Shown: positions 1 through 64,000 of the stretch, in pieces
Position numbering within the stretch: position 1 is the stretch's first letter
Layout of the letters: each line of letters opens with the position of its first letter
Program-made: the position numbers and the translations under genes
The notes under the pieces: generated by a model
Database searches by the model: none
What the model saw: the letters and a program-made list of their open reading frames with translations, nothing else
Told to the model about the DNA's origin: nothing
Assembly: GCA_000002445.1 (NCBI GenBank)
Contig: CP000070.1
Location: 448,001 to 512,000 of the forward strand
DNA length: 64,000 bases
DNA from: Trypanosoma brucei
Taxonomy: Eukaryota
Reading direction: 5' to 3'

Positions 1-1781
1 AAGACCCCCTCCATCCCCTCCGTGTTGTCTGGGAACGCAAAGTCACGCGGGTTCCAGATTTTCGCTAATCCCAAATGCTTCCGTACGGCATTCATTATTT
101 TACACCATCATGTAAGCTGTCAGGCAGCAATAGGGTCCTTAACACAATACATTTCCCTCCTCTTTCGCGTTTGACTTTCAATTCCTCAATGTTTTTGGTT
201 GTCGCTGTTCTGTTTTTAACATTTTGCATGACTAATGTCTTTTGTTCATGTTTGTTCGTTTCCCTCTACGTCTGCTTTTGATGTTCCGTTATTTTACTTT
301 TACGTTTGCTTTTTTTTCTTTACTGTTTGCTCCACCCCGTACTCCTTACGATTGGTAACATCCTGATTCAAATGTCGGCTGCAGGTGATAGGGGAGCGAG
401 CTTATGAAGACGTGGAAGTACTGCTTCTCCGTCATTTTCCCATCTTTTGTGTTTCAGCTCTTGTATGCGCCACCGAAGCACATTGTTAGATGCTACACAT
501 GTGCATGTAGAAGGACTTCCTTTTACGCACCTTTCTTTTTCTTTTCCATAATTATACTTTTGTGCTGTCTCCTACTGCTTTTCTTACCTTATGTATTTTT
601 TTTACTCTTTGGTTACACACTCGTTACTTATCTTTTCCTTATATCCTTCCTAACATTATGGTGCTCCCATGGTTTTCCTCTTCTTTCCTGTGCGGTGGGC
701 CCAGTTGCTGCGTCTATCCACTGCATTGCTGACCACTATCCACTCTCCCGTGCACTTATTATGTTGTTTTCTCTTTTTTACTTTACTGAGCGCAACCGAA
801 TTGTGGGGGACATAGTAGAAGGCAAGACCACTTGACCGCCCTAAGTGCGATGCCTGGGCGAAGAGGGAAGCAGCGTGTGAAGCGGAAGAAGTCGAAACGT
901 CAGAGGCCTTCCGGGATGGAGCGTGTGCTTATTGAAAGCATACACGTGCGGAAGCATAAGGAGCGTGACATTCTGAAGCATCACATCCCCCCTTCAGTAA
1001 AACCGAGAGTGAAGAAAGTGTCGTTGGATGCGACATTGCCCATGTTTAATGCCATCTCTAAAAACGCCAACCGGAGTACCTCTTCAGTGACCATGGCGAA
1101 GGGAACCAAATCGAACGGTACTGTGGTAGGATGCTGAAGTTCCAACTGTTAGTGCACATGCGCGCTGTGTGGTAAACCCCTGCAAACTATTATACGCGGT
1201 TGCGTTGGGAGTACGACTCGTGCATGCGTGTGTGTAATTATTGGGGCTAGTGCTTTGAAACGTACTATTGACAGGGCACCTTTACTGTGGAGATGTGCGA
1301 GGTGGACGTAATGTAGGTAAGGGTTATCGAGGTGTACCTCATCACTGTGATGCCTCTGTCAACAGGTCCCTGCGTTCGTGGCCGCATGGTGTATGAGTTG
1401 CTTCCTACTGTGTCGTGGGGAACTGTGAGCCACACCCTCTGAATTCTCAGCGTGTCCTCTGCACCTTTATTACGCCTGGGTGGGCCAGCTCTCTCTTCCC
1501 CCCGGGTCATGCATGGTGATATCTCTCCTGGCTCCGCATCCACTGTTAGTAGATGGTGGCGCCTTTAACGTTTGTATACTTCAGTGGTTCTCCTGTTTCA
1601 GCGCTTGGTACCGTCCTCCAGTTTCCCAGGAGTGAAGCCCACTATGGGTGTGCCACTGATTCGTGTCTTTTCTCTCTTTTCTGTCCCGCAACACTTTTGT
1701 GTAGTTAGCCCGCCACACTTGACCTTTGTTGAGGAAGGGGAGTGGGGGAACGAACCCACAGCGGATTAGACGAGACAACGG

Positions 1782-2882
1782 ATGAGTAGAGATGCGACAC
1801 CCTACGAGGGCGAGGGTGATGATGACGATTATGACGGGGCAATGAGGTGTATTCTCGTGGAAAAGATACGGCGACACCGTGCTCTCGAGCGTGAGGGAAG
1901 CGTTAGGGTTATAACACGGAAAGGTGTACCACCCCCGACACTAGGGGAGCTGCGCGCGATAGCTGACAGGCGGTCGAGACATGAAGACCTGTTGAGGTTG
2001 CAGCGGCGTCTGGATGGGGTAGAGAGACGGATGGGGTTGTGGCGTGACTATCTTTCCTACGAGCCCCCACCCTTTATGTCCTCCAGCGTTCCTGCTAACG
2101 CTTCTGAGACTGGAATCCTTGAGGGACGCGCAGCACTTCTTTCACCACTTTCCACACTGTTTCGCATTTTGCTCCGCGAGAATCGCGCGCGCGAAAGGCT
2201 ACGGTTGCTGCGAGCGCGGCCCCCCCTCCCCAAGTCGCAAACGCCATCGCTAGCTAGTGCTCGACGGATGTCATTGGAGGTGGCTCGTTTTGTGGGAGAC
2301 GATATATTTGTTCCCCCTGGGGATGGGTGCCGTTCTGCAATAACTTCCGAGCAGTTGCTTGTAACACCCGCGTATGAGGTCGAACGCCTTCGAAACCCGC
2401 TGGTGTTCTTGGCTCGCGAGTACCGTATGGAGCGACTCCCTGAATTCTCACTAAACCCAGCAAAGTCTCCGGATACTGGTCACAGCTCTGTGGTGAGGAA
2501 GGATTGCGGTGCCTCGTCTGCAGTCACATTATCAGACTTCCGCCAGCCACCTGTGATGTTAGAGGCATTTAATATACCTTGCGGCATTTACGATGTGGGT
2601 CGTAGAGTCCACCTCATTCAGGGGTATGAGCCGCTGTACAGCAGTGATGGGCTTGGGTCTCTTGACTCTCTTAGTAAGGCCGTGAAGTGTAGGCGGGATG
2701 GACCACAACGGGGCGATACTGCCTTCATTGACGGGCGGCTGTCTCAAAGTTTGTGGTGTTCTGGGACTCCAGCGAAACTACGAGGGCCGCTCCAGGAGGA
2801 CTCGCTAAGCGGAAGCGACGACGACGAGGTCTCCCCAGCCTTCTGCGCGGATGTCTCATGGCTTCCCAAGTTCCCCGAGTAA
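1782..2882 (+). CDS. hypothetical protein (366 aa), R/L/E-rich with a C-terminal acidic/Ser stretch
   Basis: Long ATG-initiated ORF with coding-like, GC-balanced codon usage, co-directional with its neighbours. I do not recognise a domain. The overlapping minus-strand ORFs are shorter and low-complexity. Confidence 0.5.
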   Translation: MSRDATPYEGEGDDDDYDGAMRCILVEKIRRHRALEREGSVRVITRKGVPPPTLGELRAIADRRSRHEDLLRLQRRLDGVERRMGLWRDYLSYEPPPFMSSSVPANASETGILEGRAALLSPLSTLFRILLRENRARERLRLLRARPPLPKSQTPSLASARRMSLEVARFVGDDIFVPPGDGCRSAITSEQLLVTPAYEVERLRNPLVFLAREYRMERLPEFSLNPAKSPDTGHSSVVRKDCGASSAVTLSDFRQPPVMLEAFNIPCGIYDVGRRVHLIQGYEPLYSSDGLGSLDSLSKAVKCRRDGPQRGDTAFIDGRLSQSLWCSGTPAKLRGPLQEDSLSGSDDDEVSPAFCADVSWLPKFPE

Positions 2883-3177
2883 CAAGATTGCGATAGTGAG
2901 GGAATAGTAGAGGATATTCTCTTACTGTGCACTGGGTGTATCATTCTGTCACCCGATGTAATGTAATATATGGCGCAAAAGAATGTGCTTTTTGGTGAAG
3001 TGGATGCCTCCGGCACTGTTTCATTCGAATGGCTGCGTTTATTTTCTGTGTTGTCACTGCTCCGCCAACCTCTTGCACGCATCTGAGAACCCACTTGTTG
3101 ATGCCTCTTTTCCCTTTACTTTTGTGTGCTCCCACCCTACGACCCCGTGTCACGTGACGCAGTTTTCACCGCCGACG

Positions 3178-4059
3178 ATGGTTGGCGAGAGGACCGTCTC
3201 TGGTGGTTGGAAACCTGATAGTTCGGCACCTGTGTGTGACAGCTGCGATGTCACGTTCACTGTTTACAGGAGACGCCACCACTGCCGTTGTTGCGGCGGC
3301 GTGTTTTGCAACTCATGCTCGAATACGTATGTGAGCATCCCAGCATTGCATGAAATGAAACCACAGCGCGTGTGCCGCGCCTGTGCAACCGCGTTGTCTG
3401 GTGCCACAGATGCCTCTGCCACTGCCGGTTCGGCGGCAACCGACCCCGTGTCCGGCGGTTCCTTTCCCTCGATTGCGGAAGAGGAGGAGGAGGGAGGTGA
3501 TGGCATTGTGTCTTCAGGCAGTAGTCGCCTCGACGACGATAGCGGTGATGTTGACGACAGTTCGTCTCATAGTGGGGACGTTTCGTCTGCCGTCGCGGCT
3601 GTGTATTCTTCCGTTGAGGAGGGACCACGCACCAGTAGCATGACCTTCATTGCGGCTTTGCAAGAGAATCTCAGACACTCGGATGATCCGGGTGTCGTGA
3701 CAATCCTTATGTATGCTTCGGCGACGAGGCAGCAACTAATTCTTGTTACTGTGAGTGATGGAGAAACAATGTCGATGCTTGCAGAGCGACTAGCTGACAC
3801 CTACCTCCGACTGGAGAACGGACCGTTCAAGGCCGCAAGTCTTACCGACCGGGAGAATGCGCTGAAGAGGTTGCGCTTCTTTAGTGAATCAGCTGCTGTG
3901 GATAACGGCGCTCAGGCAGTGTCCGTGGCGCTGCAGCATCGGCGCCTGGTTTTGACCGGTTGCTCGCTTTCCGAACTGCAGTGTCAGAGCGCGAAACCCC
4001 TCGTCCATGATTTTTTCTGCAGTAACATCAGTGCAGGGGAGTGTGGGGAGTGGGAATGA
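3178..4059 (+). CDS. FYVE zinc-finger domain protein (PI3P-binding type) with an acidic/Ser-rich C-terminal half
   Basis: FYVE signature WKPDSSAPVCDSCDVTF...RRRHHCRCCGGVFCNSCS...RVCRAC (WxxD, R+HHCRxCG, RVC motifs, 8 Cys). The track ORF starts at ATG 2983, but the first 65 codons translate T/C-rich low-complexity sequence. A polypyrimidine tract at 3103-3160 followed by AG lies just upstream of ATG 3178, so I place the start at 3178. Confidence 0.8.
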   Translation: MVGERTVSGGWKPDSSAPVCDSCDVTFTVYRRRHHCRCCGGVFCNSCSNTYVSIPALHEMKPQRVCRACATALSGATDASATAGSAATDPVSGGSFPSIAEEEEEGGDGIVSSGSSRLDDDSGDVDDSSSHSGDVSSAVAAVYSSVEEGPRTSSMTFIAALQENLRHSDDPGVVTILMYASATRQQLILVTVSDGETMSMLAERLADTYLRLENGPFKAASLTDRENALKRLRFFSESAAVDNGAQAVSVALQHRRLVLTGCSLSELQCQSAKPLVHDFFCSNISAGECGEWE

Positions 4060-4592
4060 AGAAAGTGACTTTGTGCAATTATCGTTGCTGCAAATCACCC
4101 TTTTTAAGGTCTGCGTATGGACTATGCGTATTCCCAGGTTGGGTATGTAGTTACTTGAAGGAGGATAACCCCGTCTTCTAACCTAACCGGTGCCTTCCTT
4201 GCCGCATTCCGGCTTCTGGCGCCATCAGTCGCTGCTTGGTTTCATTTCCAACCACTCAATGACTCATGGGGGATCTCTTTTACTTCACCTTTTTCCCCTT
4301 CTCACACTGTCGATGTGACAGTGTCTTTTCAGTGTTCTGCGTAATCCCTTGTTCATTTTCCTTTTCCCTCTTTGCTGCTAGAAGTTGCGCATTATGTGCG
4401 TTGTTGTGGTGCCAGTAGCACGTGTGTACTGATACACGCTCCTTTATGTGCGTGTGTGCGAATCCGAGTAGGTACTGTGTTCTCTCCTCCTTTCTCGTAC
4501 AACAAATTGTATAACCGCAATGCACTCTTGTAAACGAACACACAGGTAGGCTAGGCGAGGTTTTTCACAAAAGGAATATATATATATATCCA

Positions 4593-5459
4593 ATGAATGT
4601 TTCTGAGTTTCTAAAAGTTTGGAAAGACGTTAAAGTTTGTGATGACGTCGTCGCTGATGGTGGCAGTGGTGGTTGTAACCTTGATATTGGTGTACCCTCT
4701 TTGTCTGAAGTGGATGATGGAGACGAGGTTCCTGTAGAATATGGTGATGTATCACGTGATGATTTTGGTGGTGATGACGGTGGTTGTGAAGTTTTTGATG
4801 AAGCGGGGTCGTTCTTTTATGGTCAGCGGAGTAAGCGGAGGAGATATGATGGTTTGAAGACGGATAGTATATCCTTGTGCAAACCTCGTGAACCATATGC
4901 CTGCCTGAAAACTTTTAGCACTAATGAGGGCAGTTATGACAATTTTGTTTCTGGTGATTCCGGAAGAAAGAGGGTGAAAGTCCAGATAGCTGGCCGCGGT
5001 AAGCCGAGGAAGGGATCGTTGGCTGCCGTTACTGCTTTACGCGAGGAGCTGCTGAGGAAAAAGACACTACTCGACAAGTCTTGTCGTCAAGAAGTCGTGG
5101 ATTCTTCCACAAATGAAGAGTTTCCGACCATTGCAGAAGGGGAAAGCACGCTGGATGAGTTGCTGCTTAGTGTAGAAGATTTAGTACCTGTCGGGAACTT
5201 GGCAACAATCGTTGAAAAAAGTTTGGCACCCGCGCAAACCTCATCAGTCGAAGATCCGACTCTGTCGGCGGTAAGTACGGAGGCGGAAACTCCCCTTAAG
5301 GTCGACGAGCCGGGTGAACGCAAAGAAAGTACTGGCAGTGCCCCGAAAGCGGGGAAGCTAAGCATGTTTGCACGGGCGAAGTTGTACGTAAGTGGTGGGG
5401 ATGCTCTAGAAGGAAAGGCAAACATAGAAGATTTTTTTGGAAAGAGGTTTACGTCATAG
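4593..5459 (+). CDS. hypothetical acidic protein (288 aa), D/G/V-rich N-terminus
   Basis: ATG-initiated ORF co-directional with the cluster. The His-rich minus-strand ORF 4630-4896 is the antisense artefact of its GAT/GGT-rich codons. No recognisable domain. Confidence 0.4.
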   Translation: MNVSEFLKVWKDVKVCDDVVADGGSGGCNLDIGVPSLSEVDDGDEVPVEYGDVSRDDFGGDDGGCEVFDEAGSFFYGQRSKRRRYDGLKTDSISLCKPREPYACLKTFSTNEGSYDNFVSGDSGRKRVKVQIAGRGKPRKGSLAAVTALREELLRKKTLLDKSCRQEVVDSSTNEEFPTIAEGESTLDELLLSVEDLVPVGNLATIVEKSLAPAQTSSVEDPTLSAVSTEAETPLKVDEPGERKESTGSAPKAGKLSMFARAKLYVSGGDALEGKANIEDFFGKRFTS

Positions 5460-5700
5460 CAATACACGCACTGAGTTGTGGTTGTGTACTCGAAGATGAT
5501 ATTGCCCAACTCACACATTTACATGTGCTGGTGTGTGTTTTGTATTGTGAGTGAACACGCAGGTGCAGCAAGGGTTTACTCGTTGCTTTTCTTAACCTTT
5601 AAGGATAGTGAGGTGTATTCTCTTTGCGCCAGTTGCTGTACTGCATATATACACGCTGCTGTCACTTACCCTTTTTTTATAATGATTAGTACATAAGCTA

Positions 5701-6579
5701 ATGGAGAAGTACCTCCTTGGCCCTTCGATGGGAGAAGGAAGGTTCGGATCCGTACGTTCCGCTGTTATCAGGGGGTCCGGGGTGCCTGTCGCCATCAAGT
5801 TGATTAACGTCACGCGCGTTGAGGAAGGTATTCCTCATATGGTTGCCAGGGAATTACTAGTGTCTATGCGGCTGCAGCACCCATACATTATTAGGACTTA
5901 TGAGGTCTTCCCATACGGATCTTCTGTGGCTTTGGTGATGGAGCGTTGCGCGACCGATTTGTCGGCGGTGCTCTGTGAAAGAAGTCCCGCTAATCCCCTT
6001 TCCCCTCAATCAGCAAAATCACTTTTCAGGATGCTTCTTGGGGCACTTGCATATATGCACAAGGAGGGCATCCTTCATCGTGACGTAAAACCCTCAAATT
6101 GCTTCTTGGCGCGAGATGGAACCCTTCGTCTTGGTGACTTTGGTCTTAGTCGCATGCAAGACACGGAAGAGTCCATGACTCATGAGGTGGTGTCGAGATG
6201 GTACCGTCCCCCGGAGTTGTTGCTGGGTCAGCGCCACTACGGACCAGAGGTTGACATGTGGTCCGCTGGCTGTGTGTTCGTAGAGTTGTTACGAGGGTAT
6301 ACCGGCGCGTTTTTTGCTAGTGACGGAGATGTCATGCAGCTCTCACGGATTTTCGATGTTTTGGGCACCCCGACACAGGAATCATGGCCCACTGCGGAGT
6401 TGCTTCCAGATTGGGGAAAGGTGCACTTCGAACCTAAGAACCCGTGCCCATTGGGTGAGTTTTTCCCCGAGGCGTCCGGATCTGCGGTTGACCTATTGCG
6501 GGGTTTACTTTGTCTTGATCCTTCCAGACGTCTCAGTGCTGCAGATGCCCTTTGTCATACATATTTCAACGAGTACTGA
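5701..6579 (+). CDS. CMGC-group (CDK/cdc2-related) serine/threonine protein kinase, 292 aa
   Basis: Kinase subdomains present: GEGRFGSV (Gly loop), AIK (VAIK Lys), HRDVKPSN (catalytic loop), DFGLSR, WYRPPELLLG, DMWSAGCVF. The PSTAIRE position reads PHMVARELL, which is non-canonical. Confidence 0.85.
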   Translation: MEKYLLGPSMGEGRFGSVRSAVIRGSGVPVAIKLINVTRVEEGIPHMVARELLVSMRLQHPYIIRTYEVFPYGSSVALVMERCATDLSAVLCERSPANPLSPQSAKSLFRMLLGALAYMHKEGILHRDVKPSNCFLARDGTLRLGDFGLSRMQDTEESMTHEVVSRWYRPPELLLGQRHYGPEVDMWSAGCVFVELLRGYTGAFFASDGDVMQLSRIFDVLGTPTQESWPTAELLPDWGKVHFEPKNPCPLGEFFPEASGSAVDLLRGLLCLDPSRRLSAADALCHTYFNEY

Positions 6580-6901
6580 TGTCTGTTGTTGAGGTGGTGG
6601 GGGGGGGGGTACCCAAACCAAATGGCAAGTTGCAGACTGCTTCTGACTTTTGTGCGCTCACGCATTCATCACATGCAACCCCCTTGAATACCGTTTGCTC
6701 CAATATGCGTTACGCTATGCAGGGCATTTACTGACGCCTTCGAGTGTTCCCGTTTTATTTCCCTGATATCCCCCCTTTACCGTGGCGTGAACGTGCCATC
6801 GTTGGGGAAAATATTTTCTCTCTCTTAAGCATTCGAGCACCTACATTACTTAAAAAGGAACATCATCAGCAGTTACCTTTGCTGGCAAAGAAAGATCACA
6901 T

Positions 6902-9814
6902 ATGTATCGCAGTGCGTTTCGCAGCCTACGATGCTCCACTGTGAAGTATGCGAGGTGGAGCGCGGCTGGTAACTATGTTAACCGTCATGTTGGGCCCACC
7001 GCTGCCGACACGGAGGTAATGCTTCAGATGATCGGAAAGAAGACTATTTCGGATTTGATGGCAGACGCGATTCCTGCTGAACTTATGCGACCACCTATGA
7101 AAGAAATTGAACCTCTTAGTGAGAAGGACGCGCTTTCTTCGGTTCTCTCACTTGGGGCACGGAATAGGGTGTTGAAGAGCATGATCGGACAAGGTTACTA
7201 CGAGTGTATAACTCCCTCAGTACTTCTTCGCAACGTCATTGAAAATCCTGGGTGGTATACGCCGTACACGCCGTATCAGGCCGAGATATCTCAAGGTCGT
7301 TTGGAATCGTTGTTAAACTTCCAAACGATGATAACAGATCTGACAAAGATGGATGTCGCAAACGCATCCCTCTTGGATCAGGCAACCGCTTGTGCTGAGG
7401 CAATGTATTTGGCATTCCGGCATCACAACCGTAAGCGGGACACGTTCTTTGTCTCAAAGGATGTTTTCCCCTCGTGCATCGAGATGATTAAAACACGAGC
7501 GGAGCCCCTCAAAATTAAGGTTGTGGTGGATGACCCGGCTTTATTCGATTGGGGTGAAGTCTCCCCGTGTGGTATGCTCGTGCAGAACCCTGACGCGAAC
7601 GGGACGGTCCATGATTTTACGGAACTCTTTCAAAAGGCAAAAGACCACGGTGTTCTGTGTTGCTGTGGCGCAGACCTAATGGCCTCTTTGCTCATCAAAC
7701 CACCAGGTGAAATGGGGGCCGATGTTGTTGTGGGAACTTCTCAGCGGTTTGGTATTCCACTTGGTTACGGCGGTCCTCATGCTGCTTTCTTCGCTGCAAA
7801 GGAACAGTTTAAGCGGTTGGTTCCAGGTCGTATTGTGGGAGTGAGCAAAGATGTTGCAGGAGACCCCGCTATACGGATGGCCCTGCAAACACGTGAGCAG
7901 CACATCAAGCGGGAGAGGGCCACTTCAAACATTTGTACTGCGCAGGCACTTTTAGCGACGGTAAGCGCCTTTTATGCCGTTTATCACGGCCCTGGAGGTC
8001 TGACGGACATAGCCAATGAAATTCATCAGAAGGCGAAGACGTTGGCAGTTGGTATGGAATCCGCAGGTCACTCAGTTGTGAACACGACTTTCTTTGACAC
8101 CCTTACATTCAACTTAAAAGGCATAACGCCCGAAGACTACGCAAGCCAGTGCAATGAGAAGGGCATAAATGTTTTTCTCGATTATGGTACCGGAACAGTT
8201 TCCATATCGGTTGACGAAGCGACGACAGAGACTCACATTATGTCCCTGTTGGAGGCTGCGGGCTTGAAATTACCTGTTTTTGCGGCCCTCACGAAAATCG
8301 GAAGGAACAAAACGGCGTTCCCGGAAGCACTCGCTCGAACTTCATCTTTCTTACAACATTCCGTTTTTTGCAAGTACAGAAGCGAGGGTGAACTTATGCG
8401 CTACATACACCGCTTGCAACGAAAAGACTACGGATTGACACACGGTTGTATCCCTCTCGGATCATGTACCATGAAGCTTAACCCTGCTTCAGCTATGTTG
8501 CCCTTATCATGGGGCACATTCACCAATTTGCACCCACTCGCTCCTTCAGACCAAGTGCAAGGGTATAGTGCGATGTGCTTTGATCTGGAGCAGAAGATAC
8601 GAGATGTAACGGGACTGGATGCGGTTTCGCTTCAACCGAACAGTGGGGCGCAGGGCGAATACGCCGGCCTTCGCGTCGTCCGCGCTTATCACCAATCGAA
8701 AGGGGAGGGTCAGCGAAATGTCTGTTTGATTCCTGTGAGTGCCCACGGCACAAACCCTGCTTCAGCGGTGCTGGCAGGGATGAAGGTTGTTACCTTAAAG
8801 TGCTTAGAAGATGGGCGAATTGATGTGGAGGACTTGAAGCAGCTATGTGAAAAGCACTCGAAGGAACTATCGTGCATCATGCTGACTTACCCCAGTACCT
8901 ACGGACTGTTTGACAGAGACATTCTGTCCGTCACGTCGTTGGTACATCAACATGGAGGACAGTGCTACATTGACGGAGCCAATCTTAATGCGATGGTCGG
9001 GTACACAGGGCCGGGTTTTATCGGAGGTGATCTATGTCATATTAATCTTCACAAAACGTTTTCCATTCCTCACGGTGGTGGTGGGCCCGGTATGGGGCCC
9101 ATCGCAGTGCGGCAGCATTTGGCTCCCTTCTTACCTAATTCCGTTCTCAGACAGAAAGTTGGTGGATCGCAGTCATTTGGGCAGGTGTCGCAGGCAGCGT
9201 ATGGTTCCGCTTCCATTCTTACCGTTTCGTATATGCTGATGTTGATGTTGGGTACGCGGGGGATGAAGGTGTGCACGGAACACGCCATTTTGAATGCTAA
9301 TTATCTCAAAAAACGTCTGGAAAAACACTACCGTATCATGTTCCTTGGGGAAGAGGATTTGTGTGCTCATGAATTCATCATTGATCTGCGCCCCTTCAAG
9401 AAATCTGCAGAGGTAGAGGCAGAAGATGTTTCCAAACGGCTGATGGACTATGGCATCCACTCACCAACTGTGGCGTTCCCCATACCGGGGACGCTGATGA
9501 TAGAACCTACGGAGTCAGAATCTAAACAGGAGCTAGATCGTTTAGCAGATGCATTAATTTCAATACGCGGTGAAATAGCAGCCATAGAACGGGGTGAGCA
9601 GGACAAAACTAACAATGTTCTGAAGAATGCGCCGCACACGGCCAAATGTGTTACTGCGGAAAATTGGGATAGGCCGTACAGTCGTCGCACCGCGGCATTC
9701 CCAGCGCCGCATTCCAATATTGAAAAGTACTGGCCGACGGTGGGGCGCATCGATGGTGCGTACGGTGACCGCCATCTGATGTGCAACTGTATGTCGTTGG
9801 ACTCATTCAAATAG
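6902..9814 (+). CDS. GCVP: glycine dehydrogenase (decarboxylating), glycine cleavage system P-protein, 970 aa, with an R-rich N-terminal presequence suggesting mitochondrial targeting
   Basis: Full-length homodimeric-type P-protein. Motifs: TPYQAEISQGRLESLLNFQTMI, GVSKD..G, SAHGTNPASA, and NLHKTFSIPHGGGGPGMGPI (PLP-Lys region). Size and domain order match GcvP/GLDC. Confidence 0.95.
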   Translation: MYRSAFRSLRCSTVKYARWSAAGNYVNRHVGPTAADTEVMLQMIGKKTISDLMADAIPAELMRPPMKEIEPLSEKDALSSVLSLGARNRVLKSMIGQGYYECITPSVLLRNVIENPGWYTPYTPYQAEISQGRLESLLNFQTMITDLTKMDVANASLLDQATACAEAMYLAFRHHNRKRDTFFVSKDVFPSCIEMIKTRAEPLKIKVVVDDPALFDWGEVSPCGMLVQNPDANGTVHDFTELFQKAKDHGVLCCCGADLMASLLIKPPGEMGADVVVGTSQRFGIPLGYGGPHAAFFAAKEQFKRLVPGRIVGVSKDVAGDPAIRMALQTREQHIKRERATSNICTAQALLATVSAFYAVYHGPGGLTDIANEIHQKAKTLAVGMESAGHSVVNTTFFDTLTFNLKGITPEDYASQCNEKGINVFLDYGTGTVSISVDEATTETHIMSLLEAAGLKLPVFAALTKIGRNKTAFPEALARTSSFLQHSVFCKYRSEGELMRYIHRLQRKDYGLTHGCIPLGSCTMKLNPASAMLPLSWGTFTNLHPLAPSDQVQGYSAMCFDLEQKIRDVTGLDAVSLQPNSGAQGEYAGLRVVRAYHQSKGEGQRNVCLIPVSAHGTNPASAVLAGMKVVTLKCLEDGRIDVEDLKQLCEKHSKELSCIMLTYPSTYGLFDRDILSVTSLVHQHGGQCYIDGANLNAMVGYTGPGFIGGDLCHINLHKTFSIPHGGGGPGMGPIAVRQHLAPFLPNSVLRQKVGGSQSFGQVSQAAYGSASILTVSYMLMLMLGTRGMKVCTEHAILNANYLKKRLEKHYRIMFLGEEDLCAHEFIIDLRPFKKSAEVEAEDVSKRLMDYGIHSPTVAFPIPGTLMIEPTESESKQELDRLADALISIRGEIAAIERGEQDKTNNVLKNAPHTAKCVTAENWDRPYSRRTAAFPAPHSNIEKYWPTVGRIDGAYGDRHLMCNCMSLDSFK

Positions 9815-10344
9815 AAAAAAATGCCGAAATAATTAGCTGTATTACCGTCCACCGCGATCTCACCTCCGGCGGGTTGTTGCGGCATCTCCTCTAATTTTTG
9901 AGCGAAAGATTCTTAGGTCATAACAAACGTGGGGGTGGCGAAAGAAAAAAACAAAAAGATTAAAGGTACAACGAAAGAAAACACCGTCAAAACGGTCGAC
10001 TTTTCATGATTGTTGTACCACCCTTCTTACTCCACGAAATGGCGTTACTGAGTGTAGCCTCGTCATTTTTGTCATCTCCCCCCCCCTCCCTGTCTCTTTC
10101 TTGATGCAACAAGGAAAAGACTAAACAATCAAATGGAAAGGGAATAGAGCAATCCTAAAGTCCAAGTTCTCGTTGCTGTTGAAACGGCTTTATTTCAGCG
10201 CGTGCAACATCTTATCTTCACGCTCCGTAAAGCTTGGGGCTTCCGACGTTCATGTCACATCCATCCGGATGGTCAGCAGCTTTACTTGAATTCTAGTGTC
10301 GGTACCATTTAAATACTTTGAAGCAACGGAACGAGATGTGAAGC

Positions 10345-10427
10345 CACACATACACACACACACACAAATATTTGCGGTTGTAGAGGGCATACATGGAAAG
10401 GAGAAATGATGATGATGATGATGATGG
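10345..10427. repeat. intergenic (CA)n microsatellite followed by an (ATG)7 microsatellite
   Basis: cacatacacacacacacacaaa at ~10345-10366 and atgatgatgatgatgatgatgg at ~10406-10427. Confidence 0.85.
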
Positions 10428-10753
10428 AAATCCTTCTTTAAATATCTCTGGTGGGGTATCGGCAGTATGTGCCGTGGGATTGTGGGAGGTGGGGGAAGGG
10501 GGAAGGGGTATTGTAATCGAAAAATGGTACAGCGGTGTTAGGGGATAACATTCGTAGTGATTCTCTACGCGAATTTATATAGGAGATCAGATGCAAAGGG
10601 CTGCGATGTACAAAGCGAACCAGCATATTATTTTTTTTGGATTGTTTCGTTCATGCTATTTTTCTTTTTTTTCTTTTTACATTCTGTGTCAGTTTTTTCT
10701 TCCCCTTAAGCACACTACGAAGAGGAGAAAAGGTCAGCGATAAAACTTTATCA

Positions 10754-12385
10754 ATGTTACAAGCGGCTGAGCAGAGAAACAGCTTGCGGCTCGCGAATGC
10801 CGTTGCCCTCGTTGCAGATGCTAGTGATCAACCAATAACCGAATACGTTGCCGAAAATGGTGGCGCGGCACCCCGGACTTCCAGCACTCTCACATTAGCG
10901 GAGCGGGCTATACGCAATATGGAGATTCGAGCTCTTTGTGAGGACAAAAACTACCAAAGAGTGAAGTTGACATCGTGTCGCGGATCAGTCGACTTGAAAT
11001 TATTCACCTGCATGACGTCGCTGCGCGACATTCATGTTGAGATGGACGGCGATATATGTAACATTCCTTCTCTTCAAGACCTCCCAGATATCAGGAGGAT
11101 ATATTTGAGTAGCAAAACGATGAACGACAGTGATGTGCGACCACTCTGCAACATTGAAACCCTGGAGGAAATTAACATTTGTAACTCCCCAAACGTTGTT
11201 AACCTTGGGAACGTGGGTCGGCTACCGCGCGTACATACGCTGATGGTGAATCGCACTGGCGTGATTGATGAATTCCTCTGCGGTCTCACTTTAAGCAACA
11301 CCTTGAGAAGGATTGATCTGTCTGAATGCCTGCGCCTCACAGACGTTGAGCCGTTGGCTAGCATTGAAACTTTGGAAGAAATTGACGTGAGCGGTTGCTT
11401 CCCTTGTGTGTGCGGGATTGGCGCCCTCGGTGCGCTGCCACGTTTGAAAATTCTCAATGCCAGCCTAACGGGAATCACTGATGAGTGCCTTGCAAGGCTT
11501 AGCGCAAGTCAGAGCCTCAAGAAACTTTTGCTCTCTAAATGTGAGCGGTTGACGAATGTGAGCCGTTTGGATACCGTTACTACCTTGCAAGAATTAGACC
11601 TGGCAGAATGTAAAAATGTGGTAAGTGGTATTGGTTCACTCGGTACACTTCCCGTCCTCCAGTGTCTTGATCTAAGCGGCACCGGGGTGGCCGATGATGA
11701 CTTGTGCGCATTAAGTTGTAGCGCGACTATCTCAAAATTGATAATGAAACGTTGCGTTCTGCTCACAAACGTTTCTCCACTTGAAAAGCTTCGCACACTG
11801 CAGCACGTAAACATTGGAGAATGCATCAACGTCATTGAAGGGTTGAATTCATTCAGTGAGCTCCCGTCGCTGAGAACGCTTTACATGCATTACACTCCCG
11901 TCACGAACGAATGCCTGAGCGTAATCAGCACATCACAAAGTATCGTAAGCCTCAATATAGCGGCGTGTACGCGGATAACGGATATCTCTTGCCTGGCTAA
12001 CTTGAAGACATTGGAGGATGTGAATATTAACATGTGCGAGAGTGTCGAGAAGGGGCTGGGCGATATCAGCGGACTCTCAAACCTTCGAATGCTGAGCGCT
12101 CGCTCCACAGTACTTGACGATGAGTGCGTAAAGATAATGAGCAGTTCCTCCAACCTCGAAAGAAGCTCGCTGGAAGGATGCGCAAAAATTACGGATGTGA
12201 CTCCCCTTGCAGCGGTAAAGTCACTTGAGTATGTAAATCTTGATAATTGCCCAGTGGTGAAGGGCATTGCAGAGCTCGGCAAGCTGCCGCTGCTGCGGGT
12301 GATTTCCCTCCGCGAAACAAACATCTGCGAGGAAGATATTAAGAACCTGAAAAAGTTTAATCGACGATTATATATTGAGAGATGA
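10754..12385 (+). CDS. leucine-rich repeat protein (ESAG8-like / LRRP1-type), about 16 consecutive ~24-residue LRRs
   Basis: Repeated L..L..L.LS.C..ITD/V..L units throughout. The track ORF starts at a TTG (10637) inside a poly-T tract; the first in-frame ATG is 10754 (MLQAAEQ...). Confidence 0.8.
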   Translation: MLQAAEQRNSLRLANAVALVADASDQPITEYVAENGGAAPRTSSTLTLAERAIRNMEIRALCEDKNYQRVKLTSCRGSVDLKLFTCMTSLRDIHVEMDGDICNIPSLQDLPDIRRIYLSSKTMNDSDVRPLCNIETLEEINICNSPNVVNLGNVGRLPRVHTLMVNRTGVIDEFLCGLTLSNTLRRIDLSECLRLTDVEPLASIETLEEIDVSGCFPCVCGIGALGALPRLKILNASLTGITDECLARLSASQSLKKLLLSKCERLTNVSRLDTVTTLQELDLAECKNVVSGIGSLGTLPVLQCLDLSGTGVADDDLCALSCSATISKLIMKRCVLLTNVSPLEKLRTLQHVNIGECINVIEGLNSFSELPSLRTLYMHYTPVTNECLSVISTSQSIVSLNIAACTRITDISCLANLKTLEDVNINMCESVEKGLGDISGLSNLRMLSARSTVLDDECVKIMSSSSNLERSSLEGCAKITDVTPLAAVKSLEYVNLDNCPVVKGIAELGKLPLLRVISLRETNICEEDIKNLKKFNRRLYIER

Positions 12386-13661
12386 TGAAGGTTTGTGGGA
12401 TGCGTGGGCAGAGCATGAAGGGCGCAGTGCAGCTGCTTCGTCTCAGCGAGCTCCTCTCTTTGCTTTGATACGTCGCAGCGCTATATCGCCCTACCTCTTT
12501 TTAGTTTTTATTTTTCTTCACTTCTCCGGGTTTGCGTTGGATGCAGTATAGTTGGGTGGAGCGCGGTGATGGGCCCATCACAGTGCAATATGTACAGTCA
12601 CTGAATGTAAATTTTTTCCCGTTTTTTTTTTCTTTTGGTGCTATTGTGAGTGGACGAAATGATGCAATTTGAATTATATATGTAGACGGGAGGTCAGTTG
12701 TTACGGACGGGCAGCTCCTGAAGTAACGGGTGGGGGAACCACCTGACAACAGGAAGGGCAAAAAGGAGAGAACAATGTGTGAGGTTGATTTTGTAATTTT
12801 TTTTTAAAAAAAATTTCGTTACTGCACACCAAATCAACCATAAAGTGTGGATTACGTATTACACTGTTTCCTTGAATGTATCTTCACGTATTATTATTAT
12901 TATTATTATTGCCGCTGCCTCCCGTAATAGGGGGCTGATCCACAATGTTTTTTCCTTTCCACCACTTTCCTTTTCCAAGACAGGAAACACTCAAAGGGGG
13001 GACTAACCCGCACTCCGATATTCTTTAGACGGTTTGACAGGGAAACAAGGGGGAAATTGTGAAGTTCGGCCCGTCCTTTTCATCAAGTAACTCATAAGCA
13101 AAAAAAAAAAGATAAAAAGAAATGCTCAACCCCGTGACAGCGTAACTGCAGCTTGGAGTTTATGGAATCCAACCAGTGAGGTAACGAAGGCTTCGCGGCA
13201 GTTAAGTGAAATCGGCTGCCATGGGGGTGGGGGACAAGCGTTACTTCAATTGCTTTACATGAAATAATTGCCCTCCTTTTTTTGTCCCCGTGTTGGGTGC
13301 CCACTGAAAGATATCGGGGCCGTTGAAAAACCATTCATGCTGGTCGGCGATAGAAAACGTGTTGGTTGTGCAGTGTATTAGATGTGAAATGAAAATAACT
13401 GGTGTATGAGAGTTTGGTCCCACGAGTAAATTTAAAAGGATGCGATAAATGTACACTGCGGATAATTATAGTACGAAATAAGTATGCGTAGGGAGTTGCT
13501 TCCCCTTTTGAAGCCATTGTTGAGATGGGATTTTGAAACTTCTCCCTTTACCGTTAGTAACGCGCTCACTTTTTTCTTTTTCTTTTTTTTTTATCGTTTC
13601 CATTCGCAACCTTGTCATCCGATTTTTTTCTTCTCGTAGCTTGCATGGTGTCTGTTAGAGG

Positions 13662-14993
13662 ATGGTTACCCTACGGATGGCCGCTCGTAGACGCGGTTTG
13701 CATGCCAAGAGAAATTGGCACGTGAGCGTTTTCTTATTTCTTGGACTCACCTTCCTCGTAGCTCTCTTCGCGCTGTTGAGCTTGATTACGGGAAAGGGCA
13801 GCGACAATAGCGACCTGCCTAAGAGCACGACAGGACTCTGCGACACTCCATTGATGTACGACATTCTGCTTGACGCTGGTAGTACAGGAACCAGAGTGCA
13901 CATTTTTGAGTACAATAAGTGGCGTCTCGTGGGGGAGGTGTACAACAGCACCCATCCAGGCCTTTCACAGCTCGCTAGTGATGACTCCGCTAACATATCT
14001 GCAAACCTTCAGCCGCTAATGGCAACGGCAGTACGTGCAATCCCTGAAGTTTATCATCCGTGTACAAAAGTGACGCTAAAGGCAACGGCCGGCTTACGTC
14101 TTCTTCCTCCTGAAAAAGTCGAATTCATCCTCCGCGAGACGAAGAAGGTGCTGCGGCGATATCCGTTCGTGGTGGGTTCAGTTTCCGTCATGGATGGTGA
14201 TGAAGAGGGCATGGACGCGTGGCTTACGGTGGCGTACCTACTCGGGCGTTTCGATAGGTCAGCGGAGGGGACCCCAAATTCTACGGCAAAACGAATTGCA
14301 ACCATTGATATGGGTGGCGCCTCTACACAGCTTGTGCTTCAAATGTCGCCAGGTTACACCGGCGAAACACAGTTCATAACCTCCCTGCATTTTGGTGTTA
14401 CGGAGATTCCGTTATACACTTACAGTTTTCTGGGGTTGGGTCTTAGACAGGCCACACTCGAGGTGCTGAGAGAATTGACAGCGGTCGAGCGGACGTCATT
14501 CCCATGTTTTCCATCACGGTACCGGCATCGTATTGATGGTGAGGGAGGGGTTAGTTTTGTAGAAAATATTGATGGCAACGCGCAGGGATTTGGCGCATGC
14601 CTCCGCTTTTTCCATCGTTTTATAAATACACGCTCTTCGGAACACTTGGCGGCTCTCCGGGGCGGCCGACACGTATTGAAATTTGCTGAAGGAGCTCAAT
14701 CGGTTGAGATATTCGCCTTTTCCTTCTTCCATCGCTTATGGCGACTTCGACCAGCAGACAATGTAACCGTTCAGTACTATAAGGAATTGGGCGAACAAGT
14801 GTGTTCCGCAGGTGGGAAGCACAACAGCGGGACGAACTGCATGGACGTTGCCTATTTATATGGTTTCCTCACGTCAGGGCTTGGTTTGTCTGACAAAACG
14901 AAACTGAACGTCCCCTACGTTCTGAGCGACGTGAAGGTTACGTGGGCTCTGGGCGCGTCTCTGCTATCAGTGGAGGGGAAGGTGCGGCGTTAG
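13662..14993 (+). CDS. GDA1/CD39-family nucleoside tri/diphosphatase (NTPDase/apyrase) with an N-terminal signal-anchor helix
   Basis: Apyrase conserved regions: ILLDAGSTGTRVHIF (ACR1), LKATAGLRLL (ACR2), IDMGGASTQL (ACR4). Hydrophobic segment at residues ~20-43. Confidence 0.85.
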   Translation: MVTLRMAARRRGLHAKRNWHVSVFLFLGLTFLVALFALLSLITGKGSDNSDLPKSTTGLCDTPLMYDILLDAGSTGTRVHIFEYNKWRLVGEVYNSTHPGLSQLASDDSANISANLQPLMATAVRAIPEVYHPCTKVTLKATAGLRLLPPEKVEFILRETKKVLRRYPFVVGSVSVMDGDEEGMDAWLTVAYLLGRFDRSAEGTPNSTAKRIATIDMGGASTQLVLQMSPGYTGETQFITSLHFGVTEIPLYTYSFLGLGLRQATLEVLRELTAVERTSFPCFPSRYRHRIDGEGGVSFVENIDGNAQGFGACLRFFHRFINTRSSEHLAALRGGRHVLKFAEGAQSVEIFAFSFFHRLWRLRPADNVTVQYYKELGEQVCSAGGKHNSGTNCMDVAYLYGFLTSGLGLSDKTKLNVPYVLSDVKVTWALGASLLSVEGKVRR

Positions 14994-17011
14994 AACATAA
15001 AATTTGCACGGCTTTTACTCAGTATGAGTGCTGCATCCACATAAAGATTTTTTTCTTTGATTTTTCTCTCTTTTTTTTTTTTTTTGGCCGCCTCCAGTCT
15101 GCTTGACCATTTGTTGGTACCTTTTTTTAGTGTCGATGCTCAGTCACACGCGCAAAGTTTACTGAGTTAAAATGAAGACACGAGTGACTCACCGCTTCTT
15201 GCACTTTGGCTCCCACTTGCCGCCTACGTGCATATACCACTAAAAGATATTCGGTTGGCACATGTGATTAAGAGAAGACAAAATCAAACCGTCTTTCAAT
15301 CGGTTTGTACCACCATAACTGGAGTGTGGAACATTCGCGCAACCTTGCGTAGAGCAGTCGGAATTTAGCGACTGATCTTCTTACCTTTTATCCTCCATTT
15401 CTTCCCATTTCCTTCAAAAGTAAGGAGGTGTCAATGGACTAGCGACTGCCAAGTTGTTGGAACATAGGCATAACGGGATATGGCGGCTCCCTCTCCGTGC
15501 AGTCACAGGTGTGAAATGTTGGCAACACTCGTCAATGATACTCCCGTCCCCATAAACAATTTTTTTTACGTCGTTTAACCAAACAACACTTGTGAAGAGA
15601 GCAGATGAGGTAGCAGAACCGTGCTCTCTGCAAGGGAGGGGGCCGTTGCCTCTTGAAAACGAAACAAGTGACTGGCTTCTAACTTATGAGTGCTAGCATG
15701 GAAGGTTGGTACCAGGGACACCTGATTTCATGGTCATGCCACGAAGTGAGTAAGCCAGAGTTGACAGTTTAGAGTGGGGGGGGGGGATAATTCTAAATTC
15801 ACCCAACTGGCACGGGTCACCGACAATCGAAACCTGATAATAGAGAAAGAGACCCACAGTTCCATAAGGCACGACTTTCCCATCGCTTGAGGGTTGGGGA
15901 TGTGACTTGGGCCTTCTTAGACGAATGCTTGCGAAGGGGGTGCCTTTTCACGAACATCCGTTTCCCGCAGCATTTGGGGTCCTAGTTCGCCAGTGATATA
16001 GTAAATATGTCCTCTTAATACGCCTTCCTCACGCAATGGACAATATACACCACCGCCCCGCTTCGCGCAAAAACGGTTTTCTGCTTTCCGAGGTCTTTTC
16101 GTCATTCACAGCATTTCTCGTGAACGGCGTCCACTTCAACGTGACGGTGCGGTTCCCTGCCCCCTCTTGTCGTGGGAAGCCGGAAGCAGCCCGCATTTTC
16201 CACGTGAAAAACAACAGCATTGCGTGTGAGCCCCCAATGCCGTCATACGGCACAGGGAGGCAGCTGCATCATGGCGCGGTACCGTTCCCTGTCGGTTCCA
16301 CGTCACACTCCATCATGTTATTGCCCGGCCGTTGTGGAAATTGGTTTTTTTTTCACCCACAACTCCAAACTGGAGAAGGCCCCCCAACCTCGTCCTTCAG
16401 AATCATTTCCTCGGCCTCTAAAATAAGCACTTCCTCCTTAGCCCCCTCACAGCGGTACATTACATCAGGCAACTCAACAGTTATTGGAGGTCCAACTGCA
16501 ACTTGTTGAGGACGCTTTTGCTCTCATAAAGTTGCTGCTTCCACGTTATATTATTTTCACAAAAGTTCTCAGAACCGCATCGGCAGCAATACCCCCACAC
16601 ACACTACGTCAGTAAAAGCTGACCCGCCAGCACCCTTACAAACTTCGCCACAATTTTCCTGCTAAATAATGGTCCTCTTTCAAGTTTCTTCGCATCTTGG
16701 CGAGAGTTTCTCGGACAAACTGCCACAAACTACAAGGGATGTTTCCATCCTACTGCTGATGACGTATGGCAAAAAACCTTTGTCACAAGTACCGTATACC
16801 TCCGCCCAACTTTATTTCGCCTTCTCCCCTTTAGCACTGTCACAGTAAGTGTCCTCTTCAGAAAGGAATTGGACAAAACTCATTACACGCAATTCAAGCA
16901 TACAAAATAATCAGACACAACCTTATTGATGGTACTGGCACTCCCCATCAATACCTTCCCCCTTTCCATGACTAACGAGAGGCCCTTCCCCCACACCACC
17001 AACTACACCTT
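14994..17011. promoter_or_regulatory. convergent strand-switch / transcription-termination region between the '+' gene cluster and the '-' strand tandem array
   Basis: All genes to the left are on '+' and all array genes on '-'. The 2 kb between them has no credible ORF and no tRNA B-box, and it contains a G11 tract at 15776-15786. That it functions as a Pol II termination zone is inferred from trypanosomatid genome organisation. Confidence 0.4.
15776..15786. repeat. G11 homopolymer tract (a second G11 lies at 6599-6609, just 3' of the kinase stop codon)
   Basis: Direct read: agagtgggggggggggataatt, and gtggtgggggggggggtaccc. Confidence 0.9.
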
Positions 17012-17662
17012 ATCAATCCACAATACAAATCATACGTTGAACAGAAACTAAAACATTAAATACTAAATATAAATACATGGGGAAGTGATGTAAACTATAA
17101 GAGGGTTTATGTACGTCAAGGAAGTTTCATTAGAATACAATAATAGTTTTGAATTTTATTAAACAACTTAAAGCTTAACCACATGTGTGGAAACAACAAT
17201 CACTTCACTATAGCATTTGTAGATTAGTGATTGTTACTGAAATAAATGAAAAAAACAAATGAAGTAAATATGGCAAGCACTGCATCCCATATTCTGTATT
17301 CATCACTGTGTGCTGACGCGTTTGAGTAGCTTTGCCCATTGACAGAAAAAAAAATAATAAATAAATGAAATCTCTTCTTGCATCTTGCACAAGTGTATTT
17401 CAACAGAACAAAGACGTAAAAGAAATTTTATGCTTAATATATTTACTCATTTATTTGAAGGAAAGGTACAATGGCCAAAAAACTATAAAGGTGCATGTGA
17501 GTTATACTTCATTGTCAGATAAAGTTAACTTCACAACCCTCCTGAAACACAAAAGGAAAATTAAAAGAATTACAATGAAGAAACAGAAGGAATACAATAT
17601 GTTTTTGCCAACCTCTAACATGTTATATGTAAAAGTGACGAAATGGTCTTCACAATAGGATG

Positions 17663-19735
17663 CTACTCATGACCTCGTTTCCGTGTGAATGCTGGTGCAT
17701 CTCGATATTTTCTCTCTTCATGATACGCTATTATAAGCTCTTTCTGTATCTTGTTATCAAATGTTATTTGATACTGGTCAATACCATCCCAAAATACTTG
17801 TGTTTCCTCAGTTTGTTGCTCAGCATCAGCGGTGTTGTTGTTCACACATCGTTGCCGCGTCTTAATCACACCACCATAAATAGCATTAACATATATCATC
17901 TCCCATGCCATGTTACGAGAAAAGGTATCCCAATCGGAAAAATACCTTGCAATGTTTGTCATAAATTCCTGTAACTCTGAAACACTTGCTTCTTTCCTGT
18001 AATTATCTGTTATTTGAATAAGCACAATAGTCTTTGAGGCAACTCCCAGTTGTGGAAAACCATCCCTCATATCCGCAACCCTTCTAGAGCAATCTTCCAC
18101 AAAGAAAAAGCCATCCACAAAAAGCTTACTCTTTTCCAATGACCTGTAGAGCACTTTGTATTTACAGTTTCCAATTGCATTCTGTCCAGCTTCTGGTAAG
18201 AACTTTTGTTCAAAAATTTGAAACTGTTGTGGGGTCATATCTTTCAGGATGCTACGCTTGTCTTCCGTCTCTCCGAGTCTTCGGAGGTAGTTCAAATGTT
18301 TTGTGACCACACAAAAGACTCTAGGAAAGAGAAGTGAAACCAAAGCCCTTGTTTTAAGCGAGTAGGCTCCGACCTTACCGTATTCCATCATGAATTCATG
18401 GGATGACATACTTTCCGCAACATCTGCAAACAGCGTACAGAGTATCATATTCCCAATGGCAACTGATAGAGGTCTACAGTGGTATGATTCGAGGTTGCCA
18501 TATCTGCTCCTCTCCCGTACAATCTTTATTAACGATTCTGTGAAATGATTACCTTTCCATTCAAAATATTTTCCCATCATCATATCATAGCCATCTCGTC
18601 TATTACAACTGAGACTGCTTAGATACTCTATTACTGCCGCCTCACGACAGCCAGCTCCATTACTGAAAACATAACGAGGCAGCGGCCCCACAAAGTCAAC
18701 ACGTCTCTCCACCAACCTCCACTCATCCTCTAGCTCTTCCTTAACCTTCAAACGAGCATTTTCATCGAGAGTCGTATAGTTGGGAAATAGGGACAGTTTC
18801 TTCCAAGCCACAAACGCCTTAATGTCACGTACGTCATCGCAGTTTAAAATTATCCTTGTTTGTTCCAGGTTCTTCATCCAGTACTTGTAGCGAACTCCAT
18901 CTGGGGGTGCGAGGACAGTCACACCCCAAACATTTCTTGGGATCTCATAAGGCAGAGTTTCCTTACGACTATTAATATCAAAAATAATATGCCCTCTTTT
19001 TTTTAGACGCATTTCTTCAATAACATTAGTGACGTCTTCTCTCTTGTGCAATACAACCCTCCCTTCCTCATTCCCCTTCTTGTTGTATATAAGGTAAGCG
19101 TCCACATCCGTGAAATACACAACGACATCAAGCATTCCTTCATGGAAGTGAAGTAGGGAATGAAGTAAAAATGATCCAACTCCACATGATTTTCCAATAC
19201 CAGATATACCAATGACAATGTGTGTTGGTGGTGTGCTCTCTGTCTTTTCCACCCACCATGCATTTAATTTTCGTTGTATTATATACCACACACGCATCAT
19301 TTCACGACGGACGTAAATATGACCTCCATTTCCCCCATATAAACTAATGAGAGAACATTGAAATCTATCTGAGGGCCAACCCATCTTTGATGTAAGGACA
19401 AAGATCTCCAGGCCAGTGGGTCTCTCCTCAAGTTCCGCATCAACTTCACAATGTTCAGGAGTTATATCCACTTCTTCTTCCGTCCATATGTGTTGTGGTC
19501 TTCCAAAGAATACCTTCATACCGAGTGGCTCTTGATTATAACCTGACATCACATAACTCCACTTCGCATAATACAGAGACTCATATAACTCCTCTTCACG
19601 AGATTTCCTTTTTCCAGTTACCGATGGATTCTGCATCTGTCGTCCACCTTGTTCCTGCACTTCACCTTGTGCACGATTAAACCGTTCGTTAAACACATTC
19701 TGAGTATTTCTCATATTGCCGTTGTTTTGAATCAT
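17663..19735 (-). CDS. array copy 1: RHS-like P-loop NTPase, 690 aa, core type A
   Basis: ATG at 19735-19733 (minus), TAG stop at 17663-17665. Walker A IVIGISGIGKSCG. Q/N/E-rich N-terminus. Family assignment to trypanosome RHS proteins is an inference from size, P-loop and arrayed multigene nature. Confidence 0.6.
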   Translation of the reverse strand: MIQNNGNMRNTQNVFNERFNRAQGEVQEQGGRQMQNPSVTGKRKSREEELYESLYYAKWSYVMSGYNQEPLGMKVFFGRPQHIWTEEEVDITPEHCEVDAELEERPTGLEIFVLTSKMGWPSDRFQCSLISLYGGNGGHIYVRREMMRVWYIIQRKLNAWWVEKTESTPPTHIVIGISGIGKSCGVGSFLLHSLLHFHEGMLDVVVYFTDVDAYLIYNKKGNEEGRVVLHKREDVTNVIEEMRLKKRGHIIFDINSRKETLPYEIPRNVWGVTVLAPPDGVRYKYWMKNLEQTRIILNCDDVRDIKAFVAWKKLSLFPNYTTLDENARLKVKEELEDEWRLVERRVDFVGPLPRYVFSNGAGCREAAVIEYLSSLSCNRRDGYDMMMGKYFEWKGNHFTESLIKIVRERSRYGNLESYHCRPLSVAIGNMILCTLFADVAESMSSHEFMMEYGKVGAYSLKTRALVSLLFPRVFCVVTKHLNYLRRLGETEDKRSILKDMTPQQFQIFEQKFLPEAGQNAIGNCKYKVLYRSLEKSKLFVDGFFFVEDCSRRVADMRDGFPQLGVASKTIVLIQITDNYRKEASVSELQEFMTNIARYFSDWDTFSRNMAWEMIYVNAIYGGVIKTRQRCVNNNTADAEQQTEETQVFWDGIDQYQITFDNKIQKELIIAYHEERKYRDAPAFTRKRGHE

Positions 19736-22268
19736 TCCTATCTCAAAATAATAACTTTAAATAGGTAATATTGTGTTACTTTCTGCACATATATGTGTTT
19801 GTGTGTGTTAAATCAAATAGTAAAATGAAGGGAATGATGTGTACACACTATCAAGCAACACATATATACAGTTCATGAATATCATAAACTAACAGAACAA
19901 ATCATAACCCCTCCTTACAGTTAAACCCCTTAACAACCCCTTGCATATATTGAATAGTGATGTTCAATCAATTAAATATTCTGTATGAAAGCATGAGTAA
20001 TAAGATTTTTAGATATGAGAGATAACAAACACGAAATCCTAAGTGAAGAATACTACTATTTCATATAATATAATATGTATGCATATAGTATAATATGTCA
20101 TACTTTTTGAAATAATAAACAATAGTATTAATAATGAGATAAACAGAATTTACAATAATAGATTATACATTGCACACGTAATAATGAGGACAACGTATGT
20201 CACAAAGGTTCTTAATTATAACATCGAAAGAACATTAACTCAAAGCATCAGCATATACTGCACATACAAACTGTTATTCATTATAACATCTTGGCTCCAT
20301 TTCACAGCATAGACGACAATGTTTGAGTGTAAACCGTAACATACAAAACCCAACACAAATATCTTCTGTACTGTCAAATATTGGGATGGTATCTCATCTC
20401 ATTATTAAACACTTTCAACATTATCTTGTTGTCTCCTTGTTTGGGAACTCTCATCTGTGACACTAAGGAATATGTGAAGATATTAAGATCATTTATTTTT
20501 TTATTTCCTAGTTGCATTTGCAATTGTTCACGTATTCTTTCAGTACACGCAAAAAAATTGAAAGTTTAAGGAAAATTGAATTATGAGAATAAGGAAACAA
20601 AGGATAAATTTTCTGTGAACAATAAAATATTATATAATATCTCAAATCTTCTGCAGTGATTCACCACATGTGGAAAATATATGCAATAGTTACATAACAC
20701 TGACAACACTGAATAAAGGAATATATTCAATATACTCAATATAGTCAATATATTTAATGCAAATATTACATGGAATATAAGAAATGTAAGGAATCAAAGG
20801 AATATAAAAAATAAAATGTAATGGAGAATGATGAAAACTTAAGATACATCTATGTGAGCATAGCGTTGTGTGAGTAGAAATCATGTGCATATTTTATCTT
20901 AATCTTTCCCTATATTGTACTCACTCACTCGTAAAATTTAATCATGGAAATAAAGTTTAGGGAATAGTAAAGTTGTTCTTCCACTCGCATCAAGACACAA
21001 ATACCTGCTTTCTGTCATTGGAAATCATGTGTCTTTATTAAATTGTAGTATCCAATAATGAAAAAGAAGTACTCTATTACTATATCACTCATCATTTCCT
21101 ACATCCCTAAATATATCGCATATTGTCACTATACATATTCTTTTTCTTTTTCATATACCATACAACAATCATATATTATTTACTTCCTTTCTTTAACCTG
21201 ATGTTGTAATGTTCCTTTTGGAAGATACAAATAAATAATTGTACAAATATTAACACAAGAGTAATAATAGAAGAAAAGAATTACCTTAAGGAAACTACAT
21301 GGAACTTCCATTATATAAGATACTACACTTCATATAAGGGGGAAATACGTAACAGTGGTTGTATCTTTTATTTGTCCTCAGTGTATCGGCAATCCTTCAG
21401 TAGACACTGCTTTGCAACTGATTTCTTTTATGGATTAAGTTAGTCAGCAGTGTTGAGACAGGTTCCCCCGCATAAGGAGTGAAGAAACAAAACAATATTC
21501 CTACCTTCTAACCTATTGAACAAGAATGTCTCAAACAATATCATTTGTCCCTATTTATTTCTGCAGATGCAAATGCTATTGATGGGTGAGATACATCTAA
21601 ACAGCAACGGATATAACTATACTCATACAGTGTTTCTTTGATTTCTTCTCGTCACCACAGTTGTGTTGGGTTACAAATATATACACAGCACTCCACTTTG
21701 TGGCTATAAGTCTCTTTAATATTTGAATGAAATCCTGCTTATCGCTACTGCAATATTTCACACTCTGTGAGGGACACTGATATTTGCTTCTTTCGTCCAT
21801 TTCATATTTTGATAGTTATGTAAATATCTTATGTGCAATCCATCTCCTTTCCAAAATAAATAAAAAGAAAGATAAAAGCATAAGCAATTATCGACATAAA
21901 AACTGGAATGAGTCTCTCGGTTACACGTCGCACGCTTCTAACATATAGACACGCTGCATGTAACCTATTTTTGTTGTTTCATGCATGTGTCAGTATGATA
22001 AAATGAAAATAGTCTCATGTTTCTCCTTGTGCTTTTGTATTGCATAAACTACTGGACTCGTCATCTCTTCCACCTATTCATCACACAGGAGTTGTTCACT
22101 TGCTTTACATATAGCATATAGTAAAAATACAAAATATCAAATTATTAAATTAATACTTCACTATAAGCAATAAAGCTTACTTGATTTTGTTTATTTCATT
22201 TATATCTGAGTTGAATTACATATGTTAATGAAATTATTCCACTACTCAAAGATACAAACACTTTATTG

Positions 22269-22307
<39 letters not shown>
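22269..22307. repeat. compound (TA)n(GA)n microsatellite present once per array unit, length-variable between units (e.g. 27848-27900 is about 14 bp longer)
   Basis: Direct read: atatatatatatatatatagagagagagagagagaatgg. Found at the equivalent position in every unit with different repeat counts. Confidence 0.9.
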
Positions 22308-23246
22308 ATGGTTTTGAGACACACCACATATCAGTTCTTCAACATTACATATGTGTAAATCCATATTTACAAAAGGTACAGCTTTTGAATATCTGCATAA
22401 TTATTTGAAGTATTATTATCTAATGAAGTGAACAGTAGATGTCACTAAAATGCAAATAGTAATAATCCTCTGAAAGGCATAAATACTGTTTCACACAATA
22501 CTCTAAAGTAATGCAGCGCTATGCCATGAATACTTCCACAGAAGATACAACAACTAATGTGCGATAGTTAGTCATAATGATGCCTTCCATGTGATGAACT
22601 CTGCAATACAAATCATACGTTGAACAGAAACTAAAACATTAAATACTAAATATAAATGCATGGGGGAGTGATGTAAACTATAAGAGGGTTTATGTACGTC
22701 AAGGAAGTTTCATTAGAATACAATAATAGTTTTGAATTTTATTAAACAACTTAAAGCTTAACCACATGTGTGGAAACAACAATCACTTCACTATAGCATT
22801 TGTAGATTAGTGATTGTTACTGAAATAAATGAAAAAAAACAAATGAAGTAAATACGGCAAGCACTGCATCCCATATTCTGTATTCATCACTGTGTGCTGA
22901 CGCGTTTGAGTAGCTTTGCCCATTGACAGAAAAAAAAATAATAAATAAATGAAATCTCTTCTTGCATCTTGTACAAGTGTATTTCAACAAAACAAAGACG
23001 TAAAAGAAATTTTATGCTTAATATATTTACTCATTTATTTGAAGGAAAGGTACAATAGCCAAAAAACTATAAAGGTGCATGTGAGTTATACTTCATTGTC
23101 AGATAAAGTTAACTTCACAACCCTCCTGAAACACAAAAGGAAAATTAAAAGAATTACAATGAAGAAACAGAAGGAATACAATATGTTTTTGCCAACCTCT
23201 AACATGTTATATGTAAAAGTGACGAAATGGTCTTCACAATAGGATG

Positions 23247-25319
23247 CTACTCATGACCTCGTTTCCGTGTGAATGCTGGTGCATCTCGATATTTTCTCTC
23301 TTCATGATACGCTATTATAAGCTCTTTCTGTATCTTTTTATCAAATGTTATTTGATACTGGTCAATACCATCCCAAAATACTTGTGTTTCCTCAGTTTGT
23401 TGCTCAGCATCAGCGGTGTTGTTGTTCACACATCGTTGCCGCGTCTTAATCACACCACCATAAATAGCATTAACATATATCATCTCCCATGCCATGTTAC
23501 GAGAAAAGGTATCCCAATCGGAAAAATACCTTGCAATGTTTGTCATAAATTCCTGTAACTCTGAAACACTTGCTTCTTTCCTGTAATTATCTGTTATTTG
23601 AATAAGCACAATAGTCTTTGAGGCAACTCCCAGTTGTGGAAAACCATCCCTCATATCCGCAACCCTTCTAGAGCAATCTTCCACAAAGAAAAAGCCATCC
23701 ACAAAAAGCTTACTCTTTTCCAATGACCTGTAGAGCACTTTGTATTTACAGTTTCCAATTGCATTCTGTCCAGCTTCTGGTAAGAACTTTTGTTCAAAAA
23801 TTTGAAACTGTTGTGGGGTCATATCTTTCAGGATGCTACGCTTGTCTTCCGTCTCTCCGAGTCTTCGGAGGTAGTTCAAATGTTTTGTGACCACACAAAA
23901 GACTCTAGGAAAGAGAAGTGAAACCAAAGCCCTTGTTTTAAGCGAGTAGGCTCCGACCTTACCGTATTCCATCATGAATTCATGGGATGACATACTTTCC
24001 GCAACATCTGCAAACAGCGTACAGAGTATCATATTCCCAATGGCAACTGATAGAGGTCTACAGTGGTATGATTCGAGGTTTCCATATCTGCTCCTCTCCC
24101 GTACAATCTTTATTAACGATTCTGTGAAATGATTACCTTTCCATTCAAAATATTTTCCCATCATCATATCATAGCCATCTCGTCTATTACAACTGAGACT
24201 GCTTAGATACCTTATTACCGCCGCCTCACGACAGCAAGCTCCATTACTGAAAACATAACGAGGCAGCGGCCCCACAACGTCAACACGTCTCTCCACCAAC
24301 CTCCACTCATCCTCTAGTTCTTCCTTAACCTTCAAACGAGCATTTTCATCGAGAGTCGTATAGTTGGGAAATACGGACAGTTTCTTCCAAGCCACAAACG
24401 CCTTAATGTCACGTACGTCATCGCAGTTTAAAATTATCCTTGTTTGTTCCAGGTTCTTCATCCAGTACTTGTAGCGAACTCCATCTGGGGGTGCGAGGAC
24501 AGTCACACCCCAAACATTTCTTGGGATCTCATAAGGCAGAGTTTCCTTAGGACTATTAATATCAAAAATAATATGCCCTCTTTTTTTTAGACGCATTTCT
24601 TCAATAACATTAGTGACGTCTTCTCTCTCGTACAATACAACCCTCCCTTCCTCATTCCCCTTCTTGTTGTATATAAGGTAAGCGTCCACATCCGTGAAAT
24701 ACACAACGACATCAAGCATTCCTTCATGGAAGTGAAGTAGGGAATGAAGTAAAAATGATCCAACTCCACATGATTTTCCAATACCAGATATACCAATGAC
24801 AATGTGTGTTGGTGGTGTGCTCTCTGTCTTTTCCACCCACCATGCATTTAATTTTCGTTGTATTATATACCACACACGCATCATTTCACGACGGACGTAA
24901 ATATGACCTCCATTTCCCCCATATAAACTAATGAGAGAACATTGAAATCCGCATGATGGGTTACATATCTTTGATGTAAGGACAAAGATCTCCAGGCCAG
25001 TGGGTCTCTCCTCAAGTTCCGCATCAACTTCACAATGTTCAGGAGTTATATCCACTTCTTCTTCCGTCCATATGTGTTGTGGTCTTCCAAAGAATACCTT
25101 CATACCGAGTGGCTCTTGATTATAACCTGACATCACATAACTCCACTTCGCATAATACAGAGACTCATATAACTCCTCTTCACGAGATTTCCTTTTTCCA
25201 GTTACCGATGGATTCTGCATCTGTCGTCCACCTCGTTCCTGCACTTCACCTTGTGCACGATTAAACCGTTCGTTAAACACATTCTGAGTATTTCTCATAT
25301 TGCCGTTGTTTTGAATCAT
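23247..25319 (-). CDS. array copy 2: RHS-like P-loop NTPase, 690 aa, core type A with a variant micro-patch (SKICNPSCGF in place of SKMGWPSDRF)
   Basis: Colinear with copy 1. The ~22 bp substituted segment at 24949-24970 partly resembles the reverse complement of the copy-1 sequence. Confidence 0.6.
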   Translation of the reverse strand: MIQNNGNMRNTQNVFNERFNRAQGEVQERGGRQMQNPSVTGKRKSREEELYESLYYAKWSYVMSGYNQEPLGMKVFFGRPQHIWTEEEVDITPEHCEVDAELEERPTGLEIFVLTSKICNPSCGFQCSLISLYGGNGGHIYVRREMMRVWYIIQRKLNAWWVEKTESTPPTHIVIGISGIGKSCGVGSFLLHSLLHFHEGMLDVVVYFTDVDAYLIYNKKGNEEGRVVLYEREDVTNVIEEMRLKKRGHIIFDINSPKETLPYEIPRNVWGVTVLAPPDGVRYKYWMKNLEQTRIILNCDDVRDIKAFVAWKKLSVFPNYTTLDENARLKVKEELEDEWRLVERRVDVVGPLPRYVFSNGACCREAAVIRYLSSLSCNRRDGYDMMMGKYFEWKGNHFTESLIKIVRERSRYGNLESYHCRPLSVAIGNMILCTLFADVAESMSSHEFMMEYGKVGAYSLKTRALVSLLFPRVFCVVTKHLNYLRRLGETEDKRSILKDMTPQQFQIFEQKFLPEAGQNAIGNCKYKVLYRSLEKSKLFVDGFFFVEDCSRRVADMRDGFPQLGVASKTIVLIQITDNYRKEASVSELQEFMTNIARYFSDWDTFSRNMAWEMIYVNAIYGGVIKTRQRCVNNNTADAEQQTEETQVFWDGIDQYQITFDKKIQKELIIAYHEERKYRDAPAFTRKRGHE

Positions 25320-27853
25320 TCCTATCTCAAAATAATAACTTTAAATAGGTAATATTGTGTTACTTTCTGAACATATATGTGTTTGTGTGTGTTAAATCAA
25401 ATAGTAAAATGAAGGGAATGATGTGTACACACTATCAAGCAACACATATATACAGTTCATGAATATCATAAACTAACAGAACAAATCATAACCCCTCCTT
25501 ACAGTTAAACCCCTTAACAACCCCTTGCATATATTGAATAGTGATGTTCAATCAATTAAATATTCTGTATGAAAGCATGAGTAATAAGATTTTTAGATAT
25601 GAGAGATAACAAACACGAAATCCTAAGTGAAGAATACTACTATTTCATATAATATAATATGTATGCATATAGTATAATATGTCATACTTTTTGAAATAAT
25701 AAACAATAGTATTAATAATGAGATAAACAGAATTTACAATAATAGATTATACATTGCACACGTAATAATGAGGACAACGTATGTCACAAAGGTTCTTAAT
25801 TATAACATCGAAAGAACATTAACTCAAAGCATCAGCATATACTGCACATACAAACTGTTATTCATTATAACATCTTGGCTCCATTTCACAGCATAGACGA
25901 CAATGTTTGAGTGTAAACCGTAACATACAAAACCCAACACAAATATCTTCTGTACTGTCAAATATTGGGATGGTATCTCATCTCATTATTAAACACTTTC
26001 AACATTATCTTGTTGTCTCCTTGTTTGGGAACTCTCATCTGTGACACTAAGGAATATGTGAAGATATTAAGATCATTTATTTTTTTATTTCCTAGTTGCA
26101 TTTGCAATTGTTCACGTATTCTTTCAGTACACGCAAAAAAATTGAAAGTTTAAGGAAAATTGAATTATGAGAATAAGGAAACAAAGGATAAATTTTCTGT
26201 GAACAATAAAATATTATATAATATCTCAAATCTTCTGCAGTGATTCACCACATGTGGAAAATATATGCAATAGTTACATAACACTGACAACACTGAATAA
26301 AGGAATATATTCAATATACTCAATATAGTCAATATATTTAATGCAAATATTACATGGAATATAAGAAGTGTAAGGAATCAAAGAAATATAAAAAATAAAA
26401 TGTAATGGAGAATGATGGAAACTTAAGATACATCTATGTGAGCATAGCGTTGTGTGAGTAGAAATCATGTGCATATTTTATCTTAATCTTTCCCTATATT
26501 GTACTCACTCACTCGTAAAATTTAATCATGGAAATAAAGTTTAGGGAATAGTAAAGTTGTTCTTCCACTCGCATCAAGACACAAATACCTGCTTTCTGTC
26601 ATTGGAAATCATGTGTCTTTATTAAATTGTAGTATCCAATAATGAAAAAGAAGTACTCTATTACTATATCACTCATCATTTCCTACATCCCTAAATATAT
26701 CGCATATTGTCACTATACATATTCTTTTTCTTTTTCATATACCATACAACAATCATATATTATTTACTTCCTTTCTTTAACCTGATGTTGTAATGTTCCT
26801 TTTGGAAGATACAAATAAATAATTGTACAAATATTAACACAAGAGTAATAATAGAAGAAAAGAATTACCTTAAGGAAACTACATGGAACTTCCATTATAT
26901 AAGATACTACACTTCATATAAGGGGGAAATACGTAACAGTGGTTGTATCTTTTATTTGTCCTCAGTGTATCGGCAATCCTTCAGTAGACACTGCTTTGCA
27001 ACTGATTTCTTTTATGGATTAAGTTAGTCAGCAGTGTTGAGACAGGTTCCCCCGCATGAGGAGTGAAGGGACAAAACAATATTCCTACCTTCTAACCTAT
27101 TGAACAAGAATGTCTCAAACAATATCATTTGTCCCTATTTATTTCTGCAGATGCAAATGCTATTGATGGGTGAGATACATCTAAACAGCAACGGATATAA
27201 CTATACTCATACAGTGTTTCTTTGATTTCTTCTCGTCACCACAGTTGTGTTGGGTTACAAATATATACACAGCACTCCACTTTGTGGCTATAAGTCTCTT
27301 TAATATTTGAATGAAATCCTGCTTATCGCTACTGCAATATTTCACACTCTGTGAGGGACACTGATATTTGCTTCTTTCGTCCATTTCATATTTTGATAGT
27401 TATGTAAATATCTTATGTGCAATCCATCTCCTTTCCAAAATAAATAAAAAGAAAGATAAAAGCATAAGCAATTATCGACATAAAAACTGGAATGAGTCTC
27501 TCGGTTACACGTCGCACGCTTCTAACATATAGACATGCTGCATGTAACCTATTTTTGTTGTTTCATTCATGTGTCAGTATGATAAAATGAAAATAGTCTC
27601 ATGTTTCTCCTTGTGCTTTTGTATTGCATAAACTACTGGACTCGTCATCTCTTCCACCTATTCATCACACAGGAGTTGTTCACTTGCTTTACATATAGCA
27701 TATAGTAAAAATACAAAATATCACATTATTAAATTAATACTTCACTATAAGCAATAAAGCTTACTTGATTTTGTTTATTTCATTTATATCTGAGTTGAAT
27801 TACATATGTTAATTGAAATTATTCCACTACTCAAAGATACAAACACTTTATTG

Positions 27854-27900
<47 letters not shown>

Positions 27901-28849
27901 ATGGTTTTGAGACACACCACATATCAGTTCTTCAACATTACATATGTGTAAATCCATATTTACAAAAGGTACAGCTTTTGAATATCTGCATAATTATTTG
28001 AAGTATTATTATCTAATGAAGTGAACAGTAGATGTCCCTGAAATGCAAATAGTAATAATCCTCTGAAAGGCATAAATACTGTTTCACACAATACTCTAAA
28101 GTAATGCAGCGCTATGCCATGAATACTTCCACAGAAGATACAACAACTAATGTGCGATAGTTAGTCATAATGATGCCTTCCATGTGATGAACTCTGCAAT
28201 ACAAATCATACGTTAACAGAAACTAAAACATTAAATACTAAATATAAATACATGGGGGAGTGATGTAAACTATAAGAGGGGTTATGCACGTCAAAAAAGT
28301 TTCATTAGAATACAATAATAGTTTTGAATTTTATTAAACAACTTAAAGCTTAACCACATGTGTGGAAACAACAATCACTTCACTATAGCATTTGTAGATT
28401 AGTGATTGTTACTGAAATAAATGAAAAAAACAAATGAAGTAAATACGGCAAGCACTGCATCCCATATTCTGTATTCATCACTGTGTGCTGACGCGTTTGA
28501 GTAGCTTTGCCCATTGACAGAAAAAAAAATAATAAATAAATGAAATCTCTTCTTGCATCTTGTACAAGTGTATTTCAACAGAACAAAGACGTAAAAGAAA
28601 TTTTATGCTTAATATATTTACTCATTTATTTGAAGGAAAGGTACAATGGCCAAAAAACTATAAAGGTGCATGTGAGTTATACTTCATTGTCAGATAAAGT
28701 TAACTTCACAACCCTCCTGAAACACAAAAGGAAAATTAAAAGAATTACAATGAAGAAACAGAAGGAATACAATATGTTTTTTCCAACCTCTAACATGTTA
28801 TATGTAAAAGTGACGAAATGGTCTTCACAATAGGATGCTACTCATGACC

Positions 28850-30910
28850 TCATTTCCGTGTGAATGCTGGTGCATCTCGATATTTTCTCTCTTCATGATA
28901 CGCTATTATAAGCTCTTTCTGTATCTTTTTATCAAATGTTATTTGATACTGGTCAATACCATCCCAAAATACTTGTGTTTCCTCAGTTTGTTGCTCAGCA
29001 TCAGCGGTGTTGTTGTTCACACATCGTTGCCGCGTCTTAATCACACCACCATAAATAGCATTAACATATATCATCTCCCATGCCATGTTACGAGAAAAGG
29101 TATCCCAATCGGAAAAATACCTTGCAATGTTTGTCATAAATTCCTGTAACTCTGAAACACTTGCTTCTTTCCTGTAATTATCTGTTATTTGAATAAGCAC
29201 AATAGTCTTTGAGGCAACTCCCAGTTGTGGAAAACCATCCCTCATATCCGCAACCCTTCTAGAGCAATCTTCCACAAAGAAAAAGCCATCCACAAAAAGC
29301 TCACTCTCCTCCAATGACCTGTAGAGCACCTTGTATTTACAGTTTCCAATTGCATTCTGTCCAGTTTTTGGTAAGAACTTTTGTTCAAAAATTTGAAACT
29401 GTTGTGGGGTCATATCTTTCAGGATGCTACGCTTGTCTTCCGTCTCTCCGAGTCTTCGGAGGTAGTTCAAATGTTTTGTGACCACACAAAAGACTCTAGG
29501 AAAGAGAAGTGAAACCAAAGCCCTTGTTTTAAGCGAGTAGGCTCCGACCTTACCGTATTCCATCATGAATTCATGGGATGACATACTTTCCGCAACATCT
29601 GCAAACAGCGTACAGAGTATCATATTCCCAATGGCAACTGATAGAGGTCTACAGTGGTATGATTCGAGGTTGCCATATCTGCTCCTCTCCCGTACAATCT
29701 TTATTAACGATTCTGTGAAATGATTACCTTTCCATTCAAAATATTTTCCCATCATCATATCATAGCCATCTCGTCTATTACAACTGAGACTGCTTAGATA
29801 CTCTATTACTGCCGCCTCACGACAGCCAGCTCCATTACTGAAAACATAACGAGGCAGCGGCCCCACAAAGTCAACACGTCTCTCCACCAACCTCCACTCA
29901 TCCTCTAGCTCTTCCTTAACCTTCAAACGAGCATTTTCATCGAGAGTCGTATAGTTGGGAAATAGGGACAGTTTCTTCCAAGCCACAAACGCCTTAATGT
30001 CACGTACGTCATCGCAGTTTAAAATTATCCTTGTTTGTTCCAGGTTCTTCATCCAGTACTTGTAGCGAACTCCATCTGGGGGTGCGAGGACAGTCACACC
30101 CCAAACATTTCTTGGGATCTCATAAGGCAGAGTTTCCTTACGACTATTAATATCAAAAATAATATGCCCTCTTTTTTTTAGACGCATTTCTTCAATAACA
30201 TTAGTGACGTCTTCTCTCTTGTGCAATACAACCCTCCCTTCCTCATTCCCCTTCTTGTTGTATATAAGGTAAGCGTCCACATCCGTGAAATACACAACGA
30301 CATCAAGCATTCCTTCATGGAAGTGAAGTAGGGAATGAAGTAAAAATGATCCAACTCCACATGATTTTCCAATACCAGATATACCAATGACAATGTGTGT
30401 TGGTGGTGTGCTCTCTGTCTTTTCCACCCACCATGCATTTAATTTTCGTTGTATTATATACCACACACGCATCATTTCACGACGGACGTAAATATGACCT
30501 CCATTTCCCCCATATAAACTAATGAGAGAACATTGAAATCTATCTGAGGGCCAACCCATCTTTGATGTAAGGACAAAGATCTCCAGGCCAGTGGGTCTCT
30601 CCTCAAGTTCCGCATCAACTTCACAATGTTCAGGAGTTATATCCACTTCTTCTTCCGTCCATATGTGTTGTGGTCTTCCAAAGAATACCTTCATACCGAG
30701 TGGCTCTTGATTATAACCTGACATCACATAACTCCACTTCGCATAATACAGAGACTCATATAACTCCTCTTCACGAGATTTCCTTTTTCCAGTTACCGAT
30801 GGATTCTGCATCTGTCGTCCACCTTGTTCCTGCACTTCACCTTGTGCACGATTAAACCGTTCGTTAAACACATTCTGAGTATTTCTCATATTGCCGTTGT
30901 TTTGAATCAT
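28850..30910 (-). CDS. array copy 3: RHS-like P-loop NTPase, 686 aa, core type A, early stop removing the last 4 aa
   Basis: CGA to TGA (plus-strand g to a at 28850-28852) ends the protein at ...AFTRK instead of ...AFTRKRGHE. Confidence 0.6.
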   Translation of the reverse strand: MIQNNGNMRNTQNVFNERFNRAQGEVQEQGGRQMQNPSVTGKRKSREEELYESLYYAKWSYVMSGYNQEPLGMKVFFGRPQHIWTEEEVDITPEHCEVDAELEERPTGLEIFVLTSKMGWPSDRFQCSLISLYGGNGGHIYVRREMMRVWYIIQRKLNAWWVEKTESTPPTHIVIGISGIGKSCGVGSFLLHSLLHFHEGMLDVVVYFTDVDAYLIYNKKGNEEGRVVLHKREDVTNVIEEMRLKKRGHIIFDINSRKETLPYEIPRNVWGVTVLAPPDGVRYKYWMKNLEQTRIILNCDDVRDIKAFVAWKKLSLFPNYTTLDENARLKVKEELEDEWRLVERRVDFVGPLPRYVFSNGAGCREAAVIEYLSSLSCNRRDGYDMMMGKYFEWKGNHFTESLIKIVRERSRYGNLESYHCRPLSVAIGNMILCTLFADVAESMSSHEFMMEYGKVGAYSLKTRALVSLLFPRVFCVVTKHLNYLRRLGETEDKRSILKDMTPQQFQIFEQKFLPKTGQNAIGNCKYKVLYRSLEESELFVDGFFFVEDCSRRVADMRDGFPQLGVASKTIVLIQITDNYRKEASVSELQEFMTNIARYFSDWDTFSRNMAWEMIYVNAIYGGVIKTRQRCVNNNTADAEQQTEETQVFWDGIDQYQITFDKKIQKELIIAYHEERKYRDAPAFTRK

Positions 30911-33439
30911 TCCTATCTCAAAATAATAACTTTAAATAGGTAATATTGCGTTACTTTCTGCACATATGTGTGTGTGTGTGTTAAATCAAATAGTAAAATG
31001 AAGGGAATGATGTGTACACACTATCAAGCAACACATATATACAGTTCATGAATATCATAAACTAACAGAACAAATTATAACCCCTTCTTACAGTTAAACC
31101 CCTTAACAACCCCTTGCATATATTGAATAGTGATGTTCAATCAATTAAATATTCTGTATGAAAGCATGAGTAATAAGATTTTTAGATATGAGAGATAACA
31201 AACACGAAATCCTAAGTGAAGAATACTACTATTTCATATAATATAATATGTATGCATATAGTATAATATGTCATACTTTTTGAAATAATAAACAATAGTA
31301 TTAATAATGAGATAAACAGAATTTACAATAATAGATTATACATTGCACACGTAATAATGAGGACAACGTATGTCACAAAGGTTCTTAATTATAACATCGA
31401 AAGAACATTAACTCAAAGCATCAGCAAACATGCACATACAAACTGTTATTCATTATAACATCTTGGCTCCATCTCACAGCATAGACGACAATGTTTGAGT
31501 GTAAACCGTAACATACAAAACCTAACACAAATATCTTCTGTACTGTCAAATATTGGGATGGTATCTCATCTCATTATTAAACACTTTCAACATTATCTTG
31601 TTGTCTCCTTGTTTGGGAACTCTCATCTGTGACACTAAGGAATATGTGAAGATATTAAGATCATTTATTTTTTTATTTCCTAGTTGCATTTGCAATTGTT
31701 CACATATTCTTTCAGTACACGCAAAAAAATTGAAAGTTTAAGGAAAATTGAATTATGAGAATAAGGAAACAAAGGATAAATTTTCTGTGAACAATAAAAT
31801 ATTATATAATATCTCAAATCTTCTGCAGTGATTCACCACATGTGGAAAATATATGCAATAGTTACATAACACTGACAACACTGAATAAAGGAATATATTC
31901 AATATACTCAATATAGTCAATATATTTAATGCAAATATTACATGGAATATAAGAAATGTAAGGAATCAAAGGAATATAAAAATAAAATGTAATGGAGAAT
32001 GATGGAAACTTAAGATACATCTATGTGAGCATAGCGTTGTGTGAGTAGAAATCATGTGCATATTTTATCTTAATCTTTCCCTATATTGTACTCACTCACT
32101 CGTAAAACTTAATCATGGAAATAAAGTTTAGGGAATAGTAAAGTTGTTCTTCCACTCGCATCAAGACACAAATACATGCTTTCTGTCATTGGAAATCATG
32201 TGTCTTTATTAAATTGTAGTATCCAATAATGAAAAAGAAGTACTCTATTACTATATCACTCATCATTTCCTACATCCCTAAATATATCGCATATTGTAAC
32301 TATACATATTCTTTTTCTTTTTCATATACCAAACAACAATCATATATTATTTACTTCCTTTCTTTAACCTGATGTCGTAATGTTCCTTTTGGAAGATACA
32401 AATAAATAATTGTACAAATATTAACACAAGAGTAATAATAGAAGAAAAGAATTACCTTAAGGAAACTACATGGAACTTCCATTATATAAGATACTACACT
32501 TCATATAAGGGGGAAATACGTAACAGTGGTTGTATCTTTTATTTGTCCTCAGTGTATCGGCAATCCTTCAGTAGACACTGCTTTGCAACTGATTTCTTTT
32601 ATGGATTAAGTTAGTCAGCAGTGTTGAGACAGGTTCCCCCGCATGAGGAGTGAAGGGACAAAACAATATTCCTACCTTCTAACCTATTGAACAAGAATGT
32701 CTCAAACAATATCATTTGTCCCTATTTATTTCTGCAGATGCAAATGCTATTGATGGGTGAGATACATCTAAACAGCAACGGATATAACTATACTCATACA
32801 GTGTTTCTTTGATTTCTTCTCGTCACCACAGTTGTGTTGGGTTACAAATATATACACAGCACTCCACTTTGTGGCTATAAGTCTCTTTAATATTTGAATG
32901 AAATCCTGCTTATCGCTACTGCAATATTTCACACTCTGTGAGGGACACTGATATTTGCTTCTTTCGTCCATTTCATATTTTGATAGTTATGTAAATATCT
33001 TATGTGCAATCCATCTTCTTTCCAAAATAAATAAAAAGAAAGATAAAAGCATAAGCAATTATCGACATAAAAACTGGAATGAGTCTCTCGGTTACACGTC
33101 GCACGCTTCTAACATATAGACACGCTGCATGTAACCTATTTTTGTTGTTTCATGCATGTGTCAGTATGATAAAATGAAAATAGTCTCATGTTTCTCCTTG
33201 TGCTTTTGTATTGCATAAACTACTGGACTCGTCATCTCTTCCACCTATTCATCACACAGGAGTTATTCACTTGCTTTACATGTAGCATATAGTAAAAATA
33301 CAAAATATCAAATTATTAAATTAATACTTCACTATAAGCAATAAAGCTTACTTGATTTTGTTTATTTCATTTATATCTGAGTTGAATTACATATGTTAAT
33401 GAAATTATTCCACTACTCAAAGATACAAACACTTTATTG

Positions 33440-33474
<35 letters not shown>

Positions 33475-34413
33475 ATGGTTTTGAGACACACCACATATCA
33501 GTTCTTCAACATTACATATGTGTAAATCCATATTTACCAAAGGTACAGCTTTTGAATATCTGCATAATATTTTGAAGTATTATTATCTAATGAAGTGAAC
33601 AGTAGATGTCACTGAAATGCAAATAGTAATAATCCTCTGAAAGGCATAAATACTGTTTCATACAATACTCTAAAGTAATGCAGCGCTGTGCCATGAATAC
33701 TTCCACAGAATATACAACAACTAATGTGCGATAGTTAGTCATAATGATGCCTTCCATGTGATGAACTCTGCAATACAAATCATACGTTGAACAGAAACTA
33801 AAACATTAAATACTAAATATAAATACATGGGGGAGTGATGTAAACTATAAGAGGGGTTATGCACGTCAAAAAAGTTTCATTAGAATACAATAATAGTTTT
33901 GAATTTTATTAAACAACTTAAAGCTTAACCACATGTGTGGAAACAACAATCACTTCACTATAGCATTTGTAGATTAGTGATTGTTACTGAAATAAATGAA
34001 AAAAAACAAATGAAGTAAATACGGCAAGCACTGCATCCCATATTCTGTATTCATCACTGTGTGCTGACGCGTTTGAGTAGCTTTGCCCATTGACAGAAAA
34101 AAAAATAATAAATAAATGAAATCTCTTCTTGCATCTTGTACAAGTGTATTTCAACAAAACAAAGACGTAAAAGAAATTTTATGCTTAATATATTTACTCA
34201 TTTATTTGAAGGAAAGGTACAATAGCCAAAAAACTATAAAGGTGCATGTGAGTTATACTTCATTGTCAGATAAAGTTAACTTCACAACCCTCCTGAAACA
34301 CAAAAGGAAAATTAAAAGAATTACAATGAAGAAACAGAAGGAATACAATATGTTTTTTCCAACCTCTAACATGTTATATGTAAAAGTGACGAAATGGTCT
34401 TCACAATAGGATG

Positions 34414-36495
34414 CTACTCATGACCTCGTTTCCGTGTGAATGCTGGTGCATCTCGATATTTTCTCTCTTCATGATACGCTATTATAAGCTCTTTCTGTAT
34501 CTTTTTATCAAATGTTATTTGATACTGGTCAATACCATCCCAAAATACTTGTGTTTCCTCAGTTTGTTGCTCAGCATCAGCGGTGTTGTTGTTCACACAT
34601 CGTTGCCGCGTCTTAATCACACCACCATAAATAGCATTAACATATATCATCTCCCATGCCATGTTACGAGAAAAGGTATCCCAATCGGAAAAATACCTTG
34701 CAATGTTTGTCATAAATTCCTGTAACTCTGAAACACTTGCTTCTTTCCTGTAATTATCTGTTATTTGAATAAGCACAATAGTCTTTGAGGCAACTCCCAG
34801 TTGTGGAAAACCATCCCTCATATCCGCAACCCTTCTAGAGCAATCTTCCACAAAGAAAAAGCCATCCACAAAAAGCTTACTCTCCTCCAATGACCTGTAG
34901 AGCACTTTGTATTTACAGTTTCCAATTGCATTCTGTCCAGTTTTTGGCAAGAACTTTTGTTCAAAAATTTGAAACTGTTGTGGGGTCATATCTTTCAGGA
35001 TGCTACGCTTGTCTTCCGTCTCTCCGAGTCTTCGGAGGTAGTTCAAATGTTTTGTGACCACACAAAAGACTCTAGGAAAGAGAAGTGAAACCAAAGCCCT
35101 TGTTTTAAGCGAGTAGGCTCCGACCTTACCGTATTCCATCATGAATTCATGGGATGACATACTTTCCGCAACATCTGCAAACAGCGTACAGAGTATCATA
35201 TTCCCAATGGCAACTGATAGAGGTCTACAGTGGTATGATTCGAGGTTGCCATATCTGCTCCTCTCCCGTACAATCTTTATTAACGATTCTGTGAAATGAT
35301 TACCTTTCCATTCAAAATATTTTCCCATCATCATATCATAGCCATCTCGTCTATTACAACTGAGACTGCTTAGATACCCTATTACTGCCGCCTCACGACA
35401 GCCAGCTCCATTACTGAAAACATAACGAGGCAGCGGCCCCACAAAGTCAACACGTCTCTCCACCAACCTCCACTCATCCTCTAGCTCTTCCTTAACCTTC
35501 AAACGAGCATTTTCATCGAGAGTCGTATAGTTGGGAAATAGGGACAGTTTCTTCCAAGCCACAAACGCCTTAATGTCACGTACGTCATCGCAGTTTAAAA
35601 TTATCCTTGTTTGTTCCAGGTTCTTCATCCAGTACTTGTAGCTAACTCCATCTGGGGGTGCGAGGACAGTCACACCCCAAACATTTCTTGGGATCTCATA
35701 AGGCAGAGTTTCCTTACGACTATTAATATCAAAAATAATATGCCCTCTTTTTTTTAGACGCATTTCCTTAATAACATTAGTGACGTCTTCTCTCTTGTAC
35801 AATACAACCCTCCCTTCCTCATTCCCCTTCTTGTTGTATATAAGGTAAGCTTTGGAACCCGTGAAAAACACAACGACATCAAGCATTCCTTCATGGAAGT
35901 GAAGTAGGGAATGAAGTAAAAATGATCCAACTCCACATGATTTTCCAATACCAGATATACCAATGACAATGTGTGTTGGTGGTGTGCTCTCTGTCTTTTC
36001 CACCCACCATGCATTTAATTTTCGTTGTATTATATACCACACACGCATCATTTCACGACGGATGTAGACATTATTGTCCAATATCCCAATTCTCTGATAT
36101 AAACTAATGAGAGAACATTGAAATCTATCTGAGGGCCAACCCATCTTTGATGTAAGGACAAAGATCTCCAGGCCAGTGGGTCTCTCCTCAAGTTCCGCAT
36201 CAACTTCACAATGTTCAGGAGTTATATCAACTTCTTCTTCCGTCCATATGTGTTGTGGTCTTCCAAAGAATACCTTCATACCGAGTGGCTCTTGATTATA
36301 ACCTGACATCACATAACTCCACTTCGCATAATACAGAGACTCATATAACTCCTCTTCACGAGATTTCCTTTTTCCAGTTACCGATGGATTCTGCATCTGT
36401 CGTCCACCTCGTTCCTGCACTTCACCTTGTGCACGATTAAACCGTTCGTTAAACACATTCTGAGTATTTCCCATATTGCCGTTGTTTTGAATCAT
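34414..36495 (-). CDS. array copy 4: RHS-like P-loop NTPase, 693 aa, type A core with short B-derived tracts (QRIGILDNNVYIRR; VVVFFTGSKAY)
   Basis: Colinear ORF. A +3 aa insertion-type patch matches the B-type sequence on its 5' side and the A-type on its 3' side. Confidence 0.6.
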   Translation of the reverse strand: MIQNNGNMGNTQNVFNERFNRAQGEVQERGGRQMQNPSVTGKRKSREEELYESLYYAKWSYVMSGYNQEPLGMKVFFGRPQHIWTEEEVDITPEHCEVDAELEERPTGLEIFVLTSKMGWPSDRFQCSLISLYQRIGILDNNVYIRREMMRVWYIIQRKLNAWWVEKTESTPPTHIVIGISGIGKSCGVGSFLLHSLLHFHEGMLDVVVFFTGSKAYLIYNKKGNEEGRVVLYKREDVTNVIKEMRLKKRGHIIFDINSRKETLPYEIPRNVWGVTVLAPPDGVSYKYWMKNLEQTRIILNCDDVRDIKAFVAWKKLSLFPNYTTLDENARLKVKEELEDEWRLVERRVDFVGPLPRYVFSNGAGCREAAVIGYLSSLSCNRRDGYDMMMGKYFEWKGNHFTESLIKIVRERSRYGNLESYHCRPLSVAIGNMILCTLFADVAESMSSHEFMMEYGKVGAYSLKTRALVSLLFPRVFCVVTKHLNYLRRLGETEDKRSILKDMTPQQFQIFEQKFLPKTGQNAIGNCKYKVLYRSLEESKLFVDGFFFVEDCSRRVADMRDGFPQLGVASKTIVLIQITDNYRKEASVSELQEFMTNIARYFSDWDTFSRNMAWEMIYVNAIYGGVIKTRQRCVNNNTADAEQQTEETQVFWDGIDQYQITFDKKIQKELIIAYHEERKYRDAPAFTRKRGHE

Positions 36496-39027
36496 TCCTA
36501 TCTCAAAATAATAACTTTAAATAGGTAATATTGTGTTACTTTCTGAACATATGTGTGTGTGTGTGTGTTAAATCAAATAGTAAAATGAAGGGAATGATGT
36601 GTACACACTATCAAGCAACACATATATACAGTTCATGAATATCATAAACTAACAGAACAAATTATAACCTCTCCTTACAGTTAAACCCCTTAACAACCCC
36701 TTGCATATATTGAATAGTGATGTTCAATCAATTAAATATTCTGTATGAAAGCATGAGTAATAAGATTTTTAGATATGAGAGATAACAAACACGAAATCCT
36801 AAGTGAAGAATACTACTATTTCATATAATATAATATGTATGCATATAGTATAATATGTCATACTTTTTGAAATAATAAACAATAGTATTAATAATGAGAT
36901 AAACAGAATTTACAATAATAGATTATACATTGCACACGTAATAATGAGGACAACGTATGTCACAAAGGTTCTTAATTATAACATCGAAAGAACATTAACT
37001 CAAAGCATCAGCAAACATGCACATACAAACTGTTATTCATTATAACATCTTGGCTCCATCTCACAGCATAGACGACAATGTTTGAGTGTAAACCGTAACA
37101 TACAAAACCTAACACAAATATCTTCTGTACTGTCAAATATTGGGATGGTATCTCATCTCATTATTAAACACTTTCAACATTATCTTGTTGTCTCCTTGTT
37201 TGGGAACTCTCATCTTTGACACTAAGGAATATGTGAAGATACTAAGATCATTTATTTTTTTATTTCCTAGTTGCATTTGCAATTGTTCACATATTCTTTC
37301 AGTACACGCAAAAAAATTGAAAGTTTAAGGAAAATTGAATTATGAGAATAAGGAAACAAAGGATAAATTTTCTGTGAACAATAAAATATTATATAATATC
37401 TCAAATCTTCTGCAGTGATTCACCACATGTGGAAAATATATGCAATAGTTACATAACACTGACAACACTGAATAAAGGAATATATTCAATATACTCAATA
37501 TAGTCAATATATTTAATGCAAATATTACATGGAATATAAGAAGTGTAAGGAATCAAAGGAATATAAAAAATAAAATGTAATGGAGAATGATGGAAACTTA
37601 AGATACATCTATGTGAGCATAGCGTTGTGTGAGTAGAAATCATGTGCATATTTTATCTTAATCTTTCCCTATATTGTACTCACTCACTCGTAAAACTTAA
37701 TCATGGAAATAAAGTTTAGGGAATAGTAAAGTTGTTCTTCCACTCGCGTCAAGACACAAATACCTGCTTTCTGTCATTGGAAATCATGTGTCTTTATTAA
37801 ATTGTAGTATCCAATAATGAAAAAGAAGTACTCTATTACTATATCACTCATCATTTCCTACATCCCTAAATATATCGCATATTGTAACTATACATATTCT
37901 TTTTCTTTTTCATATACCATACAACAATCATATATTATTTACTTCCTTTCTTTAAACTGATGTCGTAATGTTCCTTTTGGAAGATACAAATAAATAATTG
38001 TACAAATATTAACACAAGAGTAATGATAGAAGAAAAGAATTACCTTAAGGAAACTACATGGAACTTCCATTATATAAGATACTACACTTCATATAAGGGG
38101 GAAATACGTAACAGTGGTTGTATCTTTTATTTGTCCTCAGTGTATCGGCAATCCTTCAGTAGACGCTGCTTTGCAACTGATTTCTTTTATGGATTAAGTT
38201 AGTCAGCAGTGTTGAGACAGGTTCCCCCGCATGAGGAGTGAAGGGACAAAACAATATTCCTACCTTCTAACCTATTGAACAAGAATGTCTCAAACAATAT
38301 CATTTGTCCCTATTTATTTCTGCAGATGCAAATGCTATTGATGGGTGAGATACATCTAAACAGCAACGGATATAACTATACTCATACAGTGTTTCTTTGA
38401 TTTCTTCTCGTCACCACAGTTGTGTTGGGTTACAAATATATACACAGCACTCCACTTTGTGGCTATAAGTCTCTTTAATATTTGAATGAAATCCTGCCTA
38501 TCGCTACTGCAATATTTCACACTCTGTGAGGGACACTGATATTTGCTTCTTTCGTCCATTTCATATTTTGATAGTTATGTAAATATCTTATGTGCAATCC
38601 ATCTCCTTTCCAAAATAAATAAAAAGAAAGATAAAAGCATAAGCAATTATCGACATAAAAACTGGAATGAGTCTCTCGGTTACACGTCGCACGCTTCTAA
38701 CATATAGACACGCTGCATGTAACCTATTTTTGTTGTTTCATGCATGTGTCAGTATGATAAAATGAAAATAGTCTCATGTTTCTCCTTGTGCTTTTGTATT
38801 GCATAAACTACTGGACTCGTCATCTCTTCCATCTATTCATCACACAGGAGTTGTTCACTTGCTTTACATGTAGCATATAGTAAAAATACAAAATATCAAA
38901 TTATTAAATTAATACTTCACTATAAGCAATAAAGCTTACTTGATTTTGTTTATTTCATTTATATCTGAGTTGAATTACATATGTTAATGAAATTATTCCA
39001 CTACTCAAAGATACAAACACTTTATTG

Positions 39028-39062
<35 letters not shown>

Positions 39063-40001
39063 ATGGTTTTGAGACACACCACATATCAGTTCTTCAACAT
39101 TACATATGTGTAAATCCATATTTACAAAAGGTACAGCTTTTGAATATCTGCATAATTATTTGAAGTATTATTATCTAATGAAGTGAACAGTAGATGTCAC
39201 TGAAATGCAAATAGTAATAATCCTCTGAAAGGCATAAATACTGTTTCATACAATACTCTAAAGTAATGCAGCGCTGTGCCATGAATACTTCCACAGAATA
39301 TACAACAACTAATGTGCGATAGTTAGTCATAATGATGCCTTCCATGTGATGAACTCTGCAATACAAATCATACGTTGAACAGAAACTAAAACATTAAATA
39401 CTAAATATAAATGCATGGGGGAGTGATGTAAACTATAAGAGGGGTTATGCACGTCAAAAAAGTTTCATTAGAATACAATAATAGTTTTGAATTTTATTAA
39501 ACAACTTAAAGCTTAACCACATGTGTGGAAACAACAATCACTTCACTATAGCATTTGTAGATTAGTGATTGTTACTGAAATAAATGAAAAAAAACAAATG
39601 AAGTAAATAAGGCAAGCACTGCATCCCATATTCTGTATTCATCACTGTGTGCTGACGCGTTTGAGTAGCTTTGCCCATTGACAGAAAAAAAAATAATAAA
39701 TAAATGAAATCTCTTCTTGCATCTTGTACAAGTGTATTTCAACAAAACAAAGACGTAAAAGAAATTTTATGCTTAATATATTTACTCATTTATTTGAAGG
39801 AAAGGTACAATAGCCAAAAAACTATAAAGGTGCATGTGAGTTATACTTCATTGTCAGATAAAGTTAACTTCACAACCCTCCTGAAACACAAAAGGAAAAT
39901 TAAAAGAATTACAATGAAGAAACAGAAGGAATACAATATGTTTTTTCCAACCTCTAACATGTTATATGTAAAAGTGACGAAATGGTCTTCACAATAGGAT
40001 G

Positions 40002-42083
40002 CTACTCATGACCTCTTTTCCGTGTGAATGCTGGTGCATCTCGATATTTTCTCTCTTCATGATACGCTATTATAAGCTCTTTCTGTATCTTTTTATCAAA
40101 TGTTATTTGATACTGGTCAATACCATCCCAAAATACTTGTGTTTCCTCAGTTTGTTGCTCAGCATCAGCGGTGTTGTTGTTCACACATCGTTGCCGCGTC
40201 TTAATCACACCACCATAAATAGCATTAACATATATCATCTCCCATGCCATGTTACGAGAAAAGGTATCCCAATCGGAAAAATACCTTGCAATGTTTGTCA
40301 TAAATTCCTGTAACTCTGAAACACTTGCTTCTTTCCTGTAATTATCTGTTATTTGAATAAGCACAATAGTCTTTGAGGCAACTCCCAGTTGTGGAAAACC
40401 ATCCCGCATATCCGCAACCCTTCTAGAGCAATCTTCCACAAAGAAAAAGCCATCCACAAAAAGCTTACTCTCCTCCAATGACCTGTAGAGCACTTTGTAT
40501 TTACAGTTTCCAATTGCATTCTGTCCAGCTTCTGGCAAGAACTTTTGTTCAAAAATTTGAAACTGTTGTGGGGTCATATCTTTCAGGATGCTACGCTTGT
40601 CTTCCGTCTCTCCGAGTCTTCGGAGGTAGTTCAAATGTTTTGTGACCACACAAAAGACTCTAGGAAAGAGAAGTGAAACCAAAGCCCTTGTTTTAAGCGA
40701 GTAGGCTCCGACCTTACCGTATTCCATCATGAATTCATGGGATGACATACTTTCCGCAACATCTGCAAACAGCGTACAGAGTATCATATTCCCAATGGCA
40801 ACTGATAGAGGTCTACAGTGGTATGATTCGAGGTTGCCATATCTGCTCCCCTCCCGTACAATCTTTATTAACGATTCTGTGAAATCATTACCTTTCCATT
40901 CAAAATATTTTCCCATCATCATATCATAGCCATCTCGTCTATTACAACTGAGACTGCTTAGATACCCTATTACTGCCGCCTCACGACAGCCAGCTCCATT
41001 ACTGAAAACATAACGAGGCAGCGGCCCCACAAAGTCAACACGTCTCTCCACCAACCTCCACTCATCCTCTAGCTCTTCCTTAACCTTCAAACGAGCATTT
41101 TCATCGAGAGTCGTATAGTTGGGAAATACGGACAGTTTCTTCCAAGCCACAAACGCCTTAATGTCACGTACGTCATCGCAGTTTAAAATTATCCTTGTTT
41201 GTTCCAGGTTCTTCATCCAGTACTTGTAGCGAACTCCATCTGGGGGTGCGAGGACAGTCACACCCCAAACATTTCTTGGGATCTCATAAGGCAGAGTTTC
41301 CTTACGACTATTAATATCAAAAATAATATGCCCTCTTTTTTTTAGACGCATTTCCTTAATAACATTAGTGACGTCTTTTCTCTTGTACAATACAACCCTC
41401 CCTTCCTCATTCCCCTTCTTGTTGTATATAAGGTAAGCTTTGGAACCCGTGAAATACACAACGACATCAAGCATTCCTTCATGGAAGTGAAGTAGGGAAT
41501 GAAGTAAAAATGATCCAACTCCACATGATTTTCCAATACCAGATATACCAATGACAATGTGTGTTGGTGGTGTGCTCTCTGTCTTTTCCACCCACCATGC
41601 ATTTAATTTTCGTTGTATTATATACCACACACGCATCATTTCACGACGGATGTAGACATTATTATCCAATATCCCAATTCTCTGATATAAACTAATGAGA
41701 GAACATTGAAATCCGCATGATGGGTTACATATCTTTGATGTAAGGACAAAGATCTCCAGGCCAGTGGGTCTCTCCTCAAGTTCCGCATCAACTTCACAAT
41801 GTTCAGGAGTTATATCCACTTCTTCTTCCGTTCATATGTGTTGTGGTCTTCCAAAGAATACCTTCATACCGAGTGGCTCTTGATTATAACCTGACATCAC
41901 ATAACTCCACTTCGCATAATACAGAGACTCATATAACTCCTCTTCACGAGATTTGCTTTTTCCAGTTACCGATGGATTCTGCATCTGCCGTCCACCTTGT
42001 TCATGCACTTCACCTTGTGCACGATTAAACCGTTCGTTAAACACATTCTGAGTATTTCTCATATTGCCGTTGTTTTGAATCAT
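40002..42083 (-). pseudogene. array copy 5: RHS-like gene interrupted by a nonsense mutation (Trp84 TGG to TGA at 41832-41834); the rest of the reading frame is intact
   Basis: The track splits it into an 83-aa ORF (41832-42083) and a 605-aa ORF (40002-41819) that begins at a GTG. Other copies have cca/TGG at the same site. The first downstream in-frame ATG lies ~65 codons further on, in ...REMMRVWY..., ahead of the P-loop. Confidence 0.55.
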
Positions 42084-42136
42084 TCCTATCTCAAAATAAT
42101 AACTTTAAATAGGTAATATTGCGTTACTTTCTGCAC

Positions 42137-42141
42137 ATATG

Positions 42142-42176
<35 letters not shown>

Positions 42177-42178
42177 GT
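42137..42178. repeat. (GT)n microsatellite immediately 5' of the array gene (40-60 nt upstream of its ATG on the '-' strand), longest in units 5 and 6 and much shorter in units 1, 2 and 8 (19795-19809; 25377-25391)
   Basis: Direct read: atgtgtgtgtgtgtgtgtgtttgtgtgtgtgtgtgtgtgtgtta at 42137-42178, against atgtgtttgtgtgtgtta in unit 1. Confidence 0.9.
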
Positions 42179-44638
42179 TAAATCAAATAGTAAAATGAAG
42201 GGAATGATGTGTACACACTATCAAGCAACACATATATACAGTTCATGAATATCATAAACTAACAGAACAAATTATAACCCCTTCTTACAGTTAAACCCCT
42301 TAACAACCCCTTGCATATATTGAATAGTGATGTTCAATCAATTAAATATTCTGTATGAAAGCATGAGTAATAAGATTTTTAGATATGAGAGATAACAAAC
42401 ACGAAATCCTAAGTGAAGAATACTACTATTTCATATAATATAATATGTATGCATATAGTATAATATGTCATACTTTTTGAAATAATAAACAATAGTATTA
42501 ATAATGAGATAAACAGAATTTACAATAATAGATTATACATTGCACACGTAATAATGAGGACAACGTATGTCACAAAGGTTCTTAATTATAACATCGAAAG
42601 AACATTAACTCAAAGCATCAGCATATACTGCACATACAAACTGTTATTCATTATAACATCTTGGCTCCATCTCACAGCATAGACGACAATGTTTGAGTGT
42701 AAACCGTAACATACAAAACCTAACACAAATATCTTCTGTACTGTCAAATATTGGGATGGTATCTCATCTCATTATTAAACACTTTCAACATTATCTTGTT
42801 GTCTCCTTGTTTGAGAACTCTCATCTTTGACACTAAGGAATATGTGAAGATACTAAGATCATTTATTTTTTTATTTCCTAGTTGCATTTGCAATTGTTCA
42901 CGTATTCTTTCAGTACACGCAAAAAAATTGAAAGTTTAAGGAAAATTGAATTATGAGAATAAGGAAACAAAGGATAAATTTTCTGTGAACAATAAAATAT
43001 TATATAATATCTCAAATCTTCTGCAGTGATTCACCACATGTGGAAAATATATGCAATAGTTACATAACACTGACAACACTGAATAAAGGAATATATTCAA
43101 TATACTCAATATAGTCAATATATTTAATGCAAATATTACATGGAATATAAGAAGTGTAAGGAATCAAAGGAATATAAAAAATAAAATGTAATGGAGAATG
43201 ATGGAAACTTAAGATACATCTATGTGAGCATAGCGTTGTGTGAGTAGAAATCATGTGCATATTTTATCTTAATCTTTCCCTATATTGTACTCACTCACTC
43301 GTAAAACTTAATCATGGAAATAAAGTTTAGGGAATAGTAAAGTTGTTCTTCCACTCGCGTCAAGACACAAATACATGCTTTCTGTCATTGGAAATCATGT
43401 GTCTTTATTAAATTGTAGTATCCAATAATGAAAAAGAAGTACTCTATTACTATATCACTCATCATTTCCTACATCCCTAAATATATCGCATATTGTCACT
43501 ATACATATTCTTTTTCTTTTTCATATACCATACAACAATCATATATTATTTACTTCCTTTCTTTAAACTGATGTTGTAATGTTCCTTTTGGAAGATACAA
43601 ATAAATAATTGAACAAATATTAACACAAGAGTAATAATAGAAGAAAAGAATTACCTTAAGGAAACTACATGGAACTTCCATTATATAAGATACTACACTT
43701 CATATAAGGGGGAAATACGTAACAGTGGTTGTATCTTTTATTTGTCCTCAGTGTATCGGCAATCCTTCAGTAGACACTGCTTTGCAACTGATTTCTTTTA
43801 TGGATTAAGTTAGTCAGCAGTGTTGAGACAGGTTCCCCCGCATGAGGAGTGAAGGGACAAAACAATATTCCTACCTTCTAACCTATTGAACAAGAATGTC
43901 TCAAACAATATCATTTGTCCCTATTTATTTCTGCAGATGCAAATGCTATTGATGGGTGAGATACATCTAAACAGCAACGGATATAACTATACTCATACAG
44001 TGTTTCTTTGATTTCTTCTCGTCACCACAGTTGTGTTGGGTTACAAATATATACACAGCACTCCACTTTGTGGCTATAAGTCTCTTTAATATTTGAATGA
44101 AATCCTGCTTATCGCTACTGCAATATTTCACACTCTGTGAGGGACACTGATATTCGCTTCTTTCGTCCATTTCATATTTTGATAGTTATGTAAATATCTT
44201 ATGTGCAATCCATCTCCTTTCCAAAATAAATAAAAAGAAAGATAAAAGCATAAGCAATTATCGACATAAAAACTGGAATGAGTCTCTCGGTTACACGTCG
44301 CACGCTTCTAACATATAGACACGCTGCATGTAACCTATTTTTGTTGTTTCATGCATGTGTCAGTATGATAAAATGAAAATAGTCTCATGTTTCTCCTTGT
44401 GCTTTTGTATTGCATAAACTACTGGACTCGTCATCTCTTCCACCTATTCATCACACAGGAGTTGTTCACCTGCTTTACATATAGCATATAGTAAAAATAC
44501 AAAATATCACATTATTAAATTAATACTTCACTATAAGCAATAAAGCTTACTTGATTTTGTTTATTTCATTTATATCTGAGTTGAATTACATATGTTAATG
44601 AAATTATTCCACTACTCAAAGATACAAACACTTTATTG

Positions 44639-44673
<35 letters not shown>

Positions 44674-45612
44674 ATGGTTTTGAGACACACCACATATCAG
44701 TTCTTCAACATTACATATGTGTAAATCCATATTTACAAAAGGTACAGCTTTCGAATATCTGCATAATTATTTGAAGTATTATTATCTAATGAAGTGAACA
44801 GTAGATGTCACTGAAATGCAAATAGTAATAATCCTCTGAAAGGCATAAATACTGTTTCATACAATACTCTAAAGTACTGCAGCGCTGTGCCATGAATACT
44901 TCCACAGAAGATACAACAACTAATGTGCGATAGTTAGTCATAATGATGCCTTCCATGTGATGAACTCTGCAATACAAATCATACGTTGAACAGAAACTAA
45001 AACATTAAATACTAAATATAAATACATGGGGGAGTGATGTAAACTATAAGAGGGTTTATGTACGTCAAGGAAGTTTCATTAGAATACAATAATAGTTTTG
45101 AATTTTATTAAACAACTTAAAGCTTAACCACATGTGTGGAAACAACAATCACTTCACTATAGCATTTGTAGATTAGTGATTGTTACTGAAATAAATGAAA
45201 AAAAACAAATGAAGTAAATACGGCAAGCACTGCATCCCATATTCTGTATTCATCACTGTGTGCTGACGCGTTTGAGTAGCTTTGCCCATTGACAGAAAAA
45301 AAAATAATAAATAAATGAAATCTCTTCTTGCATCTTGTACAAGTGTATTTCAACAAAACAAAGACGTAAAAGAAATTTTATGCTTAATATATTTACTCAT
45401 TTATTTGAAGGAAAGGTACAATAGCCAAAAAACTATAAAGGTGCATGTGAGTTATACTTCATTGTCAGATAAAGTTAACTTCACAACCCTCCTGAAACAC
45501 AAAAGGAAAATTAAAAGAATTACAATGAAGAAACAGAAGGAATACAATATGTTTTTTCCAACCTCTAACATGTTATATGTAAAAGTGACGAAATGGTCTT
45601 CACAATAGGATG

Positions 45613-47688
45613 CTACTCATGACCTCGTTTCCGTGTGAATGCTGGTGCATCTCGATATTTTCTCTCTTCATGATACGCTATTATAAGCTCTTTCTGTATC
45701 TTGTTATCAAATGTTATTTGATACTGGTCAATACCATCCCAAAATACTTGTGTTTCCTCAGTTTGTTGCTCAGCATCAGCGGTGTTGTTGTTCACACATC
45801 GTTGCCGCGTCTTAATCACACCACCATAAATAGCATTAACATATATCATCTCCCATGCCATGTTACGAGAAAAGGTATCCCAATCGGAAAAATACCTTGC
45901 AATGTTTGTCATAAATTCCTGTAACTCTGAAACACTTGCTTCTTTCCTGTAATTATCTGTTATTTGAATAAGCACAATAGTCTTTGAGGCAACTCCCAGT
46001 TGTGGAAAACCATCCCTCATATCCGCAACCCTTCTAGAGCAATCTTCCACAAAGAAAAAGCCATCCACAAAAAGCTTACTCTCCTCCAATGACCTGTAGA
46101 GCACCTTGTATTTACAGTTTCCAATTGCATTCTGTCCAGTTTTTGGTAAGAACTTTTGTTCAAAAATTTGAAACTGTTGTGGGGTCATATCTTTCAGGAT
46201 GCTACGCTTGTCTTCCGTCTCTCCGAGTCTTCGGAGGTAGTTCAAATGTTTTGTGACCACACAAAAGACTCTAGGAAAGAGAAGTGAAACCAAAGCCCTT
46301 GTTTCAAGCGAGTAGGCTCCGACCTTACCGTATACGCTTTCACTATGTTTCTCAACCATCAGTGTTGCAACAGTTGAAAACAGCGTACAGAGTATCATAT
46401 TCCCAATGGCAACTGATAGAGGTCTACAGTGGTATGATTCGAGGTCGTCATATCTGCCCCCCTCCCGTACAATCTTCACTAAACTGTGAACCACTTTTTC
46501 ACTTTTCCACGTAAAATATTTTTCCAGAATCGTTTCATACTCTTCTTTCTTCTCATTTTCTAGGCTTCTTAGGTAATCACTGATATCCTGCAGCCGGTTG
46601 GTGTAACTTTGCTTGCTGAAAACATAACGAGGCAGCGGCCCCACAACGTCAACACGTCTCTCCACTAACCTCCACTCATCCTCTAGCTCTTCCTTAACCT
46701 TCGCACGAGCATTTTCATCGAGAGTCGTATAGTTGGGAAATAGGGACAGTTTCTTCCAGGCCACAAACGCCTTAATGTCACGTACGTCATCGCAGTTTAA
46801 AATCACATTCCAACTGAAATAGTCCTTCTCCCAATGTTTATAATAGTATGTATCCGGAGTGTTGAGTGTAGTTATTCCCCACCCAAGATATTGGGTCTCA
46901 TAAGGCGGAGTCTCATCAGGTCCATCAGTATCAAAAATAATATGCCCTCTTTTTTTCAAACGCATTTCTTTAATAACATTAGTGACGTCTTTTCTCTTGT
47001 ACAATACAACCCTCCCTTCCTCATTCCCCTTCTTGTTGTATATAAGGTAGGCGTCCACATCCGTGAAATACACAACGACATCAAGCATTCCTTCATGGAA
47101 GTGAAGTAGGGAATGAAGTAAAAATGATCCAACTCCACATGATTTTCCAGTCCCTGGAATACCAATGACAATGTGTGTTGGTGGTGTGCTCTCTGTCTTT
47201 TGCACCCACCATGCATTTAATTTTCGTTGTATTATATACCACACACGCATCATTTCACGACGGATGTAGACATTATTGTCCATTATACCACTTTCATCAT
47301 TGATACCTAATTGAAACGTAGCTGATGGCCAACCCATCTTTGATGTAAGGACAAAGATCTCCAGGCCAGTGGGTCTCTCCTCAAGTTCCGCATCAACTTC
47401 ACAATGTTCAGGAGTTATATCCACTTCTTCTTCCGTCCATATGTGTTGTGGTCTTCCAAAGAATACCTTCATACCGAGTGGCTCTTGATTATAACCTGAC
47501 ATCACATAACTCCACTTCGCATAATACAGAGACTCATATAACTCCTCTTCACGAGATTTCCTTTTTCCAGTTACCGATGGATTCTGCATCTGTCGTCCAC
47601 CTCGTTCCTGCACTTCACCTTGTGCACGATTAAACCGTTCGTTAAACACATTCTGAGTATTTCCCATATTGCCGTTGTTTTGAATCAT
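45613..47688 (-). CDS. array copy 6: RHS-like P-loop NTPase, 691 aa, core type B (Walker A IVIGIPGTGKS)
   Basis: The central ~345 codons are replaced by a diverged sequence (e.g. FDTDGPDETPPYETQYLGWGITTLNTPDTYYYKHW...; SKQSYTNRLQDISDYLRSLENEKKEEYETILEKYFTWKSEKVVHSLVK). Flanks are identical to type A copies. Confidence 0.6.
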   Translation of the reverse strand: MIQNNGNMGNTQNVFNERFNRAQGEVQERGGRQMQNPSVTGKRKSREEELYESLYYAKWSYVMSGYNQEPLGMKVFFGRPQHIWTEEEVDITPEHCEVDAELEERPTGLEIFVLTSKMGWPSATFQLGINDESGIMDNNVYIRREMMRVWYIIQRKLNAWWVQKTESTPPTHIVIGIPGTGKSCGVGSFLLHSLLHFHEGMLDVVVYFTDVDAYLIYNKKGNEEGRVVLYKRKDVTNVIKEMRLKKRGHIIFDTDGPDETPPYETQYLGWGITTLNTPDTYYYKHWEKDYFSWNVILNCDDVRDIKAFVAWKKLSLFPNYTTLDENARAKVKEELEDEWRLVERRVDVVGPLPRYVFSKQSYTNRLQDISDYLRSLENEKKEEYETILEKYFTWKSEKVVHSLVKIVREGGRYDDLESYHCRPLSVAIGNMILCTLFSTVATLMVEKHSESVYGKVGAYSLETRALVSLLFPRVFCVVTKHLNYLRRLGETEDKRSILKDMTPQQFQIFEQKFLPKTGQNAIGNCKYKVLYRSLEESKLFVDGFFFVEDCSRRVADMRDGFPQLGVASKTIVLIQITDNYRKEASVSELQEFMTNIARYFSDWDTFSRNMAWEMIYVNAIYGGVIKTRQRCVNNNTADAEQQTEETQVFWDGIDQYQITFDNKIQKELIIAYHEERKYRDAPAFTRKRGHE

Positions 47689-47746
47689 TCCTATCTCAAA
47701 ATAATAACTTTAAATAGGTAATATTGTGTTACTTTCTGCACATATG

Positions 47747-47781
<35 letters not shown>

Positions 47782-50242
47782 GTTAAATCAAATAGTAAAA
47801 TGAAGGGAATGATGTGTACACACTATCAAGCAACACATATATACAGTTCATGAATATCATAAACTAACAGAACAAATTATAACCTCTCCTTACAGTTAAA
47901 CCCCTTAACAACCCCTTGCATATATTGAATAGTGATGTTCAATCAATTAAATATTCTGTATGAAAGCATGAGTAATAAGATTTTTAGATATGAGAGATAA
48001 CAAACACGAAATCCTAAGTGAAGAATACTACTATTTCATATAATATAATATGTATGCATATAGTATAATATGTCATACTTTTTGAAATAATAAACAATAG
48101 TATTAATAATGAGATAAACAGAATTTACAATAATAGATTATGCATTGCACACGTAATAATGAGGACAACGTATGTCACAAAGGTTCTTAATTATAACATC
48201 GAAAGAACATTAACTCAAAGCATCAGCAAACATGCACATAAAAACTGTTATTCATTATAACATCTGGCTCCATCCCACAACATAGACGACAATGTTTGAG
48301 TGTAAACCGTAACATACAAAACCTAACACAAATATCTTCTGTACTGTCAAATATTGGGATGGTATCTCATCCCATTATTAAACACTTTCAACATTATCTT
48401 GTTGTCTCCTTGTTTGGGAACTCTCATCTTTGACACTAAGGAATATGTGAAGATATTAAGATCATTTATTTTTTTATTTCCTAGTTGCATTTGCAATTGT
48501 TCACATATTCTTTCAGTACACGCAAAAAAATTGAAAGTTTAAGGAAAATTGAATTATGAGAATAAGGAAACAAAGGATAAATTTTCTGTGAACAATAAAA
48601 TATTATATAATATCTCAAATCTTCTGCAGTGATTCACCACATGTGGAAAATATATGCAATAGTTACATAACACTGACAACACTGAATAAAGGAATATATT
48701 CAATATACTCAATATAGTCAATATATTTAATGCAAATATTACATGGAATATAAGAAGTGTAAGGAATCAAAGAAATATAAAAAATAAAATGTAATGGAGA
48801 ATGATGGAAACTTAAGATACATCTATGTGAGCATAGCGTTGTGTGAGTAGAAATCATGTGCATATTTTATCTTAATCTTTCCCTATATTGTACTCACTCA
48901 CTCGTAAAATTTAATCATGGAAATAAAGTTTAGGGAATAGTAAAGTTGTTCTCCCACTCGCATCAAGACACAAATACATGCTTTCTGTCATTGGAAATCA
49001 TGTGTCTTTACTAAATTGTAGTATCCAATAATGAAAAAGAAGTACTCTATTACTATATCACTCATCATTTCCTACATCCCTAAATATATCGCATATTGTC
49101 ACTATACATATTCTTTTTCTTTTTCATATACCATACAACAATCATATATTATTTACTTCCTTTCTTTAAACTGATGTCGTAATGTTCCTTTTGGAAGATA
49201 CAAATAAATAATTGTACAAATATTAACACAAGAGTAATAATAGAAGAAAAGAATTACCTTAAGGAAACTACATGGAACTTCCATTATATAAGATACTACA
49301 CTTCATATAAGGGGGAAATACGTAACAGTGGTTGTATCTTTTATTTGTCCTCAGTGTATCGGCAATCCTTCAGTAGACACTGCTTTGCAACTGATTTCTT
49401 TTATGGATTAAGTTAGTCAGCAGTGTTGAGACAGGTTCCCCCGCATGAGGAGTGAAGGGACAAAACAATATTCCTACCTTCTAACCTATTGAACAAGAAT
49501 GTCTCAAACAATATCATTTGTCCCTATTTATTTCTGCAGATGCAAATGCTATTGATGGGTGAGATACATCTAAACAGCAACGGATATAACTATATTCATA
49601 CAGTGTTTCTTTGATTTCTTCTCGTCACCACAGTTGTGTTGGGTTACAAATATATACACAGCACTCCACTTTGTGGCTATAAGTCTCTTTAATATTTGAA
49701 TGAAATCCTGCTTATCGCTACTACAATATTTCACACTCTGTGAGGGACACTGATATTTGCTTCTTTCGTCCATTTCATATTTTGATAGTTATGTAAATAT
49801 CTTATGTGCAATCCATCTTCTTTCCAAAATAAATAAAAAGAAAGATAAAAGCATAAGCAATTATCGACATAAAAACTGGAATGAGTCTCTCGGTTACACG
49901 TCGCACGCTTCTAACATATAGACACGCTGCATGTAACCTATTTTTGTTGTTTCATGCATGTGTCAGTATGATAAAATGAAAATAGTCTCATGTTTCTCCT
50001 TTTGCTTTTGTATTGCATAAACTACTGGACTCGTCATCTCTTCCACCTATTCATCACACAGGAGTTATTCACTTGCTTTACATGTATCATATAGTAAAAA
50101 TACAAAATATCAAATTATTAAATTAATACTTCACTATAAGCAATAAAGCTTACTTGATTTTGTTTATTTCATTTATATCTGAGTTGAATTACATATTTTA
50201 ATTGAAATTATTCCACTACTCAAAGATACAAACACTTTATTG

Positions 50243-50277
<35 letters not shown>

Positions 50278-51214
50278 ATGGTTTTGAGACACACCACATA
50301 TCAGTTCTTCAACATTACATATGTGTAAATCCATATTTACAAAAGGTACAGCTTTTGAATATCTGCATAATTATTTGAAGTATTATTATCTAATGAAATG
50401 AACAGTAGATGTCACTGAAATGCAAATAGTAATAATCCTCTGAAAGGCATAAATACTGTTTCATACAATACTCTAAAGTACTGCAGCGCTGTGCCATGAA
50501 TACTTCCACAGAATATACAACAACTAATGTGCGATAGTTAGTCATAATGATGCCTTCCATGTGATGAACTCTGCAATACAAATCATACGTTGAACAGAAA
50601 CTAAAACATTAAATACTAAATATAAATGCATGGGGGAGTGATGTAAACTATAAGAGGGGTTATGTACGTCAAGGAAGTTTCATTAGAATACAATAATAGT
50701 TTTGAATTTTATTAAACAACTTAAAGCTTAACCACATGTGTGGAAACAACAATCACTTCACTATAGCATTTGTAGATTAGTGATTGTTACTGAAATAAAT
50801 GAAAAAAACAAATGAAGTAAATACAGCAAGCACTGCATCCCATATTCTGTATTCATCACTGTGTGCTGACGCGTTTGAGTAGCTTTGCCCATTGACAGAA
50901 AAAAAAATAATAAATAAATGAAATCTCTTCTTGCATCTTGTACAAGTGTATTTCAACAAAACAAAGACGTAAAAGAAATTTTATGCTTAATATATTTACT
51001 CATTTATTTGAAGGAAAGGTACAATAGCCAAAAACTATAAAGGTGCATGTGAGTTATACTTCATTGTCAGATAAAGTTAACTTCACAACCCTCCTGAAAC
51101 ACAAAAGGAAAATTAAAAGAATTACAATGAAGAAACAGAAGGAATACAATATGTTTTTTCCAACCTCTAACATGTTATATGTAAAAGTGACGAAATGGTC
51201 TTCACAATAGGATG

Positions 51215-53287
51215 CTACTCATGACCTCGTTTCCGTGTGAATGCTGGTGCATCTCGATATTTTCTCTCTTCATGATACGCTATTATAAGCTCTTTCTGTA
51301 TCTTGTTATCAAATGTTATTTGATACTGGTCAATACCATCCCAAAATACTTGTGTTTCCTCAGTTTGTTGCTCAGCATCAGCGGTGTTGTTGTTCACACA
51401 TCGTTGCCGCGTCTTAATCACACCACCATAAATAGCATTAACATATATCATCTCCCATGCCATGTTACGAGAAAAGGTATCCCAATCGGAAAAATACCTT
51501 GCAATGTTTGTCATAAATTCCTGTAACTCTGAAACACTTGCTTCTTTCCTGTAATTATCTGTTATTTGAATAAGCACAATAGTCTTTGAGGCAACTCCCA
51601 GTTGTCGAAAACCATCCCGCATATCCGCAACCCTTCTAGAGCAATCTTCCACAAAGAAAAAGCCATCCACAAAAAGCTTACTCTCTTCAAATGACCTGTA
51701 GAGCACCTTGTATTTACAGTTTCCAATTGCATTCTGTCCAGTTTTTGGTAAGAACTTTTGTTCAAAAATTTGAAACTGTTGTGGGGTCATATCTTTCAGG
51801 ATGCTACGCTTGTCTTCCGTCTCTCCGAGTCTTCGGAGGTAGTTCAAATGTTTTGTGACCACACAAAAGACTCTAGGAAAGAGAAGTGAAACCAAAGCCC
51901 TTGTTTCAAGCGAGTAGGCTCCGACCTTACCGTATACGCTTTCACTATGTTTCTCAACCATCAGTGTTGCAACAGTTGAAAACAGCGTACAGAGTATCAT
52001 ATTCCCAATGGCAACTGATAGAGGTCTACAGTGGTATGATTCGAGGTTGCCATATCCGCTCCCCTCCCGTACAATCTTCACTAAACTGTGAACCACTTTT
52101 TCACTTTTCCACGTAAAATATTTTTCCAGAATCGTTTCATACTCTTCTTTCTTCTCATTTTCTAGGCTTCTTAGGTAATCACTGATATCCTGCAGCCGGT
52201 TGGTGTAACTTTGCTTGCTGAAAACATAACGAGGCAGCGGCCCCACAACGTCAACACGTCTCTCCACTAACCTCCACTCATCCTCTAGCTCTTCCTTAAC
52301 CTTCGCACGAGCATTTTCATCGAGAGTCGTATAGTTGGGAAATAGGGACAGTTTCTTCCAGGCCACAAACGCCTTAATGTCACGTACGTCATCGCAGTTT
52401 AAAATCACATTCCAACTTAAATAGTCCTTCTCCCAATGTTCATAATAGTGTGTATCCGGAGTGTTGAGTGTAGTTATTCCCCACCCAAGATATTGGGTCT
52501 CATAAGGCGGAGTCTCATCAGGTCCATCAGTATCAAAAATAATATGCCCTCTTTTTTTAAAACGCATTTCTTCAATAACATTAGTGACGTCTTTTCTCTT
52601 GTACAATACAACCCTCCCTTCCTCATTCCCCTTCTTGTTGTATATAAGGTAAGCTTTGGCATCCGTGAAATACACAACGACATCAAGCATTCCTTCATGG
52701 AAGTGAAGTAGGGAATGAAGTAAAAATGATCCAACTCCACATGATTTTCCAGTCCCTGGAATACCAATGACAATGTGTGTTGGTGGTCTCTCTGTCTTTT
52801 GCACCCACCATGCATTTAATTTTTGTTGTATTATATACCACACACGCATCATTTCACGACGGATGTAGACATTATTGTCCATTATACCACTTTCATCATT
52901 GATACCTAATTGAAACGTAGCTGATGGCCAACCCATCTTTGATGTAAGGACAAAGATCTCCAGGCCAGTGGGTCTCTCCTCAAGTTCCGCATCAACTTCA
53001 CAATGTTCAGGAGTTATATCAACTTCTTCTTCCGTCCATATGTGTTGTGGTCTTCCAAAGAATACCTTCATACCGAGTGGCTCTTGATTATAACCTGACA
53101 TCACATAACTCCACTTCGCATAATACAGAGACTCATATAACTCCTCTTCACGAGATTTCCTTTTTCCAGTTACCGATGGATTCTGCATCTGTCGTCCACC
53201 TCGTTCCTGCACTTCACCTTGTGCACGATTAAACCGTTCGTTAAACACATTCTGAGTATTTCTCATATTGCCGTTGTTTTGAATCAT
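51215..53287 (-). CDS. array copy 7: RHS-like P-loop NTPase, 690 aa, core type B, with a 1-codon deletion (QKTERPPTH)
   Basis: Same type-B core as copy 6, with a 3-bp in-frame deletion near 52790. Confidence 0.6.
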   Translation of the reverse strand: MIQNNGNMRNTQNVFNERFNRAQGEVQERGGRQMQNPSVTGKRKSREEELYESLYYAKWSYVMSGYNQEPLGMKVFFGRPQHIWTEEEVDITPEHCEVDAELEERPTGLEIFVLTSKMGWPSATFQLGINDESGIMDNNVYIRREMMRVWYIIQQKLNAWWVQKTERPPTHIVIGIPGTGKSCGVGSFLLHSLLHFHEGMLDVVVYFTDAKAYLIYNKKGNEEGRVVLYKRKDVTNVIEEMRFKKRGHIIFDTDGPDETPPYETQYLGWGITTLNTPDTHYYEHWEKDYLSWNVILNCDDVRDIKAFVAWKKLSLFPNYTTLDENARAKVKEELEDEWRLVERRVDVVGPLPRYVFSKQSYTNRLQDISDYLRSLENEKKEEYETILEKYFTWKSEKVVHSLVKIVREGSGYGNLESYHCRPLSVAIGNMILCTLFSTVATLMVEKHSESVYGKVGAYSLETRALVSLLFPRVFCVVTKHLNYLRRLGETEDKRSILKDMTPQQFQIFEQKFLPKTGQNAIGNCKYKVLYRSFEESKLFVDGFFFVEDCSRRVADMRDGFRQLGVASKTIVLIQITDNYRKEASVSELQEFMTNIARYFSDWDTFSRNMAWEMIYVNAIYGGVIKTRQRCVNNNTADAEQQTEETQVFWDGIDQYQITFDNKIQKELIIAYHEERKYRDAPAFTRKRGHE

Positions 53288-55821
53288 TCCTATCTCAAAA
53301 TAATAACTTTAAATAGGTAATATTGTGTTACTTTCTGAACATATGTGTGTGTGTGTTTGTGTGTGTGTTAAATCAAATAGTAAAATGAAGGGAATGATGT
53401 GTACACACTATCAAGCAACACATATATACAGTTCATGAATATAATAAACTAACAGAACAAATTATAACCTCTCCTTACAGTTAAACCCCTTAACAACCCC
53501 TTGCATATATTGAATAGTGATGTTCAATCAATTAAATATTCTGTATGAAAGCATGAGTAATAAGATTTTTAGATATGAGAGATAACAAACACGAAATCCT
53601 AAGTGAAGAATACTACTATTTCATATAATATAATATGTATGCATATAGTATAATATGTCATACTTTTTAAAATAATAAACAATAGTATTAATAATGAGAT
53701 AAACAGAATTTACAATAATAGATTATACATTGCACACGTAATAATGAGGACAACGTATGTCACAAAGGTTCTTAATTATAACATCGAAAGAACATTAACT
53801 CAAAGCATCAGCATATATGCACATACAAACTGTTATTCATTATAACATCTTGGCTCCATCTCACAGCATAGACGACAATGTTTGAGTGTAAACCGTAACA
53901 TACAAAACCCAACACAAATATCTTCTGTACTGTTAAATATTGGGATGGTATCTCATCTCATTATTAAACACTTTCAACATTATCTTGTTGTCTCCTTGTT
54001 TGGGAACTCTCATCTGTGACACTAAGGAATATGTGAAGATATTAAGATCATTTATTTATTTATTTCCTAGTTGCATTTGCAATTGTTCACGTATTCTTTC
54101 AGTACACGCAAAAAAATTGAAAGTTTAAGGAAAATTGAATTATGAGAATAAGGAAACAAAGGATAAATTTTCTGTGAACAATAAAATATTATATAATATC
54201 TCAAATCTTCTGCAGTGATTCACCACATGTGGAAAATATATGCAATAGTTACATAACACTGACAACACTGAATAAAGGAATATATTCAATATACTCAATA
54301 TACTCAATATATTTAATGCAAATATTACATGGAATATAAGAAGTGTAAGGAATCAAAGGAATATAAAAAATAAAATGTAATGGAGAATGATGGAAACTTA
54401 AGATACATCTATGTGAGCATAGCGTTGTGTGAGTAGAAATCATGTGCATATTTTATCTTAATTTTTCCCTATATTGTACTCACTCACTCGTAAAATTTAA
54501 TCATGGAAATAAAGTTTAGGGAATAGTAAAGTTGTTCTTCCACTCGCATCAAGACACAAATACCTGCTTTCTGTCATTGGAAATCACGTGTCTTTACTAA
54601 ATTGTAGTATCCAATAATGAAGTACTCTATTACTATATCACTCATCATTTCCTACATCCCTAAATATATCGCATATTGCCACTATACATATTCTTTTTCT
54701 TTTTCATATACCATACAACAATCATATATTATTTACTTCCTTTCTTTAAACTGATGTCGTAATGTTCCTTTTGGAAGATACAAATAAATAATTGTACAAA
54801 TATTAACACAAGAGTAATAATAGAAGAAAAGAATTACCTTAAGGAAACTACATGGAACTTCCATTATATAAGATACTGCACTTCATATAAGGGGGAAATA
54901 CGTAACAGTGGTTGTATCTTTTATTTGTCCTCAGTGTATCGGCAATCCTTCAGTAGACACTGCTTTGCAACTGATTTCTTTTATGGATTAAGTTAGTCAG
55001 CAGTGTTGAGACAGGTTCCCCCGCATGAGGAGTGAAGGGACAAAACAATATTCCTACCTTCTAACCTATTGAACAAGAATGTCTCAAACAATATCATTTG
55101 TCCCTATTTATTTCTGCAGATGCAAATGCTATTGATGGGTGAGATACATCTAAACAGCAACGGATATAACTATATTCATACAGTGTTTCTTTGATTTCTT
55201 CTCGTCACCACAGTTGTGTTGGGTTACAAATATATACACAGCACTCCACTTTGTGGCTATAAGTCTCTTTAATATTTGAATGAAATCCTGCTTATCGCTA
55301 CTACAATATTTCACACTCTGTGAGGGACACTGATATTTGCTTCTTTCGTCCATTTCATATTTTGATAGTTATGTAAATATCTTATGTGCAATCCATCTCC
55401 TTTCCAAAATAAATAAAAAGAAAGATAAAAGCATAAGCAATTATCGACATAAAAACTGGAATGAGTCTCTCGGTTACACGTCGCACGCTTCTAACATATA
55501 GACACGCTGCATGTAACCTATTTTTGTTGTTTCATGCATGTGTCAGTATGATAAAATGAAAATAGTCTCATGTTTCTCCTTGTGCTTTTGTATTGCATAA
55601 ACTACTGGACTCGTCATCTCTTCCACCTATTCATCACACAGGAGTTATTCACTTGCTTTACATATAGCATATAGTAAAAATACAAAATATCAAATTATTA
55701 AATTAATACTTCACTATAAGCAATAAAGCTTACTTGATTTTGTTTATTTCATTTATATCTGAGTTGAATTACATATGTTAATGAAATTATTCCACTACTC
55801 AAAGATACAAACACTTTATTG

Positions 55822-55858
<37 letters not shown>

Positions 55859-56808
55859 ATGGTTTTGAGACACACCACATATCAGTTCTTCAACATTACA
55901 TATGTGTAAATCCATATTTACAAAAGGTACAGCTTTTGAATATCTGCATAATTATTTGAAGTATTATTATCTAATGAAGTGAACAGTAGATGTCACTAAA
56001 ATGCAAATAGTAATAATCCTCTGAAAGGCATAAATACTGTTTCATACAATACTCTAAAGTAATGCAGCGCTATGCCATGAATACTTCCACAGAAGATACA
56101 ACAACTAATGTGCGATAGTTAGTCATAATGATGCCTTCCATGTGATGAACTCTGCAATACAAATCATACGTTGAACAGAAACTAAAACATTAAATACTAA
56201 ATATAAATGCATGGGGGAGTGATGTAAACTATAAGAGGGGTTATGTACGTCAAGGAAGTTTCATTAGAATACAATAATAGTTTTGAATTTTATTAAACAA
56301 CTTAAAGCTTAACCACATGTGTGGAAACAACAATCACTTCACTATAGCATTTGTAGATTAGTGATTGTTACTGAAATAAATGAAAAAAAACAAATGAAGT
56401 AAATACAGCAAGCACTGCATCCCATATTCTGTATTCATCACTGTGTGCTGACGCGTTTGAGTAGCTTTGCCCATTGACAGAAAAAAAATAATAAATAAAT
56501 GAAATCTCTTCTTGCATCTTGCACAAGTGTATTTCAACAAAACAAAGACGTAAAAGAAATTTTATGCTTAATATATTTACTCATTTATTTGAAGGAAAGG
56601 TACAATAGCCAAAAAACTATAAAGGTGCATGTGAGTTATACTTCATTGTCAGATAAAGTTAACTTCACAACCCTCCTGAAACACAAAAGGAAAATTAAAA
56701 GAATTACAATGAAGAAACAGAAGAAATACAATATGTTTTTTCCAACCTCTAACATGTTATATGTAAAAGTGACGAAATGGTCTTCACAATAGGATGCTAC
56801 TCATGACC

Positions 56809-58872
56809 TCATTTCCGTGTGAATGCTGGTGCATCTCGATATTTTCTCTCTTCATGATACGCTATTATAAGCTCTTTCTGTATCTTGTTATCAAATGTTA
56901 TTTGATACTGGTCAATACCATCCCAAAATACTTGTGTTTCCTCAGTTTGTTGCTCAGCATCAGCGGTGTTGTTGTTCACACATCGTTGCCGCGTCTTAAT
57001 CACACCACCATAAATAGCATTAACATATATCATCTCCCATGCCATGTTACGAGAAAAGGTATCCCAATCGGAAAAATACCTTGCAATGTTTGTCATAAAT
57101 TCCTGTAACTCTGAAACACTTGCTTCTTTCCTGTAATTATCTGTTATTTGAATAAGCACAATAGTCTTTGAGGCAACTCCCAGTTGTGGAAAACCATCCC
57201 TCATATCCGCAACCCTTCTAGAGCAATCTTCCACAAAGAAAAAGCCATCCACAAAAAGCTTACTCTCCTCCAATGACCTGTAGAGCACCTTGTATTTACA
57301 GTTTCCAATTGCATTCTGTCCAGTTTTTGGTAAGAACTTTTGTTCAAAAATTTGAAACTGTTGTGGGGTCATATCTTTCAGGATGCTACGCTTGTCTTCC
57401 GTCTCTCCGAGTCTTCGGAGGTAGTTCAAATGTTTTGTGACCACACAAAAGACTCTAGGAAAGAGAAGTGAAACCAAAGCCCTTGTTTCAAGCGAGTAGG
57501 CTCCGACCTTACCGTATACGCTTTCACTATGTTTCTCAACCATCAGTGTTGCAACAGTTGAAAACAGCGTACAGAGTATCATATTCCCAATGGGAACTGA
57601 TAGAGGTCTACAGTGGTATGATTCGAGGTCGTCATATCTGCCCCCCTCCCGTACAATCTTCACTAAACTGTGAACCACTTTTTCACTTTTCCACGTAAAA
57701 TATTTTTCCAGAATCGTTTCATACTCTTCTTTCTTCTCATTTTCTAGGCTTCTTAGGTAATCACTGATATCCTGCAGCCGGTTGGTGTAACTTTGCTTGC
57801 TGAAAACATAACGAGGCAGCGGCCCCACAACGTCAACACGTCTCTCCACCAACCTCCACTCATCCTCTAGCTCTTCCTTAACCTTCGCACGAGCATTTTC
57901 ATCGAGAGTCGTATAGTTGGGAAATAGGGACAGTTTCTTCCAGGCCACAAACGCCTTAATGTCACGTACGTCATCGCAGTTTAAAATCACATTCCAACTT
58001 AAATAGTCCTTCTCCCAATGTTCATAATAGTGTGTATCCGGAGTGTTGAGTGTAGTTATTCCCCACCCAAGATATTGGGTCTCATAAGGCGGAGTCTCAT
58101 CAGGTCCATCAGTATCAAAAATAATATGCCCTCTTTTTTTCAAACGCATTTCTTTAATAACATTAGTGACGTCTTTTCTCTTGTACAATACAACCCTCCC
58201 TTCCTCATTCCCCTTCTTGTTGTATATAAGGTAAGCTTTGGCATCCGTGAAATACACAACGACATCAAGCATTCCTTCATGGAAGTGAAGTAGGGAATGA
58301 AGTAAAAATGATCCAACTCCACATGATTTTCCAGTCCCTGGAATACCAATGATAATGTGTGTTGGTGGTGTGCTCTCTGTCTTTTGCACCCACCATTCTT
58401 TTAATTTTTGTTGTATTATATACCACACACGCATCATTTCACGACGGATGTAGACATTATTGTCCATTATACCACTTTCATCATTGATACCTAATTGAAA
58501 CGTAGCTGATGGCCAACCCATCTTTGATGTAAGGACAAAGATCTCCAGGCCAGTGGGTCTCTCCTCAAGTTCCGCATCAACTTCACAATGTTCAGGAGTT
58601 ATATCCACTTCTTCTTCCGTCCATATGTGTTGTGGTCTTCCAAAGAATACCTTCATACCGAGTGGCTCTTGATTATAACCTGACATCACATAACTCCACT
58701 TCGCATAATACAGAGACTCATATAACTCCTCTTCACGAGATTTCCTTTTTCCAGTTACCGATGGATTCTGCATCTGTCGTCCACCTCGTTCCTGCACTTC
58801 ACCTTGTGCACGATTAAACCGTTCGTTAAACACATTCTGAGTATTTCTCATATTGCCGTTGTTTTGAATCAT
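56809..58872 (-). CDS. array copy 8: RHS-like P-loop NTPase, 687 aa, core type B, early-stop C-terminus (ends AFTRK)
   Basis: Type-B core, plus the same CGA to TGA change as copy 3 (tca at 56809-56811). Confidence 0.6.
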   Translation of the reverse strand: MIQNNGNMRNTQNVFNERFNRAQGEVQERGGRQMQNPSVTGKRKSREEELYESLYYAKWSYVMSGYNQEPLGMKVFFGRPQHIWTEEEVDITPEHCEVDAELEERPTGLEIFVLTSKMGWPSATFQLGINDESGIMDNNVYIRREMMRVWYIIQQKLKEWWVQKTESTPPTHIIIGIPGTGKSCGVGSFLLHSLLHFHEGMLDVVVYFTDAKAYLIYNKKGNEEGRVVLYKRKDVTNVIKEMRLKKRGHIIFDTDGPDETPPYETQYLGWGITTLNTPDTHYYEHWEKDYLSWNVILNCDDVRDIKAFVAWKKLSLFPNYTTLDENARAKVKEELEDEWRLVERRVDVVGPLPRYVFSKQSYTNRLQDISDYLRSLENEKKEEYETILEKYFTWKSEKVVHSLVKIVREGGRYDDLESYHCRPLSVPIGNMILCTLFSTVATLMVEKHSESVYGKVGAYSLETRALVSLLFPRVFCVVTKHLNYLRRLGETEDKRSILKDMTPQQFQIFEQKFLPKTGQNAIGNCKYKVLYRSLEESKLFVDGFFFVEDCSRRVADMRDGFPQLGVASKTIVLIQITDNYRKEASVSELQEFMTNIARYFSDWDTFSRNMAWEMIYVNAIYGGVIKTRQRCVNNNTADAEQQTEETQVFWDGIDQYQITFDNKIQKELIIAYHEERKYRDAPAFTRK

Positions 58873-61404
58873 TCCTATCTCAAAATAATAACTTTAAATA
58901 GGTAATATTGTGTTACTTTCTGAACATATATGTGTTTGTGTGTGTTAAATCAAATAGTAAAATGAAGGGAATGATGTGTACACACTATCAAGCAACACAT
59001 ATATACAGTTCATGAATATCATAAACTAACAGAACAAATTATAACCCCTCCTTACAGTTAAACCCCTTAACAACCCCTTGCATATATTGAATAGTGATGT
59101 TCAATCAATTAAATATTCTGTATGAAAGCATGAGTAATAAGATTTTTAGATATGAGAGATAACAAACACGAAATCCTAAGTGAAGAATACTACTATTTCA
59201 TATAATATAATATGTATGCATATAGTATAATATGTCATACTTTTTGAAATAATAAACAATAGTATTAATAATGAGATAAACAGAATTTACAATAATAGAT
59301 TATACATTGCACACGTAATAATGAGGACAACGTATGTCACAAAGGTTCTTAATTATAACATCGAAAGAACATTAACTCAAAGCATCAGCAAACATGCAGA
59401 TACAAACTGTTATTCATTATAACATCTTGGCTCCATTTCACAGCATAGACGACAATGTTTGAGTGTAAACCGTAACATACAAAACCCAACACAAATATCT
59501 TCTGTACTGTCAAATATTGGGATGGTATCTCATCTCATTATTAAACACTTTCAACATTATCTTGTTGTCTCCTTGTTTGGGAACTCTCATCTTTGACACT
59601 AAGGAATATGTGAAGATATTAAGATCATTTATTTTTTTATTTCCTAGTTGCATTTGCAATTGTTCACGTATTCTTTCAGTACACGCAAAAAAATTGAAAG
59701 TTTAAGGAAAATTGAATTATGAGAATAAGGAAACAAAGGATAAATTTTCTGTGAACAATAAAATATTATATAATATCTTAAATCTTCTGCAGTGATTCAC
59801 CACATGTGGAAAATATATGCAATAGTTACATAACACTGACAACACTGAATAAAGGAATATATTCAATATACTCAATATAGTCAATATATTTAATGCAAAT
59901 ATTACATGGAATATAAGAAGTGTAAGGAATCAAAGGAATATAAAAAATAAAATGTAATGGAGAATGATGGAAACTTAAGATACATCTATGTGAGCATAGC
60001 GTTGTGTGAGTAGAAATCATGTGCATATTTTATCTTAATCTTTCCCTATATTGTACTCACTCACTCGTAAAACTTAATCATGGAAATAAAGTTTAGGGAA
60101 TAGTAAAGTTGTTCTTCCACTCGCGTCAAGACACAAATACATGCTTTCTGTCATTGGAAATCATGTGTCTTTATTAAATTGTAGTATCCAATAATGAAAA
60201 AGAAGTACTCTATTACTATATCACTCATCATTTCCTACATCCCTAAATATATCGCATATTGTCACTATACATATTCTTTTTCTTTTTCATATACCATACA
60301 ACAATCATATATTATTTACTTCCTTTCTTTAAACTGATGTCGTAATGTTCCTTTTGGAAGATACAAATAAATAATTGAACAAATATTAACACAAGAGTAA
60401 TGATAGAAGAAAAGAATTACCTTAAGGAAACTACATGGAACTTCCATTATATAAGATACTACACTTCATATAAGGGGGAAATACGTAACAGTGGTTGTAT
60501 CTTTTATTTGTCCTCAGTGTATCGGCAATCCTTCAGTAGACACTGCTTTGCAACTGATTTCTTTTATGGATTAAGTTAGTCAGCAGTGTTGAGACAGGTT
60601 CCCCCGCATGAGGAGTGAAGGGACAAAACAATATTCCTACCTTCTAACCTATTGAACAAGAATGTCTCAAACAATATCATTTGTCCCTATTTATTTCTGC
60701 AGATGCAAATGCTATTGATGGGTGAGATACATCTAAACAGCAACGGATATAACTATACTCATACAGTGTTTCTTTGATTTCTTCTCGTCACCACAGTTGT
60801 GTTGGGTTACAAATATATACACAGCACTCCACTTTGTGGCTATAAGTCTCTTTAATATTTGAATGAAATCCTGCTTATCGCTACTGCAATATTTCACACT
60901 CTGTGAGGGACACTGATATTTGCTTCTTTCGTCCATTTCATATTTTGATAGTTATGTAAATATCTTATGTGCAATCCATCTCCTTTCCAAAATAAATAAA
61001 AAGAAAGATAAAAGCATAAGCAATTATCGACATAAAAACTGGAATGAGTCTCTCGGTTACACGTCGCACGCTTCTAACATATAGACACGCTGCATGTAAC
61101 CTATTTTTGTAGTTTCATGCATGTGTCAGTATGATAAAATGAAAATAGTCTCATGTTTCTCCTTGTGCTTTTGTATTGCATAAACTACTGGACTCGTCAT
61201 CTCTTCCACCTATTCATCACACAGGAGTTATTCACTTGCTTTACATGTAGCATATAGTAAAAATACAAAATATCAAATTATTAAATTAATACTTCACTAT
61301 AAGCAATAAAGCTTACTTGATTTTGTTTATTTCATTTATATCTGAGTTGAATTACATATGTTAATGAAATTATTCCACTACTCAAAGATACAAACACTTT
61401 ATTG

Positions 61405-61437
<33 letters not shown>

Positions 61438-62387
61438 ATGGTTTTGAGACACACCACATATCAGTTCTTCAACATTACATATGTGTAAATCCATATTTAC
61501 AAAAGGTACAGCTTTTGAATATCTGCATAATTATTTGAAGTATTATTATCTAATGAAGTGAACAGTAGATGTCACTGAAATGCAAATAGTAATAATCCTC
61601 TGAAAGGCATAAATACTGTTTCATACAATACTCTAAAGTACTGCAGCGCTGTGCCATGAATACTTCCACAGAATATACAACAACTAATGTGCGATAGTTA
61701 GTCATAATGATGCCTTCCATGTGATGAACTCTGCAATACAAATCATACGTTGAACAGAAACTAAAACATTAAATACTAAATATAAATGCATGGGGGAGTG
61801 ATGTAAACTATAAGAGGGGTTATGTACGTCAAGGAAGTTTCATTAGAATACAATAATAGTTTTGAATTTTATTAGACAACTTAAAGCTTAACCACATGTG
61901 TGGAAACAACAATCACTTCACTATAGCATTTGTAGATTAGTGATTGTTACTGAAATAAATGAAAAAAAACAAATGAAGTAAATACGGCAAGCACTGCATC
62001 CCATATTCTGTATTCATCACTGTGTGCTGACGCGTTTGAGTAGCTTTGCCCATTGACAGAAAAAAAAATAATAAATAAATGAAATCTCTTCTTGCATCTT
62101 GTACAAGTGTATTTCAACAAAACAAAGACGTAAAAGAAATTTTATGCTTAATATATTTACTCATTTATTTGAAGGAAAGGTACAATAGCCAAAAACTATA
62201 AAGGTGCATGTGAGTTATACTTCATTGTCAGATAAAGTTAACTTCACAACCCTCCTGAAACACAAAAGGAAAATTAAAAGAATTACAATGAAGAAACAGA
62301 AGGAATACAATATGTTTTTTCCAACCTCTAACATGTTATATGTAAAAGTGACGAAATGGTCTTCACAATATGATGCTACTCATGACC

Positions 62388-64000
62388 TCATTTCCGTGTG
62401 AATGCTGGTGCATCTCGATATTTTCTCTCTTCATGATACGCTATTATAAGCTCTTTCTGTATCTTTTTATCAAATGTTATTTGATACTGGTCAATACCAT
62501 CCCAAAATACTTGTGTTTCCTCAGTTTGTTGCTCAGCATCAGCGGTGTTGTTGTTCACACATCGTTGCCGCGTCTTAATCACACCACCATAAATAGCATT
62601 AACATATATCATCTCCCATGCCATGTTACGAGAAAAGGTATCCCAATCGGAAAAATACCTTGCAATGTTTGTCATAAATTCCTGTAACTCTGAAACACTT
62701 GCTTCTTTCCTGTAATTATCTGTTATTTGAATAAGCACAATAGTCTTTGAGGCAACTCCCAGTTGTGGAAAACCATCCCTCATATCCGCAACCCTTCTAG
62801 AGCAATCTTCCACAAAGAAAAAGCCACCAACAAGGGGCTTACTCTCTTCAAATGACCTGTAGAGCACCTTGTATTCACAGTTTCCAATTGCATTCTGTCC
62901 AGCTTCTGGTAAGAACTTTTGTTCAACAAGTTGAAACTGTTGTGGGGTCATATCTTTCAGGATGCTACGCTTGTCTTCCGTCTCTCCGAGTCTTCGGAGG
63001 TAGTTCAAATGTTTTGTGACCACACAAAAGACTCTAGGAAAGAGAAGTGAAACCAAAGCCCTTGTTTTAAGCGAGTAGGCTCCGACCTTACCGTATCCCA
63101 TCATGAATTCAAGGGATGACATACTTTTCGCAACAGTTGCAAACAGCGTACAGAGTATCATATTCCCAATGGCAACTGATAGAGGTCTACAGTGGTATGA
63201 TTCGAGGTTGCCATATCTGCTCCTCTCCCGTACAATCTTTATTAACGGTTGTGTGAAATCATTACCTTTCCATTCAAAATATTTTCCCATCATCATATCA
63301 TAGCCATCTCGTCTATTACAACTGAGACGGCTTAGATACCTTATTACCTCCAACTCACGACAGTTACCTCGATTACCGAAAACATAACGAGGCAGCGGCC
63401 CCACTACGTCAACACGTCTCTCCACCAACCTCCACTCATCCTCTAGCTCTTCCTTAACCTTCGCACGAGCATTTTCATCGAGAGTCGTATAGTTGGGAAA
63501 TAGGGACAGTTTCTTCCAAGCCACAAACGCCTTAATGTCACGTACGTCATCGCAGTTTAAAATTATCCTTGTTTGTTCCAGGTTCTTCATCCAGTACTTG
63601 TAGCGAACTCCATCTGGGGGTGCGAGGACAGTCACACCCCAAACATTTCTTGGGATCTCATAAGGCAGAGTTTCCTTAGGACTATTAATATCAAAAATAA
63701 TATGCCCTCTTTTTTTCAAACGCATTTCTTCAATAACATTAGTGACGTCTTTTCTCTTGTACAATACAACCCTCCCTTCCTCATTCCCCTTCTTGTTGTA
63801 TATAAGGTAAGCTTTGGCATCCGTGAAATACACAACGACATCAAGCATTCCTTCATGGAAGTGAAGTAGGGAATGAAGTAAAAATGATCCAACTCCACAT
63901 GATTTTCCAATACCAGATATACCAATGACAATGTGTGTTGGTGGTCTCTCTGTCTTTTGCACCCACCATGCATTTAATTTTTGTTGTATTATATACCACA
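62388..64000 (-). CDS. array copy 9: RHS-like P-loop NTPase, 3' part only (5' end beyond the window), a third more divergent mosaic core with early-stop C-terminus
   Basis: The reading frame stays open to position 64000; the track's M at 63962 is a GTG. It combines A-type GISGIGKS and DINSPKETLPYEIPRNVWGVTVLAPP with B-type ENARAKVKEELE and with unique tracts (FGNRGNCRELEVIRYLSRL; FATVAKSMSSLEFMMGYG; QQFQLVEQKF; EESKPLVGGFFF). Confidence 0.55.
   Translation of the reverse strand, partial: WYIIQQKLNAWWVQKTERPPTHIVIGISGIGKSCGVGSFLLHSLLHFHEGMLDVVVYFTDAKAYLIYNKKGNEEGRVVLYKRKDVTNVIEEMRLKKRGHIIFDINSPKETLPYEIPRNVWGVTVLAPPDGVRYKYWMKNLEQTRIILNCDDVRDIKAFVAWKKLSLFPNYTTLDENARAKVKEELEDEWRLVERRVDVVGPLPRYVFGNRGNCRELEVIRYLSRLSCNRRDGYDMMMGKYFEWKGNDFTQPLIKIVRERSRYGNLESYHCRPLSVAIGNMILCTLFATVAKSMSSLEFMMGYGKVGAYSLKTRALVSLLFPRVFCVVTKHLNYLRRLGETEDKRSILKDMTPQQFQLVEQKFLPEAGQNAIGNCEYKVLYRSFEESKPLVGGFFFVEDCSRRVADMRDGFPQLGVASKTIVLIQITDNYRKEASVSELQEFMTNIARYFSDWDTFSRNMAWEMIYVNAIYGGVIKTRQRCVNNNTADAEQQTEETQVFWDGIDQYQITFDKKIQKELIIAYHEERKYRDAPAFTRK

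Follow-up and report, generated by a model that had tools for sequence, protein, structure and literature searches.

Homogenised spacers and reshuffled cassette alleles in a tandem array of retrotransposon hot spot (RHS) genes of Trypanosoma brucei

Introduction

Among the RHS proteins of trypanosomes, RHS2, RHS4 and RHS6 have been described as nuclear factors associated with chromatin and RNA polymerase II (Pol II) that are needed for transcription and mRNA export. RHS7 mRNA has been found only in the stages that live in the tsetse salivary gland (PMC6393297, PMC8483307), and RHS7 is the sole RHS subfamily reported to be restricted in this way. Trypanosomes also undergo meiosis and form gametes in the salivary gland. 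RHS7 mRNA increases upon knock-down of REG9.1 and is destabilised upon knock-down of DRBD18. The RHS7 genes form an array on chromosome 7 that has been known since 2007, is already annotated and published, and in itself is nothing new. It was listed as a tandem array (array 55) by Jackson (2007), where the only figures given for it are array-wide (dS 0.066, dN 0.065). For T. cruzi, Bernardo et al. (2020; PMC7563717) attribute mosaic RHS genes to gene conversion and recombination, and the same paper places the hot spot for RIME/ingi insertion five codons downstream of Walker A. In the array analysed here, it is the internal pattern that is of modest interest, with homogenised spacers and gene ends set against reshuffled ancient cassette alleles.

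Results and Discussion

Identity of the locus

The window (the whole 64,000-nucleotide stretch of DNA that was analysed) contains nine head-to-tail gene copies on the minus strand, which very probably are the tandemly arrayed RHS7 genes of chromosome 7 in T. b. brucei TREU927. The match to the published array comes from three proteins: units 2 and 6 encode proteins 100% identical to the TREU927 GenBank entries XP_845820.1 and XP_845823.1, respectively, and what lies inside the window of the unit 9 protein agrees letter for letter with part of XP_845826.1 (688 aa). Tb927.7.2010 and Tb927.7.2030 are members of the RHS7 subfamily, with an indirect link between accession and gene ID. Gene and intergenic region are duplicated together, head to tail on the same strand and within what is taken to be one polycistron, which is a tandem array in the sense of Jackson (2007).

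An earlier note on this DNA had assigned the genes to the RHS family from the letters alone. That assignment held, as the array proteins match the Pfam families RHSP and RHS_N and have T. brucei RHS proteins as their best database matches, and it can be narrowed, in that the array belongs specifically to the RHS7 subfamily. Here, the C-terminal region is distinct from that of RHS1-6 and the genes are members of the chromosome 7 tandem array. The locus can serve as a clean positive control, in which an RHS gene array was recognised from raw sequence without tools.

Protein domains and the insertion hot spot

The Pfam search proposed in the earlier note matched RHSP (PF07999) far past its curated cut-off, with E = 3e-53 to 6e-59 (181.7-200.5 bits versus a cut-off of 25, profile positions 1-311 of 312). 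RHS_N (PF20445) was matched with E = 1e-31 to 2e-33 (110-115 bits versus a cut-off of 21). Among the window proteins no further P-loop family passed its threshold, and RHS_N and RHSP were the only Pfam domains found in the array proteins. Each unit encodes a protein of ~690 aa in which these two domains are accompanied by a conserved C-terminal domain, modelled with an alpha-beta-beta-beta-alpha-beta topology and a weak resemblance to nucleases of the restriction-endonuclease (REase) fold. All 22-23 database matches came from T. brucei subspecies or T. vivax, which fits a restriction to the genus Trypanosoma, and the best were T. brucei proteins annotated as "retrotransposon hot spot (RHS) protein". 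A further homology search, run with profiles, recovered these 22 proteins again and just one additional fragment, and the alignments are therefore shallow. Searching the sequences of solved structures with the array protein gave no match.

Every copy carries a Walker A motif at residues 176-183, either GISGIGKS or GIPGTGKS, the same two variants that had been picked out earlier. In unit 1 its position is:

19,187-19,210, minus strand: Walker A GISGIGKS, residues 176-183

The coding context of the hot spot, GKSCGVGSFLLHSLLHF, is conserved with other RHS subfamilies, and the site is unoccupied by RIME/ingi in all copies (0 of 9), given that unit lengths are constant (5,576-5,611 bp) and that the spacer of unit 1 contains no ORF longer than 104 aa. 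The lack of long ORFs in the unit 1 spacer, whose only internal repeats are microsatellites, led us to reject a second gene or retroelement within the unit.

Organization of the array

The array starts at 17,022 and is still running where the window ends. Eight full units are flanked by partial ones, of 641 bp on the left and of 1,625 bp on the right. Alignment of unit 1 against the window (self-BLAST) gave one collinear match per unit and the starts of the full units listed here.

17,022-17,662, minus strand: partial unit 0, 641 bp of spacer 3' of gene 1, 98.9% identical to positions 4,942-5,584 of unit 1
17,663-23,246, minus strand: unit 1, type A; CDS 17,663-19,735, 690 aa; 3,511 bp of AT-rich spacer
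23,247-28,837, minus strand: unit 2, type A; CDS 23,247-25,319
28,838-34,413, minus strand: unit 3, type A; CDS 28,850-30,910, 686 aa
34,414-40,001, minus strand: unit 4, type A with variant cassette 1b; CDS 34,414-36,495, 693 aa
40,002-45,612, minus strand: unit 5, type A, pseudogene; CDS frame 40,002-42,083
45,613-51,214, minus strand: unit 6, type B, Walker A GIPGTGKS; CDS 45,613-47,688
51,215-56,796, minus strand: unit 7, type B; CDS 51,215-53,287, 690 aa
56,797-62,375, minus strand: unit 8, type B; CDS 56,809-58,872, 687 aa
62,376-64,000, minus strand: unit 9, truncated where the window ends, with a third cassette type

Nine minus-strand ORFs recur with the array period, and each unit comprises a CDS of 2,061-2,082 bp and a spacer of about 3.5 kb, with a GC content of ~30% in the spacers versus ~40% in the CDS. 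The full units are 95.3-99.1% identical to unit 1 by self-BLAST. Between pairs of units, identity is 98.6-99.3% within a type and ~95.8% between types. Seven of the nine gene copies in the window are intact, unit 9 is truncated and unit 5 is a pseudogene, in which an in-frame change of TGG at codon 84 (41,832-41,834) converts W84 to a stop.

These results support most of the earlier description and sharpen the rest. Its period of ~5.59 kb agrees with the 5,576-5,611 bp obtained by self-BLAST, and the array does begin within a spacer, as partial unit 0 shows. The array is real, but its left edge, which had been placed at 17,012, was located about 10 bp away by a base-by-base check, which found it sharp and inside the spacer at 17,022; in the self-BLAST the partial unit had begun at 17,021. 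Of the at least nine units that had been counted, nine gene copies are present but only eight units are complete. Each unit does carry one minus-strand gene of ~690 aa.

Tandem Repeats Finder reported no array in the window because the longest period it searches is 500 bp. Within the spacer of unit 1, the only internal repeats were microsatellites. Scans for tRNA genes and Rfam families across the strand-switch region and two units found nothing, which argues against any cluster of RNA genes concealed in the spacer.

Flanking region and expression

A leucine-rich repeat (LRR) protein gene and a convergent strand-switch region lie to the left of the array, a context that had also been expected from the RHS assignment.

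10,637-12,385: LRR protein gene
13,662-14,993, plus strand: GDA1/CD39 nucleoside phosphatase gene, the last plus-strand gene before the array
14,994-17,021: convergent strand-switch region adjoining the array, a single-copy, gene-poor 2 kb between the last plus-strand gene and the array edge

The sign of the GC skew flips at ~15-16 kb. The left flank (15,000-17,020) has no further match anywhere in the window, and the strand-switch region contained short ORFs only, with no tRNA and no Rfam match.

By analogy with established trypanosome biology, Pol II would transcribe the array within a single polycistron. Transcription would come in from outside the window, past its end, and terminate at 15-17 kb, and single copies would be freed by trans-splicing and polyadenylation. 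Since such genes are without promoters of their own, tandem amplification may serve to raise dosage, and the long AT-rich spacers may provide UTRs that control mRNA stability. The role of RHS7 is most likely that of a stage-specific nuclear NTPase of the RHS2/4/6 kind, as suggested by the chromatin and Pol II association of these related proteins.

Hypervariable cassettes within homogenised units

Units 1-5 are of type A, units 6-8 are of type B, and unit 9 represents a third cassette type. All 184 fixed differences between types A and B (184 of 184) fall in the central CDS and none in the 3.5-kb spacers. Four hypervariable cassettes were identified in the central CDS, where dS reaches ~0.85 (coordinates and residues are those of unit 1).

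19,310-19,384, minus strand: cassette 1, residues 118-142, at least three alleles per half
18,851-18,976, minus strand: cassette 2, residues 254-295, directly after a Walker B-like GHIIFD
18,515-18,664, minus strand: cassette 3a, residues 358-407, within the helical region that follows the NTPase core
18,380-18,424, minus strand: cassette 3b, residues 438-452

For cassette 2, dS between types A and B is 0.84-0.88 and dN is 0.57. Spacers and gene ends are homogenised to at least 99%, and this near-identity of the spacers and of the N- and C-terminal coding parts is maintained by unequal crossing-over or gene conversion. The four central cassettes persist as two to four old, much-diverged alleles that are reassorted among copies and common to T. 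brucei subspecies. The same cassette alleles occur in T. b. gambiense and T. equiperdum, where they are combined differently. A cassette-level mosaic of RHS7 was not found described in the literature searched. In functional studies of this salivary-gland-restricted subfamily, the cassettes would be the first places in the protein to target by mutation or exchange.

An origin of the type B cassettes by import from another RHS subfamily was rejected, as both A and B alleles are only 21-34% identical to other subfamilies.

Cassette 3a of type B alone is somewhat nearer to other RHS subfamilies (31% versus 21%).

Alternative explanations

The cassettes could also be read as specificity surfaces under diversifying selection. 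RHS7 would then be a Crinkler-RHS-type conflict or effector protein, NTPase-regulated and nuclease-like, rather than a transcription factor of the housekeeping type, and as part of the same reading it would act in the tsetse salivary gland, with either the fly or, around mating, other trypanosomes as its target. We regard this as quite improbable. It is consistent with the grouping of RHS proteins with Crinkler effectors of NTPase+HTH+REase architecture in the literature, with expression confined to the stages in which gametes form, and with a dN/dS of 1.3 in the cassette-3 region together with old alleles kept across subspecies; in cassettes 1 and 2, however, dN/dS is 0.65-0.8. The best long structural matches of the modelled C-terminal domain are REase-fold nucleases, many of which belong to defence systems, but the predicted similarity is weak, and in place of an intact catalytic (D/E)xK motif there is a non-canonical D...QxT. 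The confinement of Pfam matches to RHS_N and RHSP and the nuclear, Pol II- and chromatin-associated nature of the related RHS2/4/6 also speak against an effector. Low, though not negligible, is the likelihood that RHS7 is a diversifying Crinkler-type NTPase/nuclease-like system of the salivary gland only, and not just a dosage-amplified transcription cofactor, with the cassettes as its specificity determinants. If this were true, the cassettes would be ancient alleles under selection that are shuffled by gene conversion within an array homogenised elsewhere, and would form a small combinatorial repertoire that bears comparison with the formation of mosaic VSGs. The role of a nuclear NTPase is preferred here.

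That the array is an assembly artefact, a mis-expanded single- or low-copy locus, is unlikely in the extreme, for although near-identical 5.6-kb repeats are hard to assemble and the T. b. gambiense DAL972 counterpart has a 100-N gap, every unit has private substitutions and the independent DAL972 assembly has the same 5.6-kb array, all eight full units differ from one another at the identities given above, the cassette combinations are distinct, the nonsense mutation of unit 5 is private to it, multiple distinct RHS7 copies occur in each of three independent assemblies (TREU927, DAL972 and T. equiperdum), and Jackson (2007) lists the locus as a tandem array.

Comparison with known systems

The array and the RHS7 array of TREU927 chromosome 7 (GenBank XP_845819-XP_845826) are the same locus with no sequence difference. 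The consecutive accessions of this series suggest that in the reference the array stops at unit 9 or shortly beyond it. RHS7 shares with RHS1-RHS6 (Bringaud 2002; Florini 2019) the RHS_N and RHSP P-loop domains, a GKSxGVGSFLLHSLLH stretch, and the C-terminal motifs VDGFFFVE and WEMIY, with an identity of 30-51% overall and 39% in the C-terminal region. Like RHS4, it is without the N-terminal DUF7578 extension. RHS7 forms a regular tandem array in the chromosome core beside housekeeping genes, whereas RHS1-6 are reported to be clustered at subtelomeres, and in contrast to the ~60% of RHS genes reported as disrupted, no copy in this array is interrupted by RIME or ingi. According to the literature, the limitation of its expression to the salivary glands also separates RHS7 from RHS1-RHS6.

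With the Crinkler-RHS-type (CR) proteins (Zhang et al. 2016, as summarised in other papers), RHS7 shares the order of its parts, from P-loop NTPase through helical region to C-terminal alpha/beta domain, and the P-loop NTPase module of the CR NTPase+HTH+REase class is present. Unlike in the CR proteins described there, the REase similarity of RHS7 is weak and its catalytic motif non-canonical. The N-terminal header of CR proteins, ubiquitin-like or helical, is not demonstrable in RHS7, because the model of the N-terminus is of low confidence (pLDDT <50 for residues 1-142) and no fold can be assigned there. Compared with T. cruzi, where PMC7563717 describes mosaicism among RHS groups of a far larger family, RHS7 mosaicism takes place inside one homogenised tandem array and involves a few discrete cassette alleles.

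Array structure and identity

A tandem array with a period of about 5.6 kb and one minus-strand gene per unit, as described in the earlier note, is evident from both the ORF listing and a BLASTN comparison of unit 1 with the window. Starting at 17,663, nine minus-strand ORFs (524-693 aa) recur at ~5.6 kb spacing up to the window end, and each unit gave one collinear full-length match, with identities to unit 1 of 95.3-99.1% across all units. The array is real and far beyond chance. Instead of the nine units proposed, there are eight complete units (5,576-5,611 bp each) plus partial units at both ends. In a base-level comparison the left boundary of the array fell at 17,022; the 2 kb beyond it has no second copy anywhere in the window. 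GC content alternates between ~40% in coding sequence and ~30% in spacers, with negative skew throughout the array, in contrast to the plus-strand gene block at 1-15 kb (GC 45-55%, positive skew).

Features of the array and its flank
10637-12385, plus strand: leucine-rich-repeat (LRR) protein gene, listed from a TTG start
14994-17021: convergent strand-switch region, 2 kb, unique and gene-poor, separating the array from the nucleoside phosphatase gene
17,021-17,662: 5'-most partial unit (BLASTN of unit 1)
22269-22307: (AT)n(AG)n microsatellite, at the equivalent position in each unit's spacer
40002-42083, minus strand: unit 5 pseudogene, single TGG-to-stop change at codon 84 (41,832-41,834), frame otherwise intact
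Window end: partial unit of 1,625 bp (BLASTN of unit 1)

All nine gene copies counted previously are present, but only seven are intact: unit 5 carries a stop, and the window end cuts unit 9 short. TREU927 has eight RHS7 protein entries (XP_845819-XP_845826) for the nine copies, which fits with unit 5 having no protein entry. In the one spacer scanned, that of unit 1, ORFs did not exceed 104 aa, no RNA family matched, and internal repeats were limited to microsatellites. Three spacer indel spots (alignment columns about 900-1,000, 2,100, and 3,400-3,500) account for the differences in unit length.

The earlier assignment to the retrotransposon hot spot (RHS) family is supported. The Pfam comparison it had proposed gave 182-200 bits for the RHSP P-loop domain and 110-115 bits for RHS_N, and a database search with the array protein matched trypanosome RHS proteins only. 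The unit 2 and unit 6 proteins are identical to XP_845820.1 and XP_845823.1 of T. b. brucei TREU927, respectively, and XP_845826.1 from the same strain contains the unit 9 fragment as an exact substring. These three proteins are encoded on a contig of 2,205,233 bp, which corresponds in size to chromosome 7. The locus is the seventh RHS subfamily, RHS7, and is already known and annotated: it is array 55 in the T. brucei tandem-array survey of Jackson 2007 (PMC1855330), and the name has been given to Tb927.7.2010 and Tb927.7.2030 in the literature.

Cassette mosaic within the array

Units fall into types A (units 1-5) and B (units 6-8), with 98.6-99.3% identity within and ~95.8% between types. 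All 184 of 184 fixed A/B differences lie in the central coding sequence (alignment columns 3,900-5,000; clustering p ~1e-79 under a uniform distribution); the 3.5-kb spacer and the coding parts for the N- and C-termini have none. At the protein level they form four discrete cassettes (residues 118-142, 254-295, 358-407, and 438-452), between which the protein sequence is invariant.

Divergence between types A and B
Cassette 2: dS 0.84-0.88; dN/dS 0.65-0.69
Cassette-3 region: dS 0.25; dN/dS 1.3
N- and C-terminal parts: dS 0-0.016; dN/dS not meaningful

The cassettes coincide with stretches also variable between RHS subfamilies. On comparison with other subfamilies, neither the A nor the B allele is a recent import from one of them.

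When haplotypes of the window copies are tabulated with those of annotated RHS7 proteins from T. b. gambiense and T. equiperdum, the same 2-4 alleles per cassette recur in many combinations. The orthologous array of T. b. gambiense DAL972 (FN554970.1, 457877-479952) has the same 5.6-kb period, and its A-like units are interleaved with B-like ones. Together, the shared alleles and interleaved units argue that the cassette alleles are older than the subspecies split and that recombination or gene conversion has reassorted them, with the remainder of the unit evolving in concert. Sequence divergence blocks homologous recombination, and the cassettes could be kept distinct either by such a block or by selection. 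This mosaic is a small detail of the locus, possibly undescribed before.

The DAL972 locus (L001) also contains a 100-N assembly gap at 17,212-17,311 of L001, and its gene models are truncated. Accessions in the CBH12225-CBH12254 range hint at an array larger or more fragmented than in TREU927.

Strand-switch region and upstream genes

GC skew changes sign within the strand-switch region, in which no tRNA or Rfam match was found. The region also contains a T-rich tract at 15,048-15,085 (TRF: period 1, 38 copies, 70% matches) and a G9 run near 15,775. A 157-aa ORF at 16,036-16,509 (+) is probably spurious. The plus-strand genes converging on the array encode a FYVE protein, a protein kinase, glycine dehydrogenase, the LRR protein, and a GDA1/CD39 nucleoside phosphatase (Pfam). 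Since the LRR gene is listed from TTG, an internal ATG is probably its real start. The gene is 5 kb away from the array, consistent with the earlier description of RHS genes as lying next to LRRP genes. ORFs at 1782-2882 (+, 366 aa) and 4593-5459 (+, 288 aa) had no Pfam match and are presumably trypanosome-specific hypothetical proteins.

Expression and proposed mechanism

Among RHS subfamilies, expression confined to tsetse salivary-gland stages is reported for RHS7 alone, and the metacyclic transcriptome lacks RHS7 (Florini et al. PMC6393297; Naguleswaran et al. PMC8483307). Depletion of REG9.1 increases RHS7 mRNA, and depletion of DRBD18 destabilises it. Gene and spacer have been duplicated in tandem on the same strand, adjoining the convergent strand-switch region, with concerted evolution of the unit and cassette mosaicism. 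From what is established about trypanosomes and from the cited papers, the array would be transcribed by Pol II as a polycistron running towards the strand-switch region, trans-splicing and polyadenylation would release each RHS7 mRNA, and dosage would be set by copy number. Salivary-gland restriction would be post-transcriptional, via the long UTRs.

Comparison with other RHS proteins

RHS7 lacks the N-terminal DUF7578 extension of the roughly 850-aa RHS subfamilies. The model of its C-terminal domain (residues 456-690; 17666-18370, minus strand) has weak structural matches to N.BspD6I, R.BspD6I, FokI, HamA, LmuA, MspJI, McrC, Cap4, and the Avs3 nuclease domain. These agree with, without proving, the NTPase+HTH+REase architecture assigned to Crinkler-RHS-type proteins by Zhang et al. 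2016, as summarised in PMC5289972. The domain conserves D541, E547, Q574, T576, W611, and E612, but D541...Q574-x-T576 differs from the D...(D/E)xK of the canonical nuclease motif, making catalytic activity doubtful. The residue after the conserved T is K in five ~850-aa RHS proteins (P0007-P0011) and RHS4 (P0012), as QVTK or HVTK, but D in RHS7 (QITD), which points to yet another difference from any nuclease-like active site. It is unlikely that RHS7 is an effector or conflict protein of Crinkler type. The function of RHS7 is given as unknown in a 2026 paper; RHS2, 4, and 6 associate with chromatin and Pol II and are required for transcription and mRNA export. RHS7 would most likely be a nuclear NTPase, associated with chromatin or Pol II as in these relatives.

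The published retroelement hot spot is located five codons past the Walker A motif, as described in PMC7563717, and none of the RHS7 copies in the window has a retroelement there. RHS7 is thus an uninterrupted member of the RHS family, where disruption is reported for about 60% of genes (PMC6393297).

What the first reader, a model, noticed from the sequence alone, without database searches (positions are those of the whole stretch)
19300..19400. Hyper-variable micro-patch at codons ~117-140 with at least three alleles, including a partly inverted 20-bp tract
Just upstream of the P-loop, codons ~118-131 (SKMGWPSDRFQCSL) and ~137-142 (GGNGGH) occur in different combinations. Copies 1 and 3 read SKMGWPSDRFQCSLISLYGGNGGHIYVRR. 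Copy 2 reads SKICNPSCGFQCSLISLYGGNGGHIYVRR. Copy 4 reads SKMGWPSDRFQCSLISLYQRIGILDNNVYIRR, and copy 5 reads SKICNPSCGFQCSLISLYQRIGILDNNVYIRR. Copies 6-8 read SKMGWPSATFQLGINDESGIMDNNVYIRR. At DNA level copy 2 (24949-24970, ccgcatgatgggttacatatc) differs from copy 1 (19365-19386, ctatctgagggccaacccatc) by a replacement. The replacement contains gatgggtt, the reverse complement of the aacccatc it displaces, which suggests a micro-inversion or templated repair. Copy 4 is B-like on its left and A-like on its right. In described RHS genes the retroelement (ingi/RIME) insertion hot spot lies in the 5' part of the coding sequence. This patch could be the footprint of that fragile site, but that is speculative.
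Basis: partly seen in the sequence, partly recalled or inferred. Interest (0 to 1): 0.55.

Follow-up and report, generated by a model that had tools for sequence, protein, structure and literature searches.

The report
Mosaic hypervariable loop in RHS7 genes
The patch is real: it is the most variable ~80 bp of a tandemly repeated Trypanosoma brucei RHS7 gene, where old, very different sequence cassettes are reshuffled between copies. It is not the retrotransposon insertion hot spot, which lies 46 codons downstream, and it is not a micro-inversion.

Summary
The window is T. brucei brucei TREU927 chromosome 7. It holds nine tandem RHS7 genes on the minus strand, in units of about 5.59 kb.

**Observation: confirmed.**
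- Codons 117-142 (copy 1: 19310-19387) vary at 48 of 80 alignment columns.
- The preceding 353 coding columns vary at 7.
- This is the most variable 100 bp of the whole unit (pi 0.26). The 3.5-kb spacer has pi of mostly 0.2-2%.
- The patch is the first of at least four such islands. The others are codons 254-295, 358-414 and 437-451.

**Structure of the variation.**
- The patch splits into four sub-blocks of 2-3 alleles each, seen in nine combinations.
- Four-gamete tests pass for three sub-block pairs, so short-tract gene conversion is reshuffling them.
- Three haplotypes recur in T. b. gambiense DAL972, two shown identical at DNA level and the third matched as protein, so they are old.
- Codons 123-138 are a hypervariable, indel-prone loop across the whole RHS family.
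- The ICNPSCG allele replaces the family-invariant W120.

**Interpretation: mostly wrong.**
- Three RIME-RHS junctions map 9-10 codons after the P-loop GKS. That corresponds to window 19160-19171, 138 bp downstream of the patch, in an invariant stretch.
- No target-site-duplication-like repeats flank the patch.
- An in-place inversion lowers mismatches only from 10 to 9.
- The 8-mer reverse-complement match is not significant (P about 0.05-0.1).

The parts
17663..19735 (-). RHS7 gene copy 1 (690 aa; RHS_N 51-166, RHSP P-loop domain 173-484). Identical to TREU927 XP_845819.
19310..19387 (-). The hypervariable patch in copy 1, codons 117-142 (haplotype K-b1-c1-d1: KMGWPSDRFQCSLISLYGGNGGHIYV).
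19364..19387 (-). Sub-blocks a+b, codons 117-124. Codon 117 is K or M. The b alleles are MGWPSDR (b1), ICNPSCG (b2) and MGWPSAT (b3). The block contains the family-invariant GWP motif.
19349..19360 (-). Sub-block c, codons 126-129. Alleles are CSL (c1), GGL or GRL (c2, seen in gambiense and copy 9) and LGIN (c3).
19310..19336 (-). Sub-block d, codons 134-142. Alleles are GGNGGHIYV (d1), QRIGILDNNVYI (d2, 9 nt longer) and GIMDNNVYI (d3).
24894..24971 (-). Patch in copy 2 (K-b2-c1-d1, KICNPSCGF...GGNGGH).
30485..30562 (-). Patch in copy 3 (same haplotype as copy 1).
36061..36147 (-). Patch in copy 4 (K-b1-c1-d2, recombinant).
41649..41735 (-). Patch in copy 5 (K-b2-c1-d2, recombinant). Copy 5 is a pseudogene.
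47263..47340 (-). Patch in copy 6 (type II, K-b3-c3-d3).
52862..52939 (-). Patch in copy 7 (type II).
58447..58524 (-). Patch in copy 8 (type II).
19187..19210 (-). P-loop (Walker A) GISGIGKS, codons 176-183 of copy 1.
19160..19171 (-). Position homologous to the ingi/RIME insertion hot spot and its 12-bp target-site duplication (codons 189-192, FLLH). Unoccupied here and invariant in all nine copies.
18851..18976 (-). Second divergence island, codons 254-295 (copy 1 vs copy 6: pS 0.58, pN 0.46).
18494..18664 (-). Third divergence island, codons 358-414.
18383..18427 (-). Fourth divergence island, codons 437-451.

Best explanation
The patch is the first, smallest and most finely subdivided of several islands of deep divergence in the coding sequence of the tandem RHS7 genes of T. 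brucei chromosome 7.

It covers two things:
- A surface loop of the RHS_N domain (about codons 123-138, between strand 109-115 and strand 139-142). This loop is hypervariable and length-variable in every RHS subfamily.
- The adjoining 7-8 codons that hold the GWP motif. Here one allele (ICNPSCG) is a radical clustered replacement.

The alleles are old cassettes, as different at synonymous as at non-synonymous sites. Concerted evolution (unequal crossing-over and gene conversion) keeps the rest of the 5.6-kb unit almost identical. Short conversion tracts that begin and end in the identical flanks, some as short as 12 bp, move the cassettes independently between copies. This produces the observed combinations.

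**Shown:** the variability profile, the haplotype combinations, their sharing between subspecies, the family-wide loop variability, and the position of the retroelement hot spot elsewhere.

**Inferred:** that conversion rather than recurrent mutation made the combinations, that the loop is solvent-exposed, and that the islands persist because they are tolerated or favoured.
For: **Identity of the locus.**
- Pfam RHS_N plus RHSP.
- Six copies are identical to T. b. brucei TREU927 chromosome 7 proteins and the partial copy 9 lies within a seventh.
- RHS7 genes are listed as Tb927.7.2000-2030.

**Variability.**
- 48 of 80 variable columns in the patch against 7 of 353 upstream.
- The patch bin has the highest pi of the unit, 0.256, while most of the spacer is 0.002-0.02.

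**Age of the alleles.**
- Copy 1 vs copy 6: pS 0.30 and pN 0.39 in the patch, pS 0.42-0.58 in the other islands, pS 0-0.085 between islands.
- The K-b2-c1-d1 and K-b3-c3-d3 haplotypes are present with identical DNA in gambiense DAL972 loci L002, L004 and L005. The M-b1-c2-d2 haplotype is shared as protein.

**Reshuffling.**
- Nine combinations of the four sub-blocks are seen.
- All four gametes are present for a|b, b|d and c|d. The c and d blocks are separated by only 12 identical nucleotides, ATTAGTTTATAT.
- The d2 allele is type II-like over its right 27 nt, with 2 mismatches.
- The larger islands also reassort between copies in DAL972.

**Loop.**
- In 75 RHS representatives, positions 123-138 have entropy around 3-3.7 bits, among the highest in the stretch examined (residues 95-200), and positions 127-133 have 45-68% gaps.
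- The flanking positions L114, S116, W120, P121, E145, R148 and W150 are at least 95% conserved.
- The AlphaFold2 model (pLDDT 75.7, pTM 0.73) puts 126-135 in a low-confidence coil between strands 109-115 and 139-142.
Against: - No formal recombination test (PHI, GENECONV) was run. The K/M site is a single SNP that could be recurrent.
- Both reference assemblies are Sanger-era assemblies of a tandem array, so some rarer haplotype combinations could be consensus chimeras. Only three haplotypes are confirmed in both.
- pN/pS is about 1 in the patch on small counts (4.5 synonymous, 24.5 non-synonymous differences). This does not distinguish relaxed constraint from diversifying selection.
- The origin of the b2 allele (10 substitutions in 21 nt, no donor in the window) is not explained by conversion from any sequence I could see.
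- Solvent exposure of the loop rests on a predicted model that has low confidence exactly there.
Confidence: 0.75

Rival explanations
1. The patch is the scar of the ingi/RIME insertion hot spot that gives the RHS family its name. On this view, repeated insertion, excision or repair at a fragile site left variable sequence.
For: - The patch lies in the 5' part of the coding sequence, close to the P-loop, as the hot spot is loosely described.
Against: - Three junctions mapped here (L003:21613, L003:6398, protein P0058) all lie 9-10 codons after GKS, with the target-site duplication CTGTTATACA over the LLLY codons.
- That position is window 19160-19171 in copy 1, 138 bp from the patch and in an invariant stretch.
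- No RIME sequence occurs in the window or in any RHS7 locus.
- No flanking direct repeats.
- Non-LTR retroposons are not known to excise (established knowledge).
Confidence: 0.03
2. The ICNPSCG (b2) allele arose from the MGWPS allele by a micro-inversion or by hairpin/foldback-templated synthesis that copied the complement of ATGATGGGTT.
For: - An 8-nt reverse-complement match to K-type alleles and a 10-nt match (AACCCATCAT vs ATGATGGGTT) to M-type alleles of the same locus.
- The 10-mer has P = 0.003-0.01 under three null models.
- The change is a length-neutral cluster of 10 substitutions in 21 nt, which point mutation explains poorly.
Against: - An in-place inversion improves the fit only from 10 to 9 mismatches.
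- The 10-mer is displaced by 9 nt from its putative template.
- Five of the eight bases (CCATC) are also present in direct register in the b3 and b1' alleles.
- The 10-mer test is post hoc.
- The b2 allele is not itself a palindrome, which a foldback product should be.
Confidence: 0.1
3. The combinations are assembly artefacts. Consensus building over a collapsed or mis-joined tandem array mixed reads from different copies.
For: - Nearly identical 5.6-kb units are hard to assemble.
- Copy number differs widely between assemblies: 9 or more copies in TREU927, about 31 genes in DAL972, 3 patches in T. equiperdum.
Against: - The whole patch is 78-87 bp, well inside a single Sanger read.
- Two full haplotypes are identical at DNA level in two independent assemblies, and a third is shared as protein.
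- Open reading frames are maintained through every combination.
Confidence: 0.07
4. The islands are targets of active diversification. This could be positive diversifying selection or a directed hypermutation or cassette mechanism acting on a stage-specific protein, rather than passive persistence of old alleles.
For: - Diversity is confined to coding islands while 3.5 kb of non-coding spacer is homogenised.
- pN is at least pS in the patch and in island 437-451.
- RHS7 expression is restricted to the tsetse salivary-gland stage.
Against: - pS is as elevated as pN, so the islands are old rather than fast-evolving at the protein level only.
- Few alleles per block (2-3), and they are shared between subspecies.
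- No template repeat, reverse transcriptase or other mutator feature in the unit. The spacer holds no ORF of 80 aa or more other than short ones abutting the next copy's stop codon.
Confidence: 0.1

Closest known systems
Retrotransposon hot spot (RHS) multigene family of Trypanosoma brucei, subfamily RHS7 (Bringaud et al. 2002; Florini et al. 2019, PMC6393297)
   Same: - Same Pfam architecture (RHS_N plus RHSP P-loop).
- Six window copies are identical to annotated TREU927 chromosome 7 RHS proteins and the partial copy 9 lies within a seventh.
- Conserved N-terminal/central region with an ATP/GTP-binding motif.
   Different: - Nothing differs at the gene level; these are annotated genes.
- The micro-mosaic at codons 117-142 and the allele that replaces GW of the GWP motif are not mentioned in the papers I could read.
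ingi/RIME insertion hot spot of RHS genes (12-bp target-site duplication, 5 codons after the P-loop motif)
   Same: - Lies in the same conserved N-terminal/central region of the protein.
   Different: - It is 46 codons downstream of the patch.
- That position is unoccupied and invariant in all copies here.
- The RHS7 sequence there (TTTTTACTTCAT) matches the RHS1-type duplicated sequence (CTACTGTTATAC) at 6 of 12 positions, by hand count.
Recombination-generated mosaicism in trypanosome multigene families (T. cruzi RHS, PMC7563717; segmental conversion in mosaic VSG genes)
   Same: - Short segments exchanged between paralogues.
- Breakpoints in conserved stretches.
- In T. cruzi RHS, events are concentrated in the amino-terminal coding region.
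   Different: - Here the exchange is within one homogeneous tandem array.
- The blocks are very small (7-12 codons), separated by as little as 12 bp of identity.
- There is no known link to antigenic variation. RHS proteins studied so far are nuclear.
AAA+/STAND-type P-loop NTPases (ORC/Cdc6, NLR, Apaf-1)
   Same: - The predicted fold of the central domain gives weak Foldseek matches to ORC/Cdc6 and NLR NTPase modules (E = 1e-4 to 1e-2).
   Different: - TM-scores are low (0.16-0.23 normalised to the query).
- No sequence-level match to any solved structure.
- This is a resemblance only and is not a membership claim.

Membership tests
RHS protein family (Pfam PF20445 RHS_N + PF07999 RHSP) | Both Pfam domains above their gathering scores | tested here: met
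   RHSP 181.7-200.5 bits (cut-off 25). RHS_N 110-115 bits (cut-off 21)..
RHS protein family | Walker A ATP/GTP-binding motif in the conserved region | tested here: met
   GISGIGKS or GIPGTGKS at codons 176-183. G181 is invariant in 56 family members.
RHS7 subfamily of T. brucei | Chromosome 7 tandem genes annotated RHS7 (Tb927.7.20xx) | tested here: met
   Six window copies are identical to TREU927 XP_845819/20/22/23/24/25, and the partial copy 9 lies within XP_845826, all on the 2.2-Mb contig. RHS7 genes are listed as Tb927.7.2000.2020 and .2030. The link between XP and Tb927 numbers was not checked directly.
ingi/RIME insertion hot spot | Retroelement junctions, or the homologous target site, lie at the feature | tested here: not met
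   Three junctions map 9-10 codons after GKS. That is window 19160-19171, 138 bp from the patch.
ingi/RIME insertion hot spot | 12-bp target-site duplication or retroelement remnants flanking the feature | tested here: not met
   No direct repeats flank the patch. No RIME 5' end in the window or in the RHS7 loci.
Micro-inversion | One allele equals the other with a segment reverse-complemented in place | tested here: not met
   The best in-place inversion leaves 9 of 24 mismatches, against 10 for the direct comparison.
Gene-conversion mosaic in a tandem array | All four combinations of adjacent multi-site alleles present (four-gamete test) | tested here: met
   Four gametes for b|d and c|d (complex alleles) and for a|b (a SNP)..
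Gene-conversion mosaic in a tandem array | Flanks homogenised relative to the exchanged blocks | tested here: met
   Spacer pi is mostly 0.002-0.02 and pS between islands is 0-0.085, against pS 0.3-0.58 inside the islands.
Gene-conversion mosaic in a tandem array | Statistical support from a formal recombination test and single-molecule confirmation of haplotypes | not tested
   PHI and GENECONV were not run. No long reads are available in these tools.

The most novel reading that the evidence does not exclude
The RHS7 array may keep a small set of ancient, highly divergent coding cassettes at four islands. One of them removes the family-invariant Trp of the GWP motif. The array would reshuffle these cassettes by very short conversion tracts, giving a combinatorial repertoire of a salivary-gland-stage-specific AAA+/STAND-like nuclear protein that is maintained by selection for diversity. 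Separately, the ICNPSCG allele may have been created by foldback-templated synthesis from the neighbouring ATGATGGGTT.
Probability: 0.12. Interest if true: 0.55.

Novelty: new member of a known kind. Interest (0 to 1): 0.3.

Why it matters
- It corrects a tempting mis-assignment. The variable patch next to the P-loop is not the retroelement hot spot that names the family. The hot spot is pinned to codons 189-192 of these genes.
- It shows that diversity in the RHS7 array is confined to a few coding islands inside an otherwise homogenised 5.6-kb repeat. This is a clean natural example for measuring conversion-tract lengths in T. brucei, with breakpoints inside 12 bp of identity.
- It flags a surface loop and a GWP-motif variant as candidates for functional differences between RHS7 paralogues, whose role in the tsetse salivary-gland stage is unknown.
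- Beyond that, it is ordinary multigene-family behaviour.

Tried and rejected
- **Bringaud et al. 2002** could not be read by DOI or by two PMC ids. I mapped the hot spot from sequence instead.
- **The look-up of encoding contigs** found nothing for the two TREU927 chromosome 2 proteins I looked up, P0013 and P0015. I used T. b. gambiense and T. equiperdum records.
- **The first AlphaFold2 run**, with 21 sequences, gave pLDDT below 50 over residues 58-145 and was unusable for the patch. A 56-sequence alignment fixed this.
- **Donor search for the b2 tract in the window**, with up to 3 mismatches on both strands, found only the two b2 copies themselves.
- **Compensated frameshift between type I and type II alleles.** I considered this after a hand alignment at 15 of 22 matches. 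The nucleotide alignments are explained equally well by in-frame 9-nt indels, so I dropped it.
- **ORF fragments beginning at query residue 185-187** among family representatives looked like a hot-spot signature. They start at a conserved Met right after GKS in T. cruzi-type sequences, so they are not independent evidence.
- **A review of T. cruzi retrotransposons** added nothing on the RHS site.
Full report
**What the window is.**
Nine ORFs of about 690 aa lie on the minus strand from 17.6 kb to the end of the window, spaced 5.56-5.61 kb apart. Each has the Pfam domains RHS_N (residues 51-166) and RHSP (173-484) far above threshold. Six copies are identical to annotated T. brucei brucei TREU927 proteins XP_845819/20/22/23/24/25, on a 2.2-Mb contig, which is chromosome 7. 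The partial ninth copy lies within XP_845826. Published tables list Tb927.7.2000-2030 as RHS7. This subfamily was added after the original six, and its transcripts are restricted to the tsetse salivary-gland stage. Upstream, on the plus strand, are FYVE, protein kinase, glycine dehydrogenase, LRR and GDA1/CD39 genes. The same flank is seen in T. b. gambiense and T. equiperdum.

**Checking the observation.**
The DNA strings are at the stated places to within one base. In a nucleotide alignment of the copies, the variable block is sharply bounded:
- It spans 80 columns, of which 48 vary. In copy 1 this is 19310-19387, codons 117-142.
- It is preceded by 353 coding columns with only 7 variable sites.
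- It is followed by 30 invariant columns.

Aligning eight whole units shows that the 100-bp bin containing the patch has the highest mean pairwise difference of the entire 5.65-kb repeat (0.256). Most of the 3.5-kb AT-rich spacer is 0.002-0.02. So the patch is real and well beyond background. It is not unique, though. Islands of the same density lie at codons 254-295, 358-414 and 437-451, with smaller ones elsewhere.

**Anatomy of the patch.**
I added DNA from three loci of the T. b. gambiense DAL972 array and extracted the patch from every copy. It resolves into four sub-blocks:

| Sub-block | Codons | Alleles |
|---|---|---|
| a | 117 | K or M |
| b | 118-124 | MGWPSDR (b1), ICNPSCG (b2), MGWPSAT (b3) |
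| c | 126-129 | CSL (c1), GGL/GRL (c2), LGIN (c3) |
| d | 134-142 | GGNGGHIYV (d1), QRIGILDNNVYI (d2), GIMDNNVYI (d3) |

Nine combinations occur. All four gametes are present for a|b, b|d and c|d. Blocks c and d are separated by only 12 identical nucleotides. The d2 allele of copies 4 and 5 is a hybrid. Its left part continues the type I sequence, and its right 27 nt differ from the type II sequence of copies 6-8 at two positions.

Three haplotypes are shared between TREU927 and DAL972. K-b2-c1-d1 and K-b3-c3-d3 have identical DNA, and M-b1-c2-d2 is shared as protein. The alleles therefore predate the split of these subspecies and are not sequencing noise. T. equiperdum has only three patches, all type II. 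The larger islands also reassort among DAL972 copies.

**Age versus rate.**
Nei-Gojobori counts between copy 1 and copy 6:

| Region | pS | pN |
|---|---|---|
| Patch | 0.30 | 0.39 |
| Other islands | 0.42-0.58 | 0.41-0.65 |
| Between islands | 0-0.085 | not summarised |

Synonymous divergence is therefore as high as non-synonymous. The islands are old, deeply diverged cassettes embedded in a homogenised repeat. They are not sites where only the protein changes fast.

**Family context and structure.**
In an alignment of 75 RHS representatives from several Trypanosoma species:
- L114, S116, W120 (97%), P121 (96%), E145, R148 and W150 are nearly invariant.
- Positions 123-138 have entropy around 3-3.7 bits, among the highest in the stretch examined (residues 95-200).
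- Positions 127-133 are gapped in 45-68% of sequences.

In a 56-sequence alignment only S116, W120, P121 and G181 are invariant.

An AlphaFold2 model built on that alignment (mean pLDDT 75.7, pTM 0.73) places strand 109-115, then a low-confidence coil at 126-135, then strand 139-142 and helix 144-162. The 3' two-thirds of the patch is thus a family-wide variable loop. The 5' third is normally conserved, and the ICNPSCG allele replaces G119 and the invariant W120. That allele sits in intact ORFs in copy 2 and in at least four gambiense genes.

No solved structure matches by sequence. Foldseek gives only weak ORC/Cdc6 and NLR-type AAA+/STAND hits to the P-loop domain.

**The retroelement hot spot.**
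The primary paper was not available. A later paper that cites it states that the ATP/GTP motif lies five codons upstream of the insertion site. I tested this directly.

In gambiense locus L003, an RHS pseudogene is split by about 0.5 kb. The junction reads GGTATTGGTAAATCG TTTTCAGTGGGATCC CTACTGTTATACA | CCCTGGCGATGCC...(RIME)...A10 | TTCTGTTATACAAACTACTGCAT. This is a 12-bp target-site duplication over the LLLY codons that start five codons after GKS. A second RIME in the same locus is joined at its 3' end to an RHS at the same position. A database protein, P0058, is an RHS N-half reading into RIME after GKSCGLGLFFTSF.

All three junctions map to codons 189-192 of RHS7, window 19160-19171 in copy 1. 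That is 138 bp, or 46 codons, downstream of the patch, in a stretch with no variable column. The RIME 5' end is absent from the window and from every RHS7 locus fetched. No direct repeats flank the patch. The fragile-site reading is refuted.

**The inversion.**
The 8-nt reverse-complement match exists. However, random replacements of the 21-nt block reach 8 nt in 4.5-10% of trials. Five of the eight bases (CCATC) are also present in direct register in other alleles. Reverse-complementing any single segment in place reduces mismatches to b2 only from 10 to 9 of 24.

Against the M-type alleles the match grows to 10 nt (AACCCATCAT versus ATGATGGGTT; P = 0.003-0.01). This comparison is post hoc, the match is displaced by 9 nt, and b2 is not itself palindromic. 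A templated origin remains possible but unproven. No donor for b2 exists in the window.

**Conclusion.**
The best explanation is short-tract gene conversion reshuffling old allelic cassettes at a tolerant surface loop and its neighbour, inside an array otherwise homogenised by concerted evolution. This behaviour is known for trypanosome multigene families, including T. cruzi RHS. I therefore file it as a new member of a known kind with modest interest.

The unexplained residue is the origin and persistence of the allele that removes the invariant tryptophan.

Noticed in passing
window 41832-41834 (copy 5, CDS about 40002-42083): Copy 5 is a pseudogene by a single nonsense change, W84 TGG to TGA. 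It also has three private missense changes in the otherwise invariant 5' region (Q27H, R29Q, R43S). It still carries a recombinant patch haplotype (b2-d2).
   Followed up: yes
window 19736-23246 and every inter-CDS spacer: The 3.5-kb spacer is AT-rich (about 31% GC) and is far more uniform between units (pi mostly 0.2-2%) than the central coding region (up to 26%). This is the reverse of what purifying selection alone would give.
   Followed up: partly
L006/L007 (T. equiperdum CM010678.1, 706956-734588), against the window and DAL972 FN554970.1 (about 425-560 kb): Array size differs greatly between assemblies: 9 or more copies in TREU927, about 31 annotated genes or fragments in DAL972, and only three patches (two called genes) in T. 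equiperdum, all type II. This could be real contraction or assembly collapse.
   Followed up: partly
window 14993-17663: The RHS7 array (minus strand) converges on the plus-strand housekeeping cluster (FYVE, kinase, GcvP, LRR, GDA1/CD39). The array therefore starts at a convergent strand-switch region, and the flank is syntenic in gambiense and equiperdum.
   Followed up: partly
L003:5895-6398 and L003:21613-22118 (T. b. gambiense FN554974.1): Two about 0.5-kb RIME copies are associated with RHS pseudogenes. One has an intact 12-bp target-site duplication. The other has RHS sequence only on its 3' side, implying a later rearrangement at the element.
   Followed up: partly
copy 1 protein, residues 173-484 (model ma6e264cf701d): The predicted fold of the RHS P-loop domain gives weak matches to ORC/Cdc6 and NLR/Apaf-1 type AAA+/STAND NTPases (Foldseek E = 1e-4 to 1e-2, low TM). 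No solved homologue is found by sequence.
   Followed up: no
window copies 6-8, codons 254-295, 358-414 and 437-451: By eye, type II island sequences (for example PPYETQYLGWGITTLNTPDT.YY.HWEKD) look closer to the consensus of other RHS subfamilies than type I does. This suggests type II is nearer the ancestral state.
   Followed up: no

What the first reader, a model, noticed from the sequence alone, without database searches (positions are those of the whole stretch)
19736..22603. Non-coding spacers are homogenised to near identity while the ORF core is diversified, so two opposing processes act within the same unit
The ~3.5 kb AT-rich spacer shows only sporadic SNPs and microsatellite-length changes across all nine units, regardless of whether the adjacent gene is core type A, B or the copy-9 type. 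Examples are 19736-22603, 25320-28196 and 47689-50563. Concerted evolution by unequal crossing-over would normally homogenise the gene as well. Block divergence confined to the middle of the coding region therefore argues for diversity re-imported by ectopic conversion, possibly maintained by diversifying selection on the NTPase core. No credible second gene is present: the largest spacer ORFs are 60-67 aa and AT-rich. The spacer is probably long UTR or RNA-processing sequence, and 3.5 kb is long for a trypanosome intergenic interval.
Basis: seen in the sequence. Interest (0 to 1): 0.5.

Follow-up and report, generated by a model that had tools for sequence, protein, structure and literature searches.

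The report
Known mosaic RHS7 tandem gene array
This is the RHS7 tandem gene array on chromosome 7 of Trypanosoma brucei TREU927, where near-identical spacers surround genes carrying four deeply divergent two-form coding cassettes, a real pattern that was already published for this locus in 2007 and 2010.

Summary
The eight inter-copy spacers (about 3.5 kb, 28-33% GC) differ by only 0.6-1.3%, whatever gene core lies next to them. The coding core differs by up to 52% per 100 nt.

The window is T. b. brucei TREU927 chromosome 7, and the array is RHS7 (Tb927.7.1950-2030). Jackson 2007 reported the same discordance between CDS and UTRs for this array ("Tb55"). Jackson et al. 2010 reported its mosaics shared between subspecies.

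The divergence sits in four short cassettes (aa 118-144, 254-295, 358-414, 437-461). Each has two forms:
- They are 30-48% divergent at nucleotide level, with pS about 42% and pN/pS about 0.95.
- Both forms occur in T. b. gambiense and T. equiperdum, where they are reassorted (10 of 16 combinations).

The spacers are no better conserved than distal synonymous sites (0.99% versus 1.26%). They are more diverse than single-copy non-coding DNA between subspecies (0.64%).

No ectopic donor exists among annotated RHS proteins (at most 53% identity), and dN/dS does not show diversifying selection.

My preferred explanation is one process. Homology-dependent exchange blends similar sequence and swaps whole cassettes that are too divergent to blend. 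Already known; low interest.

The parts
17021..64000 (-). RHS7 tandem array of T. b. brucei TREU927 chromosome 7. It holds nine copies with a unit of about 5.58 kb. The window cuts copy 9 (Tb927.7.2030, the first copy in the direction of transcription).
   Evidence: ORF periodicity. Pfam RHS_N plus RHSP. ORF products are identical to AAZ12260-AAZ12267. Unit homology ends about 642 nt 3' of the last stop codon.
17663..19735 (-). Copy U1, 690 aa, all four cassettes form A (AAAA).
23247..25319 (-). Copy U2, 690 aa, form A with the ICNPSCG variant in HV1.
28850..30910 (-). Copy U3, 686 aa, form A. It carries the premature stop R687* (CGA to TGA), also seen in U8 and U9.
34414..36495 (-). Copy U4, 693 aa, form A with a short B-like tract inside HV1 (QRIGILDNNVYI).
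40002..42083 (-). Copy U5, a pseudogene by a single nonsense codon (W84*). Otherwise it resembles U4.
45613..47688 (-). Copy U6, 691 aa, all four cassettes form B (BBBB).
51215..53287 (-). Copy U7, 690 aa, form B.
56809..58872 (-). Copy U8, 687 aa, form B, with R687*.
62388..64000 (-). Copy U9, cut by the window end (full protein AAZ12267, 688 aa). Its HV2 is form A and it has its own A-related variants in HV3 and HV4. It is the edge copy of the array.
19736..23246 (-). Complete spacer between U2 and U1: 3511 nt, 28-33% GC, and about 99% identical to the other seven spacers.
22604..23246 (-). Spacer part 1: the 643 nt immediately 3' of the stop codon. The same sequence follows the last copy U1 (17021-17662).
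20547..22603 (-). Spacer part 2: a middle segment of 2057 nt found only between copies in the data I hold. It contains a (CT)10 tract (22289-22308) and an (AT)10 tract.
19736..20546 (-). Spacer part 3: the 811 nt next to the ATG. It is also present upstream of the first copy in T. equiperdum (L001 3568-4376, 98.8% identity). It contains a pyrimidine-rich stretch, a variable (CA)n run and a CAG about 50 nt upstream of the ATG, which is the likely trans-splice acceptor (inferred).
19304..19384 (-). Cassette HV1 in U1 (aa 118-144). At least three haplotypes exist. A versus B is 33% divergent at nucleotide level.
18851..18976 (-). Cassette HV2 in U1 (aa 254-295). It starts directly after the Walker B-like IIFD motif. 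A versus B is 48% divergent at nucleotide level, with dS about 1.07.
18494..18664 (-). Cassette HV3 in U1 (aa 358-414). A versus B is 35% divergent at nucleotide level.
18353..18427 (-). Cassette HV4 in U1 (aa 437-461). A versus B is 30% divergent at nucleotide level.
46303..47337 (-). Region of U6 that holds the four form-B cassettes: HV1 47257-47337, HV2 46804-46929, HV3 46444-46617, HV4 46303-46377.
   Evidence: Coordinates are computed from codon numbers.

Best explanation
The array is one population of about 5.6-kb units that exchange sequence with each other by homology-dependent recombination, meaning short-tract gene conversion and unequal crossing-over. Wherever units are similar (spacer, N-terminus, C-terminus, segments between cassettes) this exchange keeps them at about 1% diversity and scrambles the polymorphisms. 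Four short parts of the coding region exist in two old forms that differ at 30-48% of nucleotides. They are also the least constrained parts of the whole RHS family. At that divergence a heteroduplex cannot form across them, so the forms are never blended. They can only be carried along whole when exchange starts and ends in the identical flanking segments. One process gives both patterns, so no second, opposing process is needed.

Shown here: the divergence profile, the deep synonymous divergence of the cassettes, their sharing between subspecies, their reassortment, and the mosaic state of the spacers.

Inferred: that sequence divergence, through mismatch-sensitive recombination, is what protects the cassettes; and that the two forms descend from two old RHS7 paralogues.

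Not decided: whether selection also helps to keep both forms.
For: 1. Uniform shallow history outside the cassettes. Spacer pi is 0.99%. Distal coding pS is 1.26%, the same for A-versus-B as within a type.

2. Deep history inside the cassettes. dS is 0.36-1.07 and dN 0.34-0.72. Pooled pS is 42% and pN 40%.

3. A halo of intermediate divergence lies in the conserved segments between cassettes. There pS is 6.2% for A versus B against 1.3% within a type. This is expected if exchange is rarer close to the unblendable blocks.

4. The cassettes coincide with the family-wide least conserved regions. Mean identity to other RHS is 15-39%, against 32-67% in the intervening and flanking segments.

5. Same-form cassettes are 0-2.7% divergent between TREU927, DAL972 and T. 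equiperdum, except HV1 form A, which has two sub-haplotypes and differs by about 8%. DAL972 also shows the same order [copy-9 type][B][B][B][A] at the upstream end of the array.

6. Reassortment. 10 of 16 A/B combinations are seen across the three genomes. There is one switch inside HV2 (DAL_a) and a partial B tract inside HV1 of U4 and U5.

7. Exchange in the flanks is independent of the core.
- Hudson-Kaplan Rm is at least 16 in the TREU927 spacers.
- The R687* stop is shared by U3 (A), U8 (B) and U9.
- Between TREU927 and DAL972 spacers there are 51 shared polymorphisms and 0 fixed differences. Even so, Snn is 0.95 and net divergence is 0.22% (p = 2e-4), which points to slow exchange within each array.

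8. T. brucei homologous recombination is impeded by base mismatches (Barnes and McCulloch 2007, PMC1904282). Jackson 2007 proposed that less conserved gene regions 'may rapidly escape conversion'.
Against: - Nothing here measures recombination or mismatch rejection directly.
- Under pure drift an array should eventually lose one form. Keeping both forms at all four cassettes in two genomes, and at three of four in T. equiperdum, may need selection.
- The reassorted combinations come mainly from the DAL972 assembly. That assembly has gaps and was ordered against TREU927, so some chimeras could be assembly errors. T. equiperdum supplies only two independent recombinants (BBBA and BAAA).
- The origin of the B forms is not established. 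RHS pseudogenes are absent from protein databases and were not searched.
Confidence: 0.6

Rival explanations
1. Balancing or diversifying selection actively maintains the two cassette forms because RHS7 isoforms with different cassettes do different things. Gene conversion would otherwise erase the difference.
For: - Both forms of three of the four cassettes persist in three T. brucei-group genomes, and HV1 form A is missing only from the three assembled T. equiperdum copies.
- pN/pS is close to 1 in the cassettes, and 1.65 in HV4.
- The cassettes flank the P-loop domain motifs. Walker A also differs: GISGIGKS versus GIPGTGKS.
Against: - pN/pS of about 0.95 with pS of 42% is what weak constraint over a long time gives. 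It is not a signature of positive selection.
- pN/pS is also about 1 within a type, and many copies are pseudogenes (U5; several DAL972 and T. equiperdum copies). That suggests relaxed constraint.
- T. equiperdum has lost HV1 form A in its three assembled copies.
- This reading is compatible with the best explanation rather than exclusive of it.
Confidence: 0.2
2. The array is homogenised as a whole, and the core diversity is repeatedly re-imported by ectopic gene conversion from dispersed RHS paralogues.
For: - Block boundaries are sharp.
- Mosaic RHS genes with traced donors are reported in T. cruzi (PMC7563717).
- In the cassettes, A and B differ from each other as much as RHS subfamilies do.
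Against: - Among all RHS protein clusters recovered, none exceeds 53% aa identity to either form within a cassette.
- Jackson 2007 tested arrays together with other family members and found ectopic conversion only in Tb105a and Tb32.
- The cassette forms are shared and nearly identical across subspecies, so no recent import took place.
- The halo of intermediate divergence between cassettes is not expected from clean imported tracts.
Confidence: 0.08
3. The spacer is conserved by purifying selection because it is functional, for example as a long regulatory 3'UTR, an ncRNA or a small ORF. Its uniformity would then not be due to exchange among copies.
For: - RHS7 is reported to be expressed only in tsetse salivary-gland stages (PMC6393297), and its mRNA stability depends on DRBD18 (PMC4477658). 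Regulatory UTR elements are therefore likely.
- A 67-aa sense-strand ORF (21597-21800) is intact in all 16 units examined.
Against: - Spacer diversity (0.99%) is no lower than distal synonymous diversity (1.26%). It is higher than single-copy non-coding divergence between subspecies (0.64%).
- At 1% divergence an intact short ORF is expected by chance.
- There is no Pfam hit above threshold and no Rfam hit.
- A functional UTR may well exist, but it is not needed to explain the uniformity.
Confidence: 0.07
4. The pattern is an assembly artefact. Near-identical spacers were collapsed to a consensus and pasted between correctly resolved cores.
For: Tandem arrays are hard to assemble from capillary reads. 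T. equiperdum shows only 3 copies and DAL972 has gaps.
Against: - Each spacer has its own SNP and microsatellite pattern.
- 51 spacer polymorphisms are shared with an independent assembly of another subspecies.
- A third assembly shows the same ~99.4% identity between spacers.
Confidence: 0.05

Closest known systems
Array 'Tb55' (RHS7, Tb927.7.2030) in Jackson 2007, BMC Evol Biol 7:54 (PMC1855330)
   Same: It is the same locus in the same genome. The paper reports that CDS copies 2-4 (here U8, U7, U6, form B) are robustly divergent, while the 5' and 3' UTR networks do not follow them. [quoted passage not shown] It also states that non-coding regions were often more conserved than CDS, and that less conserved gene regions may escape conversion.
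   Different: The paper does not resolve the four cassettes, their synonymous depth, or the comparison with single-copy divergence. Those are added here, but they are refinements.
Subspecies-specific sequence mosaics in tandem arrays (Jackson et al. 2010, PLoS NTD 4:e658, PMC2854126, Table 2, array 55)
   Same: It covers the same array compared between T. b. brucei (10 annotated copies) and T. b. gambiense (20 copies). It reports 5 shared isoforms, PHI p<0.001, and 12 (LRT) and at least 3 (GARD) breakpoints. This matches the shared cassette forms and the reassortment found here.
   Different: Only a table entry is given for this array. There is no cassette map and no spacer analysis.
Mosaic RHS genes of Trypanosoma cruzi (Bernardo et al. 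2020, Genes 11:1085, PMC7563717)
   Same: It concerns RHS family genes with mosaic structure, produced by unequal crossing-over and segmental or interlocus gene conversion.
   Different: In T. cruzi donors from other RHS groups were traced, and many genes are subtelomeric and dispersed. Here the array is chromosome-internal, no outside donor is found, and the mosaics are built from only two forms per block.
Partial concerted evolution with islands of divergence in duplicated genes.
   Same: Flanks and conserved segments are homogenised, while divergent or selected segments resist conversion. Boundaries are sharp and there is a halo of intermediate divergence.
   Different: The models usually treat two-copy systems. 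Here a 9-25 copy array carries four separate dimorphic islands that reassort.
Segmental gene conversion that builds mosaic VSG genes in T. brucei
   Same: It is the same organism and it assembles genes from alternative segments by homologous recombination.
   Different: VSG mosaics draw on a large dispersed archive and are selected by host immunity against a surface coat. Most RHS subfamilies examined are nuclear, intracellular proteins; RHS7 itself was not localised. No archive donor is seen here.

Membership tests
RHS (retrotransposon hot spot) protein family, subfamily RHS7 | RHS_N (PF20445) plus the RHSP P-loop domain (PF07999) | tested here: met
   E = 1e-32 and 3e-53 for U1; 2e-33 and 6e-59 for U6.
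RHS (retrotransposon hot spot) protein family, subfamily RHS7 | Identity with the annotated RHS7 genes of T. b. brucei TREU927 chromosome 7 | tested here: met
   Exact-sequence look-up: the products equal AAZ12260, 12261, 12263-12266, and the flanking genes equal AAZ12256 and AAZ12258. The RHS7 / Tb927.7.2030 naming comes from PMC1855330 and PMC4477658.
Tandem array under concerted evolution | Head-to-tail repeated units containing gene plus spacer | tested here: met
   Nine copies with a period of 5564-5611 nt.
Tandem array under concerted evolution | Copies within one genome are more alike than copies from related genomes | tested here: inconclusive
   For spacers the feature is weakly met. 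Diversity is 0.99-1.00% within a genome and 1.21% between, Snn is 0.95 and the permutation p is 2e-4, but there are 0 fixed differences and 51 shared polymorphisms. For the cassettes it is not met, because the forms are shared across subspecies.
Ectopic (interlocus) gene conversion from dispersed paralogues | A donor outside the array with high identity to the converted tract | tested here: not met
   The best non-RHS7 protein is 24-53% identical inside the cassettes. Jackson 2007 did not implicate this array. Pseudogenes were not searched at DNA level.
Diversifying (positive) selection on a coding region | dN/dS clearly above 1 in the variable region | tested here: not met
   Nei-Gojobori dN/dS is 0.68, 0.67, 0.97 and 1.65 for HV1 to HV4. 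Pooled pN/pS is 0.95 with pS at 42%. HV4 has only 25 codons.
Divergence-limited gene conversion (islands of divergence) | Sharp-edged blocks with high synonymous divergence inside otherwise near-identical copies, with recombinants between the blocks | tested here: met
   dS is 0.36-1.07 in the blocks against 0-0.09 outside them. There is a halo with pS of 6.2%. 10 of 16 cassette combinations are observed.
Divergence-limited gene conversion (islands of divergence) | Recombination frequency falls with mismatch density at this locus | not testable with these tools
   Only the general property of T. brucei recombination is documented (PMC1904282).

The most novel reading that the evidence does not exclude
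The four two-form cassettes may be a selected combinatorial system. By reassorting them, each strain would build a different set of up to 16 RHS7 isoforms of a P-loop protein that is reported to be made only in tsetse salivary-gland stages. That would be a contingency-like diversity system for a protein that is probably intracellular.
Probability: 0.1. Interest if true: 0.5.

Novelty: already known. Interest (0 to 1): 0.15.

Why it matters
This is a clean textbook example of how a tandem array can be uniform and variable at the same time. It also shows that the variable part of RHS7 consists of four discrete, old, reassorting cassettes, not of diffuse divergence. That could help anyone studying RHS7 function in tsetse salivary-gland stages, for instance when designing isoform-specific tags or probes. 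It does not open a new question. The pattern, its discordance with the UTRs and its mosaic nature were published for this very locus in 2007 and 2010.

Tried and rejected
- Tandem Repeats Finder found nothing at a minimum score of 200, because its longest period is 500 nt. The array was defined from ORF periodicity and MAFFT instead.
- tRNA and Rfam scans of the window, plus a permissive Rfam scan of one spacer, gave no credible hit. The best were E = 0.78 and 0.91, far below gathering scores.
- Pfam on the four longest spacer ORFs gave only sub-threshold matches.
- An AlphaFold2 model of U1 with a 26-sequence alignment was too poor to use (mean pLDDT 54, with the cassette regions below 50). 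Mapping the cassettes onto a surface was abandoned and no fold search was run.
- Exact-product look-ups for TREU927 proteins found no contig on record. The region upstream of copy 9 in TREU927 therefore could not be read. The upstream end of the DAL972 array was not reached either.
- A sensitive blastn of the spacer against the rest of the window and against itself showed no other copy and no internal repeat. The junctions of the three spacer parts show no target-site duplication or poly(A) tail that would mark a retroelement.
- A supplement search for mapped UTRs of the RHS7 genes returned only the neighbouring gene Tb927.7.2040.
Full report
**What the window is.** Bases 1-16.5 kb carry plus-strand housekeeping genes: a FYVE protein, a kinase, the glycine cleavage P-protein, an LRR protein and a GDA1/CD39 nucleoside phosphatase. 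From 17.0 kb to the end of the window, nine head-to-tail copies of a ~690-aa gene lie on the minus strand with a period of about 5.58 kb. The gene has the Pfam RHS_N and RHSP P-loop domains. An exact-sequence look-up shows that every product equals a protein of Trypanosoma brucei brucei TREU927 chromosome 7, namely AAZ12256 to AAZ12267. The array is therefore the RHS7 array. In order of transcription its first copy, Tb927.7.2030, is the one cut by the window end.
- Copy U5 is a pseudogene through a single nonsense codon.
- From the published 3'UTR coordinates of neighbouring genes, the window corresponds to about 448,001-512,000 of Tb927_07_v5.1. This offset is an inference.

**Check of the observation.** I aligned the eight complete units plus the partial ninth with MAFFT.
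- In 100-nt windows the spacer has a nucleotide diversity of 0-0.028, about 0.01 on average. The two ends of the ORF have 0-0.02. The ORF core has windows of 0.09-0.28, with pairwise differences up to 52%.
- Any two spacers differ by 20-45 substitutions in ~3.5 kb. The spacer distance matrix shows no grouping by the type of the neighbouring core.
- Cores differ by 181-199 of 1100 columns between U1-U5 (form A) and U6-U8 (form B), and by at most 40 within a form.

- The stated interval 19736-22603 is only the ATG-proximal 2868 nt of a 3511-nt spacer. The other 643 nt (22604-23246) is the 3' flank that is also found after the last copy.
- The longest spacer ORF is 97 aa, not 60-67 aa.
- 'Near identity' means about 99%.

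**Anatomy of the variable core.** The protein alignment shows that divergence is not diffuse. It is confined to four short blocks: HV1 (aa 118-144), HV2 (aa 254-295, starting right after the Walker B-like IIFD), HV3 (aa 358-414) and HV4 (aa 437-461). The segments between them are identical or nearly so.
- At nucleotide level the two forms differ by 33, 48, 35 and 30% respectively.
- Nei-Gojobori estimates for U1 versus U6 give dS of 0.36-1.07 and dN of 0.34-0.72 inside the blocks, against dS of 0-0.09 outside them.
- Pooled over all A-versus-B pairs, pS is 42% and pN is 40% in the blocks. In the conserved segments between blocks pS is 6.2%, against 1.3% within a form. In the distal N- and C-terminal parts pS is 1.27%.

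High synonymous divergence means the blocks are old. They were not recently diversified by selection on amino-acid changes, and pN/pS of about 0.95 does not demonstrate positive selection. The blocks coincide with the regions that are least conserved across the whole RHS family.

**Is there an outside donor?** A search of the large protein collection with a form-B copy returned 27 clusters, all of them RHS. Within the blocks no non-RHS7 protein is more than 53% identical to either form (24-53% depending on the block), which is about as far as A is from B. Jackson 2007 ran gene-conversion tests on each array together with other family members and implicated only two other arrays. Ectopic re-import is therefore not supported. 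One caveat remains: RHS pseudogenes are not in protein databases and I could not search a complete T. brucei genome at DNA level.

**Comparison with other genomes.** I fetched five stretches of the orthologous array of T. b. gambiense DAL972 (L002-L006). That array spans at least 145 kb. I also fetched the three-copy array of T. equiperdum (L001).
- Both cassette forms occur in these genomes, apart from HV1 form A, which was not seen in T. equiperdum. Their sequences differ from the TREU927 forms by only 0-2.7%. HV1 form A, which has two sub-haplotypes, differs by about 8%.
- In TREU927 the four blocks are fully linked (AAAA or BBBB). The only exception is a short B-like tract inside HV1 of U4 and U5.
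- In DAL972 and T. equiperdum the blocks are reassorted. Across the three genomes 10 of the 16 possible combinations are seen, and one DAL972 copy switches form inside HV2.
- DAL972 keeps the same order [copy-9 type][B][B][B][A] at the upstream end of the array.

**Are the spacers specially homogenised?** Using 8 TREU927 and 13 DAL972 spacers:
- Mean divergence is 0.99% within TREU927, 1.00% within DAL972 and 1.21% between them.
- There are no fixed differences and 51 shared polymorphisms. Nearest neighbours nonetheless come from the same genome (Snn 0.95, permutation p = 2e-4).
- The single-copy flank of the array differs between the two subspecies by 0.37% in coding and 0.64% in non-coding DNA.

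So the spacers of one array differ from each other more than single-copy non-coding DNA differs between subspecies. They are also no more uniform than synonymous sites of the distal coding parts (1.26%).

The four-gamete test gives at least 16 recombination events among the TREU927 spacers. A premature stop (R687*, CGA to TGA) is shared by U3 (form A), U8 (form B) and U9. The spacers and gene ends are thus a slowly exchanging, well-shuffled pool with about 1% standing variation. They are not a region under a special homogenising force.

**What is in the spacer?** No tRNA, Rfam family or Pfam domain was found. At 1% divergence an intact short ORF tells us nothing, and the 97-aa ORF is broken in two units. 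The spacer has three parts:
- 643 nt after the stop codon, also present after the last copy.
- A middle segment of 2057 nt, seen only between copies.
- 811 nt before the ATG, also present upstream of the first copy in T. equiperdum.

A pyrimidine-rich stretch, a variable (CA)n run and a CAG lie about 50 nt before the ATG. The published 3'UTR of the upstream gene Tb927.7.2040 ends about 170 nt before the first copy's ATG. By inference, most of each internal spacer is the 3'UTR (about 3.3 kb) of the upstream RHS7 copy. This fits two published findings. RHS7 expression is reported to be restricted to tsetse salivary-gland stages (PMC6393297). The mRNA is also stabilised by DRBD18 (PMC4477658). 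This step is not shown here.

**Mechanism.** The simplest account uses one process. Homology-dependent exchange among units blends sequence wherever the units are similar. It cannot form a heteroduplex across blocks that differ at 30-48% of positions. Such blocks are therefore either left alone or replaced whole when exchange begins and ends in the identical flanks.
- This explains the sharp edges, the halo of intermediate divergence between blocks, the reassortment, and the independence of the spacer and core histories.
- T. brucei homologous recombination is known to be impeded by mismatches (PMC1904282).
- Jackson 2007 already suggested that less conserved regions escape conversion.
- Whether selection also helps to retain both forms cannot be decided here.

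I put this account at 0.6. The alternatives are added balancing selection (0.2), ectopic import (0.08), functional constraint on the spacer as the cause of its uniformity (0.07) and assembly artefact (0.05).

**Comparison with what is known, and novelty.** Jackson 2007 (PMC1855330) analysed this very array as 'Tb55'. [quoted passage not shown] It also noted that non-coding regions were often more conserved than CDS in variable arrays. Jackson et al. 2010 (PMC2854126, Table 2) list the array with 10 copies in T. b. brucei and 20 in T. b. gambiense, 5 shared isoforms, and significant recombination with 12 breakpoints. Both the finding and the idea that homogenisation and differentiation act together in one unit are therefore already published. 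These are refinements.

**Verdict.** The proposed ectopic import and diversifying selection are not supported. The novelty class is 'already known' and the interest is low (0.15).

Noticed in passing
window 41831-41833 (codon 84 of copy U5, CDS 40002-42083, minus strand): Copy U5 is inactivated by a single in-frame stop (W84*) in an otherwise full-length gene. It is the one pseudogene of the TREU927 array.
   Followed up: partly
window 28850, 56809 and 62388 (stop codons of U3, U8, U9): A CGA to TGA change (R687*) shortens the protein by four residues in three copies. Those copies carry three different core types, so this polymorphism has moved between units independently of the core.
   Followed up: yes
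window 20547-22603, and the same segment in each spacer: The middle 2057 nt of the spacer is found only between copies. It is absent after the last copy in TREU927 and absent upstream of the first copy in T. equiperdum. A simple tandem duplication of gene plus flanks would not create such a segment. Its origin is unexplained, and its junctions show no retroelement hallmarks.
   Followed up: partly
window 19785-19800, and the equivalent site about 55 nt upstream of each ATG: A (CA)n/(TG)n microsatellite varies by up to about 11 repeat units between copies. It sits just upstream of a CAG that is the likely trans-splice acceptor.
   Followed up: no
window 16510-17020: A convergent strand-switch region lies between the plus-strand gene cluster and the minus-strand RHS7 array. 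No tRNA gene was found there. The last plus-strand ORF (16036-16509, 157 aa) has no Pfam match.
   Followed up: no
L002-L006 (T. b. gambiense DAL972 FN554970.1, about 419.9-574.5 kb) and L001 (T. equiperdum CM010678.1): Copy number differs strongly between genomes: 9 copies in TREU927, an array of at least 145 kb in DAL972, and only 3 copies in the T. equiperdum assembly. Many DAL972 and T. equiperdum copies carry internal stops or frameshifts.
   Followed up: partly
window 19190-19213 (Walker A of U1), compared with 47143-47166 (U6): The P-loop itself differs between forms, GISGIGKS in A and GIPGTGKS in B. In DAL972 this difference is not strictly linked to the neighbouring cassettes.
   Followed up: no
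window 23244-23558, plus strand: A 104-aa ORF runs antisense to the 3' end of the RHS7 CDS. It is annotated as a gene in the DAL972 record (L004 601-915). It is probably spurious.
   Followed up: no

What the first reader, a model, noticed from the sequence alone, without database searches (positions are those of the whole stretch)
45613..58872. Array genes are mosaics: identical ends but two strongly diverged core haplotypes (A in copies 1-5, B in copies 6-8) with recombinant copies
Codons 1-115 and the last ~230 codons are essentially identical in all copies. The central ~345 codons, including the P-loop, exist in two versions that differ at the amino-acid level by far more than SNP noise. 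Examples are DINSRKETLPYEIPRNVWGVTVLAPPDGVRYKYW against FDTDGPDETPPYETQYLGWGITTLNTPDTYYYKHW, and SNGAGCREAAVIEYLSSLSCNRRDGYDMMMGKYFEWKGNHFTESLIK against SKQSYTNRLQDISDYLRSLENEKKEEYETILEKYFTWKSEKVVHSLVK. Junctions between diverged and identical sequence are sharp at the nucleotide level, for example around 46310-46380 against 18350-18420. Copies 4 and 5 carry short B-derived tracts in an A background. Flanking SNPs are shuffled independently of core type: QEQGG/QERGG, MRNTQ/MGNTQ, FDNK/FDKK. This looks like repeated segmental gene conversion from diverged family members into a homogenised array, the kind of process that diversifies VSG and RHS repertoires.
Basis: seen in the sequence. Interest (0 to 1): 0.75.

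Follow-up and report, generated by a model that had tools for sequence, protein, structure and literature searches.

The report
Patchwork RHS7 gene array, Trypanosoma brucei
Nine tandem copies of a trypanosome RHS7 gene are almost identical except for six short segments that come in two very different versions and get swapped between copies; this is real, but it was already described for this same array in 2007.

Summary
The window is Trypanosoma brucei brucei TREU927 chromosome 7, about 448-512 kb. The array is the known RHS7 tandem array (Tb927.7.2030 ff., "Tb55", the silent cluster at cSSR 7.3). It has nine 5.6-kb units on the minus strand.

The core is not one diverged block of about 345 codons. 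It is six short patches, 152 codons in all, with 58% nucleotide identity and dS 0.76. The spacers between them are as identical as the gene ends and the 3.5-kb intergenic DNA (about 99%, dS 0.015). Clustering is beyond chance (0 of 5000 permutations).

The patches coincide with the segments that vary across the whole RHS family. Each has two forms, occasionally three. Both forms are near-identical in T. b. gambiense and are also present in T. b. equiperdum proteins. There they occur in 10 different combinations among 28 copies, with breakpoints inside the identical spacers.

Best explanation: the array evolves in concert by unequal crossing-over and short-tract gene conversion between its own copies, and two old cassette sets are retained and shuffled. 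No external donor was found; the other RHS subfamilies are at most 43% identical in the patches. Diversity is limited to a few forms per patch, not open-ended like VSG.

Jackson (2007) already reported the divergent copies, the incongruent UTR trees and five conversion events in this array. Low novelty.

The parts
17663..19735 (-). RHS7 copy 1, 690 aa, all patches type A
   Evidence: ORF. Pfam RHS_N plus RHSP P-loop domain, E 1e-31 and 3e-53. Exact match to XP_845819 of T. b. brucei TREU927.
23247..25319 (-). RHS7 copy 2, 690 aa, type A with the third ('C') form of micro-patch 1a (KICNPSCGF)
   Evidence: Exact match to XP_845820.
28850..30910 (-). RHS7 copy 3, 686 aa, type A. It is identical to copy 1 in all patches and ends 4 codons early (CGA>TGA).
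34414..36495 (-). RHS7 copy 4, 693 aa, type A with B-type tracts. One tract is at 36061-36096 (QRIGILDNNVYI; only its 3' part, 36056-36080, is identical to B). The other covers CDS nt 640-726 and includes the variant TGSKA at 35848-35862.
40002..42083 (-). RHS7 copy 5, a pseudogene with an in-frame stop at 41832-41834 (W84*). It is type A with the same B-type tracts as copy 4 and the C form of micro-patch 1a.
45613..47688 (-). RHS7 copy 6, 691 aa, type B in the five strongly diverged patches (B-like also at the weak patch 3). The short variable site FTDVDAY (CDS nt 640-644) is A-type. Patch coordinates: 47263-47328, 47149-47160, 46957-47001, 46804-46929, 46444-46617, 46333-46377.
   Evidence: Exact match to XP_845823.
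51215..53287 (-). RHS7 copy 7, 690 aa, type B with a short A-type tract at CDS nt 1243-1291
56809..58872 (-). RHS7 copy 8, 687 aa, type B, ends 4 codons early
62388..64000 (-). RHS7 copy 9, cut by the window end. It is mostly type A, has B-type states at CDS nt 640-740 and 993-1050, and carries its own variant of patches 5 and 6.
   Evidence: It matches P0006 / XP_845826.
19736..23246 (-). One example of the eight 3.5-kb AT-rich intergenic spacers (about 30% GC). All are about 99% identical. None of their 41 informative sites follows the A/B split.
   Evidence: No ORF of 70 aa or more lies wholly inside it, and there is no Rfam or tRNA hit.
16510..17662 (.). Convergent strand-switch region (cSSR 7.3) between the plus-strand housekeeping genes and the minus-strand RHS7 array
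   Evidence: Gene orientations. PMC4721609 places cSSR 7.3 at chr7 453-525 kb with nine RHS genes.

Best explanation
This is the RHS7 tandem array of T. brucei. It evolves in concert while holding two old, alternative cassette sets.

**Homogenisation.** Unequal crossing-over and short-tract gene conversion between array members keep about 99% of each 5.6-kb unit identical. That covers the intergenic DNA, the 5' and 3' parts of the gene and the spacers inside the core.

**The patches.** Six short segments, the same ones that vary across the whole RHS family, each exist in an A and a B form. The two forms are about as different from each other as from other RHS subfamilies.

**Why junctions are sharp.** The A and B forms are too diverged to pair. 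Exchanges therefore start and end in the identical spacers, and each patch moves as a unit. This produces sharp junctions and recombinant copies.

**Donors.** The donors are other copies of the same array (sister chromatid or homologue), not dispersed family members.

**Shown:** the block structure, its statistical significance, the recombinant combinations, breakpoints in the spacers, and near-identity of both cassette sets in the T. b. gambiense coding sequences compared.

**Inferred:** the role of heterology and mismatch repair in stopping tracts, and that both sets are kept by selection because A and B proteins differ in function. Whole-unit turnover, which has erased all A/B signal from the intergenic DNA, would otherwise be expected to fix one type.
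For: **Identity of the locus**
- Copies match XP_845819-845826 exactly.
- The coordinate offset of 448,000 fits Jackson's array Tb55 at 465663-512454.
- Pfam RHS_N plus RHSP.

**Concerted framework**
- Intergenic differences are 0-6 per 200 nt in all units.
- Framework dS between A and B is 0.015, against 1.4 to an outgroup RHS.
- Framework differences between types (mean 22.5 of 1605 nt) barely exceed those within types (mean 15.3). Patches differ at 185-193 of 456 nt between types and 0-25 within types.

**Old cassettes**
- Patch dS is 0.76-0.85 and dN 0.57-0.77.
- Patches coincide with family-wide variable segments. A-B amino-acid identity is 20-36% in the four large patches (50% in the 4-residue P-loop patch), similar to either form against RHS from other subfamilies.

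**Exchange among copies**
- PHI-type test: 0 of 1000 permutations for the CDS and 4 of 1000 for the intergenic DNA.
- 21 of 36 patch pairs show all four A/B combinations, and 28 copies fall into 10 five-patch haplotypes.
- DAL972 copies P0042, P0038 and P0043 switch type inside identical spacers. One switch lies at a short identity island of about 11 nt inside patch 4.

**Stability**
- P0042 has only 2 private nucleotides against all eight TREU927 copies over 2076 nt.

**Literature**
- Jackson 2007 (PMC1855330) reports divergent copies 2-4, incongruent UTR networks and five CDS conversion events for this array.
Against: - In TREU927 the five strongly diverged patches are in complete linkage: copies 1-5 are all A and copies 6-8 all B. 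The free reassortment rests largely on the DAL972 assembly, which has gaps (519 N in L005) and many fragmentary gene models.
- Homogenising spacers as short as 9 and 22 codons between patches needs very short conversion tracts or many events.
- The selection argument is indirect. dN/dS in the patches is about 0.75-0.9 with saturated dS, which does not demonstrate positive or balancing selection.
- I could not search unannotated parts of the genome for an external origin of one cassette set.
Confidence: 0.75

Rival explanations
1. A homogenised array repeatedly receives short conversion tracts from diverged RHS genes or pseudogenes dispersed elsewhere in the genome, as in VSG mosaic formation.
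For: - Patch divergence (dN 0.77) is nearly as large as between RHS subfamilies.
- T. brucei has about 118 RHS genes and pseudogenes, mostly subtelomeric (PMC6393297).
- Ectopic donors are reported for T. cruzi RHS mosaics (PMC7563717).
- The 17-nt micro-patch 1a 'C' form has no explained origin.
Against: - No annotated RHS outside the array exceeds 51% identity overall or 43% in any patch.
- The window holds no template.
- Six separate imports from one donor into the same copies would be needed to produce the linked BBBBB set.
- No donor-derived SNP footprints flank the patches; spacers are 97-100% identical.
- Only two or three forms exist per patch, and they are conserved in the subspecies proteins typed.
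Confidence: 0.1
2. The patches are recent products of localised hypermutation or strong diversifying selection acting on surface loops after duplication. No old lineages are involved.
For: - dN/dS is high in the patches: 0.75 overall, about 1 in patch 5 and 1.6 in patch 6.
- The patches are the family's variable segments.
Against: - Synonymous sites are equally diverged (dS 0.76-0.85 against 0.015 in the framework), and codon-sized indels are present.
- Both forms are almost unchanged in the T. b. gambiense coding sequences compared, so the patches are not evolving fast now.
- Only two discrete forms exist, with no graded intermediates. The exception is the copy-9 variant.
Confidence: 0.05
3. 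Assembly artefact. A and B copies belong to different homologues or loci and were merged, and the recombinant copies are chimeric joins of near-identical repeats.
For: - TREU927 is a Sanger-era assembly of a 50-kb array of 99%-identical units.
- DAL972 has gaps and fragmentary models in the array (519 N in L005).
- I found no independent contig carrying the exact TREU927 proteins.
Against: - Both cassette sets and recombinants occur in three separately generated assemblies: TREU927, DAL972 and T. b. equiperdum.
- In the TREU927 copies, switches between types lie more than 25 nt from the nearest identical-repeat edge, and copies 4 and 5 share them.
- The locus was independently described as nine highly similar RHS genes (PMC4721609).
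Confidence: 0.05

Closest known systems
Array Tb55 (RHS7, Tb927.7.2030) in Jackson 2007, BMC Evol Biol 7:54 (PMC1855330)
   Same: It is the same locus. [quoted passage not shown] Mean Ds is 0.066 and Dn 0.065.
   Different: That paper does not describe any of the following, as far as the text and tables I could read show:
- the divergence resolved into six cassette-like patches;
- the coincidence of the patches with family-wide variable segments;
- the roughly 40-fold dS contrast;
- the conservation of both forms across subspecies.
Mosaic RHS genes of Trypanosoma cruzi (Bernardo et al. 2020, PMC7563717)
   Same: It is the same protein family. The genes are mosaics built by unequal crossing-over and segmental or ectopic gene conversion, and up to three foreign fragments occur per gene.
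   Different: In T. cruzi the donors belong to different RHS groups at many loci, and diversity is large. Here exchange is confined to one tandem array with two or three forms per segment.
VSG segmental gene conversion (mosaic VSG formation) in T. brucei
   Same: It is the same organism and recombination machinery. Short tracts are copied between related genes and produce mosaics.
   Different: VSG mosaics draw on a large archive of diverged, dispersed (pseudo)genes, are assembled at a single expression site, and are selected by host immunity. RHS7 shows no external archive and has no expression site. Other RHS subfamilies are nuclear or perinuclear (PMC6393297), so RHS7 is probably intracellular too. 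The array is silent outside the tsetse salivary gland.
Dimorphic block structure of Plasmodium falciparum MSP1 (from my own knowledge, not checked here)
   Same: Conserved blocks alternate with variable blocks that exist in just two deeply diverged forms. Recombination between the forms happens in the conserved blocks.
   Different: MSP1 forms are alleles of a single-copy surface-antigen gene in a population. Here the forms are paralogous copies in one tandem array.

Membership tests
RHS (retrotransposon hot spot) protein family | RHS N-terminal domain (PF20445) followed by the RHS P-loop domain (PF07999) | tested here: met
   Both domains hit in an A copy and a B copy: RHS_N E 1e-31 to 2e-33, RHSP E 3e-53 to 6e-59.
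RHS (retrotransposon hot spot) protein family | Walker A ATP/GTP-binding motif GxxxxGK[ST] | tested here: met
   GISGIGKS in type A and GIPGTGKS in type B. Both fit the motif, although the motif lies in dimorphic patch 2.
RHS (retrotransposon hot spot) protein family | RIME/ingi retroelement inserted at the family's hot spot in the 5' part of the gene (seen in many RHS pseudogenes) | tested here: not met
   No copy carries an insertion. All units are 5564-5611 bp and align end to end. This feature names the family but is not required of each member.
RHS7 subfamily | Identity with the annotated RHS7 genes of chromosome 7 (Tb927.7.2030 array) | tested here: met
   Exact protein matches to TREU927 XP_845819-845826. 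Coordinates fit array Tb55, named RHS7, at 465663-512454.
Tandem arrays under concerted evolution with intra-array gene conversion (Jackson 2007 classes) | Repeat units near-identical, including non-coding DNA | tested here: met
   Intergenic DNA is about 99% identical. Framework dS is 0.015.
Tandem arrays under concerted evolution with intra-array gene conversion (Jackson 2007 classes) | Significant mosaic signal: incompatible sites clustered by position, and different histories for CDS and flanks | tested here: met
   PHI-type permutation 0 of 1000 for the CDS. No intergenic site shows the A/B split. Four-gamete failures are present.
VSG-type mosaic formation from an archive | Dispersed diverged donor genes or pseudogenes matching the imported tracts | tested here: not met
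   No protein outside the array exceeds 43% identity in any patch. No template exists in the window. Unannotated DNA was not searchable.
VSG-type mosaic formation from an archive | Open-ended diversity of the variable segments | tested here: not met
   Each patch has two or three forms across 34 copies from three subspecies.
Dimorphic block genes (MSP1-like) | Two deeply diverged forms per variable block, conserved blocks between them, and recombination in the conserved blocks | tested here: met
Dimorphic block genes (MSP1-like) | The forms are alleles of one single-copy locus | tested here: not met
   Both forms are paralogous copies in the same array.

The most novel reading that the evidence does not exclude
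The A and B cassette sets are two functionally distinct specificity variants of RHS7, for example binding different partners. Selection keeps both in an array that is otherwise homogenised. The array is silenced by a base J / H3.V termination site and is switched on only in tsetse salivary-gland forms that are not metacyclics. The dimorphism would then matter for that developmental window.
Probability: 0.12. Interest if true: 0.55.

Novelty: already known. Interest (0 to 1): 0.22.

Why it matters
It is a clean textbook-style case of two forces acting on one tandem array. Homogenisation is strong enough to erase all type-specific signal from 3.5 kb of spacer DNA and most of the gene. Six short segments nevertheless stay about 40-50% diverged and behave as swappable cassettes.

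This is useful for thinking about how sequence divergence limits conversion tracts in trypanosomes, and about whether RHS7 proteins come in two functional flavours. It does not reveal a new kind of system. The array, its divergent copies and its gene-conversion events have been in the literature since 2007, and the locus is a standard example of a silent gene cluster downstream of a J/H3.V termination site.

Tried and rejected
1. **Structure mapping of the patches.** The AlphaFold2 model of copy 6, built with a 26-sequence RHS alignment, was poor: mean pLDDT 58.8, pTM 0.44, and below 50 over most of patches 1, 2, 5 and 6. Foldseek against the PDB gave no hit below E 0.01. A profile search of PDB sequences gave nothing. 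No structural conclusion is drawn.
2. **Protein search with concatenated B-type patches.** Only 4 candidates were retrieved and none scored, although known B copies contain these peptides exactly. The result is uninformative, not evidence of absence.
3. **Independent contigs carrying the exact TREU927 copies 1, 4 and 6.** None is on record. DNA of TREU927 outgroup RHS genes was also not on record, so a DAL972 outgroup was used instead.
4. **Local templates for the patches.** A short-word BLAST of every patch form against the whole window gave only chance matches of 9-16 nt.
5. **Features in the intergenic DNA.** No Rfam family, no tRNA, and no ORF of 70 aa or more lying wholly inside a spacer. 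Tandem Repeats Finder cannot see the 5.6-kb period.
6. **Compensated frameshifts.** The nucleotide alignment puts +7/-4 and -1/-4/+5 gaps inside patches 5 and 6, which could suggest this origin. I rejected it because identity stays low under either alignment.


Full report
**What the window is**

The window holds plus-strand housekeeping genes from 1.8 to 16.5 kb:
- a FYVE protein;
- a protein kinase;
- glycine dehydrogenase;
- a leucine-rich-repeat protein;
- a GDA1/CD39 nucleoside phosphatase.

From 17.6 kb to the window end there are nine minus-strand ORFs of about 690 codons, spaced 5564-5611 bp apart. The ORFs carry the Pfam RHS_N and RHSP (P-loop) domains.

Seven copies are exact matches to T. 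brucei brucei TREU927 proteins XP_845819-845825, all on a 2,205,233-bp contig, which is chromosome 7. Copy 9 corresponds to XP_845826. [quoted passage not shown] That fits copy 1 at window 17663 with an offset of exactly 448,000.

[quoted passage not shown] It lies downstream of a base J / H3.V transcription termination site (PMC4721609). RHS7 transcripts are reported only from tsetse salivary-gland forms and not from metacyclics (PMC6393297; PMC8483307).

**Checking the observation**

I aligned the eight complete units and the partial ninth. The 3.5 kb of AT-rich intergenic DNA differs by 0-6 substitutions per 200 nt between any unit and unit 1. Within the coding sequence, units 6-8 differ from unit 1 by up to 65 of 200 nt between CDS nt about 350 and 1400.

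Listing all 303 variable columns and viewing the alignment shows that the divergence is not continuous. An automatic clustering of copy 1 against copy 6 gives six patches:

| Patch | Alignment codons | nt identity |
|---|---|---|
| 1 | 121-145 | 63% |
| 2 (inside the Walker A motif) | 180-183 | 58% |
| 3 (weak) | 233-247 | 89% |
| 4 | 257-298 | 52% |
| 5 | 361-418 | 59% |
| 6 | 441-455 | 38% |

Comparing the patches with the rest of the gene:

| Region | Codons | nt differences | nt identity | dS | dN |
|---|---|---|---|---|---|
| All patches | 152 | 190 | 58.3% | 0.76 | 0.57 |
| All the rest | 535 | 15 | 99.1% | 0.015 | 0.008 |
| Spacers inside the core | 176 | 7 | 98.7% | 0.026 | 0.010 |

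Permuting the positions of the differences never reproduced the observed clustering: 0 of 5000 for the longest identical run, the index of dispersion and the number of empty bins.

The "345-codon core" is itself a mosaic of diverged patches and identical spacers.

The other details hold:
- Copies 4 and 5 have B-type tracts at CDS nt about 400-432 and 640-726.
- Copy 6 has an A-type tract at nt 640-644.
- Copy 7 has an A-type tract at nt 1243-1291.
- Copy 9 is A-like with scattered B states and its own patch variants.
- The flanking SNPs are distributed independently of core type.
- Copy 5 is a pseudogene with W84 changed to a stop.

**Different segments have different histories**

Among the eight complete units, a PHI-type test is significant: 0 of 1000 permutations for the CDS and 4 of 1000 for the intergenic DNA. 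Of 820 pairs of informative intergenic sites, 461 fail the four-gamete test. None of the 41 informative intergenic sites has the split {1-5} against {6-8}.

Framework differences between types (mean 22.5 of 1605 nt) are barely above those within types (mean 15.3). The patches differ at 185-193 of 456 nt between types and 0-25 within types.

**Related copies in other subspecies**

The protein search returned RHS7 copies only from the chromosome-7 arrays of TREU927, T. b. gambiense DAL972 and T. b. equiperdum.

Each patch has the same A and B forms in all three subspecies. There is a third form only for a 17-nt micro-patch (KICNPSCGF) and for patch 5 (the copy-9 type).

In TREU927 the five strongly diverged patches are fully linked. 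In DAL972 and T. b. equiperdum they are not. The 28 complete copies fall into 10 five-patch haplotypes:
- AAAAA, 10 copies;
- BBBBB, 8 copies;
- BABBB and BAAAA, 2 copies each;
- BABBA, AAACA, BABAA, AAABB, BAABA and ABBBB, 1 copy each.

Of the 36 patch pairs, 21 show all four A/B combinations.

At the nucleotide level:
- DAL972 copy P0042 is a clean A-to-B recombinant. Its switch lies between CDS nt 893 and 993, inside an identical spacer. It has only 2 private nucleotides in 2076 compared with all TREU927 copies.
- P0038 switches from B to A between nt 930 and 985.
- P0043 alternates B|A|B|A|B|A. All its switches lie in spacers except one, inside patch 4, at a short island of about 11 nt that A and B share.

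Both cassette sets are therefore older than the split of the T. brucei subspecies. They are stable, and they move as units.

**Where the two forms come from**

I aligned A and B with 21 other RHS proteins. The patches are exactly the segments that vary across the whole family. The spacers are 50-80% identical to other subfamilies and the patches 7-43% (13 of the 21 tabulated). In the four large patches A and B are 20-36% identical to each other, no closer than either is to other subfamilies.

With DNA of an outgroup RHS from DAL972, the comparison is:

| Comparison | Region | dS | dN |
|---|---|---|---|
| A against B | Patches | 0.85 | 0.77 |
| RHS7 against outgroup | Patches | 1.6-1.7 | 0.82-0.87 |
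| A against B | Framework | 0.02 | 0.01 |
| RHS7 against outgroup | Framework | 1.4 | 0.28 |

The A/B split is therefore deep, and the framework must have been homogenised afterwards. The high synonymous divergence, and the stability of both forms in the DAL972 sequences compared, argue against recent hypermutation or purely selective divergence.

No candidate donor exists among annotated RHS proteins or in the window. Jackson's table records the array at this syntenic position only in T. brucei and T. b. gambiense.

**Mechanism**

The best-supported reading has three parts.

1. *Concerted evolution.* Unequal crossing-over and short-tract gene conversion among array copies homogenise the units.
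2. *Heterology at the patches.* The diverged forms stop heteroduplex extension. From established knowledge of T. brucei recombination, its efficiency falls steeply with divergence and is policed by mismatch repair. I have not tested this here.
3. *Consequences.* Breakpoints therefore fall in identical spacers, and the patches behave as cassettes.

Whole-unit turnover should eventually fix one type, and the intergenic DNA shows that turnover has been thorough. The long coexistence of A and B therefore suggests that selection keeps both. This step is inference.

It has no positive evidence, and it is less economical for six linked patches.

**Comparison with what is known**

Jackson 2007 (PMC1855330) already singled out this array. 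[quoted passage not shown] He listed five gene-conversion events in its CDS, with mean Ds 0.066 and Dn 0.065. His copies 2-4 correspond to my copies 8-6 if he numbered from the upstream end.

Mosaic RHS genes formed by segmental and ectopic conversion are also described in T. cruzi (PMC7563717).

What my analysis adds is detail:
- the patch-and-spacer anatomy;
- its coincidence with family-wide variable segments;
- the roughly 40-fold contrast in dS;
- the small fixed number of forms;
- their conservation in the other subspecies sampled.

**Verdict**

Interest is low to moderate. It is a neat example, and there is a small chance that the two cassette sets mark functionally distinct RHS7 proteins in a stage-specific, chromatin-silenced array.

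Noticed in passing
window 24942-24974 (copy 2) and 41706-41738 (copy 5): A 17-nt micro-patch has 10 substitutions and turns KMGWPSDRF into KICNPSCGF. This removes the G-W pair that is nearly invariant across the RHS family. The same form occurs in 8 T. b. gambiense copies. No template was found in the window, and its origin is unexplained.
   Followed up: partly
window 28850-28852, 56809-56811, 62388-62390 (stop codons of copies 3, 8, 9): A CGA>TGA change ends copies 3, 8 and 9 four codons early (TRK* instead of TRKRGHE*). Its distribution is independent of core type, and it also occurs in many T. b. gambiense copies.
   Followed up: partly
window 41832-41834: Copy 5 carries an in-frame stop (W84, TGG>TGA) plus three private N-terminal-region substitutions, two of them amino-acid changes. 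It is a pseudogene inside an otherwise intact array.
   Followed up: yes
patch 2, e.g. window 47149-47160 (copy 6): The B form of the Walker A motif (GIPGTGKS) was seen only together with B forms of patches 4-6 (9 of 9 copies), although it does occur with A-type patch 1. This may reflect co-adaptation, or only the small sample.
   Followed up: no
window 16510-17662: Convergent strand-switch region between the housekeeping genes and the RHS7 array. It is published as cSSR 7.3, where base J and histone H3.V terminate Pol II upstream of the array and keep it silent (PMC4721609). No tRNA or Rfam hit was found there.
   Followed up: partly
L005, L007, L008 (T. b. gambiense DAL972 chr7 467-546 kb): The gambiense array spans at least 79 kb, against about 47 kb in TREU927. 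It has many fragmentary gene models and assembly gaps, and A-type, B-type and recombinant copies are interspersed rather than in two blocks. This indicates copy-number variation between subspecies.
   Followed up: partly
window 1782-4059: The two ORFs of 366 and 358 aa (the second has a FYVE finger) lie in what Jackson 2007 lists as tandem pair Tb54, at chr7 443289-452059.
   Followed up: no
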